A stretch of 64,000 nt of DNA from Hemiscyllium ocellatum (taxonomy: Eukaryota). How positions within the stretch are numbered: the stretch's first letter is position 1; each line of letters opens with the position of its first letter. This document shows positions 1 to 64,000 of this stretch, one piece after another. The notes under the pieces are model-generated. The model was not told the origin of the DNA. It saw only the letters and a program-made list of their open reading frames with translations, and ran no database searches. The DNA lies in NCBI RefSeq assembly GCF_020745735.1, contig NC_083402.1, positions 7,130,001 to 7,194,000 of the forward strand, given 5' to 3'. The position numbers were made by a program, and so were the translations under genes.

Positions 1-1400
1 GAACCATCTTGTCTCATCAACATATAAGCCTCCTTCTTCCACTTAACAAGAGATGCAATTTCTGTAGTAAACCATGGTTCTCTTACCTTCTCACTTCCTC
101 CCTGCCTGACAGGGACATACCTATCAAGGACATTCAATATTTATTCCTTAAACCAGCTCCACATTTCCATTGTCCCCATCCCCTGTATTTTGCTACCCCA
201 TTCTATGCATCCTAGTCTAGTCACATTATAATTGTCCGTGCCCCATTGATAATTCTTGACCTGTGGCATGTACCTATCCCTTTCCATTGCTAAACTAAAC
301 ACAACTGAATTATGGTCACTCTCCAAAGTGCTCACCTACAATTAAATCAAAGACCTGGCCTGGTTCATTACCAAGCACCAGATCCAGTATAGCCTCCCCT
401 CTTGTCGGCCCTTCTACAACTTGTGTCAGGAAACCCTCCTGTACACATTGGACAAAAACGGATCCATCCGGTCAATGTTGGTGAAGTTAAAGTCCCCCAT
501 AATGACCACCCTGTTCCTTTCACTCCTCTCCAGAAACAATTTTCCAATCCTCTCTTCTACCTCCTGGGAACTCTGTGGAGGCCTATTAAAAAACTACAAG
601 CAGTGTGACCTCTCCTCTCCTGTTTCTAATCTCAGCCTATACTATCTCAATAGATGCATCCTCATCAAAAGTTCTTTCAGCCACCATTATACTTTCCTTG
701 ACGAACAAGGCTACACCTCTCCATCTTTTACCGCCTTGCCTGTTCTTAATAAAAGATCTAAACACTGGACCCTGCAACATCATTCCTCACCCTGCTCAAT
801 CCAAGTCTCCAAAATGGCCACTTCATCAAAGTCCCAAATCTATGCTGCAAGCTCACCTATCTAATTATGGAGACTCCTGGCGTTGAAGTAGACACACTTC
901 AAACCAGTTTGCTGTCTGCCAGCACACTCCTGTGACCGTGATATCCTGTCTATGTCCTCCCTACTCACATCCTCCTGTGCATTGAAACTACACCTCAGGG
1001 TCCCATCCCCCTGCTGAGCTAGTTTAAACCCATCCGAATAGCACCAGCAAATTTCCTACCCAGGATATTAGTACCCCTCTGGTTCAAGTGAAGTCTGTCC
1101 TGTTTGTAGAGGTCTCACCTTCCCCAGAATGAGCTTCAATTATCCATATACCTGAAACCTCGCTCCTGCATCATCCCTGCAGCCTCGTGTTCAGCTAATA
1201 TCTCTCCAGGTTCCTCGCCTCTCTATCACGTGGCACAGGTAACAAACCAGCGAAAATAACTCTGTTTGTTCTAGCTCTCAGCTTCTACCCTGGCTCCCTA
1301 AAATCCTGCCTTACATCCCTATCCCTCTTTCTATCTATGTTGTTGGTACCTACATGGATCACGACTTGGAGCTGGTCACACTCTCCCTTCAGGACCCCAT
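1..1400 (-). mobile_element. Degraded CR1 LINE fragment (end of ORF1, endonuclease region)
   Basis: Minus strand encodes a VIIMGDFN-like APE motif near 485-505 and VHVGT-like ORF1 residues near 1345-1360. Confidence 0.75.
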
Positions 1401-1479
1401 GCTTGCCCTCATCGGTCTGGGCATTGACTCTCAAGGTTGGCAAGTCATGTTAGGCCATATTTGTACCATTGGCTGCAGT

Positions 1480-1935
1480 TTTGTTCTCCACACTATAGGA
1501 AGGATGTGGAGGCTTTAAACAAGGTGCAAAAGAGGTTTCTCAGGATGTTACCCCCTGGATTGGACTGTATTAGCTGAAAGGAGGGGTTGGACAAACTTGG
1601 ATTACTTTTGGTAGACCATCAGAGACTGAGGAGGTGACCTGATTGAAGTGCTTCAATTTATAAGAGACATGGGCAGTTTGGATAGCTGGAGTCTTTTTCC
1701 AAAGGTGGAAATGTCAAATTCTGGAAGCCATAGGTTTAAGGTGAGAATGGGAAGTTTAAAGAAAATGTGTGAGGAAAGTTTTTTATGCACAAGTTGGTCA
1801 GTGCCGAGAAGGCACAGCCAGGGGAGTTGATAGAAGCAGAAATGTTCACAACATTTCAGAGGCATTTGGACAGACACATGAACAGATAGGAAATAGAGGA
1901 ATATGGACAATGTGCAGGCTGATGGGATCATTTCA
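1480..1935 (+). mobile_element. CR1 3' fragment
   Basis: HYRKDVEAL..VQKRF..ML-like C-terminal CR1 sequence with frameshifts. Confidence 0.75.
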
Positions 1936-2769
1936 GAACAGCATCATGGTCAGCACAGGCATCATGATAGTCAGAATAGTTTTCCCAGAGTTGAAATGTA
2001 TAAGTGCAGAGTGAGAACTCAAGGCTTTGCAGCAGCAGGGAGAGGGCTGTATCTCCCAGCTTCAGTTCCAAACCCCAACTTTAACAACTGAATGGGGAAC
2101 TAAAACCCGAGGCCTGTATGAGCATGACTCCACCCACTCATGCCTTTTTTGTCTAATTTTTAAAAAAATCTGTTTACTTTGCTTTCTATGGAGCAGACAT
2201 CTTGCCACAGGTTTACAACACATATCTTCAAGAGAAACAGGACAGAACAGATCTCCCTTAAAGGCACATATCGTCACAGCAGTGAAGAGTGAGCAAGGTA
2301 TCAACAGGCTTTGGAGCAGACAGGCTGGTGAAATGGCCAGACAAATGAAAATTAACATTAGGAAATGTGAAGTGACACATAATGATAGGAAGAAGTTATG
2401 CCACAGATCACCCCAGATCTCATTGTATGCAAGAACTGTCTTCAAAGGCTGAATGTCCTACTCCTGTTCCTATGTTCTGAAGAATGACAGAGATGATATA
2501 ACTGAAATGATACAACTTTACAGGAACAAAAGGCTCCTGGAAGTGCATTCCTAGTAGACTCGCCAACCTTAAGGGCATTTATATGGTCATTGGATAAACA
2601 TATAGATGGAAATGAAATAGTGTTGGATAGATGGGCTTCACATATGTTTGACAGGTTGGTGGAATATCGAGGGCAGAAGGGCCTGTAGTGTGCTGTATTG
2701 TTCTATGTTCTAAAGTTCAAAAATGGTCATCCTGAATGATGGAACAGGTTTGAGAAGCTTAATGGTCTA

Positions 2770-5700
2770 CATCTGTTCATATTTCTAATGGTCATATTTT
2801 TCATTTTCGATAGGACCACATAGTGTGTTAGAAACATCCAGGAGAGATGAGATTGGATCAGATGGGATTTTGATTCCTGGGGAGAGTTGACTGGAAACAA
2901 CAGCAGAGAGAGTGAGAGGAACACAGAGCAAAATATTAGCAGGTTCAGGGAATGAGAACAGATTTAGGTAGATTCTTTTTATCCTTGCAAGGCACGTGGG
3001 TCTCACAGGCAAGGCCAGCGTTTGTTGCCCATCCCTGAACACCCTTGAAGTGAGAGGCTTGCTTGGTCATTTCAGAGGGCAGCAGGTCAGAGTCAGACAC
3101 ATTGCATTCAATCGCTCCTAAAAGGACACACTGATGTTTGAAATGGGGATTTGAAGTCACCTGTAAGCCACATTGGGTAAAGATGGTCACTTAGCTTCCC
3201 TGAAGGATATTAGTAAACTAGATGTTTTTGTTTTACAACAATTGATGACAGATGATCACCATTATGGAGATTAAGTTTCAAATGCAAATTTAATAATTAA
3301 ATGTAAATTCTACAAGTTGCCACGATAAGAATTGAACCTCCCCTTTCCAGAGCACGAATCTGATCCTCACGTTCCCTGCAGCAGCCCAGCTACTGGGAGT
3401 CATTTGAGATTTGTGACACCCAACCGGACTCTTTTCCTTCAATCATTCAGAAGCAGCAGACAGACTGACCGTGAACAACTCGAGACAGCAAGGACTGAGC
3501 CTAGCCAGTTACTAAGCCAGATAATTTAGGAAATCGGAACTGGTTATTGTCCAAGACTTCTTCTGGAGTCAGTGACTGAGGAGAGGGTTTTTAACTCCAC
3601 TGCTCTCTCACTAATCTAAAGAGCCTGATCAGCTCCCTTTTTGGAATGGTACAACACAGGAATTTCAAGCCAAACCAAATCCACCGAGTTCTGGATTCCC
3701 CACACAATGAACAGCAAACATTCGTTGATCTTCGAATTTGCTGTATTGTTGTAAATGAAACATTACAGACAACAGATTTTGGACATCAAGTTTTTAATCG
3801 AAATTAACAATCTAATGTTGCAAACTTAACCTACCAGAGCACAGATAAACTATAAGGCAATGTAATTAATATGCACCATGTGAGCCCAAACCTCTTTGAT
3901 CCTAAACATCCAATCAGACATCACACACAGACACACAGACTCATCACATGATTGTAAGGGAAAAGTTAAAACATAAAATATAAAGAATTGTAATTTTGTA
4001 GCTTAATGACCATTTTAACAATAAATGCCTTCTCAAAAATTTTGAATAATTGGTTATATTACAGGCACATGGATCTGCAAATATTGCTTGAACTCCACAG
4101 TCACTGGTCAATGCAAACAGCTTCTGTAGACCTTTGGAGACTTTTTACATTTCAGACTAGGAGTCTTATCTCAGATCTTTCAGCAAGTCAATGACTGGAG
4201 AACATCTAGAGAGAGAGAAACCAAAGGAAAGCCCTGGTTGAGAAGCTTCCAAAACAAAGTTGCACTCTCCCCCATTCTGTGAACCACTAAGCCCAACTCT
4301 CCTCCCACGTCCACCATGTACCAAGTCAGAACCACTTCACTGTTATTTACTTTTATTCTGAACATTCTCTGTGCCTGGCTGGTCAGCACCAATTCTGCCG
4401 TGATTAACCAAATCAACATGCAACGAGTGGCCAGTAACGAAGCTTAGCAACATCTCGGTTCATCTACAGTGTCCTTGAGCAGTAATTAACCTGCTATTAG
4501 GTGCTCCAAGGCAGCTGATGCCTCTGCTCCCTGCTGATGTGGAGAGTCTGCCTCAGTGCTGATAGTACTTATCAAGGATCAAAGGACACTTGGGAAGGGG
4601 CAAAACATGACCTATCCTTGTGAAATAGTATCAAAACCGGTTCACAGGTTTAAGCTCTAAATTGGGGCAGGCCAATTTTAATGGAATTGCATGGAGCTTG
4701 CAGGGGATGATTGGAGTTGTTTGTTTGCAGGCAAAGGAACCTCTGGCAAGTGGGAGGCCTTTAAAAGTGAGACAGCTACAGTTCAAGATCAATGTGCCCC
4801 TGTGAGGGTGAAGGCCATGGCTAGCAGGGATAGGGAACCCTGGATGACAAGAGATATTGAGGCTTTGACCAGAAAAAAGGAGGCATAGCTCAGGTACAGG
4901 CAGCTGAATTCAAGGGAATCCATGGAGGTATACAGGAACTACAGGATTTTACTGAAGAAGAAAATCAGGAGGGTGAAAAGGGGGCATGAGAAAACATTCA
5001 CTGAGAAGATTAAGATGAATTCAAAAAGATACTGTTAGTATATTAAATGAAAAAAGAATAATTAGAGAGATGATAGGGCTCCTCAAGGACCAAAGTGGAC
5101 AGGTATGTATAGAACCACAAGAAATGGGTGAGGTTATCATTGAATATTTCCCCTGTGTTTACCTTGGAGAAAGACATGAAGACTTGGGAACTTGGGGAAG
5201 TTAGTAGTGGTATCTTGCCAAAATTCCATATCACTATAATAGAGGTGTTGGACATATTGGAATGTATGAAGGTGGATAAATCTCCTGGTCCTGACCAGAT
5301 ATGCCCAAGAATACTGCAAAAGGCTAGAGAAGAAATTGCAGGGGCCCTGTCTGGTGTTTTTGCATCATCATTAGCCACGGGTGAGGTCCCAGAGATTAGA
5401 GAGTAGTGAACATTGAGCCCTTATTCAAGAAGTGTTGCAAAGGAAAACCTGGGAATGATGTGCCAGGAAGCCTAATGTCTGTGGCGGGTAGGTTTCTTGA
5501 GAAGATTATGAGGGATAAGATATACATGCATTTGGAAAGACAGGGTTTGTCAGCATGGCTTTGTGAATGGGAGATCATGCCTCACAAATTCGTTCAAGTT
5601 CTTTGATGAAGTGACCAGGAAGGTTTACAAGGGCAGGGTGGTAGATGCAGTCTATGTGGATTTCAGTAAGGCCTTTGATAAGGTTCCACATGGTAGGCTG

Positions 5701-6720
5701 CTCTGGAAGGTTAGATTGCATGGAATGTAAGGTGAGTTGGCAAATTGGATACAAAATTGGCTTGATGGTAGGAAGCAGAGGGTAATAGTGGAAGGATGTT
5801 TGTCAGATTGGAGGCCTATGACTAGTAGAGTGCCTCAGGAGTCGATGCTGGTGAAAAAGCTATTTGTTATCTATATCAATGATTTGGATGAGAATGTATA
5901 AGGTCTGATCAATAAGTTTGCTGATGACTCCAAGACAGGCGGTATCTTGGACAGTGAGGACAGTTATCAGAAAGTGCAGCAGGACCTTGATCAGCTGGGG
6001 ACATGGGCCGAGAAAGGCAAATGGAGTTTAATATAGATAAATGTGAGGTCTTGCATTTTGGAAAGTCAAATCAAGGCAGGAGTGTCACAGTGAATGGTAG
6101 GGCCTTAAGGAGTGAAGTGGAATGGAGGGATGTAGGAGTTCAGGTTCATAGTTCTCTAAAATTGGAGTCATAGGTAGACAGGGCAGTGAAGGCAGCTTTT
6201 GGAACACTGGACAAATACACGGATAGGGAAGGATTAGAAGGATATGGGCCAAGTGCAGGGAAATGGGGTTAGCGTGGATGGACATTTTGGTCACCATGGA
6301 TCAGTTTGGGCCTGAGGGCCTGTTTCCGTGCTGTAGAACTCTATGATTCCACAACAAAGGAAACATCTCAAAGACTCCAGAAAGATTTCCTTCAAGAAAT
6401 ATATGTCAATGAATGGGAAATTCTCATTCAAAAGAAACTGCCTTGGAGGAAACTCCTTTATGAAGGGACATGATTTGTTGGGAATAGCCATCAGCAGAAG
6501 AAGTATGGAAAAGGAACTGGAGAAATGAATGTCAATGGTATCAAGGCCATAGACCTCCTGAAAACACCTGTCAAATGTGTGGTTGGAGAAGTGGATCTTG
6601 GATTGGGTTCATCAGTGACGTAATGACTCACAGAACCAATAATCAGTGACATGGGATTTCCTTAGTAGATGACCTTACTCATTAGATGGTCATTGCTGAT
6701 GATCTTTCCAAGCTAGATTC
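2770..6720. repeat. Old paralogous segment, left copy (interrupted by a CR1 at 4660-6350)
   Basis: Collinear with ~60770-63600, e.g. gcagcagacagactg..ctcgagacagcaaggac and ctcattcaaaagaaactg..; includes a shared RTE 3' remnant. Confidence 0.8.
4660..6350 (+). mobile_element. Degraded CR1 LINE (RT region to 3' tail)
   Basis: KSPGPDQI.P, DFSKAFDKVPH and KFADD-like motifs; ORFs at 4691, 5128, 5406. Confidence 0.85.
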
Positions 6721-7119
6721 TAACAGCAAACATTTCCCATTTGTTCTCTCCTCTTTTGTGAAACAAGCTGCTGTTCAAAATTAAAATTCAATTCTCAACT
6801 TTAAATCAGTTCCATAACTGAGGAACAATTAGAAAAATCAAAGAAAAATAGCGATAGTGTCAACAGTAATCACATTGCTTTTCATTTGGTTACATTGATG
6901 GTAGGAAAGTTAGAAAGTTCATCAATCAGGGGAGACAACCCTTGCAGTCAATATATAACCTGAACAGTGAGAGTGGCAGTCTGTCACTACATGTCTATCT
7001 AAGATTCCCATTGTATTGATGCTTCACATTCTCTCTGTAACAATATCTGAAATAGACATTGATTGGTCAGTTAGAGTACAGCCAGTACCTGGACTAGACG
7101 ACTGTTAAGCCTGAGCAGT

Positions 7120-7150
7120 CTAAAGAACGCTGGACAAATCTGGATCATTC
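7120..7150 (-). CDS. Candidate terminal coding exon (R)NDPDLSSVL*
   Basis: Strong acceptor gctctttgtatgtttttcag|; phase 2 fits the preceding exon. May be an alternative rather than the main last exon. Confidence 0.4.
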
Positions 7151-10100
7151 CTGAAAAACATACAAAGAGCATGAATATACCAAAGAAGCAAATGGCAAAA
7201 CCCAGCTCGCAGTAAAAAGCATCATGTGTTTTTTTGATAATTCAGGTCATGGGTGTCGCTGACTGATCGTGATTAACCTTGAGAAGGTGGTGGTGAAATG
7301 TCGCTGGGTCTAGGTTCTGGAATTCCCTCCCTAAGGGCATTGTGGCTCTACCTACAGCACACAGACTGCAAAAGTTCAAGAAGTTAACTTACCACCATCT
7401 TCTCAAGGGCAACTAGGGATGGGCAGTAAATGCTGGCCTAGCTAGAGATGCCCATGTTCCTCAGTGAATAAAAACGATGTTGAGATTTAGACACAAATCA
7501 CCCATCTCACCCTTGAATGATACATTACTGGAAACAGTCTTAATTTGCCACCCGTAGAATTCACAGTTTAGTCAGCAGCTGTAACACAGGGAGGGTTGCA
7601 GAAACTGTCAGGAATCACAGTGACAAACAAATGATTCCCAGGCAACTCTAGGTCACCTTTGTTCAGTTAGTCACAGGGCAGGGATGGAGGATGTTGGAGG
7701 TGAGAGGAAAATTCCTGCAGGGGCTTCTCATCTGCTGTAACTTTGGAGGATGTTACAGGGCATGGAAATCTTGGAAAGCTGAGAATGATCAGGAAAAGAC
7801 ATCCCCACCCAATGGAAATTCAGCTGCTTGGAGAACAAGGGAGAAAATGCTAAGTTTCACAAAACTTCAATTTTGCACTCAGCACTCACTGTAAGTGATA
7901 AAATTTTAATCTTTCCCTCCATAAAACGTTAATTAGAATTCAAACGATCGACTGTGCTGAAGATGAGCAACATTTTAATTTTGCACGAGGGTGAATTACA
8001 GGTTAATTTGGGAAAGGGCAATCGCAGGTGAATCTGGAGGTGGAGATTTTCAAACAACTGGAAATTGACAAATTCTGCCCAGTAACAATGTACTCTCATT
8101 TACCTCTCAGTCTGTTAAAACCAGTTTCCCACTCTGCGTGTTTGAGCAGTTTCCCAAAAGGCTAAACCACGTTAGTAACTCATAAGCAATGGGCTGCATT
8201 CTGTCTGTGAGCAAGAGCGTTCAATTCAACCCTGAACCAGAACATTTCTGCCACCATGCTTGTATGAATGATTAATTACCCTACCTTCTTGAAAATGTGG
8301 TCAGCTCAATTTGTCGTGAAAACCCTAAAGAGACAAAAGTGATTGTTAAATGTTTTGTTGTGTTATGAACAAATTTGCTATATTGTTTCCACAGTTGAAA
8401 GTGTTTCAAGCAAAACCATGATTTCTCGACCATCTACACAAGTTGCACCGTTTGCACAGATCTCTCGAATGTTTTGTGATACCTACAATCTTTATTCAAG
8501 TGTGTCTGACATAGCTCAGTCCAAGATCTGCAATTGACCAAGTCAGATTAGAGCGTTTTAAGGTGATCAGTGGGGACAAAGGATCAAATGCAGGAAGGTG
8601 TTTTGCCTCAAAGAGCAGAGACAAGGGTAAGAGAGAATATTATTATAATCCCAGTTATTACTGGACAAGTCACACCCAGACAGAACCTAACTTGCTAGAT
8701 AATATTTAGATTTTTGTTGGTTTATAATGGAATTGTCTCTCTGTGAAAGATAAGCACAATACTACTCATATTGCTTTAGTGTAAAACAGAAGTTTATTCA
8801 GAAAAAAAATGGGGAGGCATGGTGGTACTGTGGTTAGCACTGCTGCCTCACAGCACCAGAGACGCGGGTTCAATTCCCACCACAGGCAAATGTCTGTGTG
8901 AAGTTTACACATTCTCCCCGTGTCTGCGTGGATTTCCTCCCATAGTCTAAAGATGTGCAGGTCAGGTGAATTGGCCATTGTAAATTGTCTGTAGTATTAG
9001 CTGAAGGGGTAAATGTAGGGGAATGGGTCTGGGTGGATTGCTCTTCTTAGAGTTGGTGTGGAGTTGTTGGGCCAAAGGGCCTGTTTCTGTACGGTAAGTA
9101 ATCTAATAAACCAAGCTATCTACTTCTGATGCAAATTTAAAGATGAAAGCATCATCTGATTAATGCCAAAACACTGCTCTGTAAAACAATTAAAAGCAGT
9201 TTCATTCCACCCAAAACTCTTCACTGGTACAGTACCCAAAACACACACATCGTACCGAAAAACACCAACTGTGCAATACTCAAACCACAATTCCTGTTTC
9301 TATCACTTCAGTAGATTTAAGCCATTGCAATTTCAATTTATAGACTGAAGATGGACATAGTTCTTCCTGGAATTAGATACAGCTGAGTTTAAATGAACTC
9401 AGTTTTAAGTAAACACTTTGGTGTTTCATCGCAACGAAACAGTGGTCTGTTACTAACATTACCTCTTTACATTAAGGTAAAGTAGTTCAGTATATCCTTC
9501 CTTTCTCAGGAACAGGCCTGCTCAAACACAGAGGTAGAAAGTGAGGACTGCAGATGCTGGAGATCAGAGTTGAGAGGGTGGTGCTGGAAAAATACAGCAG
9601 GTCAGGCAGCATCTGAGGGCTGGAGAATCAATGTTTTGGGCATATGCCCTTCCTGATGAAGGGCTCATTCCTGAAACATCGATTCTCCTGCTCCTCAGAT
9701 GCTGCCGGACCTGCTGTACCTTTTCAGCACCACACTGCTCAAACACAGAATGAAACTAAAAAAAACCCTCTTCCTCCAAACTATTTTTGCAGCTTTAACA
9801 AAAACAAGTTCCAGAGATCTCTAACAAATCTTGAGGACCCATTATTTATCTTACTGAACCATAAAACAGTCTAAGTTAAACAATAATCCATCAATTCTAA
9901 AGCTAGGCCTCAAAATAAGCTGTTCTTAGAAGAAATCACCATGTCTACAGCAATACTAACAGGCCAGTTATTAACCTTAAACATGCAGAAAATCCACGAG
10001 ACAACTTTAAAAAAACCTCAAATTTAGAACAAATAATATTGAATACAGCAAGCTGATTGGGAGGATGAACTGTGAAGAGGATACAGAGATAATTCAGTGC

Positions 10101-13100
10101 AATTTGGACAAGTTCAGTCAAATGCGTTACAGTTGAAAAATAACGTATTAAGTATGAGGTTATCCACTTTGGTAGCAAAGTCAGGAACAAGACAATTTGC
10201 CAGAATTCCCTAGGTCCAGGAAAGGTCCCATTCCATTCAAAAATTATGAATGTACCTCCTTTATTCAAAAAGAGGAGGAGACAGAGAGCAGGAAATGATA
10301 GGACAGAGTGAAAATGTTAGAAGCTAATATTGAACACATTATAGCAGGTCACATCGCTGAAATAAAATAAAAGAGAAAAGAAAACATTAGGATAGACTGT
10401 GCATATATTTTTCGAAGGCCTTTAATAATGTAGAAAATAGGAACAGGAGTAGGCCATTCAGCCCTTTGTGTATGCTTTAATATTCAATATGATCATGATT
10501 GATCATCCATTTCATGACCTTGTTCCTGCTTTCTCCTCATACCATTTGATTAATTTAGCCTGAAGAACTGCACCCAACTCCTTCTTAAAAACACTCAATA
10601 TTTTGGCCTCATCTGCTTTCTGTGGCAGAGAATTCCATAGGCTCACCATGTTTTGGGTGAAGGAATTTCTCCTCATCTCAATCCTAAATGACATACCCCA
10701 TATTGTTAGACAGTGACCTTTGGTTCATGACTGCCCAGTTATTGGGAACATCTTTCCAGCATTTACCGTGTCTAGTCTTGTTAAAATTTCATACGTTTCC
10801 CTGAGATTACCCACCTTGTTCTTCTTAGCCCCAGTGCAGTCAATCCTGGAATCAGTTCAACAAACCTGCATTGCACTCCCCCGCTCGCCATAAAATCCTT
10901 CCTCAAATAAGGAGACCAAAGCCTCACACAATACTCCAGGTATGGCCTCACCAAGGCCCTATACAATTGCAGTAAAGCATTCCTGCTGCTGTACTCAAAT
11001 CCTGTCAGTCTGAAGCCAAAATGCAACTGACAGAGATAGGGAGGGAGAGAACGTGAAGATAAAGATAGCAATTTGAACTTCGCAAGATGACATCATAGAG
11101 CTCAGGAGTCTGAGGTCTACAACATTGCTGAGATATCCTGGATGTTCAATTTGATCAGCCAGTGCAAAGATAGATCAGGAGGGCAGCCCCAAAACAGATC
11201 AGTGCCTGAACATTGCACCCACTGCATAGGCCCAAAGAGGAGTCCATGTTACCATTCCACCCTCGATATAGCTCTGTTACTCAGACTATCTACTTTTGTG
11301 CAGCAAACTCTCCAAATCTATTTTAACAATAAAAACACATAAGGTACATAGAACATAGAACATAGAACAGTACAGCACGGAACAGGCCCTTCAGCCCACG
11401 ATGTTGTGCCGATCACTGATCCTCATGTATGCACCCCAAAATTTCTGTGACTATTTAATTTGAATTGAAGCCTCCTTTCTGTTTAATTGAGATTCTGTAC
11501 TGAGTGGGAATGAATGGAAAAGGTGAGGTCTGTTGGGATTTTGTTAAATGGGATTGAATGAAAAGACATTTTGGTGCATTGAGATTTGACAGTAATAGGG
11601 AGTAGAATGGGGATTGATCCAGAGTTCAATAGAATGGGTTTGAATGGCCTTGCTTGTGAAACAGCCTCAGTGTTCAATCACTCATGGGAAAGGTCAAACA
11701 GGAGACAGATACTAGAAAGTGGCTGATGCTATCAACCAGGCCAACTTCATCCACCCTCCACCACACACTATAATCAAAGCCAGTTTTTAATGAATGTATT
11801 GAAGAGGATAGTGAGGGAAATTTTATGTAGAGTCATCATTTGTTGCTGTTTCAAAAACAGAACCATATTGTTTTATTAACCTCATTCCCTACAGAACCCA
11901 CCTCCTGTCTTCCTGAAGGTGATGCAGATGATGACATTGATGATGATAAGGAGGATGATTAGCAATGGCATTGCCAGCGGATATACAGTGGTGGGCTCAG
12001 TCTTCTTCACTGTAAAACAGCAAGAATAGCATTGGTCACTAATATCTCAGTGTTGCTGCAGTGAAACCTGTAGCAGGGTTACAGAGCATGAGATTAACTG
12101 TACAATATGGACATTCTCTGATGGAGCAATTCAGTTAGTCTGTCTCCCCCGTCCTTCCCCATAATCCTCTAACTTGCTCCTTTCCAAATACTTACCCACT
12201 TGATTCTGAAAGCTCCCCTAATTGAATCTGTTTTCACCGCCCTTTCAGATAGTGCATTACAGATCAGAAAAATTCCTGAAGGAGGCAGCTGCTTAATTCT
12301 GTGACACAGTATATAAGGTTAGTCGATTTTCATTGATTCCTCTCTCATGCCCCTGTAATTATCTTTACTTAACTATCATACCATTACATCCAATTTTGCC
12401 TTCTCTATTTCAAACTGCAGACTGAACTCGACCATCATATGATCGCTGCCTCCTAAGTGTAACCTTACTTTAAGATCGCTTTATAAGGTTCTGGCCCATT
12501 TCATAGCACTAAGTCCAGAATAGCCTGCTCCCTTGTGGGCTCCGCCACAAGCTGTTCCAAAAAGCCATCCTGTAAGCATTCCATGAGTTCCCTTTCTTTG
12601 GATCCACCAGCAACATGAGAAACCATAAGTTATTGTATATATTGGGGGGAATTGCATAGTTAGGAAAAAGATTAATATTTCACAGAGTGAATATAAGAGG
12701 TTAAGTAGAGATTGAAAAAAAACACAGATCCTCAAAAATTTAATTGGAGTAAGGAACATTTTAGTGTATGAGACAAAAACTTTATAAATTTGATTGGGTA
12801 GACTGTTCAGGCAAAGAGATGTCTGATAAGTGGGAGGCTTTCAAATGTGTGATGAGAGTTTAGAATTACTATGTTCCTGTTAGATTAAATGGTAAAGATG
12901 GCAGGATTAGAGAACAATAGATGAATAAAGATACTGAGGTTCTAGTCAAGCACAAAAAAGAATCATACCTTAGATACAAACAACTGGGTTCAAATGAATC
13001 CCTTGCACAATATAAAGAGTGTAAGGGCATTCTGAAGATGGATATCGGTAAGTCAAAGATAATATATGAGATAGCCTTGACAGTTAGGGGTTAGGATAAT

Positions 13101-16100
13101 TCAGAGTTCTGTAAGTACATTAAAAGCAAGCGAGCAACTAGAGAGAGAGAGAGTAGTGCCGTTTAAAGATCAAAGAGGAATTGAGTTCCGGAGTCCTGAG
13201 GTCATGTTGCAGTTGTATAAGACTCTGGTGAGGCCTCATCTGGAGTATTGTGTGCAGTTTTGGTCGCCATACTATAGGAAGGATGTGGAAGCTTTAGAAC
13301 GAGTGCAGAGGAGGTTTACCAGGATGTTGCCTGGAATGGTAGGAAAATCTTATGAGGAAAGGCTGAGGCACTTGGGGCTGTTCTCATTGGAGAAGAGAAG
13401 GTTTAGGGGAGATCTGATAGAAGTGTATAAGATGATTAGGGGTTTAGATAGGGTAGATACTAAGAACCTTTTACCGCTAATGGAGTCAGGTGTTACTAGG
13501 GGACATAGCTTTAAATTAAGGGGTGGTAGGTATAGGACAGATGTTAGGGGTAGATTCTTCACACAGCGGGTTGTGAGTTCATGGAATGCCCTGCCCGTAT
13601 CAGTGGTGAACTCTCCTTCTTTATGGTCATTTAAGCGGGCATTGGATAGGCATTTGGAAGTTATTGGGCTAGTATAGGTTAGGTAGGATTCGGTCGGCGC
13701 AACATCGAGGGCCGAAGGGCCTGTACTGCGCTGTATCCTTCTATGTTCTATGTTCTATGTAGGTGTCTTTGTATTGAAACTCAGGAGATCAGAAAGATAC
13801 TAAATGAATATTTTACGTCAGGTTTTACACTGGGGAAAGAAATGGAAGCTAGGGAACTCAAAGAAATAAATATTGATATGTTTAACACATTTCACGTTAC
13901 AGAAGAGGAAGTGCTGGAGATCTTAGAAAACATAAAGGTAAATAAATGTGCAGGACCTGATCGATTGTATCCCAGGGCTTTGTGGGAAGAAAGGGAAGAA
14001 ATTACATATCCCCTTGCAGAAATATTTCTGTCACCTACAAATATGGATGAGGTGCCAAATGACTGGAGAGTAGCTAATGTTGTGTCTTAATTTAAGAAGG
14101 GATGAAAGGAGAAGCCATAGAGTTACAGGTCTATGAGTCTGAATTCAGTGGTGGGTAGGATGTTGGAAGTGATTCTGAAAGATTGGAATTATATACATTA
14201 AGAGAGGCAAAGAATGATTAGGGATAGTCAGCATCGTTTTGTCTGAGGGAAATTCTGTCTCACAAACTTAGATTGAGTTTTTTGAAGAAGTAAACAAGAA
14301 GATTCATGAGGACAGAGCGACAGAAGTTGTTTACTTAGACTTTATTAAAGCTGTTGGCAAGTTTCCACTTGGTAGACTAATTAGTAAAGTTAGATCACGT
14401 GAGATTCAGGATGAGCTTGGCAAATGGATAAAAAGTTGGCACAATGGCACAAGACAGAGAGTGATGGTGAAGGATTGTTTTTCAGGCTGGGGGTCTGTGA
14501 CTGGCAGTGTTACACAGGGATTGATACTGAGTTCATTTTTGTTTGACATTCATATAAATGACATGGATGAGAATAGAGAAATCATGGTGAGTAAATTTTG
14601 GATGACACCAATATTTTAAAATCAAATTTCAAATACAAAAGCAAAATACTGTAGAAGCTCAAGGTTTGTGCGAAGATTTGTAGCTCGGGTGCTCGTTGTT
14701 GTGGTTCTGTTCGCCGAGCTGGAAGTTTTTGTTGCAAACGTTTCGTCCCCTGGCTAGGAGACATCATCAGTGCCCTGGAGCCTCCTGCGAAGCGCTTCTT
14801 TGATGTTTCTTCCGGTATTTATAGTGGTCTGTCCTTGCCGCTTCCGGGTGTCAGTTTTAGCTGTCCGCTGTAGTGGTTGGTATATTGGGCCCAGGTCGAT
14901 GTGTTTGTTGATGGAGTGGCATTCATCCACAAACTCCATCAACAAACCCATCGACCTGGACCCAATATACCAACCACTACAGCGGACAGCTGAAACTGAC
15001 ACCCGGAAGCGGCAAGGACAGACCACTATAAATACCGGAAGAAACATCAAAGAAGCGCTTCGCAGGAGGCTCCAGAGCACTGATGATGTCGCCTAGCCAG
15101 GGGACGAAACGTTTGCAACAAAAACTTCCAGCTCGGCGAACAGAACCACAACAACTGTAGAAGCTGGAAATTTGGAACAAAAATCAAAATGCTGAAAATA
15201 TTCAGTTTGTCAAACAACACTTGTAGAGAGAAACATGGTTAATGTTTTAGTTCAATGATGTTTCACCTGAAAATCCAATTCTAAAAAGTTCACAGAATCT
15301 GTACCATTCTCTCCGTACAGCATCTACAGACAGAAGAATGTGTGAATGGCCTCTTACCAGTTATGACCTGCACCCGACTCTCTTTCTGGATCAGACACTG
15401 AATATCCAGTGGTAGTGATGTGTATTCCACCAGACACAGGTAAGTGTGATTGTCCCTCACACTCAGCTGGTTTATCCTGGTCGAGGCGTTTCCCTCCTCT
15501 GGGTTCCCGATGAGCTCGTACCGATTTCCACCGTGTCCAGTTGTCCAAGTTCCCTGTGATTGGGCTGTAAATGTAACGATGTGTTGGTAGGGCTCCTTCC
15601 TCATCCAGGTAACAGTGGTCAGGTTAAGGACCTCCATGGTCTCAAAGATACAGGGTAAGGTGACTAAATCTCCCTCTGTCCCACTCACCACTGAGACATT
15701 TCCCTGAGCAGCTGAGGAAAGGATAAACATCAGAATGGATGAGGACAGAAGCTCGAGATTCAATTTGTTACATTTCTTTCAACTTCACAATAAAATGGAC
15801 TATTAAAACCTCCACCCATATCACTCATGGGTTTATTCCAGATATTCTCCTGCTGTCACCCTGATCAAAATCTCTCATCTCTCAATTTTAGAAACTTGAT
15901 CACAAGATTGTTACAAATTAGGAAATCCATTCAACCCTCCCGAATTTATTCATGCAGAACCCTCCGCCCGTTGCTCAAAGTTAATTTTCTTTAAACAAGG
16001 TCAAGGATTTTACAACCTTCCCCCTCACTCTGTCCAGCAAACATGTTCAAAATATTGATCACACACTGTATGAAGGAGAACCCCCTGGTATCATTCCTAA

Positions 16101-19100
16101 TGTAACCATTCACCAGTTCAAACTTGAGTTTTGAAAATATGCACAGGTTAATTCAAACTTGTAGTCTGTATTAAATTTTGAGTAAAATACTTTGGGTGCA
16201 AGAGGAGTGATAGTTCAGCCATGTGGCTTTTCACGGTATAAGTTTAAAGATGAGCTGAGTGATGATCTGATTCCTCATTCCCTATTTCAAACAGGAAACT
16301 TCATTTTCAAATCAGTTCATCTTTTGTTCACAAGAGCAAGTATCCTCTCAGAATGTGCCCCGTCAAATCTCCTCAGCACCTTTTTTGTTTCAGTAATTTC
16401 TCCTCTAATATTTGTTATTCATTCATGGGTGTCTCTGGAAAGATTACATGCATTTATTGTCCATCTCGACTGCCAAGGAGCCGCTGCCTTCTTGAACTGC
16501 TGAGGTGAAGGGGTTACCCACAGGAGTTCTATGGATGGAGTTCCAGAATTTTGACTCAGCAACACTGAAGGAATGGCAATATGGTAAGAATGGAACCAAA
16601 CTACTCTGCATTGAGTGAGGCAGCAAAAACATTGAGAGCAGACATAGCCCTATCAATCCTGAAAAACCCTTCTCATTAACATCTTCCTCATTAACATCTG
16701 GAAGCTAGTGCAAGAAATGGAAGAGCTGTCTCATAGACTGGTCAACTAACAGTCCCACATAGGCAAACTCATGGAATCATAACTCAATTTGTCAGACACC
16801 ACTGTCATCGTTCCTGGATATATCCTGTCTCACTGGCAGGAACAGATCCAGCAGAGATTGAGGCACAGTGATATACATTTGGGAGGAGGTTGCCCTGGCA
16901 GTACCCAACATGAAGTTTCCAACTTAAAGTGAACATTGTTAGCCCATGGAACCACAATCTGTAACCTCATGATCCAGGTTAACTATCAATCCACCATTCC
17001 CATCAGGCTGGGAGATCAATAAAATGCATGTGTGAGTATGCTGTGAGCAACATAAGGTAAACTGAAAAATATGATGCCAACATTCTGAAACTACAGCACA
17101 CAATTGAGCCATTCCATAACCAATGGATCAGGTGGCTCTGCAGTCCTGGTTCATACAGTCCTGAATGATAGAGGACAATGGCTGCACCGGTTGGTTCAGA
17201 ACAGTTTTACAAGACTGGAGTCTCCCCAACAATGGGGAAAATTACCCGGGTATGTCCTGTGTACAAAAAGCAAAGTGATTCTGACCAGGCCATTTATTGC
17301 TCCATCAATCCACTCTCAATCATCAAGGAAGTGATGGAAAGTGTGAGTGACTGCCTTAACATCGAGCTACATTTGAGTAGGTGGAGCAAATGGGAGCTTG
17401 AGGAAAACTGAAGTCAACGGAAATTGGTGGTGGATCCTCTTTTGGTTTGAGTCATACCTGGGACATAGGAAGATGGTTGCAGTTTTTGGGGGTCAGCTCC
17501 AGGACACCACTGCAGGAGTTCCTCAGAGTAGTGTCCTTGGCCCAACCATCTCCTGCTGCGTCATTAATGACCTTCTCTTCACCATAAGGTCAGAAGTGGG
17601 GATGGATGCTCCCCTCCAAGACACTCACCATGCTGATTTGGGAATATTTCACCATTCCTTCAGTGTCACTGGGGCAAAGTCCTGAAAATCCTTTACCAAC
17701 CATATCATGAATGTCCCTGCTCCTGAGGGAATGCAGCAGTTCAAGAAGGCAGCTCACCATTCCCTTCTCCAGGGAAATTAGGGATGGCCAATACGGGCTG
17801 ACTGTGCATGTGGCACCAACATCCCCTCGAACAATTACAAGATAAATATAGTTCCAAGTCAGGATGATGTGCATCTGTTGCTGTTTTTCATGGTGGTTGT
17901 AGAGGTCACTAGTTTGGAAGGTGCTCGAGATGGAAATGTTGATGCTTAACTGCAGTGTATTTTGTAGTTATTTTCCTTCCCACAATGTTGCTTGGGTGGA
18001 AGTTCCAGGATTTTCAGCCAGCAACTGTGACAGAGCAGTGATATATTTTCAGATCAGGAAACCCACTCAAATATAAGGAATCCAAGTATGACCTTTGCAG
18101 AGCCATTAAGATAACCAAGGACCGATACCATCCAAACGAGAGATCCAGACAGACACCCAGTGACTATGGCAAGGATTGAATGACATCACAGGGTCTAAAA
18201 AGAGACAGTGCAAGATAGCAGACGATGATACATCCCTGCTGAAAATATGTTGCTGGAAAAGTGCAGCAGGTCAGGCAGCATCCAAAGAGCAGGACAATCG
18301 ACGTTTCGGGGCTTATGCCTAGATGACATATCCCTCCTAGATCGTTTCAACGCCTTCTCCGCTCACTTTGAGCAGAAATTTGGGAAAGGTAACACCTCTT
18401 CCGACAAGTCCTGATGAACCTATCCTAACAACCACTGCATCAGAGGTTAGATCAGTTTTCCTTCATGTGTGAATCCAAGAAAAGCAATGGGATCAGATGG
18501 AGTACCAGGTCGTGCACTCAGAGTGTGCACACATCAACTGGCAGAGGTCTTCTTGGACATCTTCAACCTCTCCCTGCAGCGGGCCACTTTCCCTGCCTGT
18601 TTCAAGAGGGCCAACATCATCTCTGTGCCTAAGAAGACTCATGCAGCATGTTTCAATGACTACTACCCAGTGGCCCTAACTTCGGTGGTCATGAAGTGCT
18701 TTGAAAGGCTGGTCATGGCATTAATCAACTCCAGCCTCCCTACTATTCTTGACACAGTCCAATTTGCCTATTGGACCAACAGATCCACAACAGATGCCAT
18801 ACTATTTGCTCTTCACTTCTCTATAGAACATCTTGACACCAAGAACAGCTACTTAAGAATCCTACTCATTGACTACAATTCAGCCTTCAATATTATTATC
18901 CCCTCGAGACTGATTACTAAACTTTGTGATCTCGGACTAAGCCCCACTCTCTGCAACTGGATCTTCAGTTTCCTGACCTACAGGCCACAATCAGTGAAGA
19001 TTGGGGACAATATTTCATTTTCACTAACACTCAACACTGGAGCCCCCCAGGTGTGCAGACTCAGCCCCCTACTGTACTTACTGTATAACCATGACTGCTT

Positions 19101-22100
19101 CGCCAAATGCCAGACTAATGTCATTTACAAGTTTGCTAATGACACCACCAAATCTCAGATGGTGACAAAACAGACTACAGATGGGAGGTGGAAGACCTGG
19201 AAAAATGGTGCACTGAGAACAATCTAGTCTCAATGCCAGCAAAACCAAGGAACTCATTATTGACTTTTGGTAGGATGTACTCATGCCCCCCTACACATTA
19301 ACAGCACAGAGGTGGAATGAGTGGAGGGTGTCAAGCTCCTGGGAGTGGTCATCCACAACAAGCTTTCTTGAACTCTTCATATGGATGCACTGGTTACAAA
19401 GGTCCAACAACATCTCTTCTTCCTCAGGCAGCTGAGGAAATTTGTCATGACAGCAAATACCCTTGCCAACTTTTATAAGTGTGCCATCGAGAGCATTCTG
19501 TCTGGATGTATCACTACCGGGTATGAGAACTGTACCATTCGAGATCGAAGACGGTTACAGAGACTAATGAATTCAGCCTGGACAAGCACAAAGGCCAACC
19601 TCCCATCTAGAGAATCCATCTACCAGGCCCGCTGTCAAGGAAAGGCCACCAACATTCTCAAAGATCCATCCACCCTGGCAATGCTTTTGGGGAGAAGGTA
19701 CAGAAGCCTGAACACACGCAGCAGACAGTTTCATAACAGTTTCTACCCTACTGTTGTTAGAATATGACTGGACTCACAAACTCTTAACATTTGCCTGTAC
19801 CTGTGTTTTTGTTTTAGCTGCTGTTTACCTATTATTTACTTATCTATGCTACTTTACTCTGTGATCTGCCCATATTGCTCACAAGAGAAAGCTTTTCACT
19901 GTGCTTTGGTACATGTGATAATAAATTCAATTCAATTCCTGCACTCTTCCAGACAAGTGGGGAGTATTTCAACACAGCCCTGATTGAAGAATAGGCATTT
20001 GTGTCAGAAGGTGTGTTAATTTAATGGATTCCTAGCTCACGATTTGCACTCCTGGTTTCATAAATGAGTAAGCCATTCAGAGGCAGTTGAGAGTGAATCA
20101 CATGATGGTGGGTATAGAGTCACATGTAGGTCAGACTAGGTAAGAACATGAGTGACCCAGATGGGTTTACATTAATGGTGATGGATACATGGTCATTACG
20201 AGATGACTTTTTAGTCCACAATTTTTTCAATTCAAATTTTACAATCCAGTTGGGATTGGAATCATTTGCAAGGACATTAACCACTGGAGAAGGCAGCTCC
20301 CCTAATGTTCTCCTCAGCCAATAGAGAGGGAGACAACCAATGTGAGCTGAAGGTTCCTTTATCCTGAGGCATGCTCATCCAATGAGGGCTCAGGAGGTAC
20401 AAGTTTCTCTTTACTTCAGTCAATGCTGAGGGAGAAGGGCTCTCACTGGTAGGAAATTAGGAGGTTGGATCTCGGTGATATTTCGTCTGTCCCCTATCCC
20501 AGAATGCTGAAGTTAGTTTAAACATAGTAAATGAATGATTGTGTGAGAGACTGGGAAGTTTCAGATGTAATGTTCTAAAAATTCCAGCCGATATCACTGC
20601 CTCCTGCCTCAGTCCAACTGAAAGAGCGCAAACCCAAGAGCTTCCAGGAGAAGTGGAGCTTGTCCCCATTGTGCTATAAGGGCAACAACACCATCCGAAC
20701 ATTGTTCCTCACCTATCACTTCCAGATCTGTCCCCAACAGCGTTTCGAAACTGCCAATATTGAATTCCACACAACACCGATAGAAGCCATCATCCTCCAG
20801 GCTCAGTCCCTCCATCATTAATGAGACATCGTTGTTGCTGAGGTTCCCCACAAATCTGAATCGATTCCCACCGTCCCGCTGTATCACATTCTCACACAGC
20901 TCACCCTGGGAATGGTCTGGACCAGGATACGTACAGTTAAAGATGACACCTGTGTCAGATTTAATCCATATGATGGAGCCAGTGAGTGGGAGATTAGTAT
21001 CAGGGTGGGTGAAGCTGCAGGGTAAGACAACGGTTCTTCCTTCCACAGCCCTCACTTCGTTCGCAACTGTCATTGACCAATCAATAGCAGAAACCTCTGT
21101 AGGGGGGAAAGAGAGGATATGAACACCAAAGAGTGAGGGCAAGTACTGAATCTGTTGTATAGTGCAAAAAGATATAACATCCTATATTCATGATTTATAC
21201 CCTGACCTGAGATAGTGTGGAATGAGCTACAACGTGCAGCACCACAGAGGATGTCAGGTGTTTTGTTAGCATCCTGAGGTGAGACTGTGAGTGTTTGTTG
21301 GTCTTGGTTGAAGAGAGCGTTTAGTGTCTGAGAGTTTTCTGAACACTCCATTGTTCCAGGAGATCCAGAGTTATCGCAAGACGAGGACTCTGGGCCCTCC
21401 CTGCAGAATCTTTTCTATTTCCCATCACTTTCTACTCTATTACAGAGCCAGCCTTCAGCAACCTGGCTCATTCATCAGTTGTAGGAGAGGGGTGGGGGAT
21501 GCAGTGAATGTACTGCAGAATGGAAATAGATGAAGAAATAAAGAAGAGCTGAAGTAAATTTGTCATAGTCCCAGAGAGCGACTGTCTCATTAGAGAGAGA
21601 TGACTAGTGATGATTTAACCTGGGTCCCTATGCTGCAGACAAGGGGCAAGGTTGAGAAGATGGGATCTTCATGGTCACCTCAGACAGTATGGGAATTAAA
21701 CCTGCATTGTTGGCGTCACTCCACATTGAGGAGAAAGTGAGGTCTGCAGATGCTGGAGATCAGAGCTGAAAATGTGTTGCTGGAAAAGCGCAGCAGGTCA
21801 GGCAGCATCCAAGGAATAGGAAATTCGAAGTTTCGGGTATAAGCCCTTTATCAGGATTCCTGATGAAGGGCTTATGCCCGAAACGTCAAATTTCCTGTTC
21901 CTTGGATGCTGCCTGACCTGCTGCGCTTTTCCAGCAACACATTTTCATCACTCCACATTGTGGAGCCAACTGTCCAGCCAACTGAGCTAACAGGCCTGAA
22001 AAGGCGAATCAAGTAGTTCTAGAAGGCAGCGTGAATATCATCAAGTGAGGGCCATAAGGGAGTGTGGCATGACTCGATGCAATTTACTTGTGAGTAAGGC

Positions 22101-25100
22101 AGATGAGCTGAGGGTGTAGATTGATGAATGGGGATGTGACATTGTTGTTATCACAGAGGCATGGTTGAGGGCAGGGCAAGATGGACCCAACAGTGTTCAG
22201 GCTTATAGAACCATCAGATGAGACATGTAAGGATAGTGGTGAATGTAAAAGAGGAGGGGGTGTTGCAACATTGATCAAGGAGTCTATTGCTGTAATAAAA
22301 TGGATGATATCTTATAATGTCCCTCAAATAATGCCATATGGTACAATGTAAAACAAATGACCCATCACCACACTCTATCTTATACCATCAGGGCAATTTT
22401 GTATTCAATTGGCATTCTCTCCCTGAATCCCATGTAATCTAACTTCACCAATTAGTCCACCATGTGGAACCTTGGCAATGGCTTTACTAAATACCATGTG
22501 AACAATAATTTTAATGTGTAAATCAGGGATTTGAGGAGACCATTCTTTCACTGAGAAGATGGTAGAAATTTGGAATGCACTGCCTAGGAGAGTTGTCGAG
22601 ATGGGAAATCGGACAACGTTTTAAAAAGTACTTGGATCAGCAGTTGAAAATTTATAACAAGTCATGGCCCGAATGCTGGAAACTAGGATACATGTAGATT
22701 GAGATTTTTTTTGGTGTACACTCAATTGGCTAAAGGGCCTCTCCTGTTCTGTTTGATTCTATGATTCTCTGACTGAGTGAAGATGAGAATCAAAAAGGGC
22801 AAGAAGATGCTGGTGGGAGTGGTCCAAAGGCTCCATAACACAAACTATATGGTGGGACAGGGAATAATTCAGAAGAGAGTAAGAGCATGTAAGAAAGGTA
22901 ATACATTAATCATGTACATAGGTATAATCAGATTAGCAAAGGAAGCCATAAGGAACAATTCATAGAACATATTCAAGGCAGTTTCTGAGAACAATATGTT
23001 GTGAATCCAACAAGGGATCAGGCTATTTCAGACCTGGTGATGTATCATGATTCAAGTTTAATCAATTATGCCAGAGTGAACAACACCCTGGAAACAGTGA
23101 ACATAATATGTTAGAATTTAGTGTTCAGTTTGAGAGGGAGAAACATGGATTGGAAGTAACTGTGTTTAGCTTATGGAAGGGTAATTACAAAGGGATGAGG
23201 GCAGAACTGGCTGGAGTGGATTGTAGAAGCAGTTTAGCAGCAAAGACAGATAAGGAAAAATGACAGACTTTTAAGGTAATAGATTATGGCTCACACCAAA
23301 GTTTGCAGTCCAGTGAGGAGAAGCATTCTCTGAAATGGATAAGTCAATCAGGTTTAACAAAGGAAGCTAAGTATATCATCAGGTTGAAAGATGAAACATA
23401 CAACATAAGAAATATTCATGATAAACAAGAGGATTGGGAAAGTTTTAACAACCAACAGCAGATGACTGAAAAATTTACTTGAATTATTTTGTGTTTTATT
23501 ACAAGTTAAAGAGATAGAACATAGAAAATAGAACATACAACATAGGACAATACAGCACAGTACAGGCCCTTCAGCCCTTGATGTTGTGCCAAATGTTTAT
23601 CCTATTCTAATTCAAAGTTACATGCCCTCCAGTTTACTATCATCCATGTTTCAGTGAATACTGAAGCAAAGTATTTATTAAGGGCCTCCCCTAACTCCTG
23701 CACCTCCAGCTACAATTTCCCTCCATTACCCCTCATTGGCCCTGTCCTCACTCTGGCCATCCTCTAGTTCCCCACAAAGGTGCTGAATTCCTTCAGGTTT
23801 TCATTAATCCTAACTGCTAAAGCTTTTTTTTATGTCCCCTTCTGGCTCTCCTAAGTCAATTCTTCAATTCCTTCCTGGCTACCTGGTAACCTTCTAGAGC
23901 CCTGTCTGATCCTTGCATCCTCAAACATAAATAAGCTTCCTTCTACCCCTTGATTAGATGTTCTACACCCCTATTCACCGAAACTTCCTTCAACCTACCA
24001 TCCCTTCCTTGCCTCAGTTAACAATCTTATCCAGCACTATGAGCAAATGCTCCCTAAACATCCTCCACATTTCTGTCATGCATTTTCCTGAGAACAGCTT
24101 GTTGTCAATTTAGGCACCTCAGTTCCTCCCAGTAGCATTGTAATTCCTCCTCCCCCAATTAAATACTTTCCCATACCATCTGCTTCTAACCCTCCCCATG
24201 ACTATAGTAAAAGTCATGGAGTTGTGATCACTATCACCAAAATGCTCTCAAACTGAGAGATCTGAGACCTCAACTGATTCGTTGCCAAGCACCAAATCCA
24301 ATATGGCCTCCCCTTTAGTCGGCTGATCTACATATTGAGTCACGATTCTTTCCAGGACATACCCTGACAAAAACTGCTCCATCCAAACTATTTGAACTAA
24401 GGAGGTTCCACTGAATATTGGGGAAGTTAAAGTCACCCATGACAACGAGCCTGTTATTTCTGCACCTTTCCAAATTCTGCCTCCCAATCTGCCCTTGCGT
24501 GTTTCTGTTGCTACTGGAGTGTCTGCAGAAAACTCTCAATAATGTGACTGCTCCTTTTCTGTTTCTGACTTCCATCCATACTGACTCTGTAGACAGATAA
24601 AGGGGAATCATTGGATGTTATATATTTGGATTTTCAGAAGATATTTCACAAGTACAACACATTAAACACCTTAATAAGATTGGATTCAATAGTGCTGGTG
24701 ATAATATATGAGGATGGACAGAGGATTTGCCAACTAATGGAAAGCAGAGATTTGGGACAATGGGGGTGGGGTGGAATTTCAGGCCGGCAACCTGTAATTA
24801 GTGGTGTCCCACAGGGATCTACACTGTGGCAACATTTATAATAGAATATAAAATAATACAGCACAGTACAGGCCCCGTGGTCCTTGATGTTGTGCCAGCC
24901 TTCTATCCTACTCTAATACCAGACTAACCTGCGTGTCTCTAATGTAGTTGACTCTACTACCACTTCTGGAAGTGTATTCCATGTGCCACCAGTCTCTGAG
25001 TAAAGAACCTACTTCTGACGGCTCCTCTGAACCTTCCTCCAATTACCTTGAAATCATACCCTAGATTAGGGTGTTGCTGGAGAAGCATAGCAGGTCAGGC

Positions 25101-28100
25101 AGCATCTGAGGAGCAAGAAAATTGACGTTTCAGGCAAAAGCCCTTCATCAGGAATAAAATCATTCCCCCTCATGAGAAAAGCCTAAGCTCCCTCAACCTT
25201 CCTTAATAAGACATACCATCTAGTCCAGGCAGTATCCTGGTGAATCTCCTCTGACCCTTTCTAAAGCTTCCACATCTTTCCAATAATGAGGCGACAGAAC
25301 TGGACATACTATTCCAAGTGTGGTCTAACCAGGGCTCTACAGAGCTGCACCATAACCTCAAGTCTCTTAAACTCAATCCTCCTGCTAATGAAAGCCAACA
25401 AACAATGATATCTTCTTAACAACCCTATCAACCTGGGTGGCAACTTTGAGGGATCTATGGACATGGACCCTAAGATCTCACTGTTCCTGCACACTGACAA
25501 GCATCCCGCCTTTATCTCTGTATTCTGCATTCAAATTTGACCTTCCAAAGTGAATCATTTCACACTTTTCCAGGTTGAACTCCATCTGTCACTTATCAGC
25601 CCAGTTCTGCATCCTGTCAATGTCTTGTTGAAAGCTACAACAGAGCTTCGTACTATTCATAACTCTACAACCTTCATGTCATCAGTAAACTTGCTAACCC
25701 ACCCTTCCACTTCCTCATCCAAGTCATTTATAAAAATCACAAAGTGCAGAGGGCCCAGAACCAATCCCTGTGGAACACCACTGATAACCAAGCTCCAGGC
25801 TGAATACTTTCCAACTTCCACCAACCTCTGTCTTTTATGGGACAGCCAATTCTGTATCCAGACAGACAGATTTTCCTGAATCCCATGCCTACTTACTTTC
25901 TGAATGAGCCTACCATGGGGAATCTTATCAAATACCTTGCTAAAATCCATGTGCACCATATCGACTGCTCTACCTTCATCAATGTGCTTTGTCACATCTT
26001 CAAATAATTTAATAAGGCTTATGAGGCATGACCTGCCCCTCAGAAAACCATGCTGGTTATCTTTAATCGAACATTGGTTATCCAATAATCATAAATCCTG
26101 TGCCTAAGATCCTCTCTGATAATTTGCCCACAACAAATGTAAGACTGACTGATTTGCATTTCCCAGGATTATTCCTATTTCCTTTCTTGAATAAGGGAAA
26201 AATATTTGCAACCGTCCAATCATCTGGTACTACTCTGGTGGATAGTGAGGAAACTAAGATCATCACCAAAGGCACAACAATTTCTTCCCTTGCTTCCTGT
26301 AGACACCTAGGATATATCCTGTCTGACCCGGGGAATGTATTTATCCTTATATATGTTAATGAGTTGAATGAAGTAAGTGAATGTACTGTAGCCACGTTTG
26401 CTGATGACAAAAAAATGTAAGTGAGAAAGCAAGTAATAAGGATGAAACAAAGAAGCTGCAGAGTGACATAGACAGGTTAAGTAAGTGCCAAAATCATGGC
26501 ACATAGAATACAATGGGAGAAGTGTGTAGTTATACATTTTGGTTGGAAGAATAGAAGAGCTAAATATTATTGAAATCAGCAAAGTCTGCAGAAAGTGACA
26601 GAACAGAGGGATTTTCGGGTTTCATGAATCACAAAATCATCCAAGCTCAGCAAGTAGCTGGGAAGGTAAACAGAATGGTGAGTTTTATTTCAATTGGAGT
26701 GGAATTTACATGTCAGGAAGATTTGCCAGGCACTATTTAATTTACAGCTGGAATATTGTGAATAGTTTTGGTCCCTTTTCAAAGGAATGTTAAACTGGCG
26801 TTTGAGGTAGACCAGAGAAGGTTCACGAATTTGATGCCAGGTATGGGCAGGTTTGGGGAGATTGGGCCTGTACTTATTGGAATACAGAAGAATGAGCGGT
26901 GACTTTATTGAACCATAAAGGATTCTTCGGATGCCTGACAAAGTGGATGCAGAACGGTTGCACATTTAAGAGGCGAGGTATGTTGACTCGAAGAAAGTAG
27001 TGAAGCTCTGGACTTCTTTGCTACTAGAACAGTTAATGTTGAGTCCCTAAGTACATTCAATACAGAGATAGACTGACTTCTTTTCTTTATGGGAATCAGA
27101 GGTTGTGAAGAAAAGTCAGGAAAGTGGGATTGAGGTTTATCATCTCAGTCATGATCTCAGTGAAGTGTAGAACAGACTTAGTGGGCTGAATGGCCTTCTA
27201 GAATGCTCCAGCTGCCTCAGTTCTCAACACCTCCATTTCTGAAGCCTGTGAATCCCATTTGCTTTTTCAGACACTCTCTCAATATGTCCTGATACCTTCA
27301 AAAACTGATACATGCAGAAGGCCTAATGCCTTTATCATGATACATCATTTAAAACTGTCTGAATGATTTTATATTGTCAACAGGCAGCATAGAGCCAATG
27401 GGGATCTTGGTGATGGCTTCTCTGTTTCTTATCGCAGCACACTGAAGCCAGTCTGAATATCAGAATTGAGTGTGTGAGAGGCTATGTTTATGCATGATAG
27501 ATTGGTCTATAAATCCCAGCCTCATTGCTTTCTCTCTCCCCCTCTCTGTCTCTCTCTCACTTTGTCTCTCTCCTTCTCACTGCCTCTTCTCAGACCAACT
27601 GAAAGAGCCCAGGACAAGGAGCAAACCCAAGACCTTCTGGACCAGTGGAGTCTCTCCCCACTGAGCTGTGAGGGCAGACATAGCATCCAAACAATGTTCC
27701 TCACCTTCAATCTCCAGCTTTGTTGGAGACTGCATTTGAAAACTGCCAATATTGAGCTCCACACGACACAGATAGGAACCAGCATCCTCCTGGTTTAGTC
27801 CTTCCATCATTATTGAGGCATCATTGTTGCTGAGGTTCCCCATGAATCTGAATCGATTCCCACCGTTCTGCTGTCTCACATTCTCACACAGCTCACCCTG
27901 GGAATAGTCTGGACCAGGATATGTACACTTATAGATAACACCTGTGTCAGATTTAATCCATATGATGGAGCCAGTGAGTGTGAGATTAGTGTCAGGGTGG
28001 GTGAATCTGCAGGGTAAGACAGCGGAGCCTCCTTCCTCGGCCCTCACTTCATCCGCGACTGTCATTGACCAACCATCATCAGAATCCTCTGTGAAGTGGG

Positions 28101-28102
28101 GA

Positions 28103-28133
<31 letters not shown>

Positions 28134-31100
28134 TGAGAGAGCGAGAGAGAAAGAGAGAGAGAGAGAGAGAGACATAAACAATATTAGCAGGACAAATATC
28201 AGTGTGTGGAACTGAAACTTTGAGATTCTGATCTGATTCTGTTATTTCATGGAAATAGGGATAACAGTTATAAAGAGAGGCAGTGACCTAATGGTAATGT
28301 CAATTCATGAGCAATCCAATACTGAGGTCAGAGTTTCAGTTTCTGACATGGCAGCTGCTGGAATTTCAATTCAGTTATTAAACAGTTATTAAACATCAGA
28401 AATTAAGCAGTAGTCTAATGGTAACCATAAAATTATTATCAATTGTTGGAAAAAATCTGTCTGGTTCACTGATGTTCTTCAGAGAAAGGAAATACCGTCC
28501 TTACCTGGTCTGGCCCGCATGTAACTCCAGTTCCGCAGCAATAGATTTGACTCTGAATTGCCCTTAGAAATGGCCACAGGAGACCCTCAGTTGGAACAAA
28601 CCAGGATTAAAAGCAAAATGACTGTCATGACTGAACAGAGTTAAAAATCATACAACACATTATAGTCCAAAAGGTTTGTTTGGAAGTACGAATAAACCTG
28701 TTTGACTATAACCTGAGTTTGTGTGATTCTTAACTTTATCCACCCCAGTCCAACACCGGCACCTCCACATCATGACTCAACAGGGAATACTGTGTCAATA
28801 GCCATGTCCTACTGTTCCACACTTCGGCAGGAACTGTACAAATGTACTAGAATCCCAACGAGATCACTGAAATCTGTATTGCCTGACAAACGACTACTTG
28901 GGACAGAAAGGAACCACACCAGCAGTCTTCAGTTCAAATAATTCCATCAATCAATTTATAGTAATATCTGCTCGTACCCCTCCCCACACGCACACAGAGA
29001 ATCAGTCACAATTATGACAGAGAAAAGATAAACAGTTTATATTTCTACCATAGTGAGAAAAAAGAATATAGACAGGGTAAACAAAGTTCTAAAAATCAAA
29101 TTCCCGAACACAAGATGGAAAGATCTTTCTATCTCACAGTCCCTGTTGTTTTTTGCAGTGATGAGATGCTGTTCTCTGTACAATGATGGTCTTCCTTCAA
29201 ACTAAATGTCTATTATGTGAACTTAGACCTTTGCTCATCATTCTCAGCAGTCTATCTGTCCATGATAGGACTGGGAGGATTGACCACTATACAGTCCTTC
29301 TGGAGACAGAGTCCCTTCTTTGAAGAACATTAAGGTACATCCCCATCACGTGTGTGGCACTAGCCCAGCATTAAATGGGACAGGCTTTGAATTGATCTAG
29401 AAACTCAGAACCAGGATCCCAGTGACACTGTAGGCCAGAAATATAGCTGAGTTGAATTGCAGCACAATTTGTAAACTCCAGGCCTGGGATGTTCCCTGAC
29501 TCAAGCATTATCATCAAGTCAGGTCATCAACCCTGGTTCAATGAACAATGGAGGCGTGGATGACAGGAACATTGCCAGCAAAACTGAAAATGAAATGTCA
29601 ACGAGAAAATACTTCCATGCCAGACAGCATAAACAGCAACTGATAACCTGGGTTAAGTGACCCCACTGTCAGTGGATCAAATATAAGCTCAGCAGACCTG
29701 CAATATGCAGTTGTGAATGGTTGAGGACAATTAATCAACTTAACAGGAGTATGAGTCTCCACAAATATCCCCATTCTCAGTGAGGGGGATCCTAGCTCAT
29801 TAGTGCAAATGAAGCATTCACACCTAACTTGAACCAGAGTGCTGAGTGATGATCCATCTCACTCTCCTCCAAAGATCCTCAGCATCACAGATAATTCCTT
29901 ACCAAGACGGTAAATCTGATTCTGTGGATCTGGAGACATGTGCTGCTAGGGTGTGGACAGAAATCATTGACCTGGAGCTATTCCTCACCCAGCCCCTGAC
30001 CCATACTTGAGGGCTACACTCATTGCCCATGCCCTAACACAGTGAACCTTGCTATTGAAGACTGATGTACTAGCTACTCCGGTCCTGTGCTCTACATGTG
30101 GGGCAGACCAAGTGAGGATGGCAGAAATAAAAACAGAAATTGCTGGAAAGACTCAGCAGGTCTGGCAGCATCTGTGTTTTGGGTCCAGTGACCCTTCTTC
30201 AGAAGAAAAATGACTCAAAATGGTAGACTGAATAGCTTGGATATTGCTGCTGCTCTGGAGATTCTGGCTTAATTGGAGATTTACTTGGAGATTTCTTACA
30301 GTTATCGCATTTCCATTGTACAAGATTTTAATTTTGATTCAGTTTTAGTTCTTTTATGATCAAAAATGCAAAGAAAAATAAAAGCAAAAGCAAAAAAAGC
30401 ACTCCTTTTTAATCAAACGGAGTTCTGCAATCATGGATGGTTTGGATTTTTTTATATCTATATAAAATTACATGCGTTAACATCGCTGAAGCGATTATTT
30501 TTTTAAATTGCAGAGGAGAGTTCTTTTTTAAGACAGTTGTGTTTATAGAGATTTTGAAGAGGCTAACACAAAGGATGACTCTGTTGTATGATTTTTTTCA
30601 TGAGAACATTGAAAGCTGCCTGCTAGAACAGCTGAGCAGGAGTCACTTTTGTATTTAATAAATTCGATTGTTCAACTCAGTGGTTGATTTTATGAAGACT
30701 TCTAGGTTTGATTTTTCTTAAGATGTATATGTTTATTTCTTTTTATTTTTTACTTTTGAGCATGCTCTGGCCATGACTCGTATTCACCACTGGGCTGGTC
30801 TTGGACGCTGTTCTTCATTCCTTCCAGTAAGGACAGTTTAAGAAGTTAAAAGTTGAGGGTAGTAAAGAAAAACATCAGCAAAAGGGAAAAAAAAGAAAAG
30901 GAAGAAAAAGGAAAAGGAGCTGGTGAGGAGATGAGCTGTAGCTGGAGCACCTTACTCTGCTGCCATCTTAACCAGTTGTATTAACTGAGCATCCTCCATG
31001 ACTGGTTGGATTGAAGGGTCTGTTTCCATGCGGTATGACTCAATGACTCTCTATGACTCAATGACTGATTGTAGCTGGGAAAAAGGTTGGTATAAATGAT

Positions 31101-34100
31101 GAAAATGGGGTGGAGGAAGGGTAGAGGAATAAACATTCGTTGGAGAAGGCGGTCAGATAGGGATAAACACACAGAGAGATGGATAGATGGACTTGGACAG
31201 ACAACTTAAAGGGTAAAGTTCAGCCTGGAAGAATGAACAGCTGTTCATGAGCACCATTAGTAACTGAGAATGGATTGTTTCTGGTAGCAGTCCATGTGAT
31301 GACAAGGCCTTGGTGTGTGATGGTTGAGTGAAGAGATAGGAGAAGTTGGTTAGGCCCTAAAATTATTGAACTGCATATTGGGTGCAGGAAACTGCAGAGT
31401 CCCCAAGTGAAAAATTAGATGCTTTTCTTCCAGCTTGCACTAAGCTTCACTGGAGCACAGTAATAAGCCTGAGACAGAGGGGGTTGCCAGGGAACATGGT
31501 GGTGTTGAAGGGGCAAGCCATAGAAAGCTCAGGGTCATTTTTGTGTACAGATTATAGGTGTTTTGGAAAGTGGTCATCCAGTCTACATTTTGTCTTCCCA
31601 ATGTAGAGAGGTAGAAGTGAACTGTGCAGGGTTGATGGGTGGTGAGCAGCTATGAGGTGGTGCTGATGGATAGAGAGAGGGGTCAGGATAGTGCCATGCA
31701 TTGCCATTTGCATAGAGGGTCATTTTTGTGTACAGAATATAGGTGTTTTGGAATGTGGTCATCCAGTCTGTGTTTAGTCTTCCCAGTGTAGAGGTAGAAG
31801 TGAACTTTGCAGTGTTGGTGGAATATGAGCAGCCGTGAGGCTATATGAGGTGGTACAGATGGGGAGAGAAGGATCAAGATGGTGCCATGCATTGCCATAT
31901 GCATAGAGTGTGAATGAAAAGTGTGGTACTGGAAAAGCGCAGCAGGCCAGGCAGCATCCGAGGAGCAGGAGAATCGACGTTTTGGGTATAAGCCCTTCTT
32001 CAAGAATGAGGCTGGTGTGCCAAGCGGGTCTCCTCGGATGCTGCCTGGCCTGCTGCGCTTTTCCAGCACCACACTTTTCAACTCTGGTCTCCAGCATCTG
32101 CAGTCCTCACTTTCTCATAGAGTGTGATTGGCAGATTTCATTCTCTGAGTCAAGTCACCATATTCTTAGCAGACTGTGAGGATGCTCTCTTATGAAAGAG
32201 AGATTTAACCTGAGGGCCACCACACCTCAGGTGAGGGAAGAGTTGAGATGGAGAGTGCTTCATGGTAACTTGAGCCAGTGTGGGGATTGATGCACATGGT
32301 AGGCTCCACATTGTTTCTCAAACCAACTGTCCAGCCAACTGAGCTAAACAGATTCCCAGATTCCCTAAAAAACATGACTGAATCAAATGGGCTTTTTTAT
32401 ATATCAGCAATGTGGCCAATAGATTGGTTTTTTATTTGAGTTCCAGATATTTAAACATTACATTCAAATTTCACAAACTTCTGCTGTGGTGGGATTTGAA
32501 CCCATGGCCCCAGACTTCAGTATCTGGATTAGTTTCCCAGTGACAGTGCAGTATACCAACATTTCTCTTCATAACCCATGTGTGAATAAGGGCTGGGATA
32601 GGTCCCACTTGGCTGTCATGCCTCATACATTAAAATGAATTGTAGGAACGTACTTGCACTGATGGAACTATTCCTATTGAAGGCGTGAACACTTCCATTG
32701 TGACCAAGAGGGACACATTAGACTGTTTCAACTTCTTGTTTGATGAGATGAACTCAAAGTCTACACGACTTTGCGTCATTTGGAGATTGAACTGAACATT
32801 CTGAGTGTGTCAATGTCTTTCAATACTGACATCAGAATGTACCTCAAAGAATCAGCACATCAAATTAAGTTAAATATATAAAAAGTCAAATCTCAAATAC
32901 AAAAGTGAAATACTGCAGATGCTGGAAATTTGAAACAAAAATCAAAATGCTGCAAATAATCAGTTGGTCAAACAACACCTGTAGAGAGAAACATGGTTAA
33001 TGTTTTAGTTCAATGATGTTTCACCTGAAAATGAAATCCTAAAAAGTTCACAGAATGTGTTCCATTCTCTCCGTACAACATCTACAGACAGAAGAATGTG
33101 TGGATGGCCTCTTACCAGTTATGACCTGCACCCGACTCTCTTTCTGGATCAGACACTGAATATCCAGTGGTAGTGATGTGTATTCCACCAGACACAGGTA
33201 AGTGTGATTGTCCCTCACACTCAGCTGGTTTATCCTGGTCGAGGCGTTTCCCTCCTCTGGGTTCCCGATGAGCTCATATCGATTTCCACTGTGTACAGTT
33301 GTCCAAGTTCCCTGTGATTGGGCTGTAAATGTAATGATGTGTTGGTAGGGCTTCTTCCTCATCCAGGTAACAGTGGTCAGGTTAAGGAACTCCATGGTCT
33401 CAAAGATACAGGGTAAAGTAACTGAATCTCCCTCTTCCCCACTCACCACTGGGACATTTCCTTGAGCAGCTGAGGAAAGGACAAGCATTAGAATGGATGT
33501 GGTCAGAAGCTCGAGATTCAATTTGTTACATTTCTTTTAAACTTCACAATAAAATGAACAAGTAAACACTCCACCCATACTGCTCACAGATCTGTTCTAG
33601 ATATTCCCCTGAAGTCACCATGATCAAAACCTCTCCCTATCTCTCAATTTTAGAACCTGAATCACAAGATGCTTACAACCCTCCCGAATTCATTCATGCA
33701 GAACCCTCTGCCCAAAGTTTATATTCTTAGACTTAGACTTAGACTTAGACTTACAGTGTGGAAACAGGCCCTTCGGCCCAACAAGTCCACACCGACCCGC
33801 CGAAGCGCAACCCACCCATACCCCTACATTTACCCCTTACCTATCACTACGGGCAATTTAGCTTGGCCAATTCACCTGACCCGCACATCTTTGGACTGTG
33901 GGAGGAAACCGGAGCACCCGGAGGAAACCCACGCAGACACGGGGAGAACGTGCAAACTCCACACAGTCAGTCGCCTGAGTCGGGAATTGAACCCAGGTCG
34001 ACAGGCGCTGTGAGGCAGCAGTGCTAACCACTGTGCCACCGTGCCGCCATTCTCTACATAATGTCAAGGATTTTACAACCTTCCCCCTCACTCTGTCCAG

Positions 34101-37100
34101 CAAACATATTCAAAATATTGATCACACACTGTATGAAGGAGAACCCCCTGGTATCATTCCTAATGTAACCATTCACCAGTTCAAACTTGAGTTTTGAAAA
34201 TATGCACAGGTTAATTCAAACTTGTAGTCTGTATTAAATTTTGAGTAAAATACTTTGGGTGCAAGAGGAGTGATAGTTCAGCCATGTGGCTTTTCACGGT
34301 ATAAGTTTAAAGATGAGCTGAGTGATGATCTGATTCCTCATTCCCTATTTCAAACAGGAAACTTCATTTTCAAATCAGTTCATCTTTTGTTCACAAGAGC
34401 AAATATCCTCTCAGAATCTGCCCCGTCAAATCTCTTCAGAATTTTCTTTGTTTCAGTAATTTCTCTTCTAATATTTTTTATTCATTCATGGGTGTCTCTG
34501 GAAAATATTACATGCATTTATTGTCCATCTCGACTGCCAAGGAGCCGCTGCCTTCTTGAACTGCTGAGGTGAAGGGGTTACCTACAGGAGTTCTATGGAT
34601 GGAGTTCCAGGATTTTGACTCAGCAACACTGAAGGAATGGCAATATGGTAAGAATGGAACCAGACGACTTTGTTTTGAGTGAGGCAGCAAAAACAATGAG
34701 AGCAGACACAGCCCTGTTAATCCTGTAAAATCTTTCTCATTAACATCTGGAAGCTAGTGCAAGAAGTAGAAAAGCTGTCTCACAGACTGGTCAACTAACA
34801 GCGTCACATAGGCAAATGCATGGAATGATATCTCACAATGTCTCAGGTACCAGCGTTGCCATTGCTGGATATGCCCTGTCCCACTGGCAGGGACAGACCC
34901 AGCAGAGATCGAGGCGCTGTGATATACAGTGGGAAGAGGTTGCCCTGGTAGTACCTAACATGAAGTCCCCAACTTAAAGTGAACATTGTTAGCCCATGGA
35001 ACTACAATCTGTAACTTCACGATTCAGGTTAACTACCAATCCACCATTCCCATCAGGCTGGGAGATCAATGAAATGTATGTGTGAATATGCTGTGAGCAA
35101 CAATAGGCAAACTGAAAAATATGATGCCAACATTCTGAAACTACAACATCCAGGATAGCACATAATAGAGCCATCCCATAACCAATGGATCAGATGGCTC
35201 TGCAGTACTGGTTCATACAGTCCTGAATGATAGAGGACAATTGCTGCACCAGTTGGTTCAGTAGAGTTTTATAACACTACGATCTCCCCAACAATGGGGA
35301 AAATTGCCCAGGTATGTCTTGTATACAAAAAGCAAAGTGATTCTGACCAGGCAATTTACAGCTCCATCAATTCACTCTCGATCATCAGGGGAGTGATGGA
35401 ATGTGAGTGACTGCCCTTAACATCAAGGCTACATTTGAATAGGTGGAGCAAATGGGAGCTTGAGGAAAACTGAAGCCAATGGGAATTGGGGGAGAATTCT
35501 CTTTTGGTCTAAGTTTATACCTGGCACATAGGAAGATTGTTGCAGTTGTTGGAGGTCAGCTCCAGGACACCGCTGCAGGAGTTCCTCAGGGTAGTGTCCT
35601 AGGCCCAACCATCTCCTGCTGTATCATCAGTCCTCCCTCCACCATACGATCAGAAGTGGAGATGGATGTTTCCTGATGAACATGGGATACAGGAGAACAT
35701 CACTATATACAAGCTTCCCTCCAAGACACTCACCATCCTGATTTGGAAATATTTCACCATTCCTTCAGTTTTTTTGGGGCAAAGTCCTGGAATTCATTTA
35801 CCAATTACATCATGACTATCCCTGCAGCTGAGGGAATTCAGAAGTTCAAGAAGGCAGCTCACCATTCCCTTCTCCAGGGCAATTAGGGGTGGCCAATAAA
35901 CACTGACTGTGCAAGTAACACCCACATCCCCTTGAACAATTCCAAGATAAATAGTGCCAAGTCAGGATGATGTGCATCTGCTGCTGTTTTTCATGGTGTT
36001 CGTAGAGATCACTAGTTTGGGGGGTGCTCGAGATGGAAGAGTTGGCGCTTAACTGCAGTGTATTTTGTAGTTATTTTTCTTCCCACAATGGTGTTTGGGT
36101 GGAAGTTCCAGGATTTTCAGCCAGCATCCGTGACAGGACAGCGATATATATTCCTGTACTCTTCCAGAAACAATGGGAGTATTCCACCACGCTTCTGACT
36201 GATCAATAGGCTTTAATGTCAGAAGATGTGTTAATTTACAGGATTCCTAGCTTGCGACCTGCTCTTGGAGCCACAATTTCATTTGCACTCATGGGTTCAC
36301 TCCTTGTCCACAAATGAATGAGCCATTCAGAGGTAGTTAAGAATGAATCACATGACTATGGGTACAGAGATGTGTGTATGTCAGACAAGGTAAGGATAGC
36401 AGATTTTCCTCCCTAAAGGACATGAGTGACCCAGATGGTTTTACTTTTACAGTGATGGATCCATAGTCATTATGAGACGACTTTTTAGTCTGAGATTTTT
36501 TTCAATTCAAATTTTACAATCCAGCTGGGATTGGAATCATTCACAAGGACATTAACCTCTGGAGAAGGCAGCTTCCCTAATTTTCTCCTCAGCTCATAGA
36601 GAGGGAAATAGCAACTGTGAGGTTCTCAGCCAATGTGAGCTGAAGGTTCCTTCACTCTGAGGCATGCTCATCCAATGAGGGCTCAGGAGGTACGAGTTTC
36701 TCTGTACTCCACCCAATAAGGGGGCAGGGCTTTCACTGGTCGGAATCTAGGAGCTTGGATCTTGAGGATATTTAGTCTGTTCCCTATCCCAGAATGCTGA
36801 AGTTAGTTGAAACATAATGAATGATTGTGTGAGAGACTGTGGGAAGTTTCAGATGGAATATTCTACAAACTCCAGTTAATATCACTGCCTCCTGCCTCAG
36901 TCCAACTGAAAGAGCCCAGGACAAGGAGCAAAACCAAGAGCTCCCAGAAGAGGTGAAGCCTGTCCCCATTGTGCTATACGGGCAACAACACCATCCGAAC
37001 ATTGTTCCTCACCTATCACTTCCAGATCTGTCCCCAACAGCGTTTCGAAACTGCCAATATTGAGTTCCACACAACACCGATAGAAACCATCATTCTCCCG

Positions 37101-40100
37101 GCTCAGTCCCTCCATCATTAATGAGACATCGTTGTTGCTGAGATTCCCCACGAATCTGAATCGATTCCCACCATCCCGCTGTCTCACATTCTCACACAGC
37201 TCACCCTGGGAATGGTCTGGACCAGGATATGTACAATTAAAGATAACACCTGTGTCAGATTTAATCCATATGACGGAGCCGGTGAGTGTGAGGTGAGTGT
37301 CAGGGTGGGTGAAGCTGCAAGGTAAGACAGCGGAGCCTCCTTCCTCAGCCCTCACTTCATCCGCGATTGTCATTGACCAACCATTAAGAGAAAACACTGA
37401 GGGGAGAGAGAGAGAGAGAGGATATGAACACAGCACAAACACCAAACGGTGAAGTAAAACACTGAATCTGTTATATAGTGCGCAAAGATAACATTTCTGA
37501 CTTCTAAACTGACCTGAGACAGTGCGGATTGAGCTACAGTGTAGAGCACACAGAGGACGTCAGTACTTTGTAAACATCTTGAGGTGAGACTGTGGGTGTT
37601 TGTTGCTGTTTGTTGAAGAGAGGGTTTGGTGCCTGAGAGTTTTCTGAACTCTCCATTGTTCCAGGAGACCCAGAGTGATCTGAAGAGCAGGACTCAGGGC
37701 CCTCCCTGCAGAACCTTTTCTATTTCCCATCACCTTCTACTCTATTACCTAGCCAGCCTTCTGCAAACTCACTCATTTATTACTCGTAGCAGAGGGATGG
37801 GATATGCGGTGGAGGTACAGCAGAGGGAAATGCACAGAGAAATAAATAGGGGGAATTGGAGTAAAAAGGTAAATTCGTCATAGTCCCGGAGAACTGCTGT
37901 CTCTTAGAGAGAGATGACTGGTGGTGATATAACCTGAGGGTCATTATGCCTCAGACAAGGGGCACAGATGAGAAGGTGGGACCTTCATGGTCCCCTCAGA
38001 CAGTATGGGAATTAACCCTGCATTGTTGGCATCACTCTACACTGCAGACCAACTGTCCAGCCAACTGAGCTTACTGAGCCCAGGAAGACAATCCAAGTAA
38101 TACCAGAAGGCAGTGTGAATATTGTCAAGTGAGGGCATAAGGCAGTGTGGCATAGCTGGATGGTATTTACTTGTGAAGGCAGATGAGCTGAAGCTGTTGA
38201 TTAATGCATGGGGATGTGATATTATTGCTATCACAGAAATATAGTTGAGGGTGAGGCAGGATTGACAGCACAATGTTCCAGGGTATACAACCATGAGATG
38301 AGACCTGTAGGGGTAGGGGGAATGTAGAATAGGTAGTGGTGTTGCAACGTTTTTCAAAGAGTCAATTGCTGTAATAAGATGGATGATATCTTAGAATGTT
38401 CCTCAAGTGAGGCCACATGGTACAATGTAAAAACAAACCACCCTCTGTCTCCTCTCATCAAATCAATTTTGTATCCAATTGGCATTCTCTCCCTGACTCC
38501 CATGTGATCTAACTTTAATAATTAGTCCACCTGTGTAATCTTGACAACGGCTTTACTAAAATCCATGTAAACATCGTCTCCCCCTCTGCACTCATTGGTC
38601 TTTTTGGTTACTTCCTCAAAATCCTTTATTTAGCTTGTGGGACATGATTTCCCATGCATAAAGCCATGCTAATCAGTCCTTGCTTGTCCAAATATCTCTC
38701 AGAATTTCCCTCTAACAACTTTTCCACTACTGATGTCAGACTCAAAGGTTTGTAGTTACTAGGCATCTCCTCATAGTCTTTCTTAAATAAAGACACAAGA
38801 TTCGCCACCCTCCATTCCTCTGGCACTTCACTGCTGTTTATGGATGATACAAATATCTCTGTTCAGCGCCGCACAATTTCTTCCCTAACTTCCCACAATA
38901 TTCTGGGATACATTTGATCAGGTTCCAGGGATTTATCCACTATTATGTTTTAAGACCTTGACCATTTCCTCTTCTGTAACATGTTCTGTTTTCAAGACAT
39001 CAATATTTATTTCCCTGAGTCTCCTGGCCTTCATTTCTTTCTCCACAGTAAAAATTGGTGCAAAGTATTTGTTTACTATATCTGTCCCATCTCCTGTTGT
39101 TCTACATATAGCCAACCTTGTTGATCTTGAAGAGACCCTATTCTCTCCCTAGTTGCTCTCTGGCTCTTAATGACCTTATAGACTGTCTTTGGATTATCCT
39201 TAACCTTACTTGCCAAGGTTGCCTCATGTCCCCTTTTTTTCTCTCCTGATTTCCATCTTAAAAATGCTGCTGTATCCCTTATACTCTTCAAGAGATTTAC
39301 TTGATCGCACTTGTCAATATCTAATATATGACTCCTTCTTATTCTTGACAAAAGGCTCAACGTCTTTATTCATCAATTGTTTTCTCCTCTTACCAGCTTT
39401 ATCCTTCACTCTTGTGGTTCTGTTCGCCGAGCTGGGAATTTGTGTTGCAGACGTTTCATCCCCTGTCTAGGTGACATCCTCAGTGCTTGGGAGCCTCCTG
39501 TGATTTTTCCTCTGGCATTTGTATTGGTTTGAATCTGCCGCTTCCAGTTGTCAGTTCCAGCTGTCCGTTGCAGTGGTCGGTATATTGGGTCCAGGTCGAT
39601 GTGCTTATTGTTTGAATCTGTGGATGAGTGCCATGCCTCTAGGAATTCCCTGGCTGTTCCCTGTTTGGCTTGTCCTATAATAGTAGTGTTGTCCCAGTCG
39701 AATTCATGTTGCTTGTCATCCGCGTGTGTGGCTACTAAGGATAGCCATGAAACAACACGACCAGTATCCTTAGTAGCCACACACGCAGATGACAAGCAAC
39801 ATGAATTTGACTGGGACAACACTACTATTATAGGACAAGCCAAACAGAGAACAGCCAGGGAATTCCTAGAGACATGGCACTCATCCACAGATTGAATCAA
39901 TAAGCACATCGACCTGGACCCAATATACCGACCACTACAATGGACAGCTGGAACTGACAACTGGAAGTGGCAGATTCAAACCACTACCAATGCCGGAGGA
40001 AAGATCACAGAACCACTTCACAGGAGGCTCCCAAACACTGAGACTGTCACCTAGACAGGGGACGAAACATCTGCAACACAAATTCCCAGCTCTGCGAACA

Positions 40101-43100
40101 GAACCACAACAACGAGCACCTGAGCAACAAATCTTCTCACAAACTTTACCCTTCACGCTAACAGGAACATAGTGCCTCTGAACTCCTATTTTCTCAATTT
40201 TGAAAAGCTTCTACTTGCCAGTCATCCCTTTACCTGTGAACAGTTCTACTCCAATCAACTTTTGAAAGTTCCTGTCTCACATCATCAAAATTTGCTTTTA
40301 AGAATTTAAATTTGCCAGTGAAGAATTTTAATTTTTATATAAGTCCCAAACTTTTCTATAACTGTTTAAAAACTGATAGAATTATGACCAATGGTCCCAA
40401 AGTGCTCCTCTACCAACACTTCAGTCACTTACCTTGCCTTATTTCCCAAGAGAGTCAAACATTATTCCTTCTCCAGTATTTGCATCGATGTATTGAAAAT
40501 AATTTTTTCTTAAACACATTTTAATTTCTTACTATCCAAATCCTAAATACTATGACCATCCCAGCCTTTGTTTGTAAAGTTAAAACCCACTGCTATCAGA
40601 ACTCTATCATTCTTATATATTTATCTGGAAATGCAATCACTCAGCATATTTGCACCTCAATTCCCTCTGATTTTTGGGTGGTGAGGGATGGTGGTGGTAT
40701 TTGGTGGGGGGGGGGGCGGTGGTGCGGTTGGAGGTGCAGGTGCATATAGTACAATCCCATCAAGGTGATCATTCCTGAGGTTTCTCAGATCATAAGGGGC
40801 ATAGATAAAGTGAATAGCAAAGGTCTTTTCCTCTGGGTGGGAAAGTTCAAAACTGGGGAGTATATTTTAAAGTAAGCGGAAAAATATTTCAAAGGGACGT
40901 GAGGAGCAACATTTTCACACGGAGAGTGGTTCGTATGTGAAATGAACTGTCCAATGAAGTGCTGCATGCAGGTACAGTTACAAGATTTAAAAGACCATAA
41001 GATCATAAGACACAGGAACAGAAATTAGGCCATTCAGACCATCATGTCTGCTGCACCATTCAATCATGGATATGCACATCAATAGGAAAGGTTGAGAGGG
41101 AGATAGATCAAATGCAGGTAAATGGGAATAGTTCTGTTTGGGAATCTTGGTAAGCATGGACAAGTTGAACCAAAACCTGTTTTCATGCTGTATGACTCAA
41201 GGACTTGATAACTATAAAACAGGTACAATCCTTATCAACCCCCCCAAACCAAAAAGGAGAGGTAGAAAGACAGAAATGGAAGCAAATCTCAGAGAACTGG
41301 AAAAATAATAAGGTAATAACACAAGGTGATACCAAATTCCCCAATATTCAATTGGATAGACAACTAAAAATTGAAAGCTTAGAGGGACTAGAATTCTTAA
41401 AATATATCCAGGAGAGATTTTTAAGCCAGCACACGGAGATTCAGATAAGAGACGGGGTGATGCTAGATCAAATTTTAGGGCACTGCAGGAGAATGGTTGA
41501 TGTGTCAGTAAGGAGCATTTCAATGATAGTGACTATGATTTTGGTAGATTTCAGGTAATTAGACATGAGGACAAAGTTGTGTTTGGGCAGAAGGCTGATT
41601 TTAATAAGATGGGATCTGGTCAAAGTTGGTTGGAAGCAGCTACCTGAAGGATTGGAAAAAGGAAGAAAGGAAGGTTATGGGAGGTACTGAGTTGTGAAAA
41701 CACCAGATGTCCTCAGAGTATAGAAAGTACAGAGGATCAGTCAAGAAGAAACTGGGAGAGCAAAGAGAGGACGAAATAAAATACTATTAGGTAATATTTA
41801 GGTAAACCTGAGGGAATGTCATGTGTATTTAGGGGCAAGAGAATAACCAGGGATATTAGGGACCAGAATGGCAATCTATTCATTAGGCCAAAGTAATAGG
41901 TGATGTTTCAAAATAAAATTGCACATCTGTATTCAGTACAGAGACAAGTAGAAAGTAGGTGCAAAAATCAAGGATGGGAATTGTAATAAGTGTGAACAAG
42001 GTAGCAGATAGAAGTTAGAAAAATTAATGGTTTTATCAGGCTTGAAAATGGCTAAATTCCCAGGTTCAGTTGAGATATAACCCAGGCTGTATGTGGGACA
42101 AGGGAAGAGAATCCAGTGGTCTGATATTAATTTTCAAATCCTCTCCGGCCACAGGAGCGCTGAAGGACAGCTAATGTGGTACTATTGTTCAAGAAAGGTG
42201 GTAATGATAAACCAAAAAACTACAGGCTAGTGAGGTGAACATCAATGGTGGGAAAACTATTGGAAACAATTTGGAGGAACAGAATGAACCACTACCTTAA
42301 GCATTAAGGGTTAATCAAGGATAACTAGCATGGCTTTGTAAAGGAATTGGGATTTGATTGAATTTTCAAGGATGTATCTCAGTATGTGGATGAGAGTAAC
42401 ACAATTGATATGGTCTACATGGACTCCAGTAAACTTCACTTAAGGCTGTCTTGCACACTTGACTTTCTGCACATTCATCAGATAGGATTCTGTCTGTTCC
42501 TCCATGAAACACGTTAACATAAACAAATTCAGTGATTCTTTCTAGCCTTCCTTCTTGGAGTAGTGAAACAGTTTCAGACTTATTTTCAGCTCTAGTGGTC
42601 TGGAGAATTTTTTCCAAATCTCAACCTGGAGACTTCTATAAATTCTTTTTTAAAAAAATGTATTTCTGCTGGTTTGACTTCTGTTCTTTTGAACTCTATC
42701 TACTAGTGGTAATTAACCATCTGTTCCAATAGGCTGTAAAGCTCAAATTTATAAATGCTCATCAATTAACTCGCAACATTTTTTAACACTTAGCTATAGG
42801 GACATACTTTGTCAGATAGGCTGTCTTTACTTCACTGTTCCAGATCATATTCTGACCCCTTCTTTTTAAAAAGAAATCACTTTCACAGAACTGAAAACTA
42901 AAATCTATTTCCCTCTACTTTTGAATCCAAGTTCTGAATTAATAATAATATTTTTTAAACTTCCATCACACGGTGCCCTCTGGCTCTTCATCTCCTCATG
43001 AGTGGATTTGATCTCTCTCCATCTACACCATCCTGGCCACTCATAATTTTAAACATATCAGTCAAATCTTCTCCCAGCCTTTCCTTCGGCCCAGATCCAT

Positions 43101-46100
43101 TCTTAACCCAGTTATATAATGACGTCTCATTATTTTGATGTCTCTAATTGTGCAATTCGCCACAAGAGGAGACATTCTGTCTGTATCCACTCTATCCAAA
43201 GGTTGCACCATTTGGAATATCTCTGTCAGATTATCCCTTCATTGTGCTCTTCTCTTCAATGCAAAAGTAATAGACATGCACAGGATCGGTGAAACAATAA
43301 TGTGTGTTTTTGTTTGAGCGGAGTATTTTGATTTACTGGAAGGGATTCCAGCATCACTCCTTTTGACTCTGATCTCCAGCATCTGCAGTCCTCATTTTCT
43401 CCTCAGCAACATTTATTGTCAATCTGACTTCTGTTCTGCTGCTTCAGACTGTCAAATAAGTCATGGAACCAATCCATTATATCCTGACAGTTGTATGTAA
43501 TGATTGGCAACAATTTAAGGTGCATCCACTTAAGGATTATGTTGTCACTACATTTTCTATGCAATGAATGTGAAAATTGACTCCCCACCTCCCCTTAAAG
43601 GGTCATCTAGTGAATTAGAGCCCACTGGTGGGGCCCTGAATAGACTGAAGTTGCTGAATAGACTGATATGACTTGAACCCAGAGCTCTGCGTAGCATGTA
43701 CACTCTCCACTTGCCCACAAATATGTCCTACAAATTGAACGGGACAGAATTAAATGAAGCTCAATATCAATGTCACTGAGCTCACCAAGACCATAATACA
43801 GGTTTCCCATGACAACCTCACAAACCTCCCTCTTTTACAGCGCATTAAGTAACAATGCTGAAGCCAGAAGCAGCGAAACCTAAAGACACTGGAGAAGCTG
43901 CAAAAAAAAAGATTGAATGGAATATACCAGATTGGAATGATTCACAAGGAGATGCCAAGAGGGAAGATTGTTAGTTCTGGATTAGTGGTGCTGGCAAAGC
44001 ACAGCAGTTCAGGCAGCATCCAAGGAGCAGTAAAATTGATGTTTCGGGCAGAAGCCCTTCATCAGGAATACAGGCAGAGTGCCTGAAGGGTGGAGAGATA
44101 AGTGAGAGGAGGGTGGGGGTGGGGAGAAAGTAGAATAGAGTACAACAGGTGAGTGGGGGTGGGGATGAATGTGATAGGTCAAGGAGGAGGGTGGGGGAAG
44201 GTAGCAAAGAGTACAATGGGTAGATGGGGGTGGGATAAAGGTAATAGATCAGAGAGGAGGGTGGAGTGGATAGGTGGAAAAGAAGATAGGCAGGGGGACA
44301 GTGCTGAGCTGGAAGTTTGGAACTGGGGTGAGGTGGAGGAAGGGGAAATGAGGAAACTGTTGAAGTCCACATTGATGCCCTGGGGTTGAAGTGTTCCGAG
44401 GCGGAAGATGAGGCGTTCTTCCTCCAGGCGTCTGGTGGTGAGGGAGCGGCAGTGAAGGAGGCCCAGGACCTCCATGTCCTTGGCAGAGTAGGAGAGAGAG
44501 TTGAAATGTTGGGCCACAGGGCGGTGTGGTTGATTGGTGCAGGTGTCCCAGAGATGTTCCCTAAAGCGCTCTGCTCTCTGGGACACCCGCACCAATCAAC
44601 CACACCGCCCTGTGACCCAACATTTCAACTCCCCCTCCCACTCTACTACTCTCTCACCACCTGACGTCTGGAGGAAGACTTCCTCATCTTATGCCTCAGA
44701 ACACTTCAACCCCAGGGCATCAATGCAGACTTCACCAGTTTCCTCATTTCCCCTTCCTCCACCTCACCCCAGTTCCAAACTTCCAGCTCAGCACCATCCC
44801 CATGACTTGTCCTACCTGCCTATCTTCTTTTCCACCTATCCACTCCACTCTCCTCTCTGGCCTATCACCTTCATCCCACCCCCATCCAGCCATTGTACTC
44901 TTTGCTACCTTCCCCCACCCTCCTCCCTGACCTATCACCTTCATCCCCTCCCCCACTCACCTATTGTACTCTATGCTACTTTCTCCCCACCCCCACCCTC
45001 CTCTCACTTATCTCTCCATCCTTCAGGCACTCTGCCTGTATTCCTGATGAAGGGCTTTTGCCCGAAATGTCGATTTTACTGCTCCTCGGATGCTGCCTGC
45101 ACTGCTGTGCTTTGCCTGCACCACTAATCCAGAATCTGGTATCCAGCATCTGCAGTCATTGTTTTTAGCTGGAAATTTTTTGGGACAAAGCTACCTATTG
45201 AAGTAGTGAAAAAAGACAGAAACAAATTCATTGGTCAGCAATTGCACTGAAAACTTAAGATTCTGCATGATTCAAACAACACAAACAATTTTCAACAATA
45301 GGGAAGCCATGGCGTAGCTGTATTATCAAGTGGTAAGACATCTAAAGATTCTGGTCATGCTCTAGGGAATGGGGTTCAAAGCCCACCATGGACTTTTTTT
45401 TGTTAAATTTCTGGAATTAACAGTCCCATGGTGATTGTAATCTCAAGGAAAGGAAATCTGTTATTCTTACCTAATGGTTTCACATGTGACTCCAGATCCA
45501 TAGTAATGCAGGTGACTCTGAACTGCCCTATGGGCAGTTAGGAAGGAACAATGAATGTTCCAGCCAGTGACAACTCCATCGCATGAATGAATGATAAAAA
45601 CAATGAGTCCATGGGAGGTGATAAGACTAAACCCATCTTGTCCTCAGAATTCAGGGAATTCCTGACAATGAGCTCCAAATGTGAGAAAGTTTTCTGGAAG
45701 ATTGTGGAGAGGACAGGCTCATTTACATTCAAAAGTCACAAATTCAGGAGGCACCTTTTTAATCAATGGAGCAGTCAGTAACCAGGGATTACAGATTTAA
45801 GGTCAGAGATAGCAAGTAGGAGGAGAGTTGAGGAGATACTTTTTCACACAGAGAGTAATAAGAATCTGGCACTGACTGCCGGAAAGGGTGCTTTTTTTTT
45901 AGAAACATGAGGAACATTTAAGCAGTATTTAGGTATTCAGTTGAGTTTCCATTTGCTTCTTCAGTAGCTTGCTCCTCTCATTTCTTTTTGATTTTTAAAC
46001 CAATTGAATCCCACCTCCCACCCAACCCTACCTGAATAATTAATTTAAAGCCTTCAATAAGTTGGTAAGAAGGCAACTGGATCAAGAGCTGCATTATGGA

Positions 46101-46917
46101 AGAACTATCGTGAGATATTTGTTGTCTGACCCAGACATGATGGTCCAAACAGCCTCTTTTTATGCTGTAAGTGTCCAAAAATCCATGAATTTACAATGAA
46201 ACCTTGAAGGAATGAACCTTCATACTAGGAATAGTTAATTATTGGTTGGTTAACAGTAATTAATACTCATCATACTGATAAAAGAGCATTGAAGATGAAA
46301 TAGATAAGATTTAGCATTCTACGCTGCATTTAACTTATATCTTCCAGAGAAATGCTGCAACTTCACATCATTCAATAAATCTCAATGATCAGCCAACTAT
46401 AGGGTTTGGCGACATCCAGTAGCAAATTTTGCCTCTCTGTTTTCTGTATTTGCAGTATTATTTGTAAGAAATAGAGACAAATGTCTTTAGATTCATTATT
46501 ATTACTTCTCAGTCAGTTTTGCCCCAGCATATCCTTGAACCTTGGTTGTGTCTGCAGTATTCTGCATCTCCCCTCACTCTGTGGAAAGTCACATGAGTTT
46601 CTGTGGGCTCTGTCCCGTTTGAGCTCTGATGGGAATGTTTTGGCAGATTCAGGTAAGTGATGTTATCCTGCTTTATTATTTTGTAAAGCAAATGATTTCT
46701 CCCTGACAAAGAAACCACCGTGAAGGAAAAGGCACATCATGCTAAGCAGTAACAGGTTTGGGAATTAAATACCAGATAGCAGATGAAATATCCAGGAGGA
46801 GGCAATTACATGATTGAAAAAATGGATTTGAAAGGTCCGTATTAGAAAGCACTTACTGCGACCCTGCACCGAGACTGAGACGAGCACTCCAGAAAGATAA
46901 ACATAGAGAGACTTCAT
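7120..46917 (-). CDS. Assembled gene model: five-V-set-domain Siglec-15-like type I membrane receptor (L-A1-B1-A2-A3-B2-TM-cyt), 699 aa if the 7120-7150 exon is terminal
   Basis: Nine exons with canonical AG/GT sites and compatible phases sum to 2100 nt with no internal stop. Connectivity is inferred: only one convincing leader and one TM exon were seen. Confidence 0.65.
8285..8324 (-). CDS. Cytoplasmic exon (G)FSRQIELTTFSR(ag)
   Basis: Strong acceptor cacttttgtctctttag|, donor aag|gtaggg, 40 nt, phase 1 to 2, open in the TM frame. Confidence 0.6.
8811..9106 (+). mobile_element. HE1-like V-SINE (tRNA-derived head)
   Basis: tggttagcac A-box, ggttcaattcc B-box, V-core ttctccccgtgtctgcgtgg. 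Confidence 0.85.
9533..9734 (+). mobile_element. Penelope-derived palindromic mini-element with degenerate hammerhead core; 15-bp TSD
   Basis: ctgctcaaacacaga at 9518-9532 and 9735-9749; internal inverted arms; ctgatgaagggc..gaaac at 9653. Confidence 0.8.
10020..11020. mobile_element. CR1 fragments in both orientations
   Basis: ORF 10781-11071(-) LLQLYRALVRPYLEYCV; 10512-10694(-) MRRNSFTQ. Confidence 0.8.
11902..12009 (-). CDS. Transmembrane exon (V)KKTEPTTVYPLAMPLLIILLIIINVIICITFRKTG
   Basis: Acceptor ttcttgctgttttacag|, donor gag|gtgggt, 108 nt, phase 1-1. Hydrophobic run followed by an RK stop-transfer. Too short to appear in the ORF track. Confidence 0.88.
12760..14610 (+). mobile_element. 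Old CR1 LINE interrupted by a younger CR1
   Basis: ORF 13743-14090 KCAGPDRLYPRAL..WRVANVV; RT motifs downstream with stops. Confidence 0.8.
13165..13760 (+). mobile_element. Young 5'-truncated CR1 with intact ORF2 C-terminus and (TTCTATG)n tail
   Basis: 173-aa ORF LYKTLVRPHLEYCVQFWSP..FFTQRVV..WN.LP; tail ttctatgttctatgttctatg. Confidence 0.92.
14660..15153. mobile_element. Penelope-like (GIY-YIG) inverted 3' fragments forming a hairpin; 12-bp TSD; hammerhead cores on both strands
   Basis: actgtagaagct at 14648-14659 and 15154-15165; empty site in the duplicate at ~32908; WHSSTNSINKPIDLDP; CTGATGA..GAAACGT at 15080-15112. Confidence 0.9.
15358..15711 (-). CDS. Ig V-set exon B2 (near-identical paralog of B1)
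   Basis: Acceptor cctttcctcag|, donor ctg|gtaaga, 354 nt, phase 1-1. Confidence 0.92.
18060..19938 (+). mobile_element. L2-clade LINE, 5'-truncated, degraded RT
   Basis: ORF 18469-19227 KAMGSDG..YYPVALTS..LIDYNSAFN..KFAND; ends aataaattcaattcaattc; absent from the duplicate at ~36145. Confidence 0.9.
20713..21096 (-). CDS. Ig V-set exon A3, Siglec-15-like, Arg>Cys (FYRCCVEF)
   Basis: Acceptor tttcccccctacag|, donor ag|gtgagg, 384 nt, phase 1-1, open frame. Confidence 0.93.
21729..21947 (+). mobile_element. Penelope-derived palindromic mini-element, intact hammerhead core; 13-bp TSD
   Basis: tcactccacattg at 21716-21728 and 21948-21960; 90-bp arms 21767-21947 centred on 21857; empty site in the duplicate at ~38030. 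Confidence 0.9.
22480..27200. mobile_element. Nest of CR1 fragments in both orientations, with a half hairpin element at ~25070-25155
   Basis: ORFs 24315-24611(-) VVMGDFNFP, 25657-26085(-) QHGFLRGRSCL..DFSKVFDKIPH..GVPQG. Confidence 0.8.
27705..28088 (-). CDS. Ig V-set exon A2, Siglec-15-like, essential Arg retained (SYLCRVEL)
   Basis: Acceptor (ct)n..cacttcacag|, donor aag|gtgagg, 384 nt, phase 1-1. Arg codon CGT at 27763-27765. Confidence 0.93.
28101..28172. repeat. (GA)n microsatellite forming the (CT)n polypyrimidine tract of exon A2
   Basis: Read directly, immediately 5' of the A2 acceptor on the minus strand. Confidence 0.9.
31532..31908. repeat. Two diverged ~190-bp direct repeats of Penelope-like sequence
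   Basis: gggtcatttttgtgtacaga..gccatgcattgccat.tgcatagag occurs twice in tandem. Confidence 0.7.
31914..32115 (-). mobile_element. Penelope-derived palindromic mini-element (reverse orientation); 12-bp TSD
   Basis: catagagtgtga at 31902-31913 and 32116-32127; inverted arms ctggaaaagcgcagcagg / cctgctgcgcttttccag. Confidence 0.85.
33116..33469 (-). CDS. Ig V-set exon B1 (divergent V domain, 3 Cys)
   Basis: Acceptor cctttcctcag|, donor ctg|gtaaga, 354 nt, phase 1-1. VTLPC, TW, RYELIGNPEEGNAS, D..TYLC motifs. Confidence 0.92.
33728..34048 (-). mobile_element. Young HE1-like V-SINE with (TAAGTC)n tail
   Basis: CpG-rich; attct flanks at 33723-33727 and 34049-34053; absent from the duplicate at ~15990. 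Confidence 0.92.
37013..37396 (-). CDS. Ig V-set exon A1, Siglec-15-like, essential Arg replaced by Cys (FYRCCVEL)
   Basis: Acceptor ctctcccctcag|, donor ag|gtgagg, 384 nt, phase 1-1. WSMT..VLPCSFTHP..FNC..ELC..RFRFVGN..NDVSL..YRCCVE matches the Siglec-15 V-set pattern WSM..VLPCTFTHP..FRC..ELC..RFRLLGN..NDLSL..YFCRVEF (from memory). Confidence 0.93.
38430..40500 (-). mobile_element. Degraded CR1 interrupted by a Penelope hairpin
   Basis: ORF 38626-38826(-) WRVANLVSLFKK..YKPLSLTSVV. Confidence 0.8.
39410..40143. mobile_element. Penelope-like GIY-YIG inverted fragments (hairpin, loop 39744-39764); ~13-bp TSD
   Basis: ctttatccttcac 39397-39409 vs ctttacccttcac 40144-40156; SLVATHADDKQHEFDWDNTTII on both strands. 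Confidence 0.88.
40770..43300. mobile_element. Highly degraded CR1 fragments
   Basis: CR1 3' tails and endonuclease-like remnants (ORF 41205-41558). Confidence 0.6.
43972..45165. mobile_element. Penelope-like inverted 3' fragments, ~1.17-kb hairpin (loop 44555-44574)
   Basis: QHFNS..RRLEEERLIFRLGTLQPQGINVDFNSF on both strands; hammerhead cores at ~44040-44066(-) and 45044(+). Confidence 0.9.
46857..46917 (-). CDS. Signal-peptide exon MKSLYVYLSGVLVSVSVQGR(a)
   Basis: ATG with A at -3 (ataATGa), hydrophobic core ending VQG, strong donor gca|gtaagt in phase 1, matching the phase-1 V exons. Confidence 0.7.
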
Positions 46918-46989
46918 TATCAACACTTCAGTGTTTCATCCTCTTCACTTACTTACTCTTGTACTTTTACAGAAAAATACAGAAGTTAC

Positions 46990-47115
46990 TTGGGTTCCTG
47001 TACACTATTGAAAAAATGTTGATCAGAACCAGAAATGGGAAGTCTCTGTATGGTCAGTAACAGCTGAGAGAATGACATAACTGTGTGAAACTGAGGCAGC
47101 AACCACAACAACCTT
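46990..47115 (-). promoter_or_regulatory. Putative promoter of the receptor gene: ETS/PU.1-like, E-box and RUNX motifs
   Basis: + strand GGGAAGT ~47037-47043, CAGCTG 47061-47066, AACCACA 47101-47107, 120-190 nt upstream of the ATG. Short motifs that could occur by chance. Confidence 0.3.
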
Positions 47116-47299
47116 TGAGAACAGGAGATGTTGTATAAGCTTCCAATACAATCTTCGAAATCCTCAATGTTAACTTCAAACAGTCTAAGATTTATGGCAG
47201 GACAGGGTTAGACACAGAGAAAAAACTCTCTCGACACTGTTCCCCAATCAAACACTCTGGGACAGCATGGGATGGAGCAAAGCAAAACTGCACTGAGAA

Positions 47300-47590
47300 T
47301 CATAGGATTCCTGCAGTGTGGAAGCAGATCATTTGGTCCATCCAGTCCCATCACCCCTCCAGAGAGCATACCGTCCAGACCCATTCCATCTATCCAATCC
47401 CAGAAGCTTTGCATTTCCCATGGCTAATCCACCTAACCTGCATGTCTTTGAACTGTAGGAGGAAACTGGAGCATTCAATGGAAACCAATGCATGCACTTG
47501 GATAATGTGCAAACTTCACACAGTCATCCGAGGCAGGAATCAACCCAGGTCCCCAGAGCTATAACGCAATAGTGCTAATCAATGTACCAC
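47300..47590 (-). mobile_element. Degraded HE1-like V-SINE
   Basis: Reverse-complement V-core and tRNA-like head. Confidence 0.65.
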
Positions 47591-47634
47591 CGTGCCTCCT
47601 TTATACACATATTTTATATTTTTTATATTTTATA

Positions 47635-48290
47635 TTACGTTGTCAACGGAACGAGGACATGCCGCAACCCAAAGGACTAGCCACACTACCATACATCAAG
47701 AGCATTTCCGAACTGACAGCCAGACTACTGCGACCATTAGGACTCATAACAGCACACAAACCAACAGCCACTCTCAGACAACAAATCACCAGAATGAAGG
47801 ACCCGATACCCAGCATGAGCAAAACCAATGTAGTGTACAAAATCCCATGCAAGGACTGCACAAAACACTACATAGGACAAACAGGAAGACAACTAACGAT
47901 CTGCATCCATGAACACCAACTAGCCACGAAACGACACGACCAGCTATCCTTAGTAGCCACACGCGCAGATGACAAGCAACATGAATTTGACTGGGACAAC
48001 ACTACTATTATAGGACAAGTCAAACAGAGATCAGCCAGGGAATTCCTAGAGGCATGGCATTCATCCACAGATTCAATCAATAAGCACATCGACCTGGACC
48101 CAATATTCCGACCACTGCAACGGACAGCTGGAACTGACAGCCGGAAACAGCAGATTCAAACCACTACAAATGCTGGCGGAAAGATCACAGAAGCGCTTCA
48201 CAGGAGGCTCCCAAGCACTGAGGATGTCACCTAGACACGGGATGAAACATCTGCAACACAAATTCCCAGCTTGGCGAACAGAACCACAAC
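47635..48290 (+). mobile_element. Penelope-like element 3' part encoding a GIY-YIG endonuclease
   Basis: ORF 47572-48234: LPYI..NVVYKIPCKDCTKHYIGQTGRQL..IHEH. Confidence 0.92.
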
Positions 48291-48404
48291 AGTGCCAAAG
48301 AGTGTGCAACACTTTAGCAAGGGTGAAAATACAAGGAATGAAGAACAGGCAAGCAATGCTCTCTAAACTTTCCTCATCAAGCACTCCCATGGCAGGGAGA
48401 CCAC

Positions 48405-48745
48405 ATGTTTAGATTCTGGTTAGTGGTGCTGGAAGAGCACAGCAGTTCAGGCAGCATCCAAGGAGCAGTAAAATAGACGTTTTGGGTAAAAGCCCTTCAT
48501 CAGGAATACAGGCAGAGAGCCTGAAGGGTGGAGAGATAAATGAGAGGAGGGTAGGGGTGGGGAGAAAGTAGCATAGAGTACAATAGGTGAGTGGGGGAGG
48601 GGATGAAGGTGATAGGTCGGGGGGAGGGCGGAGTGGATAGGTGGAAAAGAAGATAGGCAGGTAGGACAAGTCATGGGGACAGTGCTGAGCTGGAAGTTTG
48701 GAACTGGGGTGGGGTGGGGGAAGGGAAATGAGGAAACTGTTGAAG
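48405..48745 (-). mobile_element. Penelope-like 3' fragment, same family as 43972-45165
   Basis: Near-identical to 43972-44350. Confidence 0.85.
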
Positions 48746-49379
48746 TCAGATACAGAGTAAAGCTGTCTTTACATTTTTCCCATCAAAGCCTCCAAAGACA
48801 GGAGCAGCACAGGATCAAGTAAAGAGTTTAGTTTCTTCTTTCTGGTAGCCCACATCCCTTTGTATTGCTGAAGGGAGGGTGACTGGAGACAGATGAAGGC
48901 TGCTATCCTGGACCTTCTGTCCTGAACACACTTCACGTGGATAACAGCTGACCGAGGGTCACAGATCTCTTATGGGTTAATCACAGATCTGTTTGTAGAC
49001 AGATGCAAATTCAGTTAGTCTGGTTTGAATTGACATTGTGCACATGCACACATATACATGCACACAATTACAAACTTCTTTTCAGTGCCATTAAAAACAA
49101 TCATTGGACTTAACAGAACAGGAAATTCTGTTGTAGCTACTGAAGCCTCTGTGTGGTTTGCATGTTATGTTTGCAGTTCCCACAACTTCTTTCTCAAAGT
49201 CCCGATGTTTTGGGCTGTATGTTGTGTTTCTTTGGCTAAGTCCGAGCTGCACAACATTTTTGGGAACATTTTTGCCTGCCTCTGTCTCATTCCAGGAGGA
49301 AAACAACCCACAATAGGTCAGAAAGAGTCTAGATAAGGGGTGTGTTGTTGATCATTCGGTTCCTCAGTCCTGATGTGGA

Positions 49380-49800
49380 GAGCATCCTGACTCTGACTGC
49401 CCCGAACAGGGCCAGGACAGATCGGAGGTTGCACTCAGCTGAGTGTTCCAGGAGCCCCTGAGAAAGGCTGTCTCCCTGACTCAACTGAGAATGACCGACA
49501 ATTATCCTTTTCGATGTAGAGGAGACCAAAACGCCGACTGGGTGATCACTTTGCTGAGCACCTTCGGTCTGTACGCAATCAGGTCCTGGACCGTCCTGTG
49601 GCTTGCCACTTCAACACACAATCCTGCTCCCATGCCCACATGTCTGTCCTTGGCCTGTTGCAATGTTCCAGTGAAGCTCAACGCAAACTGAAGGAACAGT
49701 ATCTCATCTCCCGACTAGGCACGTTACAGACTGCCAGTCTCAATATTGAATTCAACAACTTCAGATGATTATCCCATCTCGACCCCTCTGTTTTCGTTCT
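49380..49800 (+). mobile_element. Old Penelope-like GIY-YIG C-terminal remnant
   Basis: EQYLISRLGTLQ..LNIEFNNFR* near 49690-49768. Confidence 0.65.
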
Positions 49801-50188
49801 GCTCTGTAATTTTATTTCATTTATTTTATTTATCTTTTTAAAAAATGTTTTCACTGTTCTGTACCTCTCTCTTTCTCTCGCTTCCCACTCTCTCATCACC
49901 CTTTTCCTCTTCTCTTCCCCCTTTGCTACCCCTCTCCCCTATTTTCCATTTTGTCTCTGCTTCACCCACCACCCCCCCCCCCCCCCCATCCCCCACATAT
50001 TTTGTCACATAGCACTGGCTTCAGCCTTGGTCATTCACAGCTCCTAACCTCCCTAAAATCTCTCTGCACTGTCATTATCACCTCTTTATTGCTACCTTTG
50101 CTTCTGGAGCCATGACTGGATATGGCTGGACTCTGGAGCTTAGATCTGATCATTGATCGTCGGATCACCTGTTTATGCTATTTATGCA

Positions 50189-50330
50189 GGGAGAAAGTGA
50201 GGACTGCAGATGCTGGAGATCAGAGCTGAAAATCTGATTCCTGAAGAAGGGCTTATGCCCGAAACATCGATTCCCCTGCTCTTTGGATGCTGCCTGACCT
50301 GCTGCGCTTTTCCAGCAACACATTTTCAGC
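50189..50330 (+). mobile_element. Internally deleted palindromic mini-element with CTGAAGA hammerhead core; imperfect 15-bp TSD
   Basis: tatgctatttatgca 50174-50188 vs tatgctactaatgca 50331-50345. Confidence 0.8.
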
Positions 50331-50489
50331 TATGCTACTAATGCATGCAAGTAGCCCTGTTTGGTAGCTTCAACAGGTTGATACCTCATTTTTAGGTATG
50401 ATCCTGGCATACCCCACCCCCCCGCATTCTCTATCAAACCAGGGTTGATCCTCTGACTTGATGGTAATGGTAGATATGTCAGATTGTGA

Positions 50490-53238
50490 GTTTGCAGATT
50501 GTGCTCCAGGACAATTCTTTCAGTATTGATGGCCCACAGTGCCCACTACCTACTGCAGGAGTTTACTTTTGCTTTCCTGATAGCAATTTATATTCCACCC
50601 CATGCAGACCTAAGGAGTGCACTTGACATAATATACACCACCACAAATAGCCTTGAGATGCAATACCCGGAGACCTTGTAGTCAGCAACTTCAACCAGGC
50701 CAAGCTCAAGAGTGTGCTCCCAAAGTACCATCACCATATCTCCTGCCCATTAGAGGCCCAAACACCCTTGACTATTTCTACACAACCATCAGAGACTGCC
50801 CCATTCCCCATCTGCATTTTGGTAAATCAGACCAAAACGCTATGCCCCTTCTCCCAGCTTACAAGCAGATCCAGTACAGAAAATCATACTTGCTGACCTG
50901 GGGTAATGGATAAGCTCCTGTGTGACTTCTTCAAGTCAATTGATTGGTCCATATTCAAGAACTCAGCGTCCAATCTAAATGGGTACGCCACTCCCATCAC
51001 AGAGTTCATGAGTAAATGTGTAAAGGACTGTGTGCTAAACCCAACTGGAAACCATAGATGAACCGGGAGATCCACTCCCTGCTGAAATCCAGATCTGAGG
51101 TGTTTTAATTGGGTGACCTTGACCTATACAGGAAATCCAGGTCTAACCTTTGCAAAGCAATTAAGGATGCCAAAAGACAATACCAGACTGAACTAGAATC
51201 CCTGATTGACCAGATAAATACATGTCGACTGTGGCAAGGCTTAACAATATAATGGGCCACAAAGCAAAGTTGAGTTGAATCTTTGACAATAATTACGGGC
51301 AGCACGGTGGCACAGTGGTTAGCACTGCTGCCTCACAGCGCCAGGGACCTGGGTTCAATTCCCGCCTCAGGCGACTGACTGTGTGGAGTTTGCACCTTCT
51401 CCCCGTGTCTGCGTGGGTTTCCTCCGGGTGCTCCGGTTTCCTCCCACAGTCCAAAGATGTGTGGGTCAGGTGAATTGGCCATGCTAAATTGCCCGTAGTG
51501 TTAGATAAGGGGTATATGTAGGGGTATGGGTGGGTTGCGCTTCGGTGGGTCGGTGTGGACTTGTTGGGCCGAAGGGCCTGTTTCCACACTGTAAGTAATC
51601 TAATAATGCATTCCCTCCTTGATGAGCAGAATGCAGTCTATGCTCATTTTGAACAGAAGGTCAGTGAAATGGTGTCACCTGCTCCAACAATCACAGATGC
51701 ATGTGTACCTACAGTCACCGTCATAGACATCAGGTTGGCCTTCTTGAAAATGAAACCACAGAAAGCAACTGGCCTGATGGTGCCCTCAACTATGCACTCA
51801 GATCCTGTGTGGACCAGCTGTCATGAGTATTTGCAGACAGCTTGAAACATCTCCTTACTCCAATCTGAAGTTCCCACTCATTTCAAGAAGTTCACTATCA
51901 TCCCAGTGCCAAAGAAAAATCAGGCAACATGCGTTAGTAATTACTGCGCAGTGGCTTTGACATCCATCATTATGAAGTGCTTTGGTAGGTTAGTCATGGC
52001 ACACATCAACTCTCGCCTTCCAGATTGCATTGACCAACTACAATTCACTTACTGTCACAATAGTTCAATAGCAAATGCTATCTTCCTTACTCAAAATCCA
52101 TCTCTGGAACATCTGGATGACAAGGAAATCTACATCGGACTTCTATTTATTGACTTCTCCTATTCCTTCAACACCATAATTCCAACAAACTCATCTCTAA
52201 ATTCTGAGATCACCCCGCTCCCCCCCCCAAGACTCTGCTCCCCCTCTGCAACTGGATCCTCAACTTCTTACCCCACAGATTGCAATCAGTAAGGATAGGT
52301 GACAGCACCTCATCCATGATAATCCCCAACAACAGTGCCACGTAAGGCTATATACTCAGCCCTCTACTATACTCCTTGTACACTCACAACTATGTGACCA
52401 AGTTCTACCCTAACTCTTGATGATACCATCATAGTGGGTTGAATCTTTAACAACAATGAAACAGAGTGCAGAAGAATGATAAAGAGCTTAGTAGCATGGC
52501 ATAAAGACAACAATCTCTCCCTCAAAGTCAGCAACCTGGAGGGGCTTGTAATTAACTTCAGGAACTGAGCACACATCCTGGCTGTATCAATGGTGCTGAG
52601 GTGGAAACAGTCGACAGCTTCAAGATTCCAGTAGTAAATATCAGCAAAAATCTATCCTGAACCAACTATGCTGACACTACACTGAGAAAAGCGCACCAGT
52701 GCTTTTACTTTCTCAAAAGGCTAAGGAAATTTGGCCGGTCCACAATGGCTCTTACTAATTTTTTGTTGATGCACTATAGAAAGCATCTATCCAGATGCAT
52801 CACAATTTGCTATGGAAATTGCTATGCCCAAATCCATAAGCAGAGAGTTGTGAATGCAGGCCAGTCCATCACAAAAGTCAGCCTTTCATCAATTGCCTTC
52901 ACCCATACTTGCCGCTGCCTTGGGAAAGCAGCCAATATTATCAAAGGCTCCTCCCACCCCAGTTATACTCTCTTCCATTGGGAAAACATACAAAAGTTTG
53001 AAAACATATACCAACAAATTAAAGAACAGCTTCTTCCCTACTGTGTTCAAATCTTTGAAAGGACTTCTCATATACTAAAGATGATCTTTTTCTGCATTTT
53101 CTCGGTAGCTGTGAATACTATATTCTGTATTCTGTTCTATTACCCTGATGTACTTATGTAAGGTATAATTTGCCTGAATAGCATGCATCTCACTGTATCT
53201 TGGTCTATGTGATGTAATAAATCAAATCAAATAAAATC
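50490..53238 (+). mobile_element. Degraded L2-clade LINE split by a SINE
   Basis: NYCAVALTSIIMKCF..LLFIDFSYSFN; ends aataaatcaaatcaaat. Confidence 0.85.
51294..51601 (+). mobile_element. Young HE1-like V-SINE; aataat TSD
   Basis: aataat at 51288-51293 and 51602-51607; the L2 sequence resumes across the site. Confidence 0.92.
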
Positions 53239-54380
53239 ATGGATGTCCAGTCTTGGGGTGTGAGGTCAGTTCGACATCTGTCCCATTTAGCACAGTGATA
53301 ATGCTACACAACATGATGGAGGAGATTCTCAATGTGAAGCAGAACTTTACTACTCTGATATCCATACAGGCACACACAGACACCTCACTATCCCCATACA
53401 TACACAGGCACACCATCATCCTCCCATACACATACAAAAAAAAAACCCAAAAGAAATGAAATGCTGACAATCTGAAATAACACCAGGAATTGCTGGAAAA
53501 ACATGGTCAGTCTTCCAGCATCAGTGGAAAGAAAGTAGAGTTAATGCTTCTGGTCCAGTGACCCTTCGTCAAAACTCAAGACACACATACACACACACAG
53601 ACAGACAGGAAGCAAACATTGGGCTCTGGGTGGAGGGAAAACATGAAAAGCAGTTTCCATGGTCCCTGTTCACAGAATCTGCTGAGATGATCATTGTGCT
53701 GATGAGAATGCTGCTTCTCAGCCTTCCTTCTTCAGATGCTGTCATTGGTTTACAAAAGATGCAGTGTGGCTTATTGAAGGTCTGACTTCTTAATTAAAAG
53801 TCAAAGCTTGCTACAGGTGCTGAAGGGAAAAAAAGCTAATTTTCCTCAGATTTAAAGTAGTTTTTACTTCAGGGAACAATTTGATCAATTTGAGCTCCTG
53901 AGGTGGTGGAGGTCTGATTCCTTCTCTCTTTCTTGTTCACATCTTGTTATCTGGAACTAATCACAAAGCTGTTGTCAGCAAAATGTTCTTGTCATTGATT
54001 ACTGGTCATTAGTTCACATATCAATCAGCGACTTGTAGCCAGCTGAATCTGCATTTGTACATGCCTTTGCCTCCAGCTTGTCTGCACCTTTTATCACTAC
54101 TATTTGACCCAACTGTTGTGTAAACAGTACTTTCAATGAGTGACAGTTTACTCGCTTTCAAAAACATGCAGTAATTCTTCAGCAATCCTTAGCTTTAAAA
54201 CAATTCTGATCATTTCAGTCCACAAATTAATACAGAGAAAGATAAAAATAACTTCACAAAATATTTAAAAATCTTTTGAAGAATAAATCTGTCAACTTTA
54301 GGAATTGGTGAATCCCATAATGTTCCTTGAATTTAATGTGGGAAATTGTGCAACAACAGTGAGACAGGTTGAGTACTTAC

Positions 54381-54433
54381 TGTGAATTTTAACTCCTAAT
54401 ATGTGTTCACAACAGCTGCATAGATTACATTTG
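54381..54433 (-). CDS. Last coding exon with ITIM, (T)NVIYAAVVNTY* (stop 54396-54398), of the upstream neighbour
   Basis: Acceptor ttctgtatctttctag|; VIYAAV fits the ITIM consensus (I/V/L/S)xYxx(L/V); donor aca|gtaagt 15 nt after the stop. Confidence 0.68.
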
Positions 54434-55229
54434 CTAGAAAGATACAGAAATCAGAGCTGATTGTAATTTCAATTTGATGGTAATTACATGAAAGGGAGTT
54501 ACTTACCCCTCCTATTGTAAATATTCTTTTATTCATTGATGGGGTGTGGGTGTCACTGGCTAGGCCAGTATTTATTGTCCATCCCTAAAGTTGCCAAGAC
54601 TCAAATGCATAGCTATGTGTCCAGCATCACATGTAGGCCTGATCCTGTAAAGGTGGCAGTTTCCTTCTCTAAAGCACATTGGTGACCCAATTTGGTATTT
54701 CCCATCAATTGAGAACAGATTTGTGGTCACCATTAAACTTTTAATTCCAGACTTTTTAAAATTCAAATTCCACCATCCTCTGTGCATCATTCAAATTCAT
54801 GTCCCCAGAATGTAATCTGTCCAGCAATTTGTCACAAAGACATTGTGTCTCACTTTTTGCTCATTTTCTTTCTGACCTTTATAAATAATTTGGGAGCGAC
54901 AAGCTGTTTGACTGACAGTTAAGTATTATCTAATGGGATTGTGGAGAGTATATTTTCTTTCTGATTGGTGCAGAAAAGGAATACCCTCAATGAAGAAAGG
55001 CAGGTGAGCTGACCAATGATAGCAGCATTGGGGTGAAGAGGTGATCAAACCCCACCTGATGTAACTGCCCAGTATTGGGGAAACCAGGAACAAGGAAATG
55101 GATCACACAGCTCCAACTGGTACTTCCAGTACATGGGTCAATGGGCTTCTGGGACTGAGGGGAGTTAGAGGGTGAGGGAGAAAGGGTGACAAAATTGGGA
55201 TTGGACTTTGATCAGAAAAACTGACTCAC

Positions 55230-55249
55230 TCTCTTCTGTATCAGCATCT
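55230..55249 (-). CDS. 20-nt cytoplasmic exon (x)DADTEE(a) of an upstream neighbouring receptor gene
   Basis: Acceptor ttcttcttctgttcaattgctatag|, donor aga|gtgagt, phase 2 to 1; joins in frame to the ITIM exon. Confidence 0.6.
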
Positions 55250-56869
55250 CTATAGCAATTGAACAGAAGAAGAATAGTCTGTTATTGAGGAGAATGAATT
55301 TTAAACATTAAGAAACATCACAAAATGGAAATGTATGGAAAATAAACCACACTGAGAGGCAACGCAGTGAGATGGAAAATGTCATTCTAATTAGTGAAAT
55401 ACCAGTGCGGGCTGGCTCACTGCTGATGGAGATAGATTATAGTCTACCTCACTGGGTAGGCCATTCCGCCATTACAAACTTTTGTTCAATTTACAAACTG
55501 GAGCAGAAAAACGATTGTAATAAATAGAAATAATTCAGTTCTGACGAAGGGTCACTGAATTCTGTTTTCTCTCTCCTGATGTTATGTTTCTTAGGTGCAT
55601 CCTTTTTGTTTCAGAACAACGATTACGCTGGTACAGGCTAATTGAAAGAAATTGGTTGCCTAGTTTTGCGAACAGGTCCCTCATTGCAGAACGCTGCATT
55701 TCGCATCTTTTCTAATTCCGTAGTTTCTGTTTGCACTATTTCCCAATGATATGCGGACAGCTGAGATTAGTTCTCGCATGGCGGTTGAAACACCCACAAT
55801 TCCATGTTGTTGGGAAACCGCTCTATCTGGAGTAGCGGATTTGCGAAGCCAGCTGGGACCATTGCTGTTGGTGGAGTTTTGAAGGCCAATCAATCAGTTC
55901 ACCCAATGGGAGTGAAGGAGGTACGAAATTGACCCTGGAGCTTTCTCACTGGCTGAGATTCTGCCTCATTGTGATTCAGTGCGTTGCAGGTTCAGGTGGA
56001 GAGGTTTGGGAAAGGTAATTGAGAGCAATACACCCAGCTATGGACACCATGGTGCAGTATTAAAAATCCGGGAGCTGAAAAGGCCAGAATAAGAGGAGCT
56101 CAGGTCATTCAGAAGGTGGTATGATTGTAAGTGATAGAGAGATATATAAGTGAACCAAGTTAGTTAATAACAAGGATGTTACTTTTAAACCTCTAAGGCA
56201 TTACTTCCCAAAAGCCAACGTCTGTCAGCAGTGAGCAGGACCAGAAATGTATTGGATCAAGTTCGAAGGCAAAATGGAGACGGATGAGGGTTTCAGCAGC
56301 AGGTGAGTTGGAGTGAGGTGGAAACATAGAACTTTTTGGAGTTTGAAATTTCTGATCTTAGTGACTGCAAGGATATGTGGTCAGAAGCTCATCTTGAGTC
56401 AGAAATGAGAGCAAGGTTTTGATGAGTTTAGTTCAACCTCAAACAGCTCCCAGGGAGAGGGATGGAGTTGGTATTCGTTAATGATGACCAAATGAAATGG
56501 CCTTCTGGATGTGAAATAAGCAGTTTGATAATTTGTTGACTGTGGAGGAATGCAGATGGATGATGATGAGGTAGAGCTGGATGTTATCAGTGAACTTGTG
56601 AAAACCAATGCGGTTTGTTTGGATGGTGTCACCCCATGGCAGTATGTAGCTGAGAAATCCAAAGGCCTACAGGTAGAATGCTGAGGGACACCAAGTATAA
56701 GGACTCTGGAGAGGAAAGTGAGGGTGGAATTGGCACAGGACATTGAATGATGCTTGGGTCAAAGATGGTGTTCTCTCTCAGGATGCATGATTGTTATGAA
56801 GTTGAAGGTGTGTACTGTACCTTTTAAGAGAGAGTGAAAGGTGTTTTGCACTGAAAGCTTGCAGGCAAG

Positions 56870-58380
56870 TGTCATGTGACTGACTAACAGTCTCAGAGTG
56901 TACTGGAAAATTGGGACCTAAAGCTCAGCACAATACTCTAGATGTGGTCTGACCAGAGCTTTATGGCGCCTCAGAAGTACATCCCAGCTTTTACATTCAA
57001 CTCCTCTCAAAATAAATGTCATCATTGCATTTGCCTGCCTAACTAATGGCTCAACCTGTAAATTTACCTTGAGAGAATTGTGGACTAGAACTCCCAAGTT
57101 TATTTGCACTTCAGATTTTAGTCCAGGCCTCTATTCTTCCTATCAAAGTGCATGACTTCACACTTTCCCGTGTTGTACTCCATCTGCCACTTCTTTTCCC
57201 ACTCTCCTAACCTGCCCAAATCCTTCTGCAGCCTCTCCGCCTCCTCAATGCTATCTGTCCCTCCATCCATCTTTGTAATCTGCAGACTTAGCTAGAATGT
57301 CCTCAGTTCTTTCATCTAAATTGTTAATTTCTTAAGTGAAAAGTTGTGATCCCAACACGGAGCCTTGCAGAACACTACTTGTCACCGGCTGCCATTCTGA
57401 GAAATACCCTTTTATCCCCACACTCGGTTTTCTGCCAGAAAGCTAAGCTTCTATCCATGCCTCTAAAACCATGTGCCTTTATCTTACTCAGCAGCCTCCT
57501 GTGCAGCACCTTGTCAAAGGCCTTGTTGAATCCTAGGTAGATAACATCCATTGTCTCTCCTTGGTCTAACCTGCTCATTATTTCCTCAAAGAAGTCTAGC
57601 AGATTTGTCAGGCATGACCTCCCCTTGATGAAACCATGCTGACTTTGCCCTATTTTGCTATACACTTGGAAGCATTCAGAAATCTCATCCTTCACAATGG
57701 ATTTCACGATCTTACCCATGACTCAGGTTCGGCTAATCAGTTTGTAATTTTCCATCTTTTGCCTTACTCCTGTTTTAAACAGGGATGTCAGGTTAACAAT
57801 TTTCCAGTCCTCTGGGGCTCCTTGATCCTAGTGATTACCTTTTTGGTTCTGCTTTTTAGTTTAGCTCCTGGCTGTTCATATCCCCTTAGCAGAACCTCTG
57901 CCCTAACTATATGTATGTTGTCGATGCCTACATGGACCATTACCCTCCCACTCCAATTTTCTCTGCAGCCCAGGTGAGATATCCTGAACCTGAACACCAG
58001 GCAGGCAACACAACCTTCAGGACTCTCAATCCTGGTCCCAGAGAACAGTGATTGTACCTCCAACTATACTATCTCCAATTCCAACAAGATTTCTTTTGTC
58101 TCCCCCCACTTGAATGGCTCCCTGCACCATGTTACTGTGGTCAGTTGGCCTATCCTCCCTGCAGTCTCCATTCCCATCAAGACAGGGAGCAAAACTCTTG
58201 AAACTATTTGATATGGACAGGAGCTGAGGCTTCTGCCACTCTACCTCCTGGATCCCTCTATTTACTTCACTGACAGTCACATCCTCCGGAGACTGAACAC
58301 TGGCCAAATTTGAGTTAGTTTGTCTAAGGGGTGTGACTGTCTCCTGAAACACAGCGTCCAGGTAACTCTCCCCCTCCCCG
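56870..58380 (-). mobile_element. CR1 fragments (RT region and GDSL-like ORF1 remnant)
   Basis: 57375-57719 QHGFIKGRSCLTNLL..FNKAFDKV; LVGIGDSIV and VMVHVGIDNI. Confidence 0.8.
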
Positions 58381-58389
58381 ATGTGTTTG

Positions 58390-59375
58390 AAGCTCAGACT
58401 TCAGCTCACTGATGATATAGAAGATGGTATTAGCAATATAGAAGATGGTACTAATAGTAACATTAGCAAATTTGCTGATGTTACAAAGCTGGGTGACAGG
58501 GTGAAATGTGAGGAGGATGTTAGGAGATTACAGGGTGACCTGGACAGGTTAGGTGAGTGGACAGATGCAGTTTAATGTGGATAAATGTATGGTTATCCAC
58601 TTTGGCAAGAACAGGAAGGCAGATTACTACCTAAATGGAGTCAAGTTAGGTAAAGGGGAAGTACAAAGAGATCTGGGTGTTCTTGTACACCAATCAATGA
58701 AGGCAAGCATGCAGGTACAGCAGGTAGTGAAGAAAGCTAATAGCATGCTGGTCTTCATAACAAGAGGGATTGAATATAGAAACAAAGAGGTTGTTCTGCA
58801 GCTGTACAGGGCCCTGGTGAGACCGCACCTAGAATATTGTGTGCCGTTCTGGTCTCCACATTTGAGAAAAGACATTCTGGCTATTGAGGGAGTGCAGCGT
58901 AGGTTCACGAGGTCAATTCCTGGAATGGCAGTACTATCTTATGTTGAAAGATTGGACCGACTGGACTTGTATACCATGGAGTTTAGAAGACTGAGAGGGG
59001 ATCTGATTGAGACATATAAGATTATTAAAGGATTGGACACTCTGGAGGCAGGAAACATGCTTCTGCTGATGGGTGAGTCCCGAACCAGAGGACACAGCTT
59101 AAAAATAAGGGGTAGGCCATTTAGGACAGAGATGAGGAGAAACTTCTTCACCCAGAGAGTGGTGGGTGTGTGGAATGCTCTGCCCCAGAAGGCAGTGGAG
59201 GCCCAGTCTCTGAATTCAGTTAAGAAAGAGTTGGATAGAGTTCTCAACGATATTGGAATCAAGGGTTATGGAGGTAAGGCAGGAACAGGATACTGATTAA
59301 GGATGATCAGCCATGATCATAATGAATGGTGGTGCAGGCTTGAAGGGCAGAATGGCCTACTCCTGCACCTATTGT
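58390..59375 (+). mobile_element. Well-preserved 5'-truncated CR1
   Basis: KFADVTKLG; 247-aa ORF QFNVDKC..DLGVLV..LYRALVRPHLEYCV..FFTQRVV. Confidence 0.92.
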
Positions 59376-59585
59376 CTATTGTCACTGAATCTGAGCTGGA
59401 GTCCTTCCAGCAACCAACATTTACTACACACATGGTCACTGGGAGCCACAATGGGGTCCACAGCTCCCACATCATGCAGAAACAGCACATCACCTTGACT
59501 CTCTATCCTTATTTCATTTAATTTATTTTTTTTTTAACTGTTTTTAGATCTAGATGATTAGATTAAATTACTTACAACTCTAGAT

Positions 59586-59850
59586 GATTAGATTACTTAC
59601 AGTGTGGAAACAGGCCCTTCAGCTCAACAAGTCCACACCGACCTTCCAAAGAGCAACCCACCCAGACCCATTCCCCTACACCTGACACTAAGGACAATTT
59701 AGCATGGCCAATTCACCTAATCATATCTTTGGACTGTGGGAGGAAACTGGTGCACCTGGAGGAAACCAATGGGGAGAAAGTTTCCCGAGGCAGGAATTGA
59801 ACCCAGGTCTCTGGCGCTGTGAGGCAGCAGTGCTAACCACTGTGCCACCG
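59586..59850 (-). mobile_element. HE1-like V-SINE
   Basis: Reverse-complement head cggtggcacagtggttagcactgctgcc and the same tail as the other copies. Confidence 0.88.
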
Positions 59851-60769
59851 CTTATGCAGGTTTGTAACTAATAAATAGATCACAAGCAATAAATTAACAA
59901 GATTCAATTTAACATGTGTTCAAATTTAGCAGACCCCTTATTAGTCAACCAAATCACAGCCCACCTGTAACATCACATTTCAGTTTCCCCCCTCAGAATC
60001 AGAAACCCTTAACTTCCCAAAGTGCTCTCCGCTCGCTTCCGTTCAGCTCTGGTCCTGAAGTGAAGGCAGCGTAACGTGTTGCTGTTGGAGGTAGAGGTCA
60101 AGAATGTGCCCTTGGTATAGATCTCAGGATGTGCTGAAAACAGCTTTGTGGAATGTTGGACAGTGTAATGGGGAAACGTATCATCCTGGGTAGATTTGGA
60201 GCTTGAGGGCTGAAACTTGAGTTGGAATCTTGTGGGGTGATTCTGAGCTGGAGATTCAGGTGAGTTTTCATTAAGTTGTGCCATATCAAGAAGAATAAGT
60301 ATGCCCTGAAGTAAATCCAGTGACAGGACAGTCGGTTAGTAAGTGGATACAGATAAAGGTGATTGACCAAAGAATCAGAGGTCACATGACAAAGTTATGC
60401 ACCAGACTCTTGGGGGAAAGAACACGGGAAGTGTGACTAATTTAAATAGCTTTTCCAAAAGGCTAGCACAAACACAGTGGGCTGAGTGGAAACAAATATT
60501 GCCTATTTTGCCGCCACACTGGAGAGACATTCCACAAGAGATGTGTATGATACAAGAGAGTTAACTGTGATCTGTAGCCATCAGAGACTGGAACAGAGTA
60601 TTGATGAGCTCTGAACCTCTGAATCATTTGTATTTAACAAAGTGTTTGTAAATTGAAACTTTATAAAATGTCCTGCAAGATGACCTAAGGACCACAAGCT
60701 AATGCTGTTCAACAATGATCTTTCTGACTATTGGCTAGACGGGCTGAATTGTCTCTGCTACTCCTATTT

Positions 60770-63600
60770 AGTGTTTGTATGTTTTATTCTGGATAAGACC
60801 ATACAGGCTGTTAGAAATATTTATGAGATATGATTGGAGTGGGTGGGATATTGGACACTGAGATAGAGTTAAAGGAGACACAAGGATAGAGAGAGAGGTG
60901 AGGCAGCGCCAAAAATTTATAGATTGATAAATTCTTGATGTCACAAGGAATTAAGGGCTATGGGGAGAATGCTGGTAAGTGGAGTTGAAATGCTCATCAG
61001 CCATGATTGAATGTCAGAGTGGACTCGATAGGCCGAATGGTCTTACTTCCACTCCTATGTCTTATGGTCTTAAGTATAAGCTGGGAGTTGTTAGGGAGAG
61101 AAGGGGGTGCAGGGAGTGAGTAGAGAGTGAAAAAGATTATGTAGATTTTTTAATTCTTTAAAGTGTATGGATGTCACTCCAAGGCCAGCATTTGCTGCCC
61201 ACCCCTAAATACCCTTGAACTGAGAGGCTTGCTTGGCAATTTCAGAGGGCAGGTCAGAGTCAGACACATTGAATTCAAGCTGTCCTAAAAGGACACACTA
61301 AAGTTAGAAATGAGGATCTGAAGTCACTTGTGGGTCAGATTGGGTGAAGATGGTAGACTTGCTTCCCTGAAGAACGTTTGTGAACCAGTTTTTTATTTGA
61401 ACAATTGTTGATAATTCAGATGGAGACCATCGTGGAAATGAGGTTTCAATTCTAGACTTATTCATTAAATGCAAATTCCGTAAGTTGCTGTGGTGAGAAT
61501 TAAACTCCTCTCTCCAGAGCATAAGTATGAACCTCACATTCCTTTCAACATCCCAGCTACTGGGAGCCATTCGAGTCACTTTTCCTTGACCCATACCAAA
61601 GCAGCAGACAGACTGGCCATGAACCGCTCGAGACAGCAAGGACCGGGCCGAGCCAGTTACTCAGCCAGATGATTCAGGAAATCGGAAATGGTTCCTGTCC
61701 AAGAATCCATCCAGAATCATTGACTGAGGAGAAGATTTTCATCTCTATTACTCATACAATAATCTAAAGAGTCTGATAGGCTCCCTTCGTAAAGTGTTAC
61801 AACATGGGGATAGCAAGCCAAACCAAATCCATCTATCACTGGATTCACAACACTGTACAAAACAAACTTTCAGTGATCCTCAGAATTGCTGAATTGTTCC
61901 AAATGTATTACAAGTAATACATTTTGGACACCAAGTTTTTAATTGAAAAAATATTCACACTTTAATAATGAGAATGTAACTCATCAGATCACAGATCAAC
62001 TATAAGGCAATCTAATTAATGTGCTTCATGACCCAAACATCTTTGATCATAATCATTCAATAAGCCACCACATACATAGACACAACACACACAAACTTAA
62101 GGGAAAAATTGAAACCTAAAATAAAGAATTGTAATTTTCCAACTCAATGACCATTTTAACTAGAAATGATTTGACTTGATTTGATTTATCGTCATATGTA
62201 CCTGAGAACAGTGAAAAGCTTTGTTTATGAGCAATAGAGGCAGATCATTATAAGCAATGACAGACAAATCATAAGATGCTTAAACAAAGTGAGGCATACA
62301 GGTGACACTGCATAGGAGGTGCACAAAGCAACGTAAACATTCACAAGATCAACATTATTTGAAGTTAGAGAGTCCATTCATCAGTCTAATTATGGCAGGG
62401 AGGAAACTGTTCATCAACCTATTGGAGCATGTGTTCAAGCTTCTGTATCTTCTGTCTGTTGGAAGAGGTTGTAAGAGTGCATTACCGGGGGGGAGGGATC
62501 TTCGAAGATGTTGGCAGCCTTTCTGTGACAACAAGAAGTGGAAATGGAGTCCATGGATGGAAGGTTGGCTTAGGTGATGATCTGGGCTGTGCACACAACC
62601 TTCTGTAGTTTCTTATGGTTCTGGGAAGAGCAGTTGCCGTACCAGGCCATTATGCACCCAATATGTTTTTATGGTGCATCTGTAAAAGACGGTGAGGGTC
62701 CTTGTGGGCATGCTGAATTTCCTAAGCCGCCTTCATGAAATCCTTGGATGATGATTTGTATTACAGGCACAAAGGACTGTACATCTTGCTTGAATTCCAA
62801 AGTCATTGGTCAAAGCAAATAGCTGGAGATTTGTATTGATGTCTCACAAACTGGGATTCATTCCTCAGATCTTTCAACAAGTTGATAACTGGGGAATATC
62901 TGGAGACAGAGAAAAAAATGCCTTAGTTTGGAAGCTTCCAAAACCAAGTTGCCCTTCCTCCAAATATACAAACTGCCACCCACTCCCCTCACGCCAGTTC
63001 ATTCTCTTTTTTTACTTTTATTTTCAACATTCTCTGTGGCTGCATGACCAACATTGGTCCTCCCTTGTGTAACCAACTCAATATCCAACCAGCAGCCAGG
63101 TACTAAGCATAGCAATATCTCAGTTCATCTACAATGTGCTTACAGCAATAATTTACCGGCTATTAAATGCTTCAAGGAAGCTGACAACTCTCCTCCCAGC
63201 CAATGCAGACTGTCCTCCTCAGTGTTGATGGTACATATCAAGGATCAAAGGAGAAGGAAAGACTCTCAGATAGCTTCCCTTCAAGAAATATAACAAAGAT
63301 GTCAATGCATGGGAAACGCTCATTCAAAAGAAACTGACTTGGATGAAACTCCTCTATGAAGGGAAACAATTCATTGAGAACAGCCATCAACAAGGGAAGT
63401 ATGGAAAAGGAATTGGAGAAAGGAATGTCAATGGCATCAAGGCCAAGACCTCCTGGAAACACCTGTCAAATATGCAATTGGAGAAGTGGCTCTCGGATCA
63501 GGCTTATCAGCTACACAGCGACTCACAGAACCCATGATCAGTGACACAGGATTTCCTCAGCAGATGATCGTACACATTAGCTAGTCGTTGCTGATAGAGT
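60770..63600. repeat. Old paralogous segment, right copy (interrupted by an L2 at 62165-62740)
   Basis: Same order of unique, LTR-like and RTE-like pieces as 2770-6720. Confidence 0.8.
62165..62740 (-). mobile_element. L2-clade LINE 3' fragment
   Basis: RRYRSLNTCSNRLMNSFLPAIIRLMN; (atcaa)n-type tail. Confidence 0.85.
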
Positions 63601-64000
63601 CATAGAGATGTACAGCACGGAAAGAGACCCTTCAGTCCAACTTGTCCATGCCAACCAGATATTCTAACCTAATCTAGTCCCACCTGTCAGTACCTGGTCC
63701 ATATCCCTCCAAACCCTTCCTATTCATATACCCATCCAGATGCCTTTTAAATGTTTCAATTGTATTAGCCTCCACCACTTCCTAATTCCATACACGTACC
63801 ACCCTCTGAGAGAAACAGTTGCCTCTTAGGTCTCTTTTATATCTTTCCCCTCTCACCCCAAATCTATGCCCTCTAGTTCTGGACTCCCCACCCCAGGGAA
63901 AAGATGTAGTCTATGTATCCTATCCATGCCCATCATGATTTTTTAAACCTCTATAAGGTCACCCCTCAGCCTCCGACGCTCCAGGAAAAACAGCCCTAGC
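63595..64000 (-). mobile_element. CR1 3' fragment running off the window
   Basis: Reverse-complement CR1 tail and C-terminal coding remnant. Confidence 0.8.

Follow-up and report, generated by a model that had tools for sequence, protein, structure and literature searches.

The epaulette shark, Hemiscyllium ocellatum, harbours an array of immunoglobulin V-set exons in the window, the whole 64-kb stretch of DNA that was analysed. The gene proposed here extends from position 46917 down to position 7120 and all of its features lie on the minus strand (Table 1). Five open reading frames at the locus each contain a Pfam V-set domain (E 5e-10 to 1e-13), and tblastn with queries of either domain type locates exactly five V exon copies in the window. 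The exons fall into two length classes: D1, D3 and D4, which are Siglec-15-like, measure 384 nucleotides, and D2 and D5, which are of a second type, measure 354 nucleotides. All five are in phase 1-1, preceded by a polypyrimidine tract with an AG acceptor and followed by a GTGAGG or GTAAGA donor. Spliced at consensus sites, nine exons produce 2100 nucleotides with no internal stop, equivalent to an open frame of 699 amino acids.

Table 1. Exons, duplicated blocks and cryptic intron of the V-set array, with positions in the window (TM, transmembrane).
Feature	Position	Strand	Basis or remark
Exon 1, start codon and signal peptide (MKSLYVYLSGVLVSVSVQGR)	46857..46917	-	Phase-1 GTAAGT donor; leader HMM
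Duplicated block, copy 2 (D1 + D2)	32912..38573		Self-blastn
Exon 2, domain D1, Siglec-15-like V-set, Cys replaces sialic-acid Arg (CCVE)	37013..37396	-	Pfam V-set, splice sites
Exon 3, domain D2, generic IgV of the second V type, in C2 position	33116..33469	-	Pfam V-set, E 1.2e-13
Exon 4, domain D3, Siglec-15-like V-set, F-strand Arg kept (CRVE)	27705..28088	-	Pfam V-set, E 1.1e-13; intact 384-nt ORF
Cryptic intron within D3, 139 nt, GT..AG	27909..28047	-	Used by XP_060703194.1; frame shift to TIPRVSCVRM-stop
Duplicated block, copy 1 (D4 + D5: Siglec-15-like V exon + second-type V exon)	15154..22504		Self-blastn
Exon 5, domain D4, Siglec-15-like V-set, Arg to Cys (CCVE), paralog of D1	20713..21096	-	PDB best match Siglec-15 7zoz
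Exon 6, domain D5, V-set of the second type, D2 paralog	15358..15711	-	Pfam V-set, E 6e-13
Exon 7, stalk and TM helix without charged residue, then RKTGG	11902..12009	-	TM HMM, splice sites
Exon 8, 40-nt cytoplasmic exon (FSRQIELTTFSR)	8285..8324	-	TAG acceptor, GTAGGG donor; equals XP_060698451.1 residues 329-342 exactly
Exon 9, tail end (NDPDLSSVL) and TAG stop	7120..7150	-	In paralogs the same exon reads on toward ITIM exons

An HMM of the leader, constructed from shark homologs, matches once across the six frames, at exon 1 (E 1.9e-9, runner-up E 0.5), and this leader is 62–74% identical to those of the homologs. The TM HMM also has a single match in the window, at exon 7 (E 4e-21). Leader, uncharged-TM and Lys-type-TM HMMs run on the six frames of the window revealed no second leader or TM above noise among the V exons, and the Lys-type model matched no exon in the window. 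C2 and I-set exons were likewise absent from the window in tblastn searches with 260 relatives, including true Siglec-15 with its C2 domain and a V-V-C2 protein from Mobula. The cytoplasmic tail comprises approximately 27 amino acids and the stop codon (7122–7120) precedes any ITIM. A motif scan detected no ITIM downstream of the stop inside the window, the sole match belonging to the upstream neighbour; on the basis of homology with that neighbour, ITIM exons, if any, would lie past the left edge of the window. The original prediction of five intact V exons, a single leader and no C2-type exon is borne out. One TM exon is present, as had also been proposed, but position 7120 marks the final base of the stop codon rather than part of the TM exon, and two small tail exons lie in between. 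The compatible phases on which the prediction drew are found in every V exon, but they are no evidence for one gene; Ig-domain exons generally match in phase.

Among solved structures in the PDB, phmmer identifies Siglec-15 as the best match of D1, D3 and D4 (7zoz, E 2.4e-14 for D4). The V domain of Siglec-15 is stabilized by a B–F disulfide, C64–C142, and an extra C'–C'' disulfide, C95–C104 (PMC10264397). When D1, D3 and D4 are aligned to Siglec-15, both cysteine pairs and W44 are conserved. The F-strand arginine of Siglec-15, R143, binds the carboxylate of sialic acid. Its equivalent is found in D3 only (C-R-V-E); D1 and D4 read C-C-V-E and therefore fail this sialic-acid-arginine feature. 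The sequence of D5 matches TIM-2, pIgR and Siglec-15 on a par, all with E values of 1e-6 to 1e-8 (∼7e-7 for pIgR D1). Its AlphaFold model (pLDDT 90.6) matches many IgV folds, and the highest TM-score among the 50 matches listed is 0.80, for the Siglec-15 V domain. Judged by sequence comparison and modelled structure, D2 and D5 represent a generic V type distinct from the first and with no specific likeness to Siglec-15, and the Siglec-15-like identity initially assigned to the V domains holds for D1, D3 and D4. An extra cysteine is present in D1 and D4 and also in D2 and D5. One idea is that the extra cysteine of D1/D4 might pair with that of D2/D5 in a candidate interdomain disulfide. The two-domain AlphaFold model of D4–D5 found JAML as its best fold match in the PDB; the search gave generic V-V folds only, at TM-scores of ∼0.4, with no specific two-domain relative among them. 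Phylogenetic analysis places the elasmobranch domains in a single clade, separate from bony-vertebrate Siglec-15, and D3 belongs to a well-supported orthologous lineage extending to Stegostoma.

The two duplicated blocks are 80–89% identical to each other by self-blastn, and exon identity between the copies (91–96% at the nucleotide level) is higher than that of the introns. The orthologous array of the bamboo shark, Chiloscyllium, displays the exons B3c, A2c, B2c and B1c in the same order as here, with three further V exons in front, giving at least seven V exons. No leader or TM was found between them in the sequenced part of the array, which is found on BEZZ01000707.1 of C. punctatum and contains one 2.7-kb assembly gap. 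The four orthologous exons share the same length, an open frame and AG/GT splice sites: the D1 ortholog, B3c, is intact; the D2 ortholog shows a dN/dS of 0.29; the D3 ortholog is 94.5% identical with a dN/dS of 0.26; and the D4 ortholog, B1c, is also 94.5% identical. Pooled over the four exons, dN/dS is ∼0.41, non-synonymous change being ∼2.4-fold lower than synonymous change (Fisher test, p = 0.001). With a dS of ∼0.07 between the two sharks, the intact orthologous exons are a moderate, not a strong, sign of constraint. The Chiloscyllium proteins P0188, P0186 and P0183 were rejected as orthologs, as they do not fall within the orthologous locus and represent paralogs from other parts of the cluster.

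In RefSeq the locus is divided into two loci, encoding XP_060703194.1 (177 amino acids) and XP_060698451.1 (351 amino acids), both of which match the window at 100%. The two models are partial: they start at internal methionines within V exons and are devoid of a signal peptide. XP_060703194.1 lacks a TM and ends out of frame, and its CDS span of 9243 bp matches the window exactly; it includes the C-terminal 35 amino acids of D1 and, as residues 37–153, D2, in both cases at 100% identity. D4, D5, exon 7 (identical) and the tail exons are covered by XP_060698451.1. The break between the models falls inside the intact D3, whose first 13 amino acids end XP_060703194.1 and whose last 46 begin XP_060698451.1. 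The cryptic D3 intron used by the former would, if it were the main splice, truncate the protein. Taken jointly, the models contain the junctions D1–D2, D2–D3, D3–D4, D4–D5 and D5–TM, each of which connects exons adjacent in the genome, with none left out. The public annotation most likely splits one gene wrongly into two headless fragments.

The reading that we consider probable is that of one gene, with all five V exons predicted to be included in a single mRNA encoding a 699-amino-acid type I membrane glycoprotein. The order would be signal peptide, D1, D2, D3, D4, D5, uncharged TM and the short tail, which carries neither ITIM nor ITAM. The presence of a single leader and a single TM in 40 kb and the lack of a Lys-type TM argue in favour of this gene, as do the open nine-exon frame, the junctions contained in the RefSeq models, the multi-V paralogs of the same species and the conserved Chiloscyllium array. 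Counting against it are the two genes listed by RefSeq, the frame-shifting D3 intron in the first model, the D3–D4 junction, of a kind seldom seen in the family, the gap in the Chiloscyllium array and the ease with which phase 1-1 exons can be skipped. Searches for transcript-derived proteins in the Logan run assemblies, including RNA-seq, returned none in either length class searched.

An unlikely alternative is that the array is a single transcription unit in which the V exons act as cassettes, so that it would constitute a menu of ectodomains: the chief products would contain two or four V domains (for instance D1–D2, or D3 or D4 with D5) and the five-V form would seldom or never be made. 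As all V exons are in phase 1-1, any subset of them remains in frame; moreover, two V domains are the norm in the wider family (86 of 109 proteins), relatives have many annotated isoforms, for instance 14 in Narcine, and no single full-length RefSeq model exists here. Cassette use is at odds with the complete four-V and six-V models that RefSeq contains for this species, each having a single leader and a single TM, with the two RefSeq fragments, which join neighbouring exons without omissions, and with the strong splice sites that flank every exon.

Less probable still is the proposal that at least one V exon, most likely D3 or the D1–D2 copy, is a relic of recent duplication that is no longer spliced. 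The duplication is fairly recent, as indicated by the intron identity of 80–89%, D3 is interrupted by the cryptic intron in the first RefSeq model, and the divergence from Chiloscyllium is so low that a dead exon could still appear intact. Nevertheless, all five exons and the four sequenced orthologs maintain exact length, open frame and AG/GT sites, the deficit of non-synonymous changes described above speaks against decay, and the orthologous lineage of D3 reaches as far as Stegostoma. The two separate genes of the NCBI annotation, a small D1–D2–D3 gene and a D3–D4–D5–TM gene, are very improbable. Their support is the annotation itself, with its products of 177 and 351 amino acids; both products begin inside V exons and are devoid of a secretory leader, the first also lacks a TM and ends out of frame, the boundary lies within one intact exon, and no leader or TM exon occurs from D1 to D5.

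The proposed five-V gene has relatives throughout the elasmobranchs. Two V domains represent the usual unit, observed in 86 of the 109 predicted proteins from sharks, skates and rays, and the second V type occupies the C2 position throughout this family; Pfam detects V-set stretches only. RefSeq names the models Siglec-15, pIgR-like, JAML-like or uncharacterized, and a search of the literature found no published description of the family. The sialic-acid arginine is retained in 77 of 93 scorable domains. Both ITIM-tailed and Lys-TM members exist, the Lys-TM motif PLGxK being common to the activating paralogs and to true Siglec-15. Two H. ocellatum paralogs on the same chromosome, XP_060690354.1 with four V domains and XP_060703220.1 with six, contain one leader and one TM each, and these four-V and six-V paralogs include two isoforms three amino acids apart.

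The locus follows the family pattern, with the family leader, a 384-nucleotide Siglec-15-like V exon succeeded by a 354-nucleotide second V exon, and phase 1-1. It is 66–94% identical to family members; its TM and tail exons are homologous to those of the family, the tail exons matching P0012, P0188 and P0193. The signalling features of the family, a tail with an ITIM or a TM with a Lys, are absent from this gene within the window. A junction between two Siglec-15-like domains, as in D3–D4, is rare, with one BBA arrangement among the 109 family proteins. The elasmobranch-wide V-V family supports the proposal of a lineage-specific immune receptor family. The original idea of a receptor that multiplied its V domains into an all-V ectodomain needs changing: a V-V unit was multiplied here, but the all-V design is already the family norm and no novelty of this gene, which would only have multiplied the two-V unit. 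Four-V and six-V paralogs are already annotated in RefSeq, which has no complete model of the five-V gene.

The tandemly arrayed elasmobranch family is probably descended from Siglec-15 or sister to it, with a second V domain in place of C2. Its members are predicted to be inhibitory when endowed with an ITIM tail, or activating when, like Siglec-15, they have a Lys in a TM of the PLGxK type. The ectodomain with five V domains probably originated from intragenic duplication of the two-exon V-V block together with an extra Siglec-15-like exon, D3, and the number of blocks was probably altered between sister genera by unequal crossing-over. In the predicted product, D3 would be the sialic-acid-binding domain, with the remaining V domains keeping it clear of the membrane, and a protein with no signalling tail might serve as a non-signalling binding partner, a decoy or a co-receptor.

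On a broader scale, it is conceivable, though short of probable, that in cartilaginous fish Siglec-15 gave rise to a system of paired receptors extending over megabases, some of them activating through a Lys-TM, some inhibitory through an ITIM and some lacking a tail. Strings of 2, 4, 5, 6 and 7 or more V-V modules would be rearranged by unequal crossing-over, with differences even from one sister genus to the next, and the result would be a germline-diversifying sensor of glycans or pathogens comparable to KIR/LILR or NITR, combining lectin-competent (Arg) and lectin-dead (Cys, His) domains in one chain. The significance of the locus lies in a Siglec-15 V domain that heads a large and fast-evolving elasmobranch family, in which C2 has been dropped for a second V and the V-V unit has been multiplied. 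The gene furnishes a concrete five-V example and corrects what is most likely a RefSeq mis-annotation, and module gain and loss are visible between two closely related sharks. These observations beg the questions of whether shark paired receptors recognize sialic acid, whether lectin-dead Siglec domains act as spacers and whether the Lys-TM forms operate via shark DAP12.

Siglec-15 consists of a V and a C2 domain and has a Lys in the TM for DAP12/DAP10 pairing, signalling through DAP12; it is considered to be among the few Siglecs that vertebrates as a whole have conserved as a single gene of V + C2 structure. The V-domain type of D1, D3 and D4 with both cysteine pairs and W44, the arginine of D3 and the PLGxK TM of the activating paralogs are in common with Siglec-15. 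In contrast, the shark gene has the second V type instead of C2, five domains rather than two, no Lys in the TM and a Cys for Arg in two of three Siglec-like domains, and, while Siglec-15 is a single conserved gene, it is part of a large multigene family in which some members bear ITIMs. With the RefSeq elasmobranch V-V family it shares the leader motif, both V exon types with their lengths and phases, the TM and tail exons and the chromosome; it departs from that family in its odd number of V domains, its order S-T-S-S-T (S, Siglec-15-like; T, second type) and its stop before any ITIM.

An ectodomain composed solely of V-type domains is also a feature of pIgR, which has five V-like domains in mammals, and of JAML, which has two in tandem; pIgR D1 ranks with the top sequence hits for D5, and JAML is the best fold match of D4–D5. 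The likeness observed is at the level of the generic V fold (TM ∼0.4 for the pair), and paired ITIM and Lys-TM members are absent in pIgR and JAML. Skate MDIR (ABC86796.1 and others) and NITR are covered in PMC3031540. No protein named MDIR is found among 101 close relatives, a comparison by name only. Analogously to KIR/LILR, teleost NITR and skate MDIR, the elasmobranch family forms a tandem cluster with activating charged-TM and inhibitory ITIM members, similar ectodomains, variable domain number and rapid turnover; unlike those systems, it is built from other domain types, and each of its modules begins with a lectin V domain of the Siglec-15-like kind.

Five open reading frames on the minus strand encode V-set domains (Pfam, E 5e-10 to 1e-13), and with each of them as tblastn query the 64 kb window yields five copies and no more; it contains no N runs. 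These exons, D1 to D5 in order of transcription, are all phase 1-1 and carry acceptors made of a polypyrimidine tract plus AG and donors reading GTGAGG or GTAAGA. An HMM derived from the conserved leader that starts fetched shark homologues has a single match in the window (E 1.9e-9; next best 0.5), an exon with a GTAAGT donor and phase 1. The family's uncharged-TM HMM also has one match there (E 4e-21) and its Lys-type TM HMM none; two small exons complete the reading frame. The nine exons total 2100 nt and predict, with no internal stop, a product of 699 aa that bears 13 N-glycosylation sequons; its cytoplasmic tail, ∼27 residues long, lacks ITIM and ITAM. No C2 exon was detected in the window by tblastn with all 260 fetched relatives, which include C2-bearing Siglec-15 orthologues and a V-V-C2 protein from Mobula. 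The five V exons, single leader and TM exon, compatible phases and absent C2-type exon of the original prediction are thus borne out; its range, 7120–46917, does span the gene, but the low end is the stop codon and the TM exon lies well inside. The parts of the gene match a five-V type I membrane protein that enters the secretory pathway.

Coordinates of the five-V gene and of other features in the window
Feature	Position	Strand	Length	Remark
Leader exon	46917-46857	minus		
D1	37396-37013	minus	384 nt	
D2	33469-33116	minus	354 nt	
D3	28088-27705	minus	384 nt	
D4	21096-20713	minus	384 nt	
D5	15711-15358	minus	354 nt	
TM exon	12009-11902	minus		uncharged
Small exon	8324-8285	minus		completes reading frame
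Final small exon	7150-7120	minus		7120 is last base of TAG stop
Last exon, other frame	7098-7151	minus		GMIQICPAFFRLLRLNSR
CCVE in D1, D4	37055-37075; 20752-20775	minus		extra Cys
DIQC in D2, D5	33140-33160; 15382-15402			extra Cys
Downstream paralogous DNA	2947-4586; 6370-6700			
Upstream paralogous DNA	61122-63595			
Neighbour's last coding exon	54395-54428	minus		
GIY-YIG-like ORF	47572-48234	plus		VVYKIPCKDCTKHYIGQTGRQL
Its copies	39407-40111; 14661-15155			inverted and direct
LINE fragments	13156-13677; 18469-19227; 25657-26410; 58553-59296			reverse-transcriptase-like ORFs

RefSeq divides this locus between two genes. XP_060703194.1 starts at a methionine within D1, continues across D2, takes only the first 13 residues of D3, skips a 139-nt GT..AG cryptic intron within that exon and terminates in a shifted frame. 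The 9243-bp span of its CDS agrees exactly with the window. The second annotated gene begins 33 bases on, at a methionine within D3, and XP_060698451.1 (P0193, 351 aa) comprises the last 46 residues of D3 followed by D4 and D5, and then the TM exon and tail. Both models lack a signal peptide, and the leader falls outside any RefSeq model because no gene is annotated in the upstream 10 kb. The boundary between the two lies inside an intact exon and jointly they cover, in genomic order, all junctions between D1 and the TM; the two-gene split is read as an annotation artefact.

Exhaustive HMMER and profile searches found relatives among the sharks, skates, rays and electric rays, with more distant ones in lungfish; no paper describing an elasmobranch V-V Siglec-15-like family was found in the literature searched. 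Among the 109 close family proteins fetched for classification, 86 display one Siglec-15-like V followed by one V of a second type, seven have four V domains in the same alternating order and one has six. An ITIM tail is present in 47 and a Lys in the TM in 23; ten have a TM with neither feature, and 29 models are devoid of a TM. On the same H. ocellatum chromosome, RefSeq has complete models of two isoforms, XP_060690354.1 (654 aa) and XP_060690349.1 (657 aa), each with a single leader and TM, four V domains and ITIMs; a further model, XP_060703220.1 (871 aa), bears six V domains. Multiple V domains without internal leader or TM are therefore an established predicted architecture. A distant relative from Mobula birostris (P0027, 874 aa) shows V-V-C2-TM twice in one model that fuses two genes lying in tandem: the V-V-C2 form exists in rays, and automatic models of the family can err by gene fusion too.

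The bamboo shark Chiloscyllium punctatum provides a closely related locus (BEZZ01000707.1, loci L001 and L002), whose introns are 93–94% identical to those of the window. It holds orthologues of D1, D2, D3 and D4 in conserved order, all of identical length, open and with AG/GT sites kept; the locus stops short of the expected D5 orthologue, so that the comparison covers D1–D4. Pooled over these four exons, differences affect ∼24 of 337 synonymous sites and ∼34 of 1156 non-synonymous ones (dN/dS ∼0.41; Fisher p = 0.001). Three further V exons (Bx, Ax, By) lie upstream of the D1 orthologue, B3c. The flank upstream of D1 is orthologous to that upstream of Bx, not of B3c, and a Stegostoma four-V model is headed by a Bx-type domain; hence a three-exon segment appears to have been lost in Hemiscyllium, most likely by unequal crossing-over. 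No leader or TM match was found in the 48 kb of Chiloscyllium sequence outside a 2.7-kb assembly gap (L002 18470-21157, equivalent to L001 731-3418), an N run that cuts the By exon and is the sole spot able to hide such an exon in the orthologous array. Within the window, the D4–D5 and D1–D2 blocks are 80–89% identical in non-coding DNA and 91–96% in exons. D1 and D4 cluster in the tree with their two Chiloscyllium orthologues, which makes the block duplication older than the split between the genera.

Gene anatomy, the complete multi-V paralogues and exon conservation together make it probable that a single mRNA carries all five V exons. The main rival to a single five-V mRNA is that the V exons are used as cassettes.

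LINE fragments occupy much of the long introns and intergenic DNA. An ORF with a GIY-YIG-like motif, present in several copies that are 80–92% identical, looks like a fragment of a Penelope-type retroelement.

The upstream neighbour's last coding exon ends in NVIYAAVVNTY-stop, the family C-terminal ITIM, ∼7.5 kb upstream of the five-V gene's leader, and the position of this coding-sequence end confirms a head-to-tail gene array. DNA downstream of the five-V gene's stop is 71–82% identical to the neighbour's DNA upstream of its ITIM exons; any ITIM exons of the five-V gene should therefore lie beyond the window's left edge, and their use would still require bypass of the stop in exon 9. An alternative frame of the last exon encodes a peptide with 67% identity to the tail of isoform P0208 from Stegostoma; among relatives, this exon appears to be read in two frames, according to the inclusion of the 40-nt exon. 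With an uncharged TM and a tail that ends ahead of any ITIM, the predicted isoform would not signal through either of the routes usual in the family; it may serve as decoy, adhesion partner or co-receptor. The PLGxK motif of the family's Lys-type TM also occurs in true mammalian and teleost Siglec-15.

The original prediction had Siglec-15-like V domains multiplied into the ectodomain; that label holds for D1, D3 and D4, and D2 and D5 are not specifically Siglec-15-like. The latter two share only ∼30% identity with the Siglec-15-like type, and their sequence matches are scattered among TIM-2, pIgR and Siglec-15 (E 1e-6 to 1e-8). The AlphaFold model of D5 (pLDDT 90.6) resembles many IgV domains, with a top TM-score of 0.80, to the Siglec-15 V domain, among the 50 matches listed, and a language-model search returned V-set clusters only. 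A model of the D4–D5 pair (pTM 0.87) resembles JAML and other tandem V-V proteins, at a generic level only. The ectodomain is therefore all V-set, with two V types. D1 and D4 have an extra unpaired Cys beside the F-strand Cys, and D2 and D5 an extra Cys in the last strand, where most paralogues have Tyr; judging from sequence, interdomain or intermolecular disulfides are possible.

Queried as representative of D1, D3 and D4, D4 has Siglec-15 (7zoz, E 2.4e-14) as its best solved-structure match, and W44, the C64–C142 disulfide and the C95–C104 pair described for that structure, the last of them termed unique to Siglec-15 there (PMC10264397), are all conserved. The F-strand Arg is kept in 77 of 93 scorable Siglec-like domains of the family. 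Its counterpart R143 binds sialic acid in Siglec-15, and the R143A mutation abolishes binding (PMC10264397). This position is Arg in D3, and Cys in D1, D4 and their bamboo-shark orthologues. By analogy with Siglec-15 biochemistry, only D3 would be capable here of forming the canonical salt bridge to sialic acid; D1 and D4, presumably lectin-dead, could be spacers or bind another ligand.

What the first reader, a model, noticed from the sequence alone, without database searches (positions are those of the whole stretch)
20771..37073. Sialic-acid-binding Arg kept only in the middle domain; Arg>Cys (CGT>TGT) in A1 and A3
Seen: A2 has C-R-V (CGT, 27763-27765); A1 (37071-37073) and A3 (20771-20773) have C-C-V (TGT), one CpG transition away; the B domains have Leu there. 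Known: this F-strand Arg (R143 in human Siglec-15) is required for sialic acid binding, and an Arg>Cys change disables binding in human SIGLEC12. Inference: convergent inactivation, leaving the only glycan-competent site in an internal domain, while the N-terminal domain may bind something else.
Basis: partly seen in the sequence, partly recalled or inferred. Interest (0 to 1): 0.78.

Follow-up and report, generated by a model that had tools for sequence, protein, structure and literature searches.

The report
Shark Siglec-15-like receptor, arginine lost twice
An epaulette-shark immune-receptor gene strings together five antibody-like domains, three of them related to the sugar-binding domain of Siglec-15; only the middle one keeps the arginine needed to grip sialic acid, and the two cysteine-bearing domains are copies of one old mutation, not two separate losses.

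Summary
On the minus strand, A2 reads Y-L-C-R-V (CGT, 27763-27765). A1 (37071-37073) and A3 (20771-20773) read Y-R-C-C-V (TGT). The two B exons read Y-L-C-L-V; there is no third B.

The A domains are Siglec-15-like V-sets. Human Siglec-15 (7ZOZ) is the best hit by sequence and by fold, and the A2 Arg aligns with R143.

The window fits one gene: a single leader, A1-B1-A2-A3-B3, a single TM exon and a short tail, giving an open 699-aa frame. RefSeq splits it into two partial models, but their junctions join all five Ig exons.

"Convergent inactivation" of A1 and A3 is not supported. They lie in a duplicated A+B block and form one clade. Chiloscyllium punctatum has the same A(Cys)-B-A(Arg)-A(Cys) order with the same codons. 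This points to one CGT>TGT change that predates the duplication and the genus split.

Arginine loss recurs in this elasmobranch family (at least 9-12 times in 95 A domains), once more to Cys in a catshark. Function is untested.

It is a new variant of a known theme (Siglec-XII R122C). The scan already noted a sister multi-V gene 882 kb away.

The parts
46857..46917 (-). Leader (signal-peptide) exon, MKSLYVYLSGVLVSVSVQGR plus 1 nt, donor A|gtaagt, phase 1. It is the only leader of this family found in the window.
   Evidence: tblastn with leaders of seven homologues hits only here. Sequence and donor checked.
37013..37396 (-). A1 exon, a Siglec-15-like V-set of 384 nt, phase 1-1. The F strand reads Y-R-C-C-V, with the Cys codon TGT at 37071-37073 in place of the canonical Arg. 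The domain has 5 Cys.
   Evidence: (Pfam V-set E 2e-10)
33116..33469 (-). B1 exon, a second type of V-set domain of 354 nt, phase 1-1. It reads Y-L-C-L-V (Leu CTG at 33189-33191) and has a third Cys in 'DIQC'.
   Evidence: (V-set E 1.3e-13)
27705..28088 (-). A2 exon, a Siglec-15-like V-set of 384 nt, phase 1-1. It reads Y-L-C-R-V, with the canonical Arg codon CGT at 27763-27765. The domain has 4 Cys.
   Evidence: V-set E 4.9e-14; 7ZOZ E 5.2e-13, R aligned to R143
20713..21096 (-). A3 exon, a Siglec-15-like V-set of 384 nt, phase 1-1. It reads Y-R-C-C-V, with the Cys codon TGT at 20771-20773. It is 90% identical to A1 in protein.
   Evidence: 100% match to XP_060698451; AF2 pLDDT 87, top fold match 7ZOZ
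15358..15711 (-). B3 exon, a V-set domain 91% identical to B1. It reads Y-L-C-L-V (CTG at 15431-15433).
11902..12009 (-). Stalk and transmembrane exon, VKKTEPTTVYPLAMPLLIILLIIINVIICITFRKTG. The membrane span has no charged residue. It is the only TM exon of this kind in the window.
8285..8324 (-). Cytoplasmic exon (GFSRQIELTTFSR).
7120..7150 (-). Last coding exon (RNDPDLSSVL, then stop). The tail is cut short relative to paralogues and has no ITIM.
32912..38573 (.). Copy 1 of the duplicated block (upstream flank, A1, intron, B1).
   Evidence: Self-blastn gives 80-89% nt identity to 15154-22504.
15154..22504 (.). Copy 2 of the duplicated block (upstream flank, A3, intron, B3).

Best explanation
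The window (Hemiscyllium ocellatum, minus strand) most likely holds one gene of an elasmobranch-expanded family of Siglec-15-like receptors. The predicted product is a 699-aa type I membrane protein: leader, A1, B1, A2, A3, B3, an uncharged TM segment and a short tail without an ITIM. The A domains are homologues of the Siglec-15 sialic-acid-binding V-set. They keep the W44 equivalent, both disulfides and an aromatic residue at about the Y154 position. The carboxylate-binding Arg (human R143) survives only in A2. In A1 and A3 it is Cys. This Cys came from a single CGT>TGT CpG transition in an ancestral A domain. The A+B block carrying it was then duplicated, and both copies and the A2 Arg have been kept in Hemiscyllium and Chiloscyllium. 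By inference, A2 is the only domain able to make the canonical salt bridge with sialic acid. A1 and A3 would be lectin-dead spacer or other-ligand domains that expose an unpaired Cys where the Arg used to be. Shown: the sequence facts, the homology, the history and the exon chain as annotated. Inferred: the full-length transcript and all binding properties.
For: Codons and motifs.
Homology: Siglec-15 7ZOZ is the best PDB hit by sequence for A2 (E 5.2e-13) and for B1. It is also the best by fold for an AF2 model of A3 (pLDDT 87, TM 0.77), followed by sialoadhesin and Siglec-7.
Role of R143 and pocket residues: PMC10264397 and PMC7226832.
One gene: there is a single leader exon and a single TM exon. 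All Ig exons are 384 or 354 nt, phase 1-1, with GT-AG sites, and give an open 2100-nt CDS. RefSeq XP_060703194 joins A1>B1>A2, and XP_060698451 joins A2>A3>B3>TM>tail. The C. punctatum model chiPu_0013958 joins A(Cys)>B>A2.
Single origin of the Cys: the duplicated block, and a clade of A1, A3 and Cp_A3 with support 99. C. punctatum has the same exon order with TGT/CGT/TGT. Orthologue dS is 0.05-0.09, against 0.175 between A1 and A3.
Selection on Arg in the family: R is kept in 74 of 95 A domains, encoded by CGT, a codon that holds a CpG, in all four Arg-bearing exons read as DNA.
All exons are open, and omega is below 1 (0.26-0.63).
Against: RefSeq does not give the 699-aa model. It splits the locus into two partial proteins that both start at internal Met. 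The upstream model uses a cryptic 139-nt intron inside A2 (28047-27909) that destroys A2's frame. The leader-to-A1 join is inferred only. No member of this shark family has been tested for glycan binding, and the zebrafish Siglec-15 orthologue bound tested glycans poorly (PMC7226832). The Y87 contact of human Siglec-15 falls in a loop that is deleted in the shark domains. A1 and A3 carry another Arg two residues earlier on the same face of the strand. Omega values rest on 4-13 substitutions per class.
Confidence: 0.6

Rival explanations
1. None of the A domains is a lectin. The family descends from a Siglec-15-like V-set but recognises proteins or other ligands, so the Arg/Cys difference says nothing about glycan competence.
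For: The architecture differs from Siglec-15: there are five V-set-type domains, no C2-set domain and no TM lysine. Y87 lies in a loop deleted in the shark domains. Arg has been replaced many times in the family. The column is only 77% conserved, well below the core positions. The zebrafish Siglec-15 orthologue bound tested glycans poorly.
Against: Arg is still kept in 74 of 95 A domains across sharks and rays, although its codon, CGT in all four Arg exons read as DNA, holds a CpG. W44 and the G-strand aromatic are kept. The nearest folds are all sialic-acid-binding V-sets.
Confidence: 0.2
2. The locus is not one five-domain protein. The exons are used in alternative transcripts or belong to separate genes, for example A1-B1 secreted or truncated and A2-A3-B3-TM separate. 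A2 would then be N-terminal or absent in the real products.
For: RefSeq gives two separate partial proteins that meet inside A2. Both start at internal Met, and one has a frame-shifting cryptic intron in A2. All exons are phase 1-1, so any exon can be skipped in frame.
Against: Only one leader and one TM exon exist between 7 and 47 kb. The annotated junctions B1>A2 and A2>A3 use the normal sites. C. punctatum has the same exon order and a model joining A-B-A2. Sister genes have complete RefSeq A-B-A-B-TM models.
Confidence: 0.15
3. A1 and A3 still bind sialic acid or another anion. They would use the Arg two residues earlier (Y-R-C-C-V), which points to the same face of the F strand, or a non-canonical pocket as in Siglec-6.
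For: R at -2 is present in A1, A3 and both C. punctatum orthologues. Siglec-6 binds glycolipids independently of its canonical Arg (PMC10122656). The rest of the pocket is intact.
Against: R at -2 is the commonest state in the family and co-occurs with the canonical Arg (Y-R-C-R-V; 45 of 122 motif hits). It therefore predates the loss and is not a compensating gain. In every tested Siglec, loss of the canonical Arg abolishes canonical binding.
Confidence: 0.1
4. The Cys was selected for its thiol. An unpaired, exposed Cys on the ligand face would make a disulfide to a partner chain, to the odd third Cys of the adjoining B domain, or to a ligand.
For: A1 and A3 have 5 Cys and B1 and B3 have 3, which makes 20 in the ectodomain, an even number. 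The Cys has been kept in four exon copies in two genera.
Against: The C. punctatum orthologue of B1 has Tyr instead of the third Cys. The B-type third Cys also occurs next to His-bearing A domains. TGT is simply one of the two CpG-transition products of CGT, and His (CAT) is the other common replacement. Distances could not be measured in the model.
Confidence: 0.1

Closest known systems
Human Siglec-15 (PDB 7ZOZ; R143)
   Same: It is the best sequence and fold match of the A domains. Shared features are the W44 equivalent, the B-F disulfide (C64-C142), the extra C95-C104 disulfide, 'RF-F-GN' and the 'Y-x-C-R-V-E' F strand.
   Different: Siglec-15 has one V-set plus one C2-set domain, a TM lysine for DAP12/DAP10, and its Arg in the N-terminal domain. 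The shark gene has five V-set-type domains, no TM charge and a short tail, and keeps Arg only in the third domain. The C-C' loop that carries Y87 is shorter.
Human Siglec-XII (SIGLEC12), R122C
   Same: The essential F-strand Arg is replaced by Cys, which abolishes sialic-acid binding while the protein is still made. It is the only mammalian Siglec with two V-set domains.
   Different: It is a CD33-related Siglec with C2-set domains and ITIM signalling. The human change is fixed in one species and the gene is being lost. In the sharks the Cys is shared by two genera, and a neighbouring domain keeps Arg.
Elasmobranch Siglec-15-like A/B receptor family (RefSeq 'uncharacterized', 'Siglec-15', 'pIgR-like', 'JAML-like' models)
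   Same: Family members share the leader, the A and B domain types and the stalk/TM exon. Most are A-B-TM with ITIM-like tails (76 of 186 domain-bearing hits). Several are A-B-A-B. The scan's finding s1-213612 describes a sister gene 882 kb away.
   Different: This gene has A-B-A-A-B, with no B between A2 and A3, Cys in two A domains and a tail cut short by a stop codon.
Recurrent loss of the essential Arg in CD33-related Siglecs of primates (Roman-numeral Siglecs, great-ape Siglec-5)
   Same: The same residue is lost again and again in a fast-evolving, tandemly duplicated immune-receptor family. In the shark family it was lost at least 9-12 times, mostly to the CpG-transition products His and Cys.
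   Different: It occurs in a different Siglec lineage and a different vertebrate class, and here the loss sits inside a multi-V protein that keeps one intact site.

Membership tests
Siglec-15 (orthologue or family member) | V-set domain most similar to the Siglec-15 V-set in sequence and in fold | tested here: met
   7ZOZ_A is the top PDB hit for A2 (E 5.2e-13) and B1 (E 6.2e-9). It is also the top Foldseek hit of the A3 model (E 2.7e-10, TM 0.77, 37% identity).
Siglec-15 (orthologue or family member) | Essential Arg on strand F, directly after the F-strand Cys (R143) | tested here: inconclusive
   The feature is met in A2 (CGT). It is not met in A1 and A3 (TGT) or in B1 and B3 (CTG)..
Siglec-15 (orthologue or family member) | Two intradomain disulfides (C64-C142 and C95-C104) | tested here: met
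   All four Cys align in A1-A3 (alignment). The disulfides are defined in PMC10264397. The four Cys columns are 92-99% conserved in the family.
Siglec-15 (orthologue or family member) | Architecture of one V-set plus one C2-set domain | tested here: not met
   All five Ig exons hit Pfam V-set above the cut-off. No C2-type exon was found.
Siglec-15 (orthologue or family member) | Lysine in the transmembrane segment for DAP12/DAP10 pairing, conserved from fish to mammals | tested here: not met
   The TM segment PLAMPLLIILLIIINVIICITF has no charged residue. The feature is described in PMC7226832.
Siglec-15 (orthologue or family member) | Sialic-acid binding | not testable with these tools
   This needs recombinant domains and glycan assays.
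Siglecs in general | The membrane-distal (N-terminal) V-set carries the sialic-acid site | tested here: not met
   The predicted N-terminal domain A1 has Cys. The Arg is in the third domain. This depends on the inferred leader-to-A1 join.
Elasmobranch Siglec-15-like A/B receptor family | Family leader (M-x-S-L-Y...SVSV-x-G), A-type then B-type V-set exons, and an 'EPTTV' stalk/TM exon | tested here: met
   tblastn of homologues against the window. The window encodes XP_060698451 and XP_060703194. The tree places A1-A3 inside the orectolobiform clade.

The most novel reading that the evidence does not exclude
The conserved Cys-Arg-Cys order is a design, not decay. This would be a Siglec-like receptor whose only lectin site is deliberately internal. 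It would be flanked, and in Hemiscyllium capped, by V-sets whose former sugar pocket now exposes a reactive Cys. That Cys could serve disulfide-mediated oligomerisation or covalent capture of a second ligand. If so, it would be the first Siglec-type receptor with a non-terminal lectin domain.
Probability: 0.12. Interest if true: 0.65.

Novelty: new variant of a known kind. Interest (0 to 1): 0.42.

Why it matters
Loss of the essential arginine is the classic way in which Siglecs are retired or repurposed, but it has been studied almost only in primates. Cartilaginous fish turn out to have a large, undescribed family of Siglec-15-like receptors in which the same residue is lost repeatedly, mostly through CpG transitions. 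In one conserved gene, the lectin-competent domain lies in the middle of a five-domain chain. The gene offers natural Arg, Cys and His variants of one domain in a single locus, which suits a test of what a Siglec V-set does after it stops binding sialic acid. It also corrects the public annotation, which splits the gene into two truncated proteins.

Tried and rejected

My first signal-peptide scan used a hydrophobicity threshold and missed the real leader. tblastn with homologue leaders found it.

I tried to rebuild the 177-aa upstream gene call by brute force. This gave 78 possible exon chains and no answer. The matter was solved when the protein itself (P0083) turned up among the hits.

A search for a lost B exon between A2 and A3, and for extra TM or leader exons between the Ig exons, found nothing. 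C. punctatum also lacks a B exon there.

I considered that Arg at -2 compensates for the lost Arg. I rejected it as a gain, because Y-R-C-R-V is the common family state.

I considered an A-Cys to B-Cys interdomain disulfide. This is weakened because the C. punctatum orthologue of B1 has Tyr, and the model gives no coordinates to measure.

Comparing omega between Cys-bearing and Arg-bearing domains gave too few substitutions to be significant.

Searches for papers on shark Siglec-15-like genes found none.
Full report
**1. The observation**

The gene lies on the minus strand. Translating the three named places gives the following.
- A1: ...NDGFYRCCVELNIGSF..., second TGT at 37071-37073.
- A2: ...DAGSYLCRVELNIGSF..., CGT at 27763-27765.
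- A3: ...DDGFYRCCVEFNIGSF..., TGT at 20771-20773.

TGT is one C>T change at a CpG away from CGT. The B exons read YLCLVEY, with CTG at 33189-33191 and 15431-15433.

One correction is needed. The window holds five Ig exons, not six: A1, B1, A2, A3 and B3. No B exon lies between A2 and A3.

**2. What the domains are**

All five exons hit Pfam V-set above the cut-off. Human Siglec-15 (7ZOZ) is the best solved relative for both domain types.
- A2 matches it at E 5.2e-13.
- B1 matches it at E 6.2e-9.

The alignment has no gap around the F strand. 'YLCRVEL' lies on 'YFCRVEF', so the A2 Arg is the equivalent of R143, directly after Cys142.

An AlphaFold2 model of A3 was built on 72 family sequences. 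It reached pLDDT 87.1 and pTM 0.81, and the Cys-Cys pair lies in strand 103-111. Its nearest solved fold is again 7ZOZ (TM 0.77, 37% identity), followed by sialoadhesin, Siglec-7, Siglec-10 and Siglec-8.

The structure paper (PMC10264397) defines these features:
- R143 as the salt-bridge partner of the sialic-acid carboxylate;
- W44 and Y154 as CH-pi contacts;
- the disulfides C64-C142 and C95-C104.

The shark A domains keep the W, all four Cys and an aromatic residue ('NIGSF') at about the Y154 place. Y87 falls in a loop that is shorter in the shark.

R143A abolishes binding. Human Siglec-XII has R122C and cannot bind sialic acid.

**3. Gene structure**

Homologues were retrieved from 1.8 billion representative proteins and from the 90% clusters. 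They show an elasmobranch family whose usual plan is leader, A, B, TM and an ITIM-like tail. Some members are A-B-A-B.

Searching the window with these proteins finds one leader exon (46917-46857) and one stalk/TM exon (12009-11902). It also finds two small tail exons.

All Ig exons are 384 or 354 nt, phase 1-1, with good GT-AG sites. Leader-A1-B1-A2-A3-B3-TM-tail gives an open 2100-nt frame of 699 aa.

The window is Hemiscyllium ocellatum. It encodes two RefSeq proteins.
- XP_060698451 starts at an internal Met of A2, then runs A3-B3-TM-tail.
[quoted passage not shown] It starts at an internal Met of A1, then runs B1 and A2 through the normal acceptor. It then uses a cryptic 139-nt intron inside A2 that shifts the frame.

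Taken together, the annotated junctions join all five Ig exons in order. No public model gives the full protein, and the leader-to-A1 join is my inference.

**4. History of the Cys**

A1+B1 and A3+B3 lie in a duplicated block: 32912-38573 against 15154-22504, at 80-89% nt identity including the introns. A1 and A3 are 90% identical in protein. A2 is 75-78% identical to either.

The orthologous region of Chiloscyllium punctatum was fetched through its proteins (loci L001 and L003). It has the same order: A(Cys), B, A2(Arg), A(Cys). The codons are TGT, CGT, TGT, and the C-terminal motifs are the same. A GenBank model, chiPu_0013958, joins A(Cys)-B-A2.

Orthologous exon pairs differ by dS 0.05-0.09. 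A1 against A3 gives dS 0.175.

In a tree of 95 A domains, A1, A3 and the C. punctatum Cys domain (Cp_A3, the only Cys copy included) form one clade (SH-aLRT 99). That clade is nested among Arg-bearing domains whose closest members read Y-R-C-R-V.

The Cys therefore arose once. It predates the block duplication, which in turn predates the split of the two genera. 'Convergent inactivation' of A1 and A3 is not supported.

**5. The family-wide pattern**

Among the 95 A domains, 74 have Arg. The others have His (8), Cys (4), Gly (3), Gln (2), and Tyr, Ser, Lys and Asn once each.

The tree needs 12 changes away from Arg, at least 9 of them on well-supported branches. One is an independent Cys in a two-domain receptor of Scyliorhinus canicula, XP_038661842/3.

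In C. punctatum, an A(His)-B-A2(Arg) block precedes the orthologue of A1. Its codon is CAT, the other CpG-transition product of CGT. Stegostoma has a leader-A(His)-B-A2(Arg)-B gene. An Arg-less distal A domain with an Arg-bearing internal A2 thus recurs in three orectolobiform genera.

Arg is still kept in 78% of domains, encoded by CGT, a codon that holds a CpG, in all four Arg-bearing exons read as DNA. This argues that the Arg matters in the family. The spectrum of replacements shows mutation bias.

Omega between orthologues is 0.63 for A1, 0.48 for A3, 0.26 for A2 and 0.29 for B1. This hints at looser constraint on the Cys domains, but it rests on very few changes.

**6. How it most likely works**

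Shown:
- the A domains are Siglec-type V-sets;
- only A2 has the residue that every tested Siglec needs for sialic acid;
- the arrangement is conserved and the exons are intact.

Inferred:
- the protein is a five-domain membrane receptor;
- its single canonical sugar site sits in the third domain;
- A1 and A3 cannot make the salt bridge, and act as spacers or bind something else;
- their odd fifth Cys is exposed on the former binding face.

The TM segment has no lysine and the tail has no tyrosine motif. Signalling through DAP12 or through ITIMs is therefore not expected from this chain alone.

Rivals are these: the family is not a lectin family at all; the exons are used in separate or alternative transcripts; a second Arg at -2 rescues binding; or the Cys was selected for disulfide formation. 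Evidence for and against each is given in the fields above.

**7. Comparison with what is known, and novelty**

The A domain works like a Siglec-15 V-set and is related to one. The gene is not a Siglec-15 orthologue by architecture: it has five V-set-type domains, no C2-set domain and no TM lysine.

The Arg-to-Cys change parallels human Siglec-XII. The recurrent loss parallels primate CD33-related Siglecs.

I found no paper on this shark family. An earlier finding of this scan, s1-213612, describes a sister multi-V gene 882 kb away in the same genome.

The result is a new variant of a known theme. It is moderately interesting, and its functional claim is still untested.

Noticed in passing
window 27705-28088 and 37118-7120 (minus strand): RefSeq splits this locus into two truncated proteins, XP_060703194 and XP_060698451, which abut inside the A2 exon. 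The first uses a cryptic donor (GAA|GTGAGG after 28048) and acceptor (exon restart at 27908). This removes 139 nt of A2 and shifts the frame to a stop at 27876. The same cryptic donor sequence is present in A1 and A3.
   Followed up: partly
window 7036-7152 (minus strand): The last coding exon ends at a stop after RNDPDLSSVL. The following 100 nt still resemble the longer tail of paralogues (61% identity to XP_060690388) but contain a second in-frame stop. The cytoplasmic tail therefore looks recently truncated.
   Followed up: partly
window 37396-42535 versus L001 1-4651 and 26590-31557: The flank upstream of A1 is 93-94.5% identical to the flank upstream of the first, His-bearing A exon of C. 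punctatum. From A1 onward the window matches the C. punctatum block that starts 22 kb further on (93.9%). Hemiscyllium therefore lacks, or Chiloscyllium gained, an A(His)-B-A2(Arg) block. The breakpoint lies just upstream of the A exon, which suggests unequal recombination between repeated exon flanks.
   Followed up: partly
window 54402-54431 (minus strand): NVIYAAVVNT matches the C-terminal ITIM-like motif of family members. It is most likely the tail of the upstream neighbouring gene, as noted in finding s1-195868.
   Followed up: no
window 9531-9747, 21728-21948, 31909-32116: Three copies of a repeat of about 200 bp, each matching the others in both orientations (palindromic). One copy sits just upstream of A3. 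This is the same element as finding s1-195838.
   Followed up: no
window 33116-33469 and 15358-15711: B1 and B3 carry a third, unpaired Cys ('DIQCLIQKE') near the G strand. It is present in the same B type of Stegostoma and in other Chiloscyllium and Hemiscyllium copies. In the C. punctatum orthologue of B1 it is Tyr.
   Followed up: partly
window 18451-19224 (+), 13081-14087 (+), 5400-5730 (+): Long open frames with reverse-transcriptase-like sequence (LINE fragments) fill the introns. Inverted repeats at 14661-15155, 39412-40147 and 47921-48294 flank the duplicated block.
   Followed up: no
protein P0001 (1128 aa, source not looked up): This Siglec-15-like protein has seven tandem A-type V-sets, all with Y-F-C-R-V-Q, followed by one further Ig-like domain and a TM segment. 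Chains of many A-type V-sets therefore also occur in a more distantly related protein.
   Followed up: no
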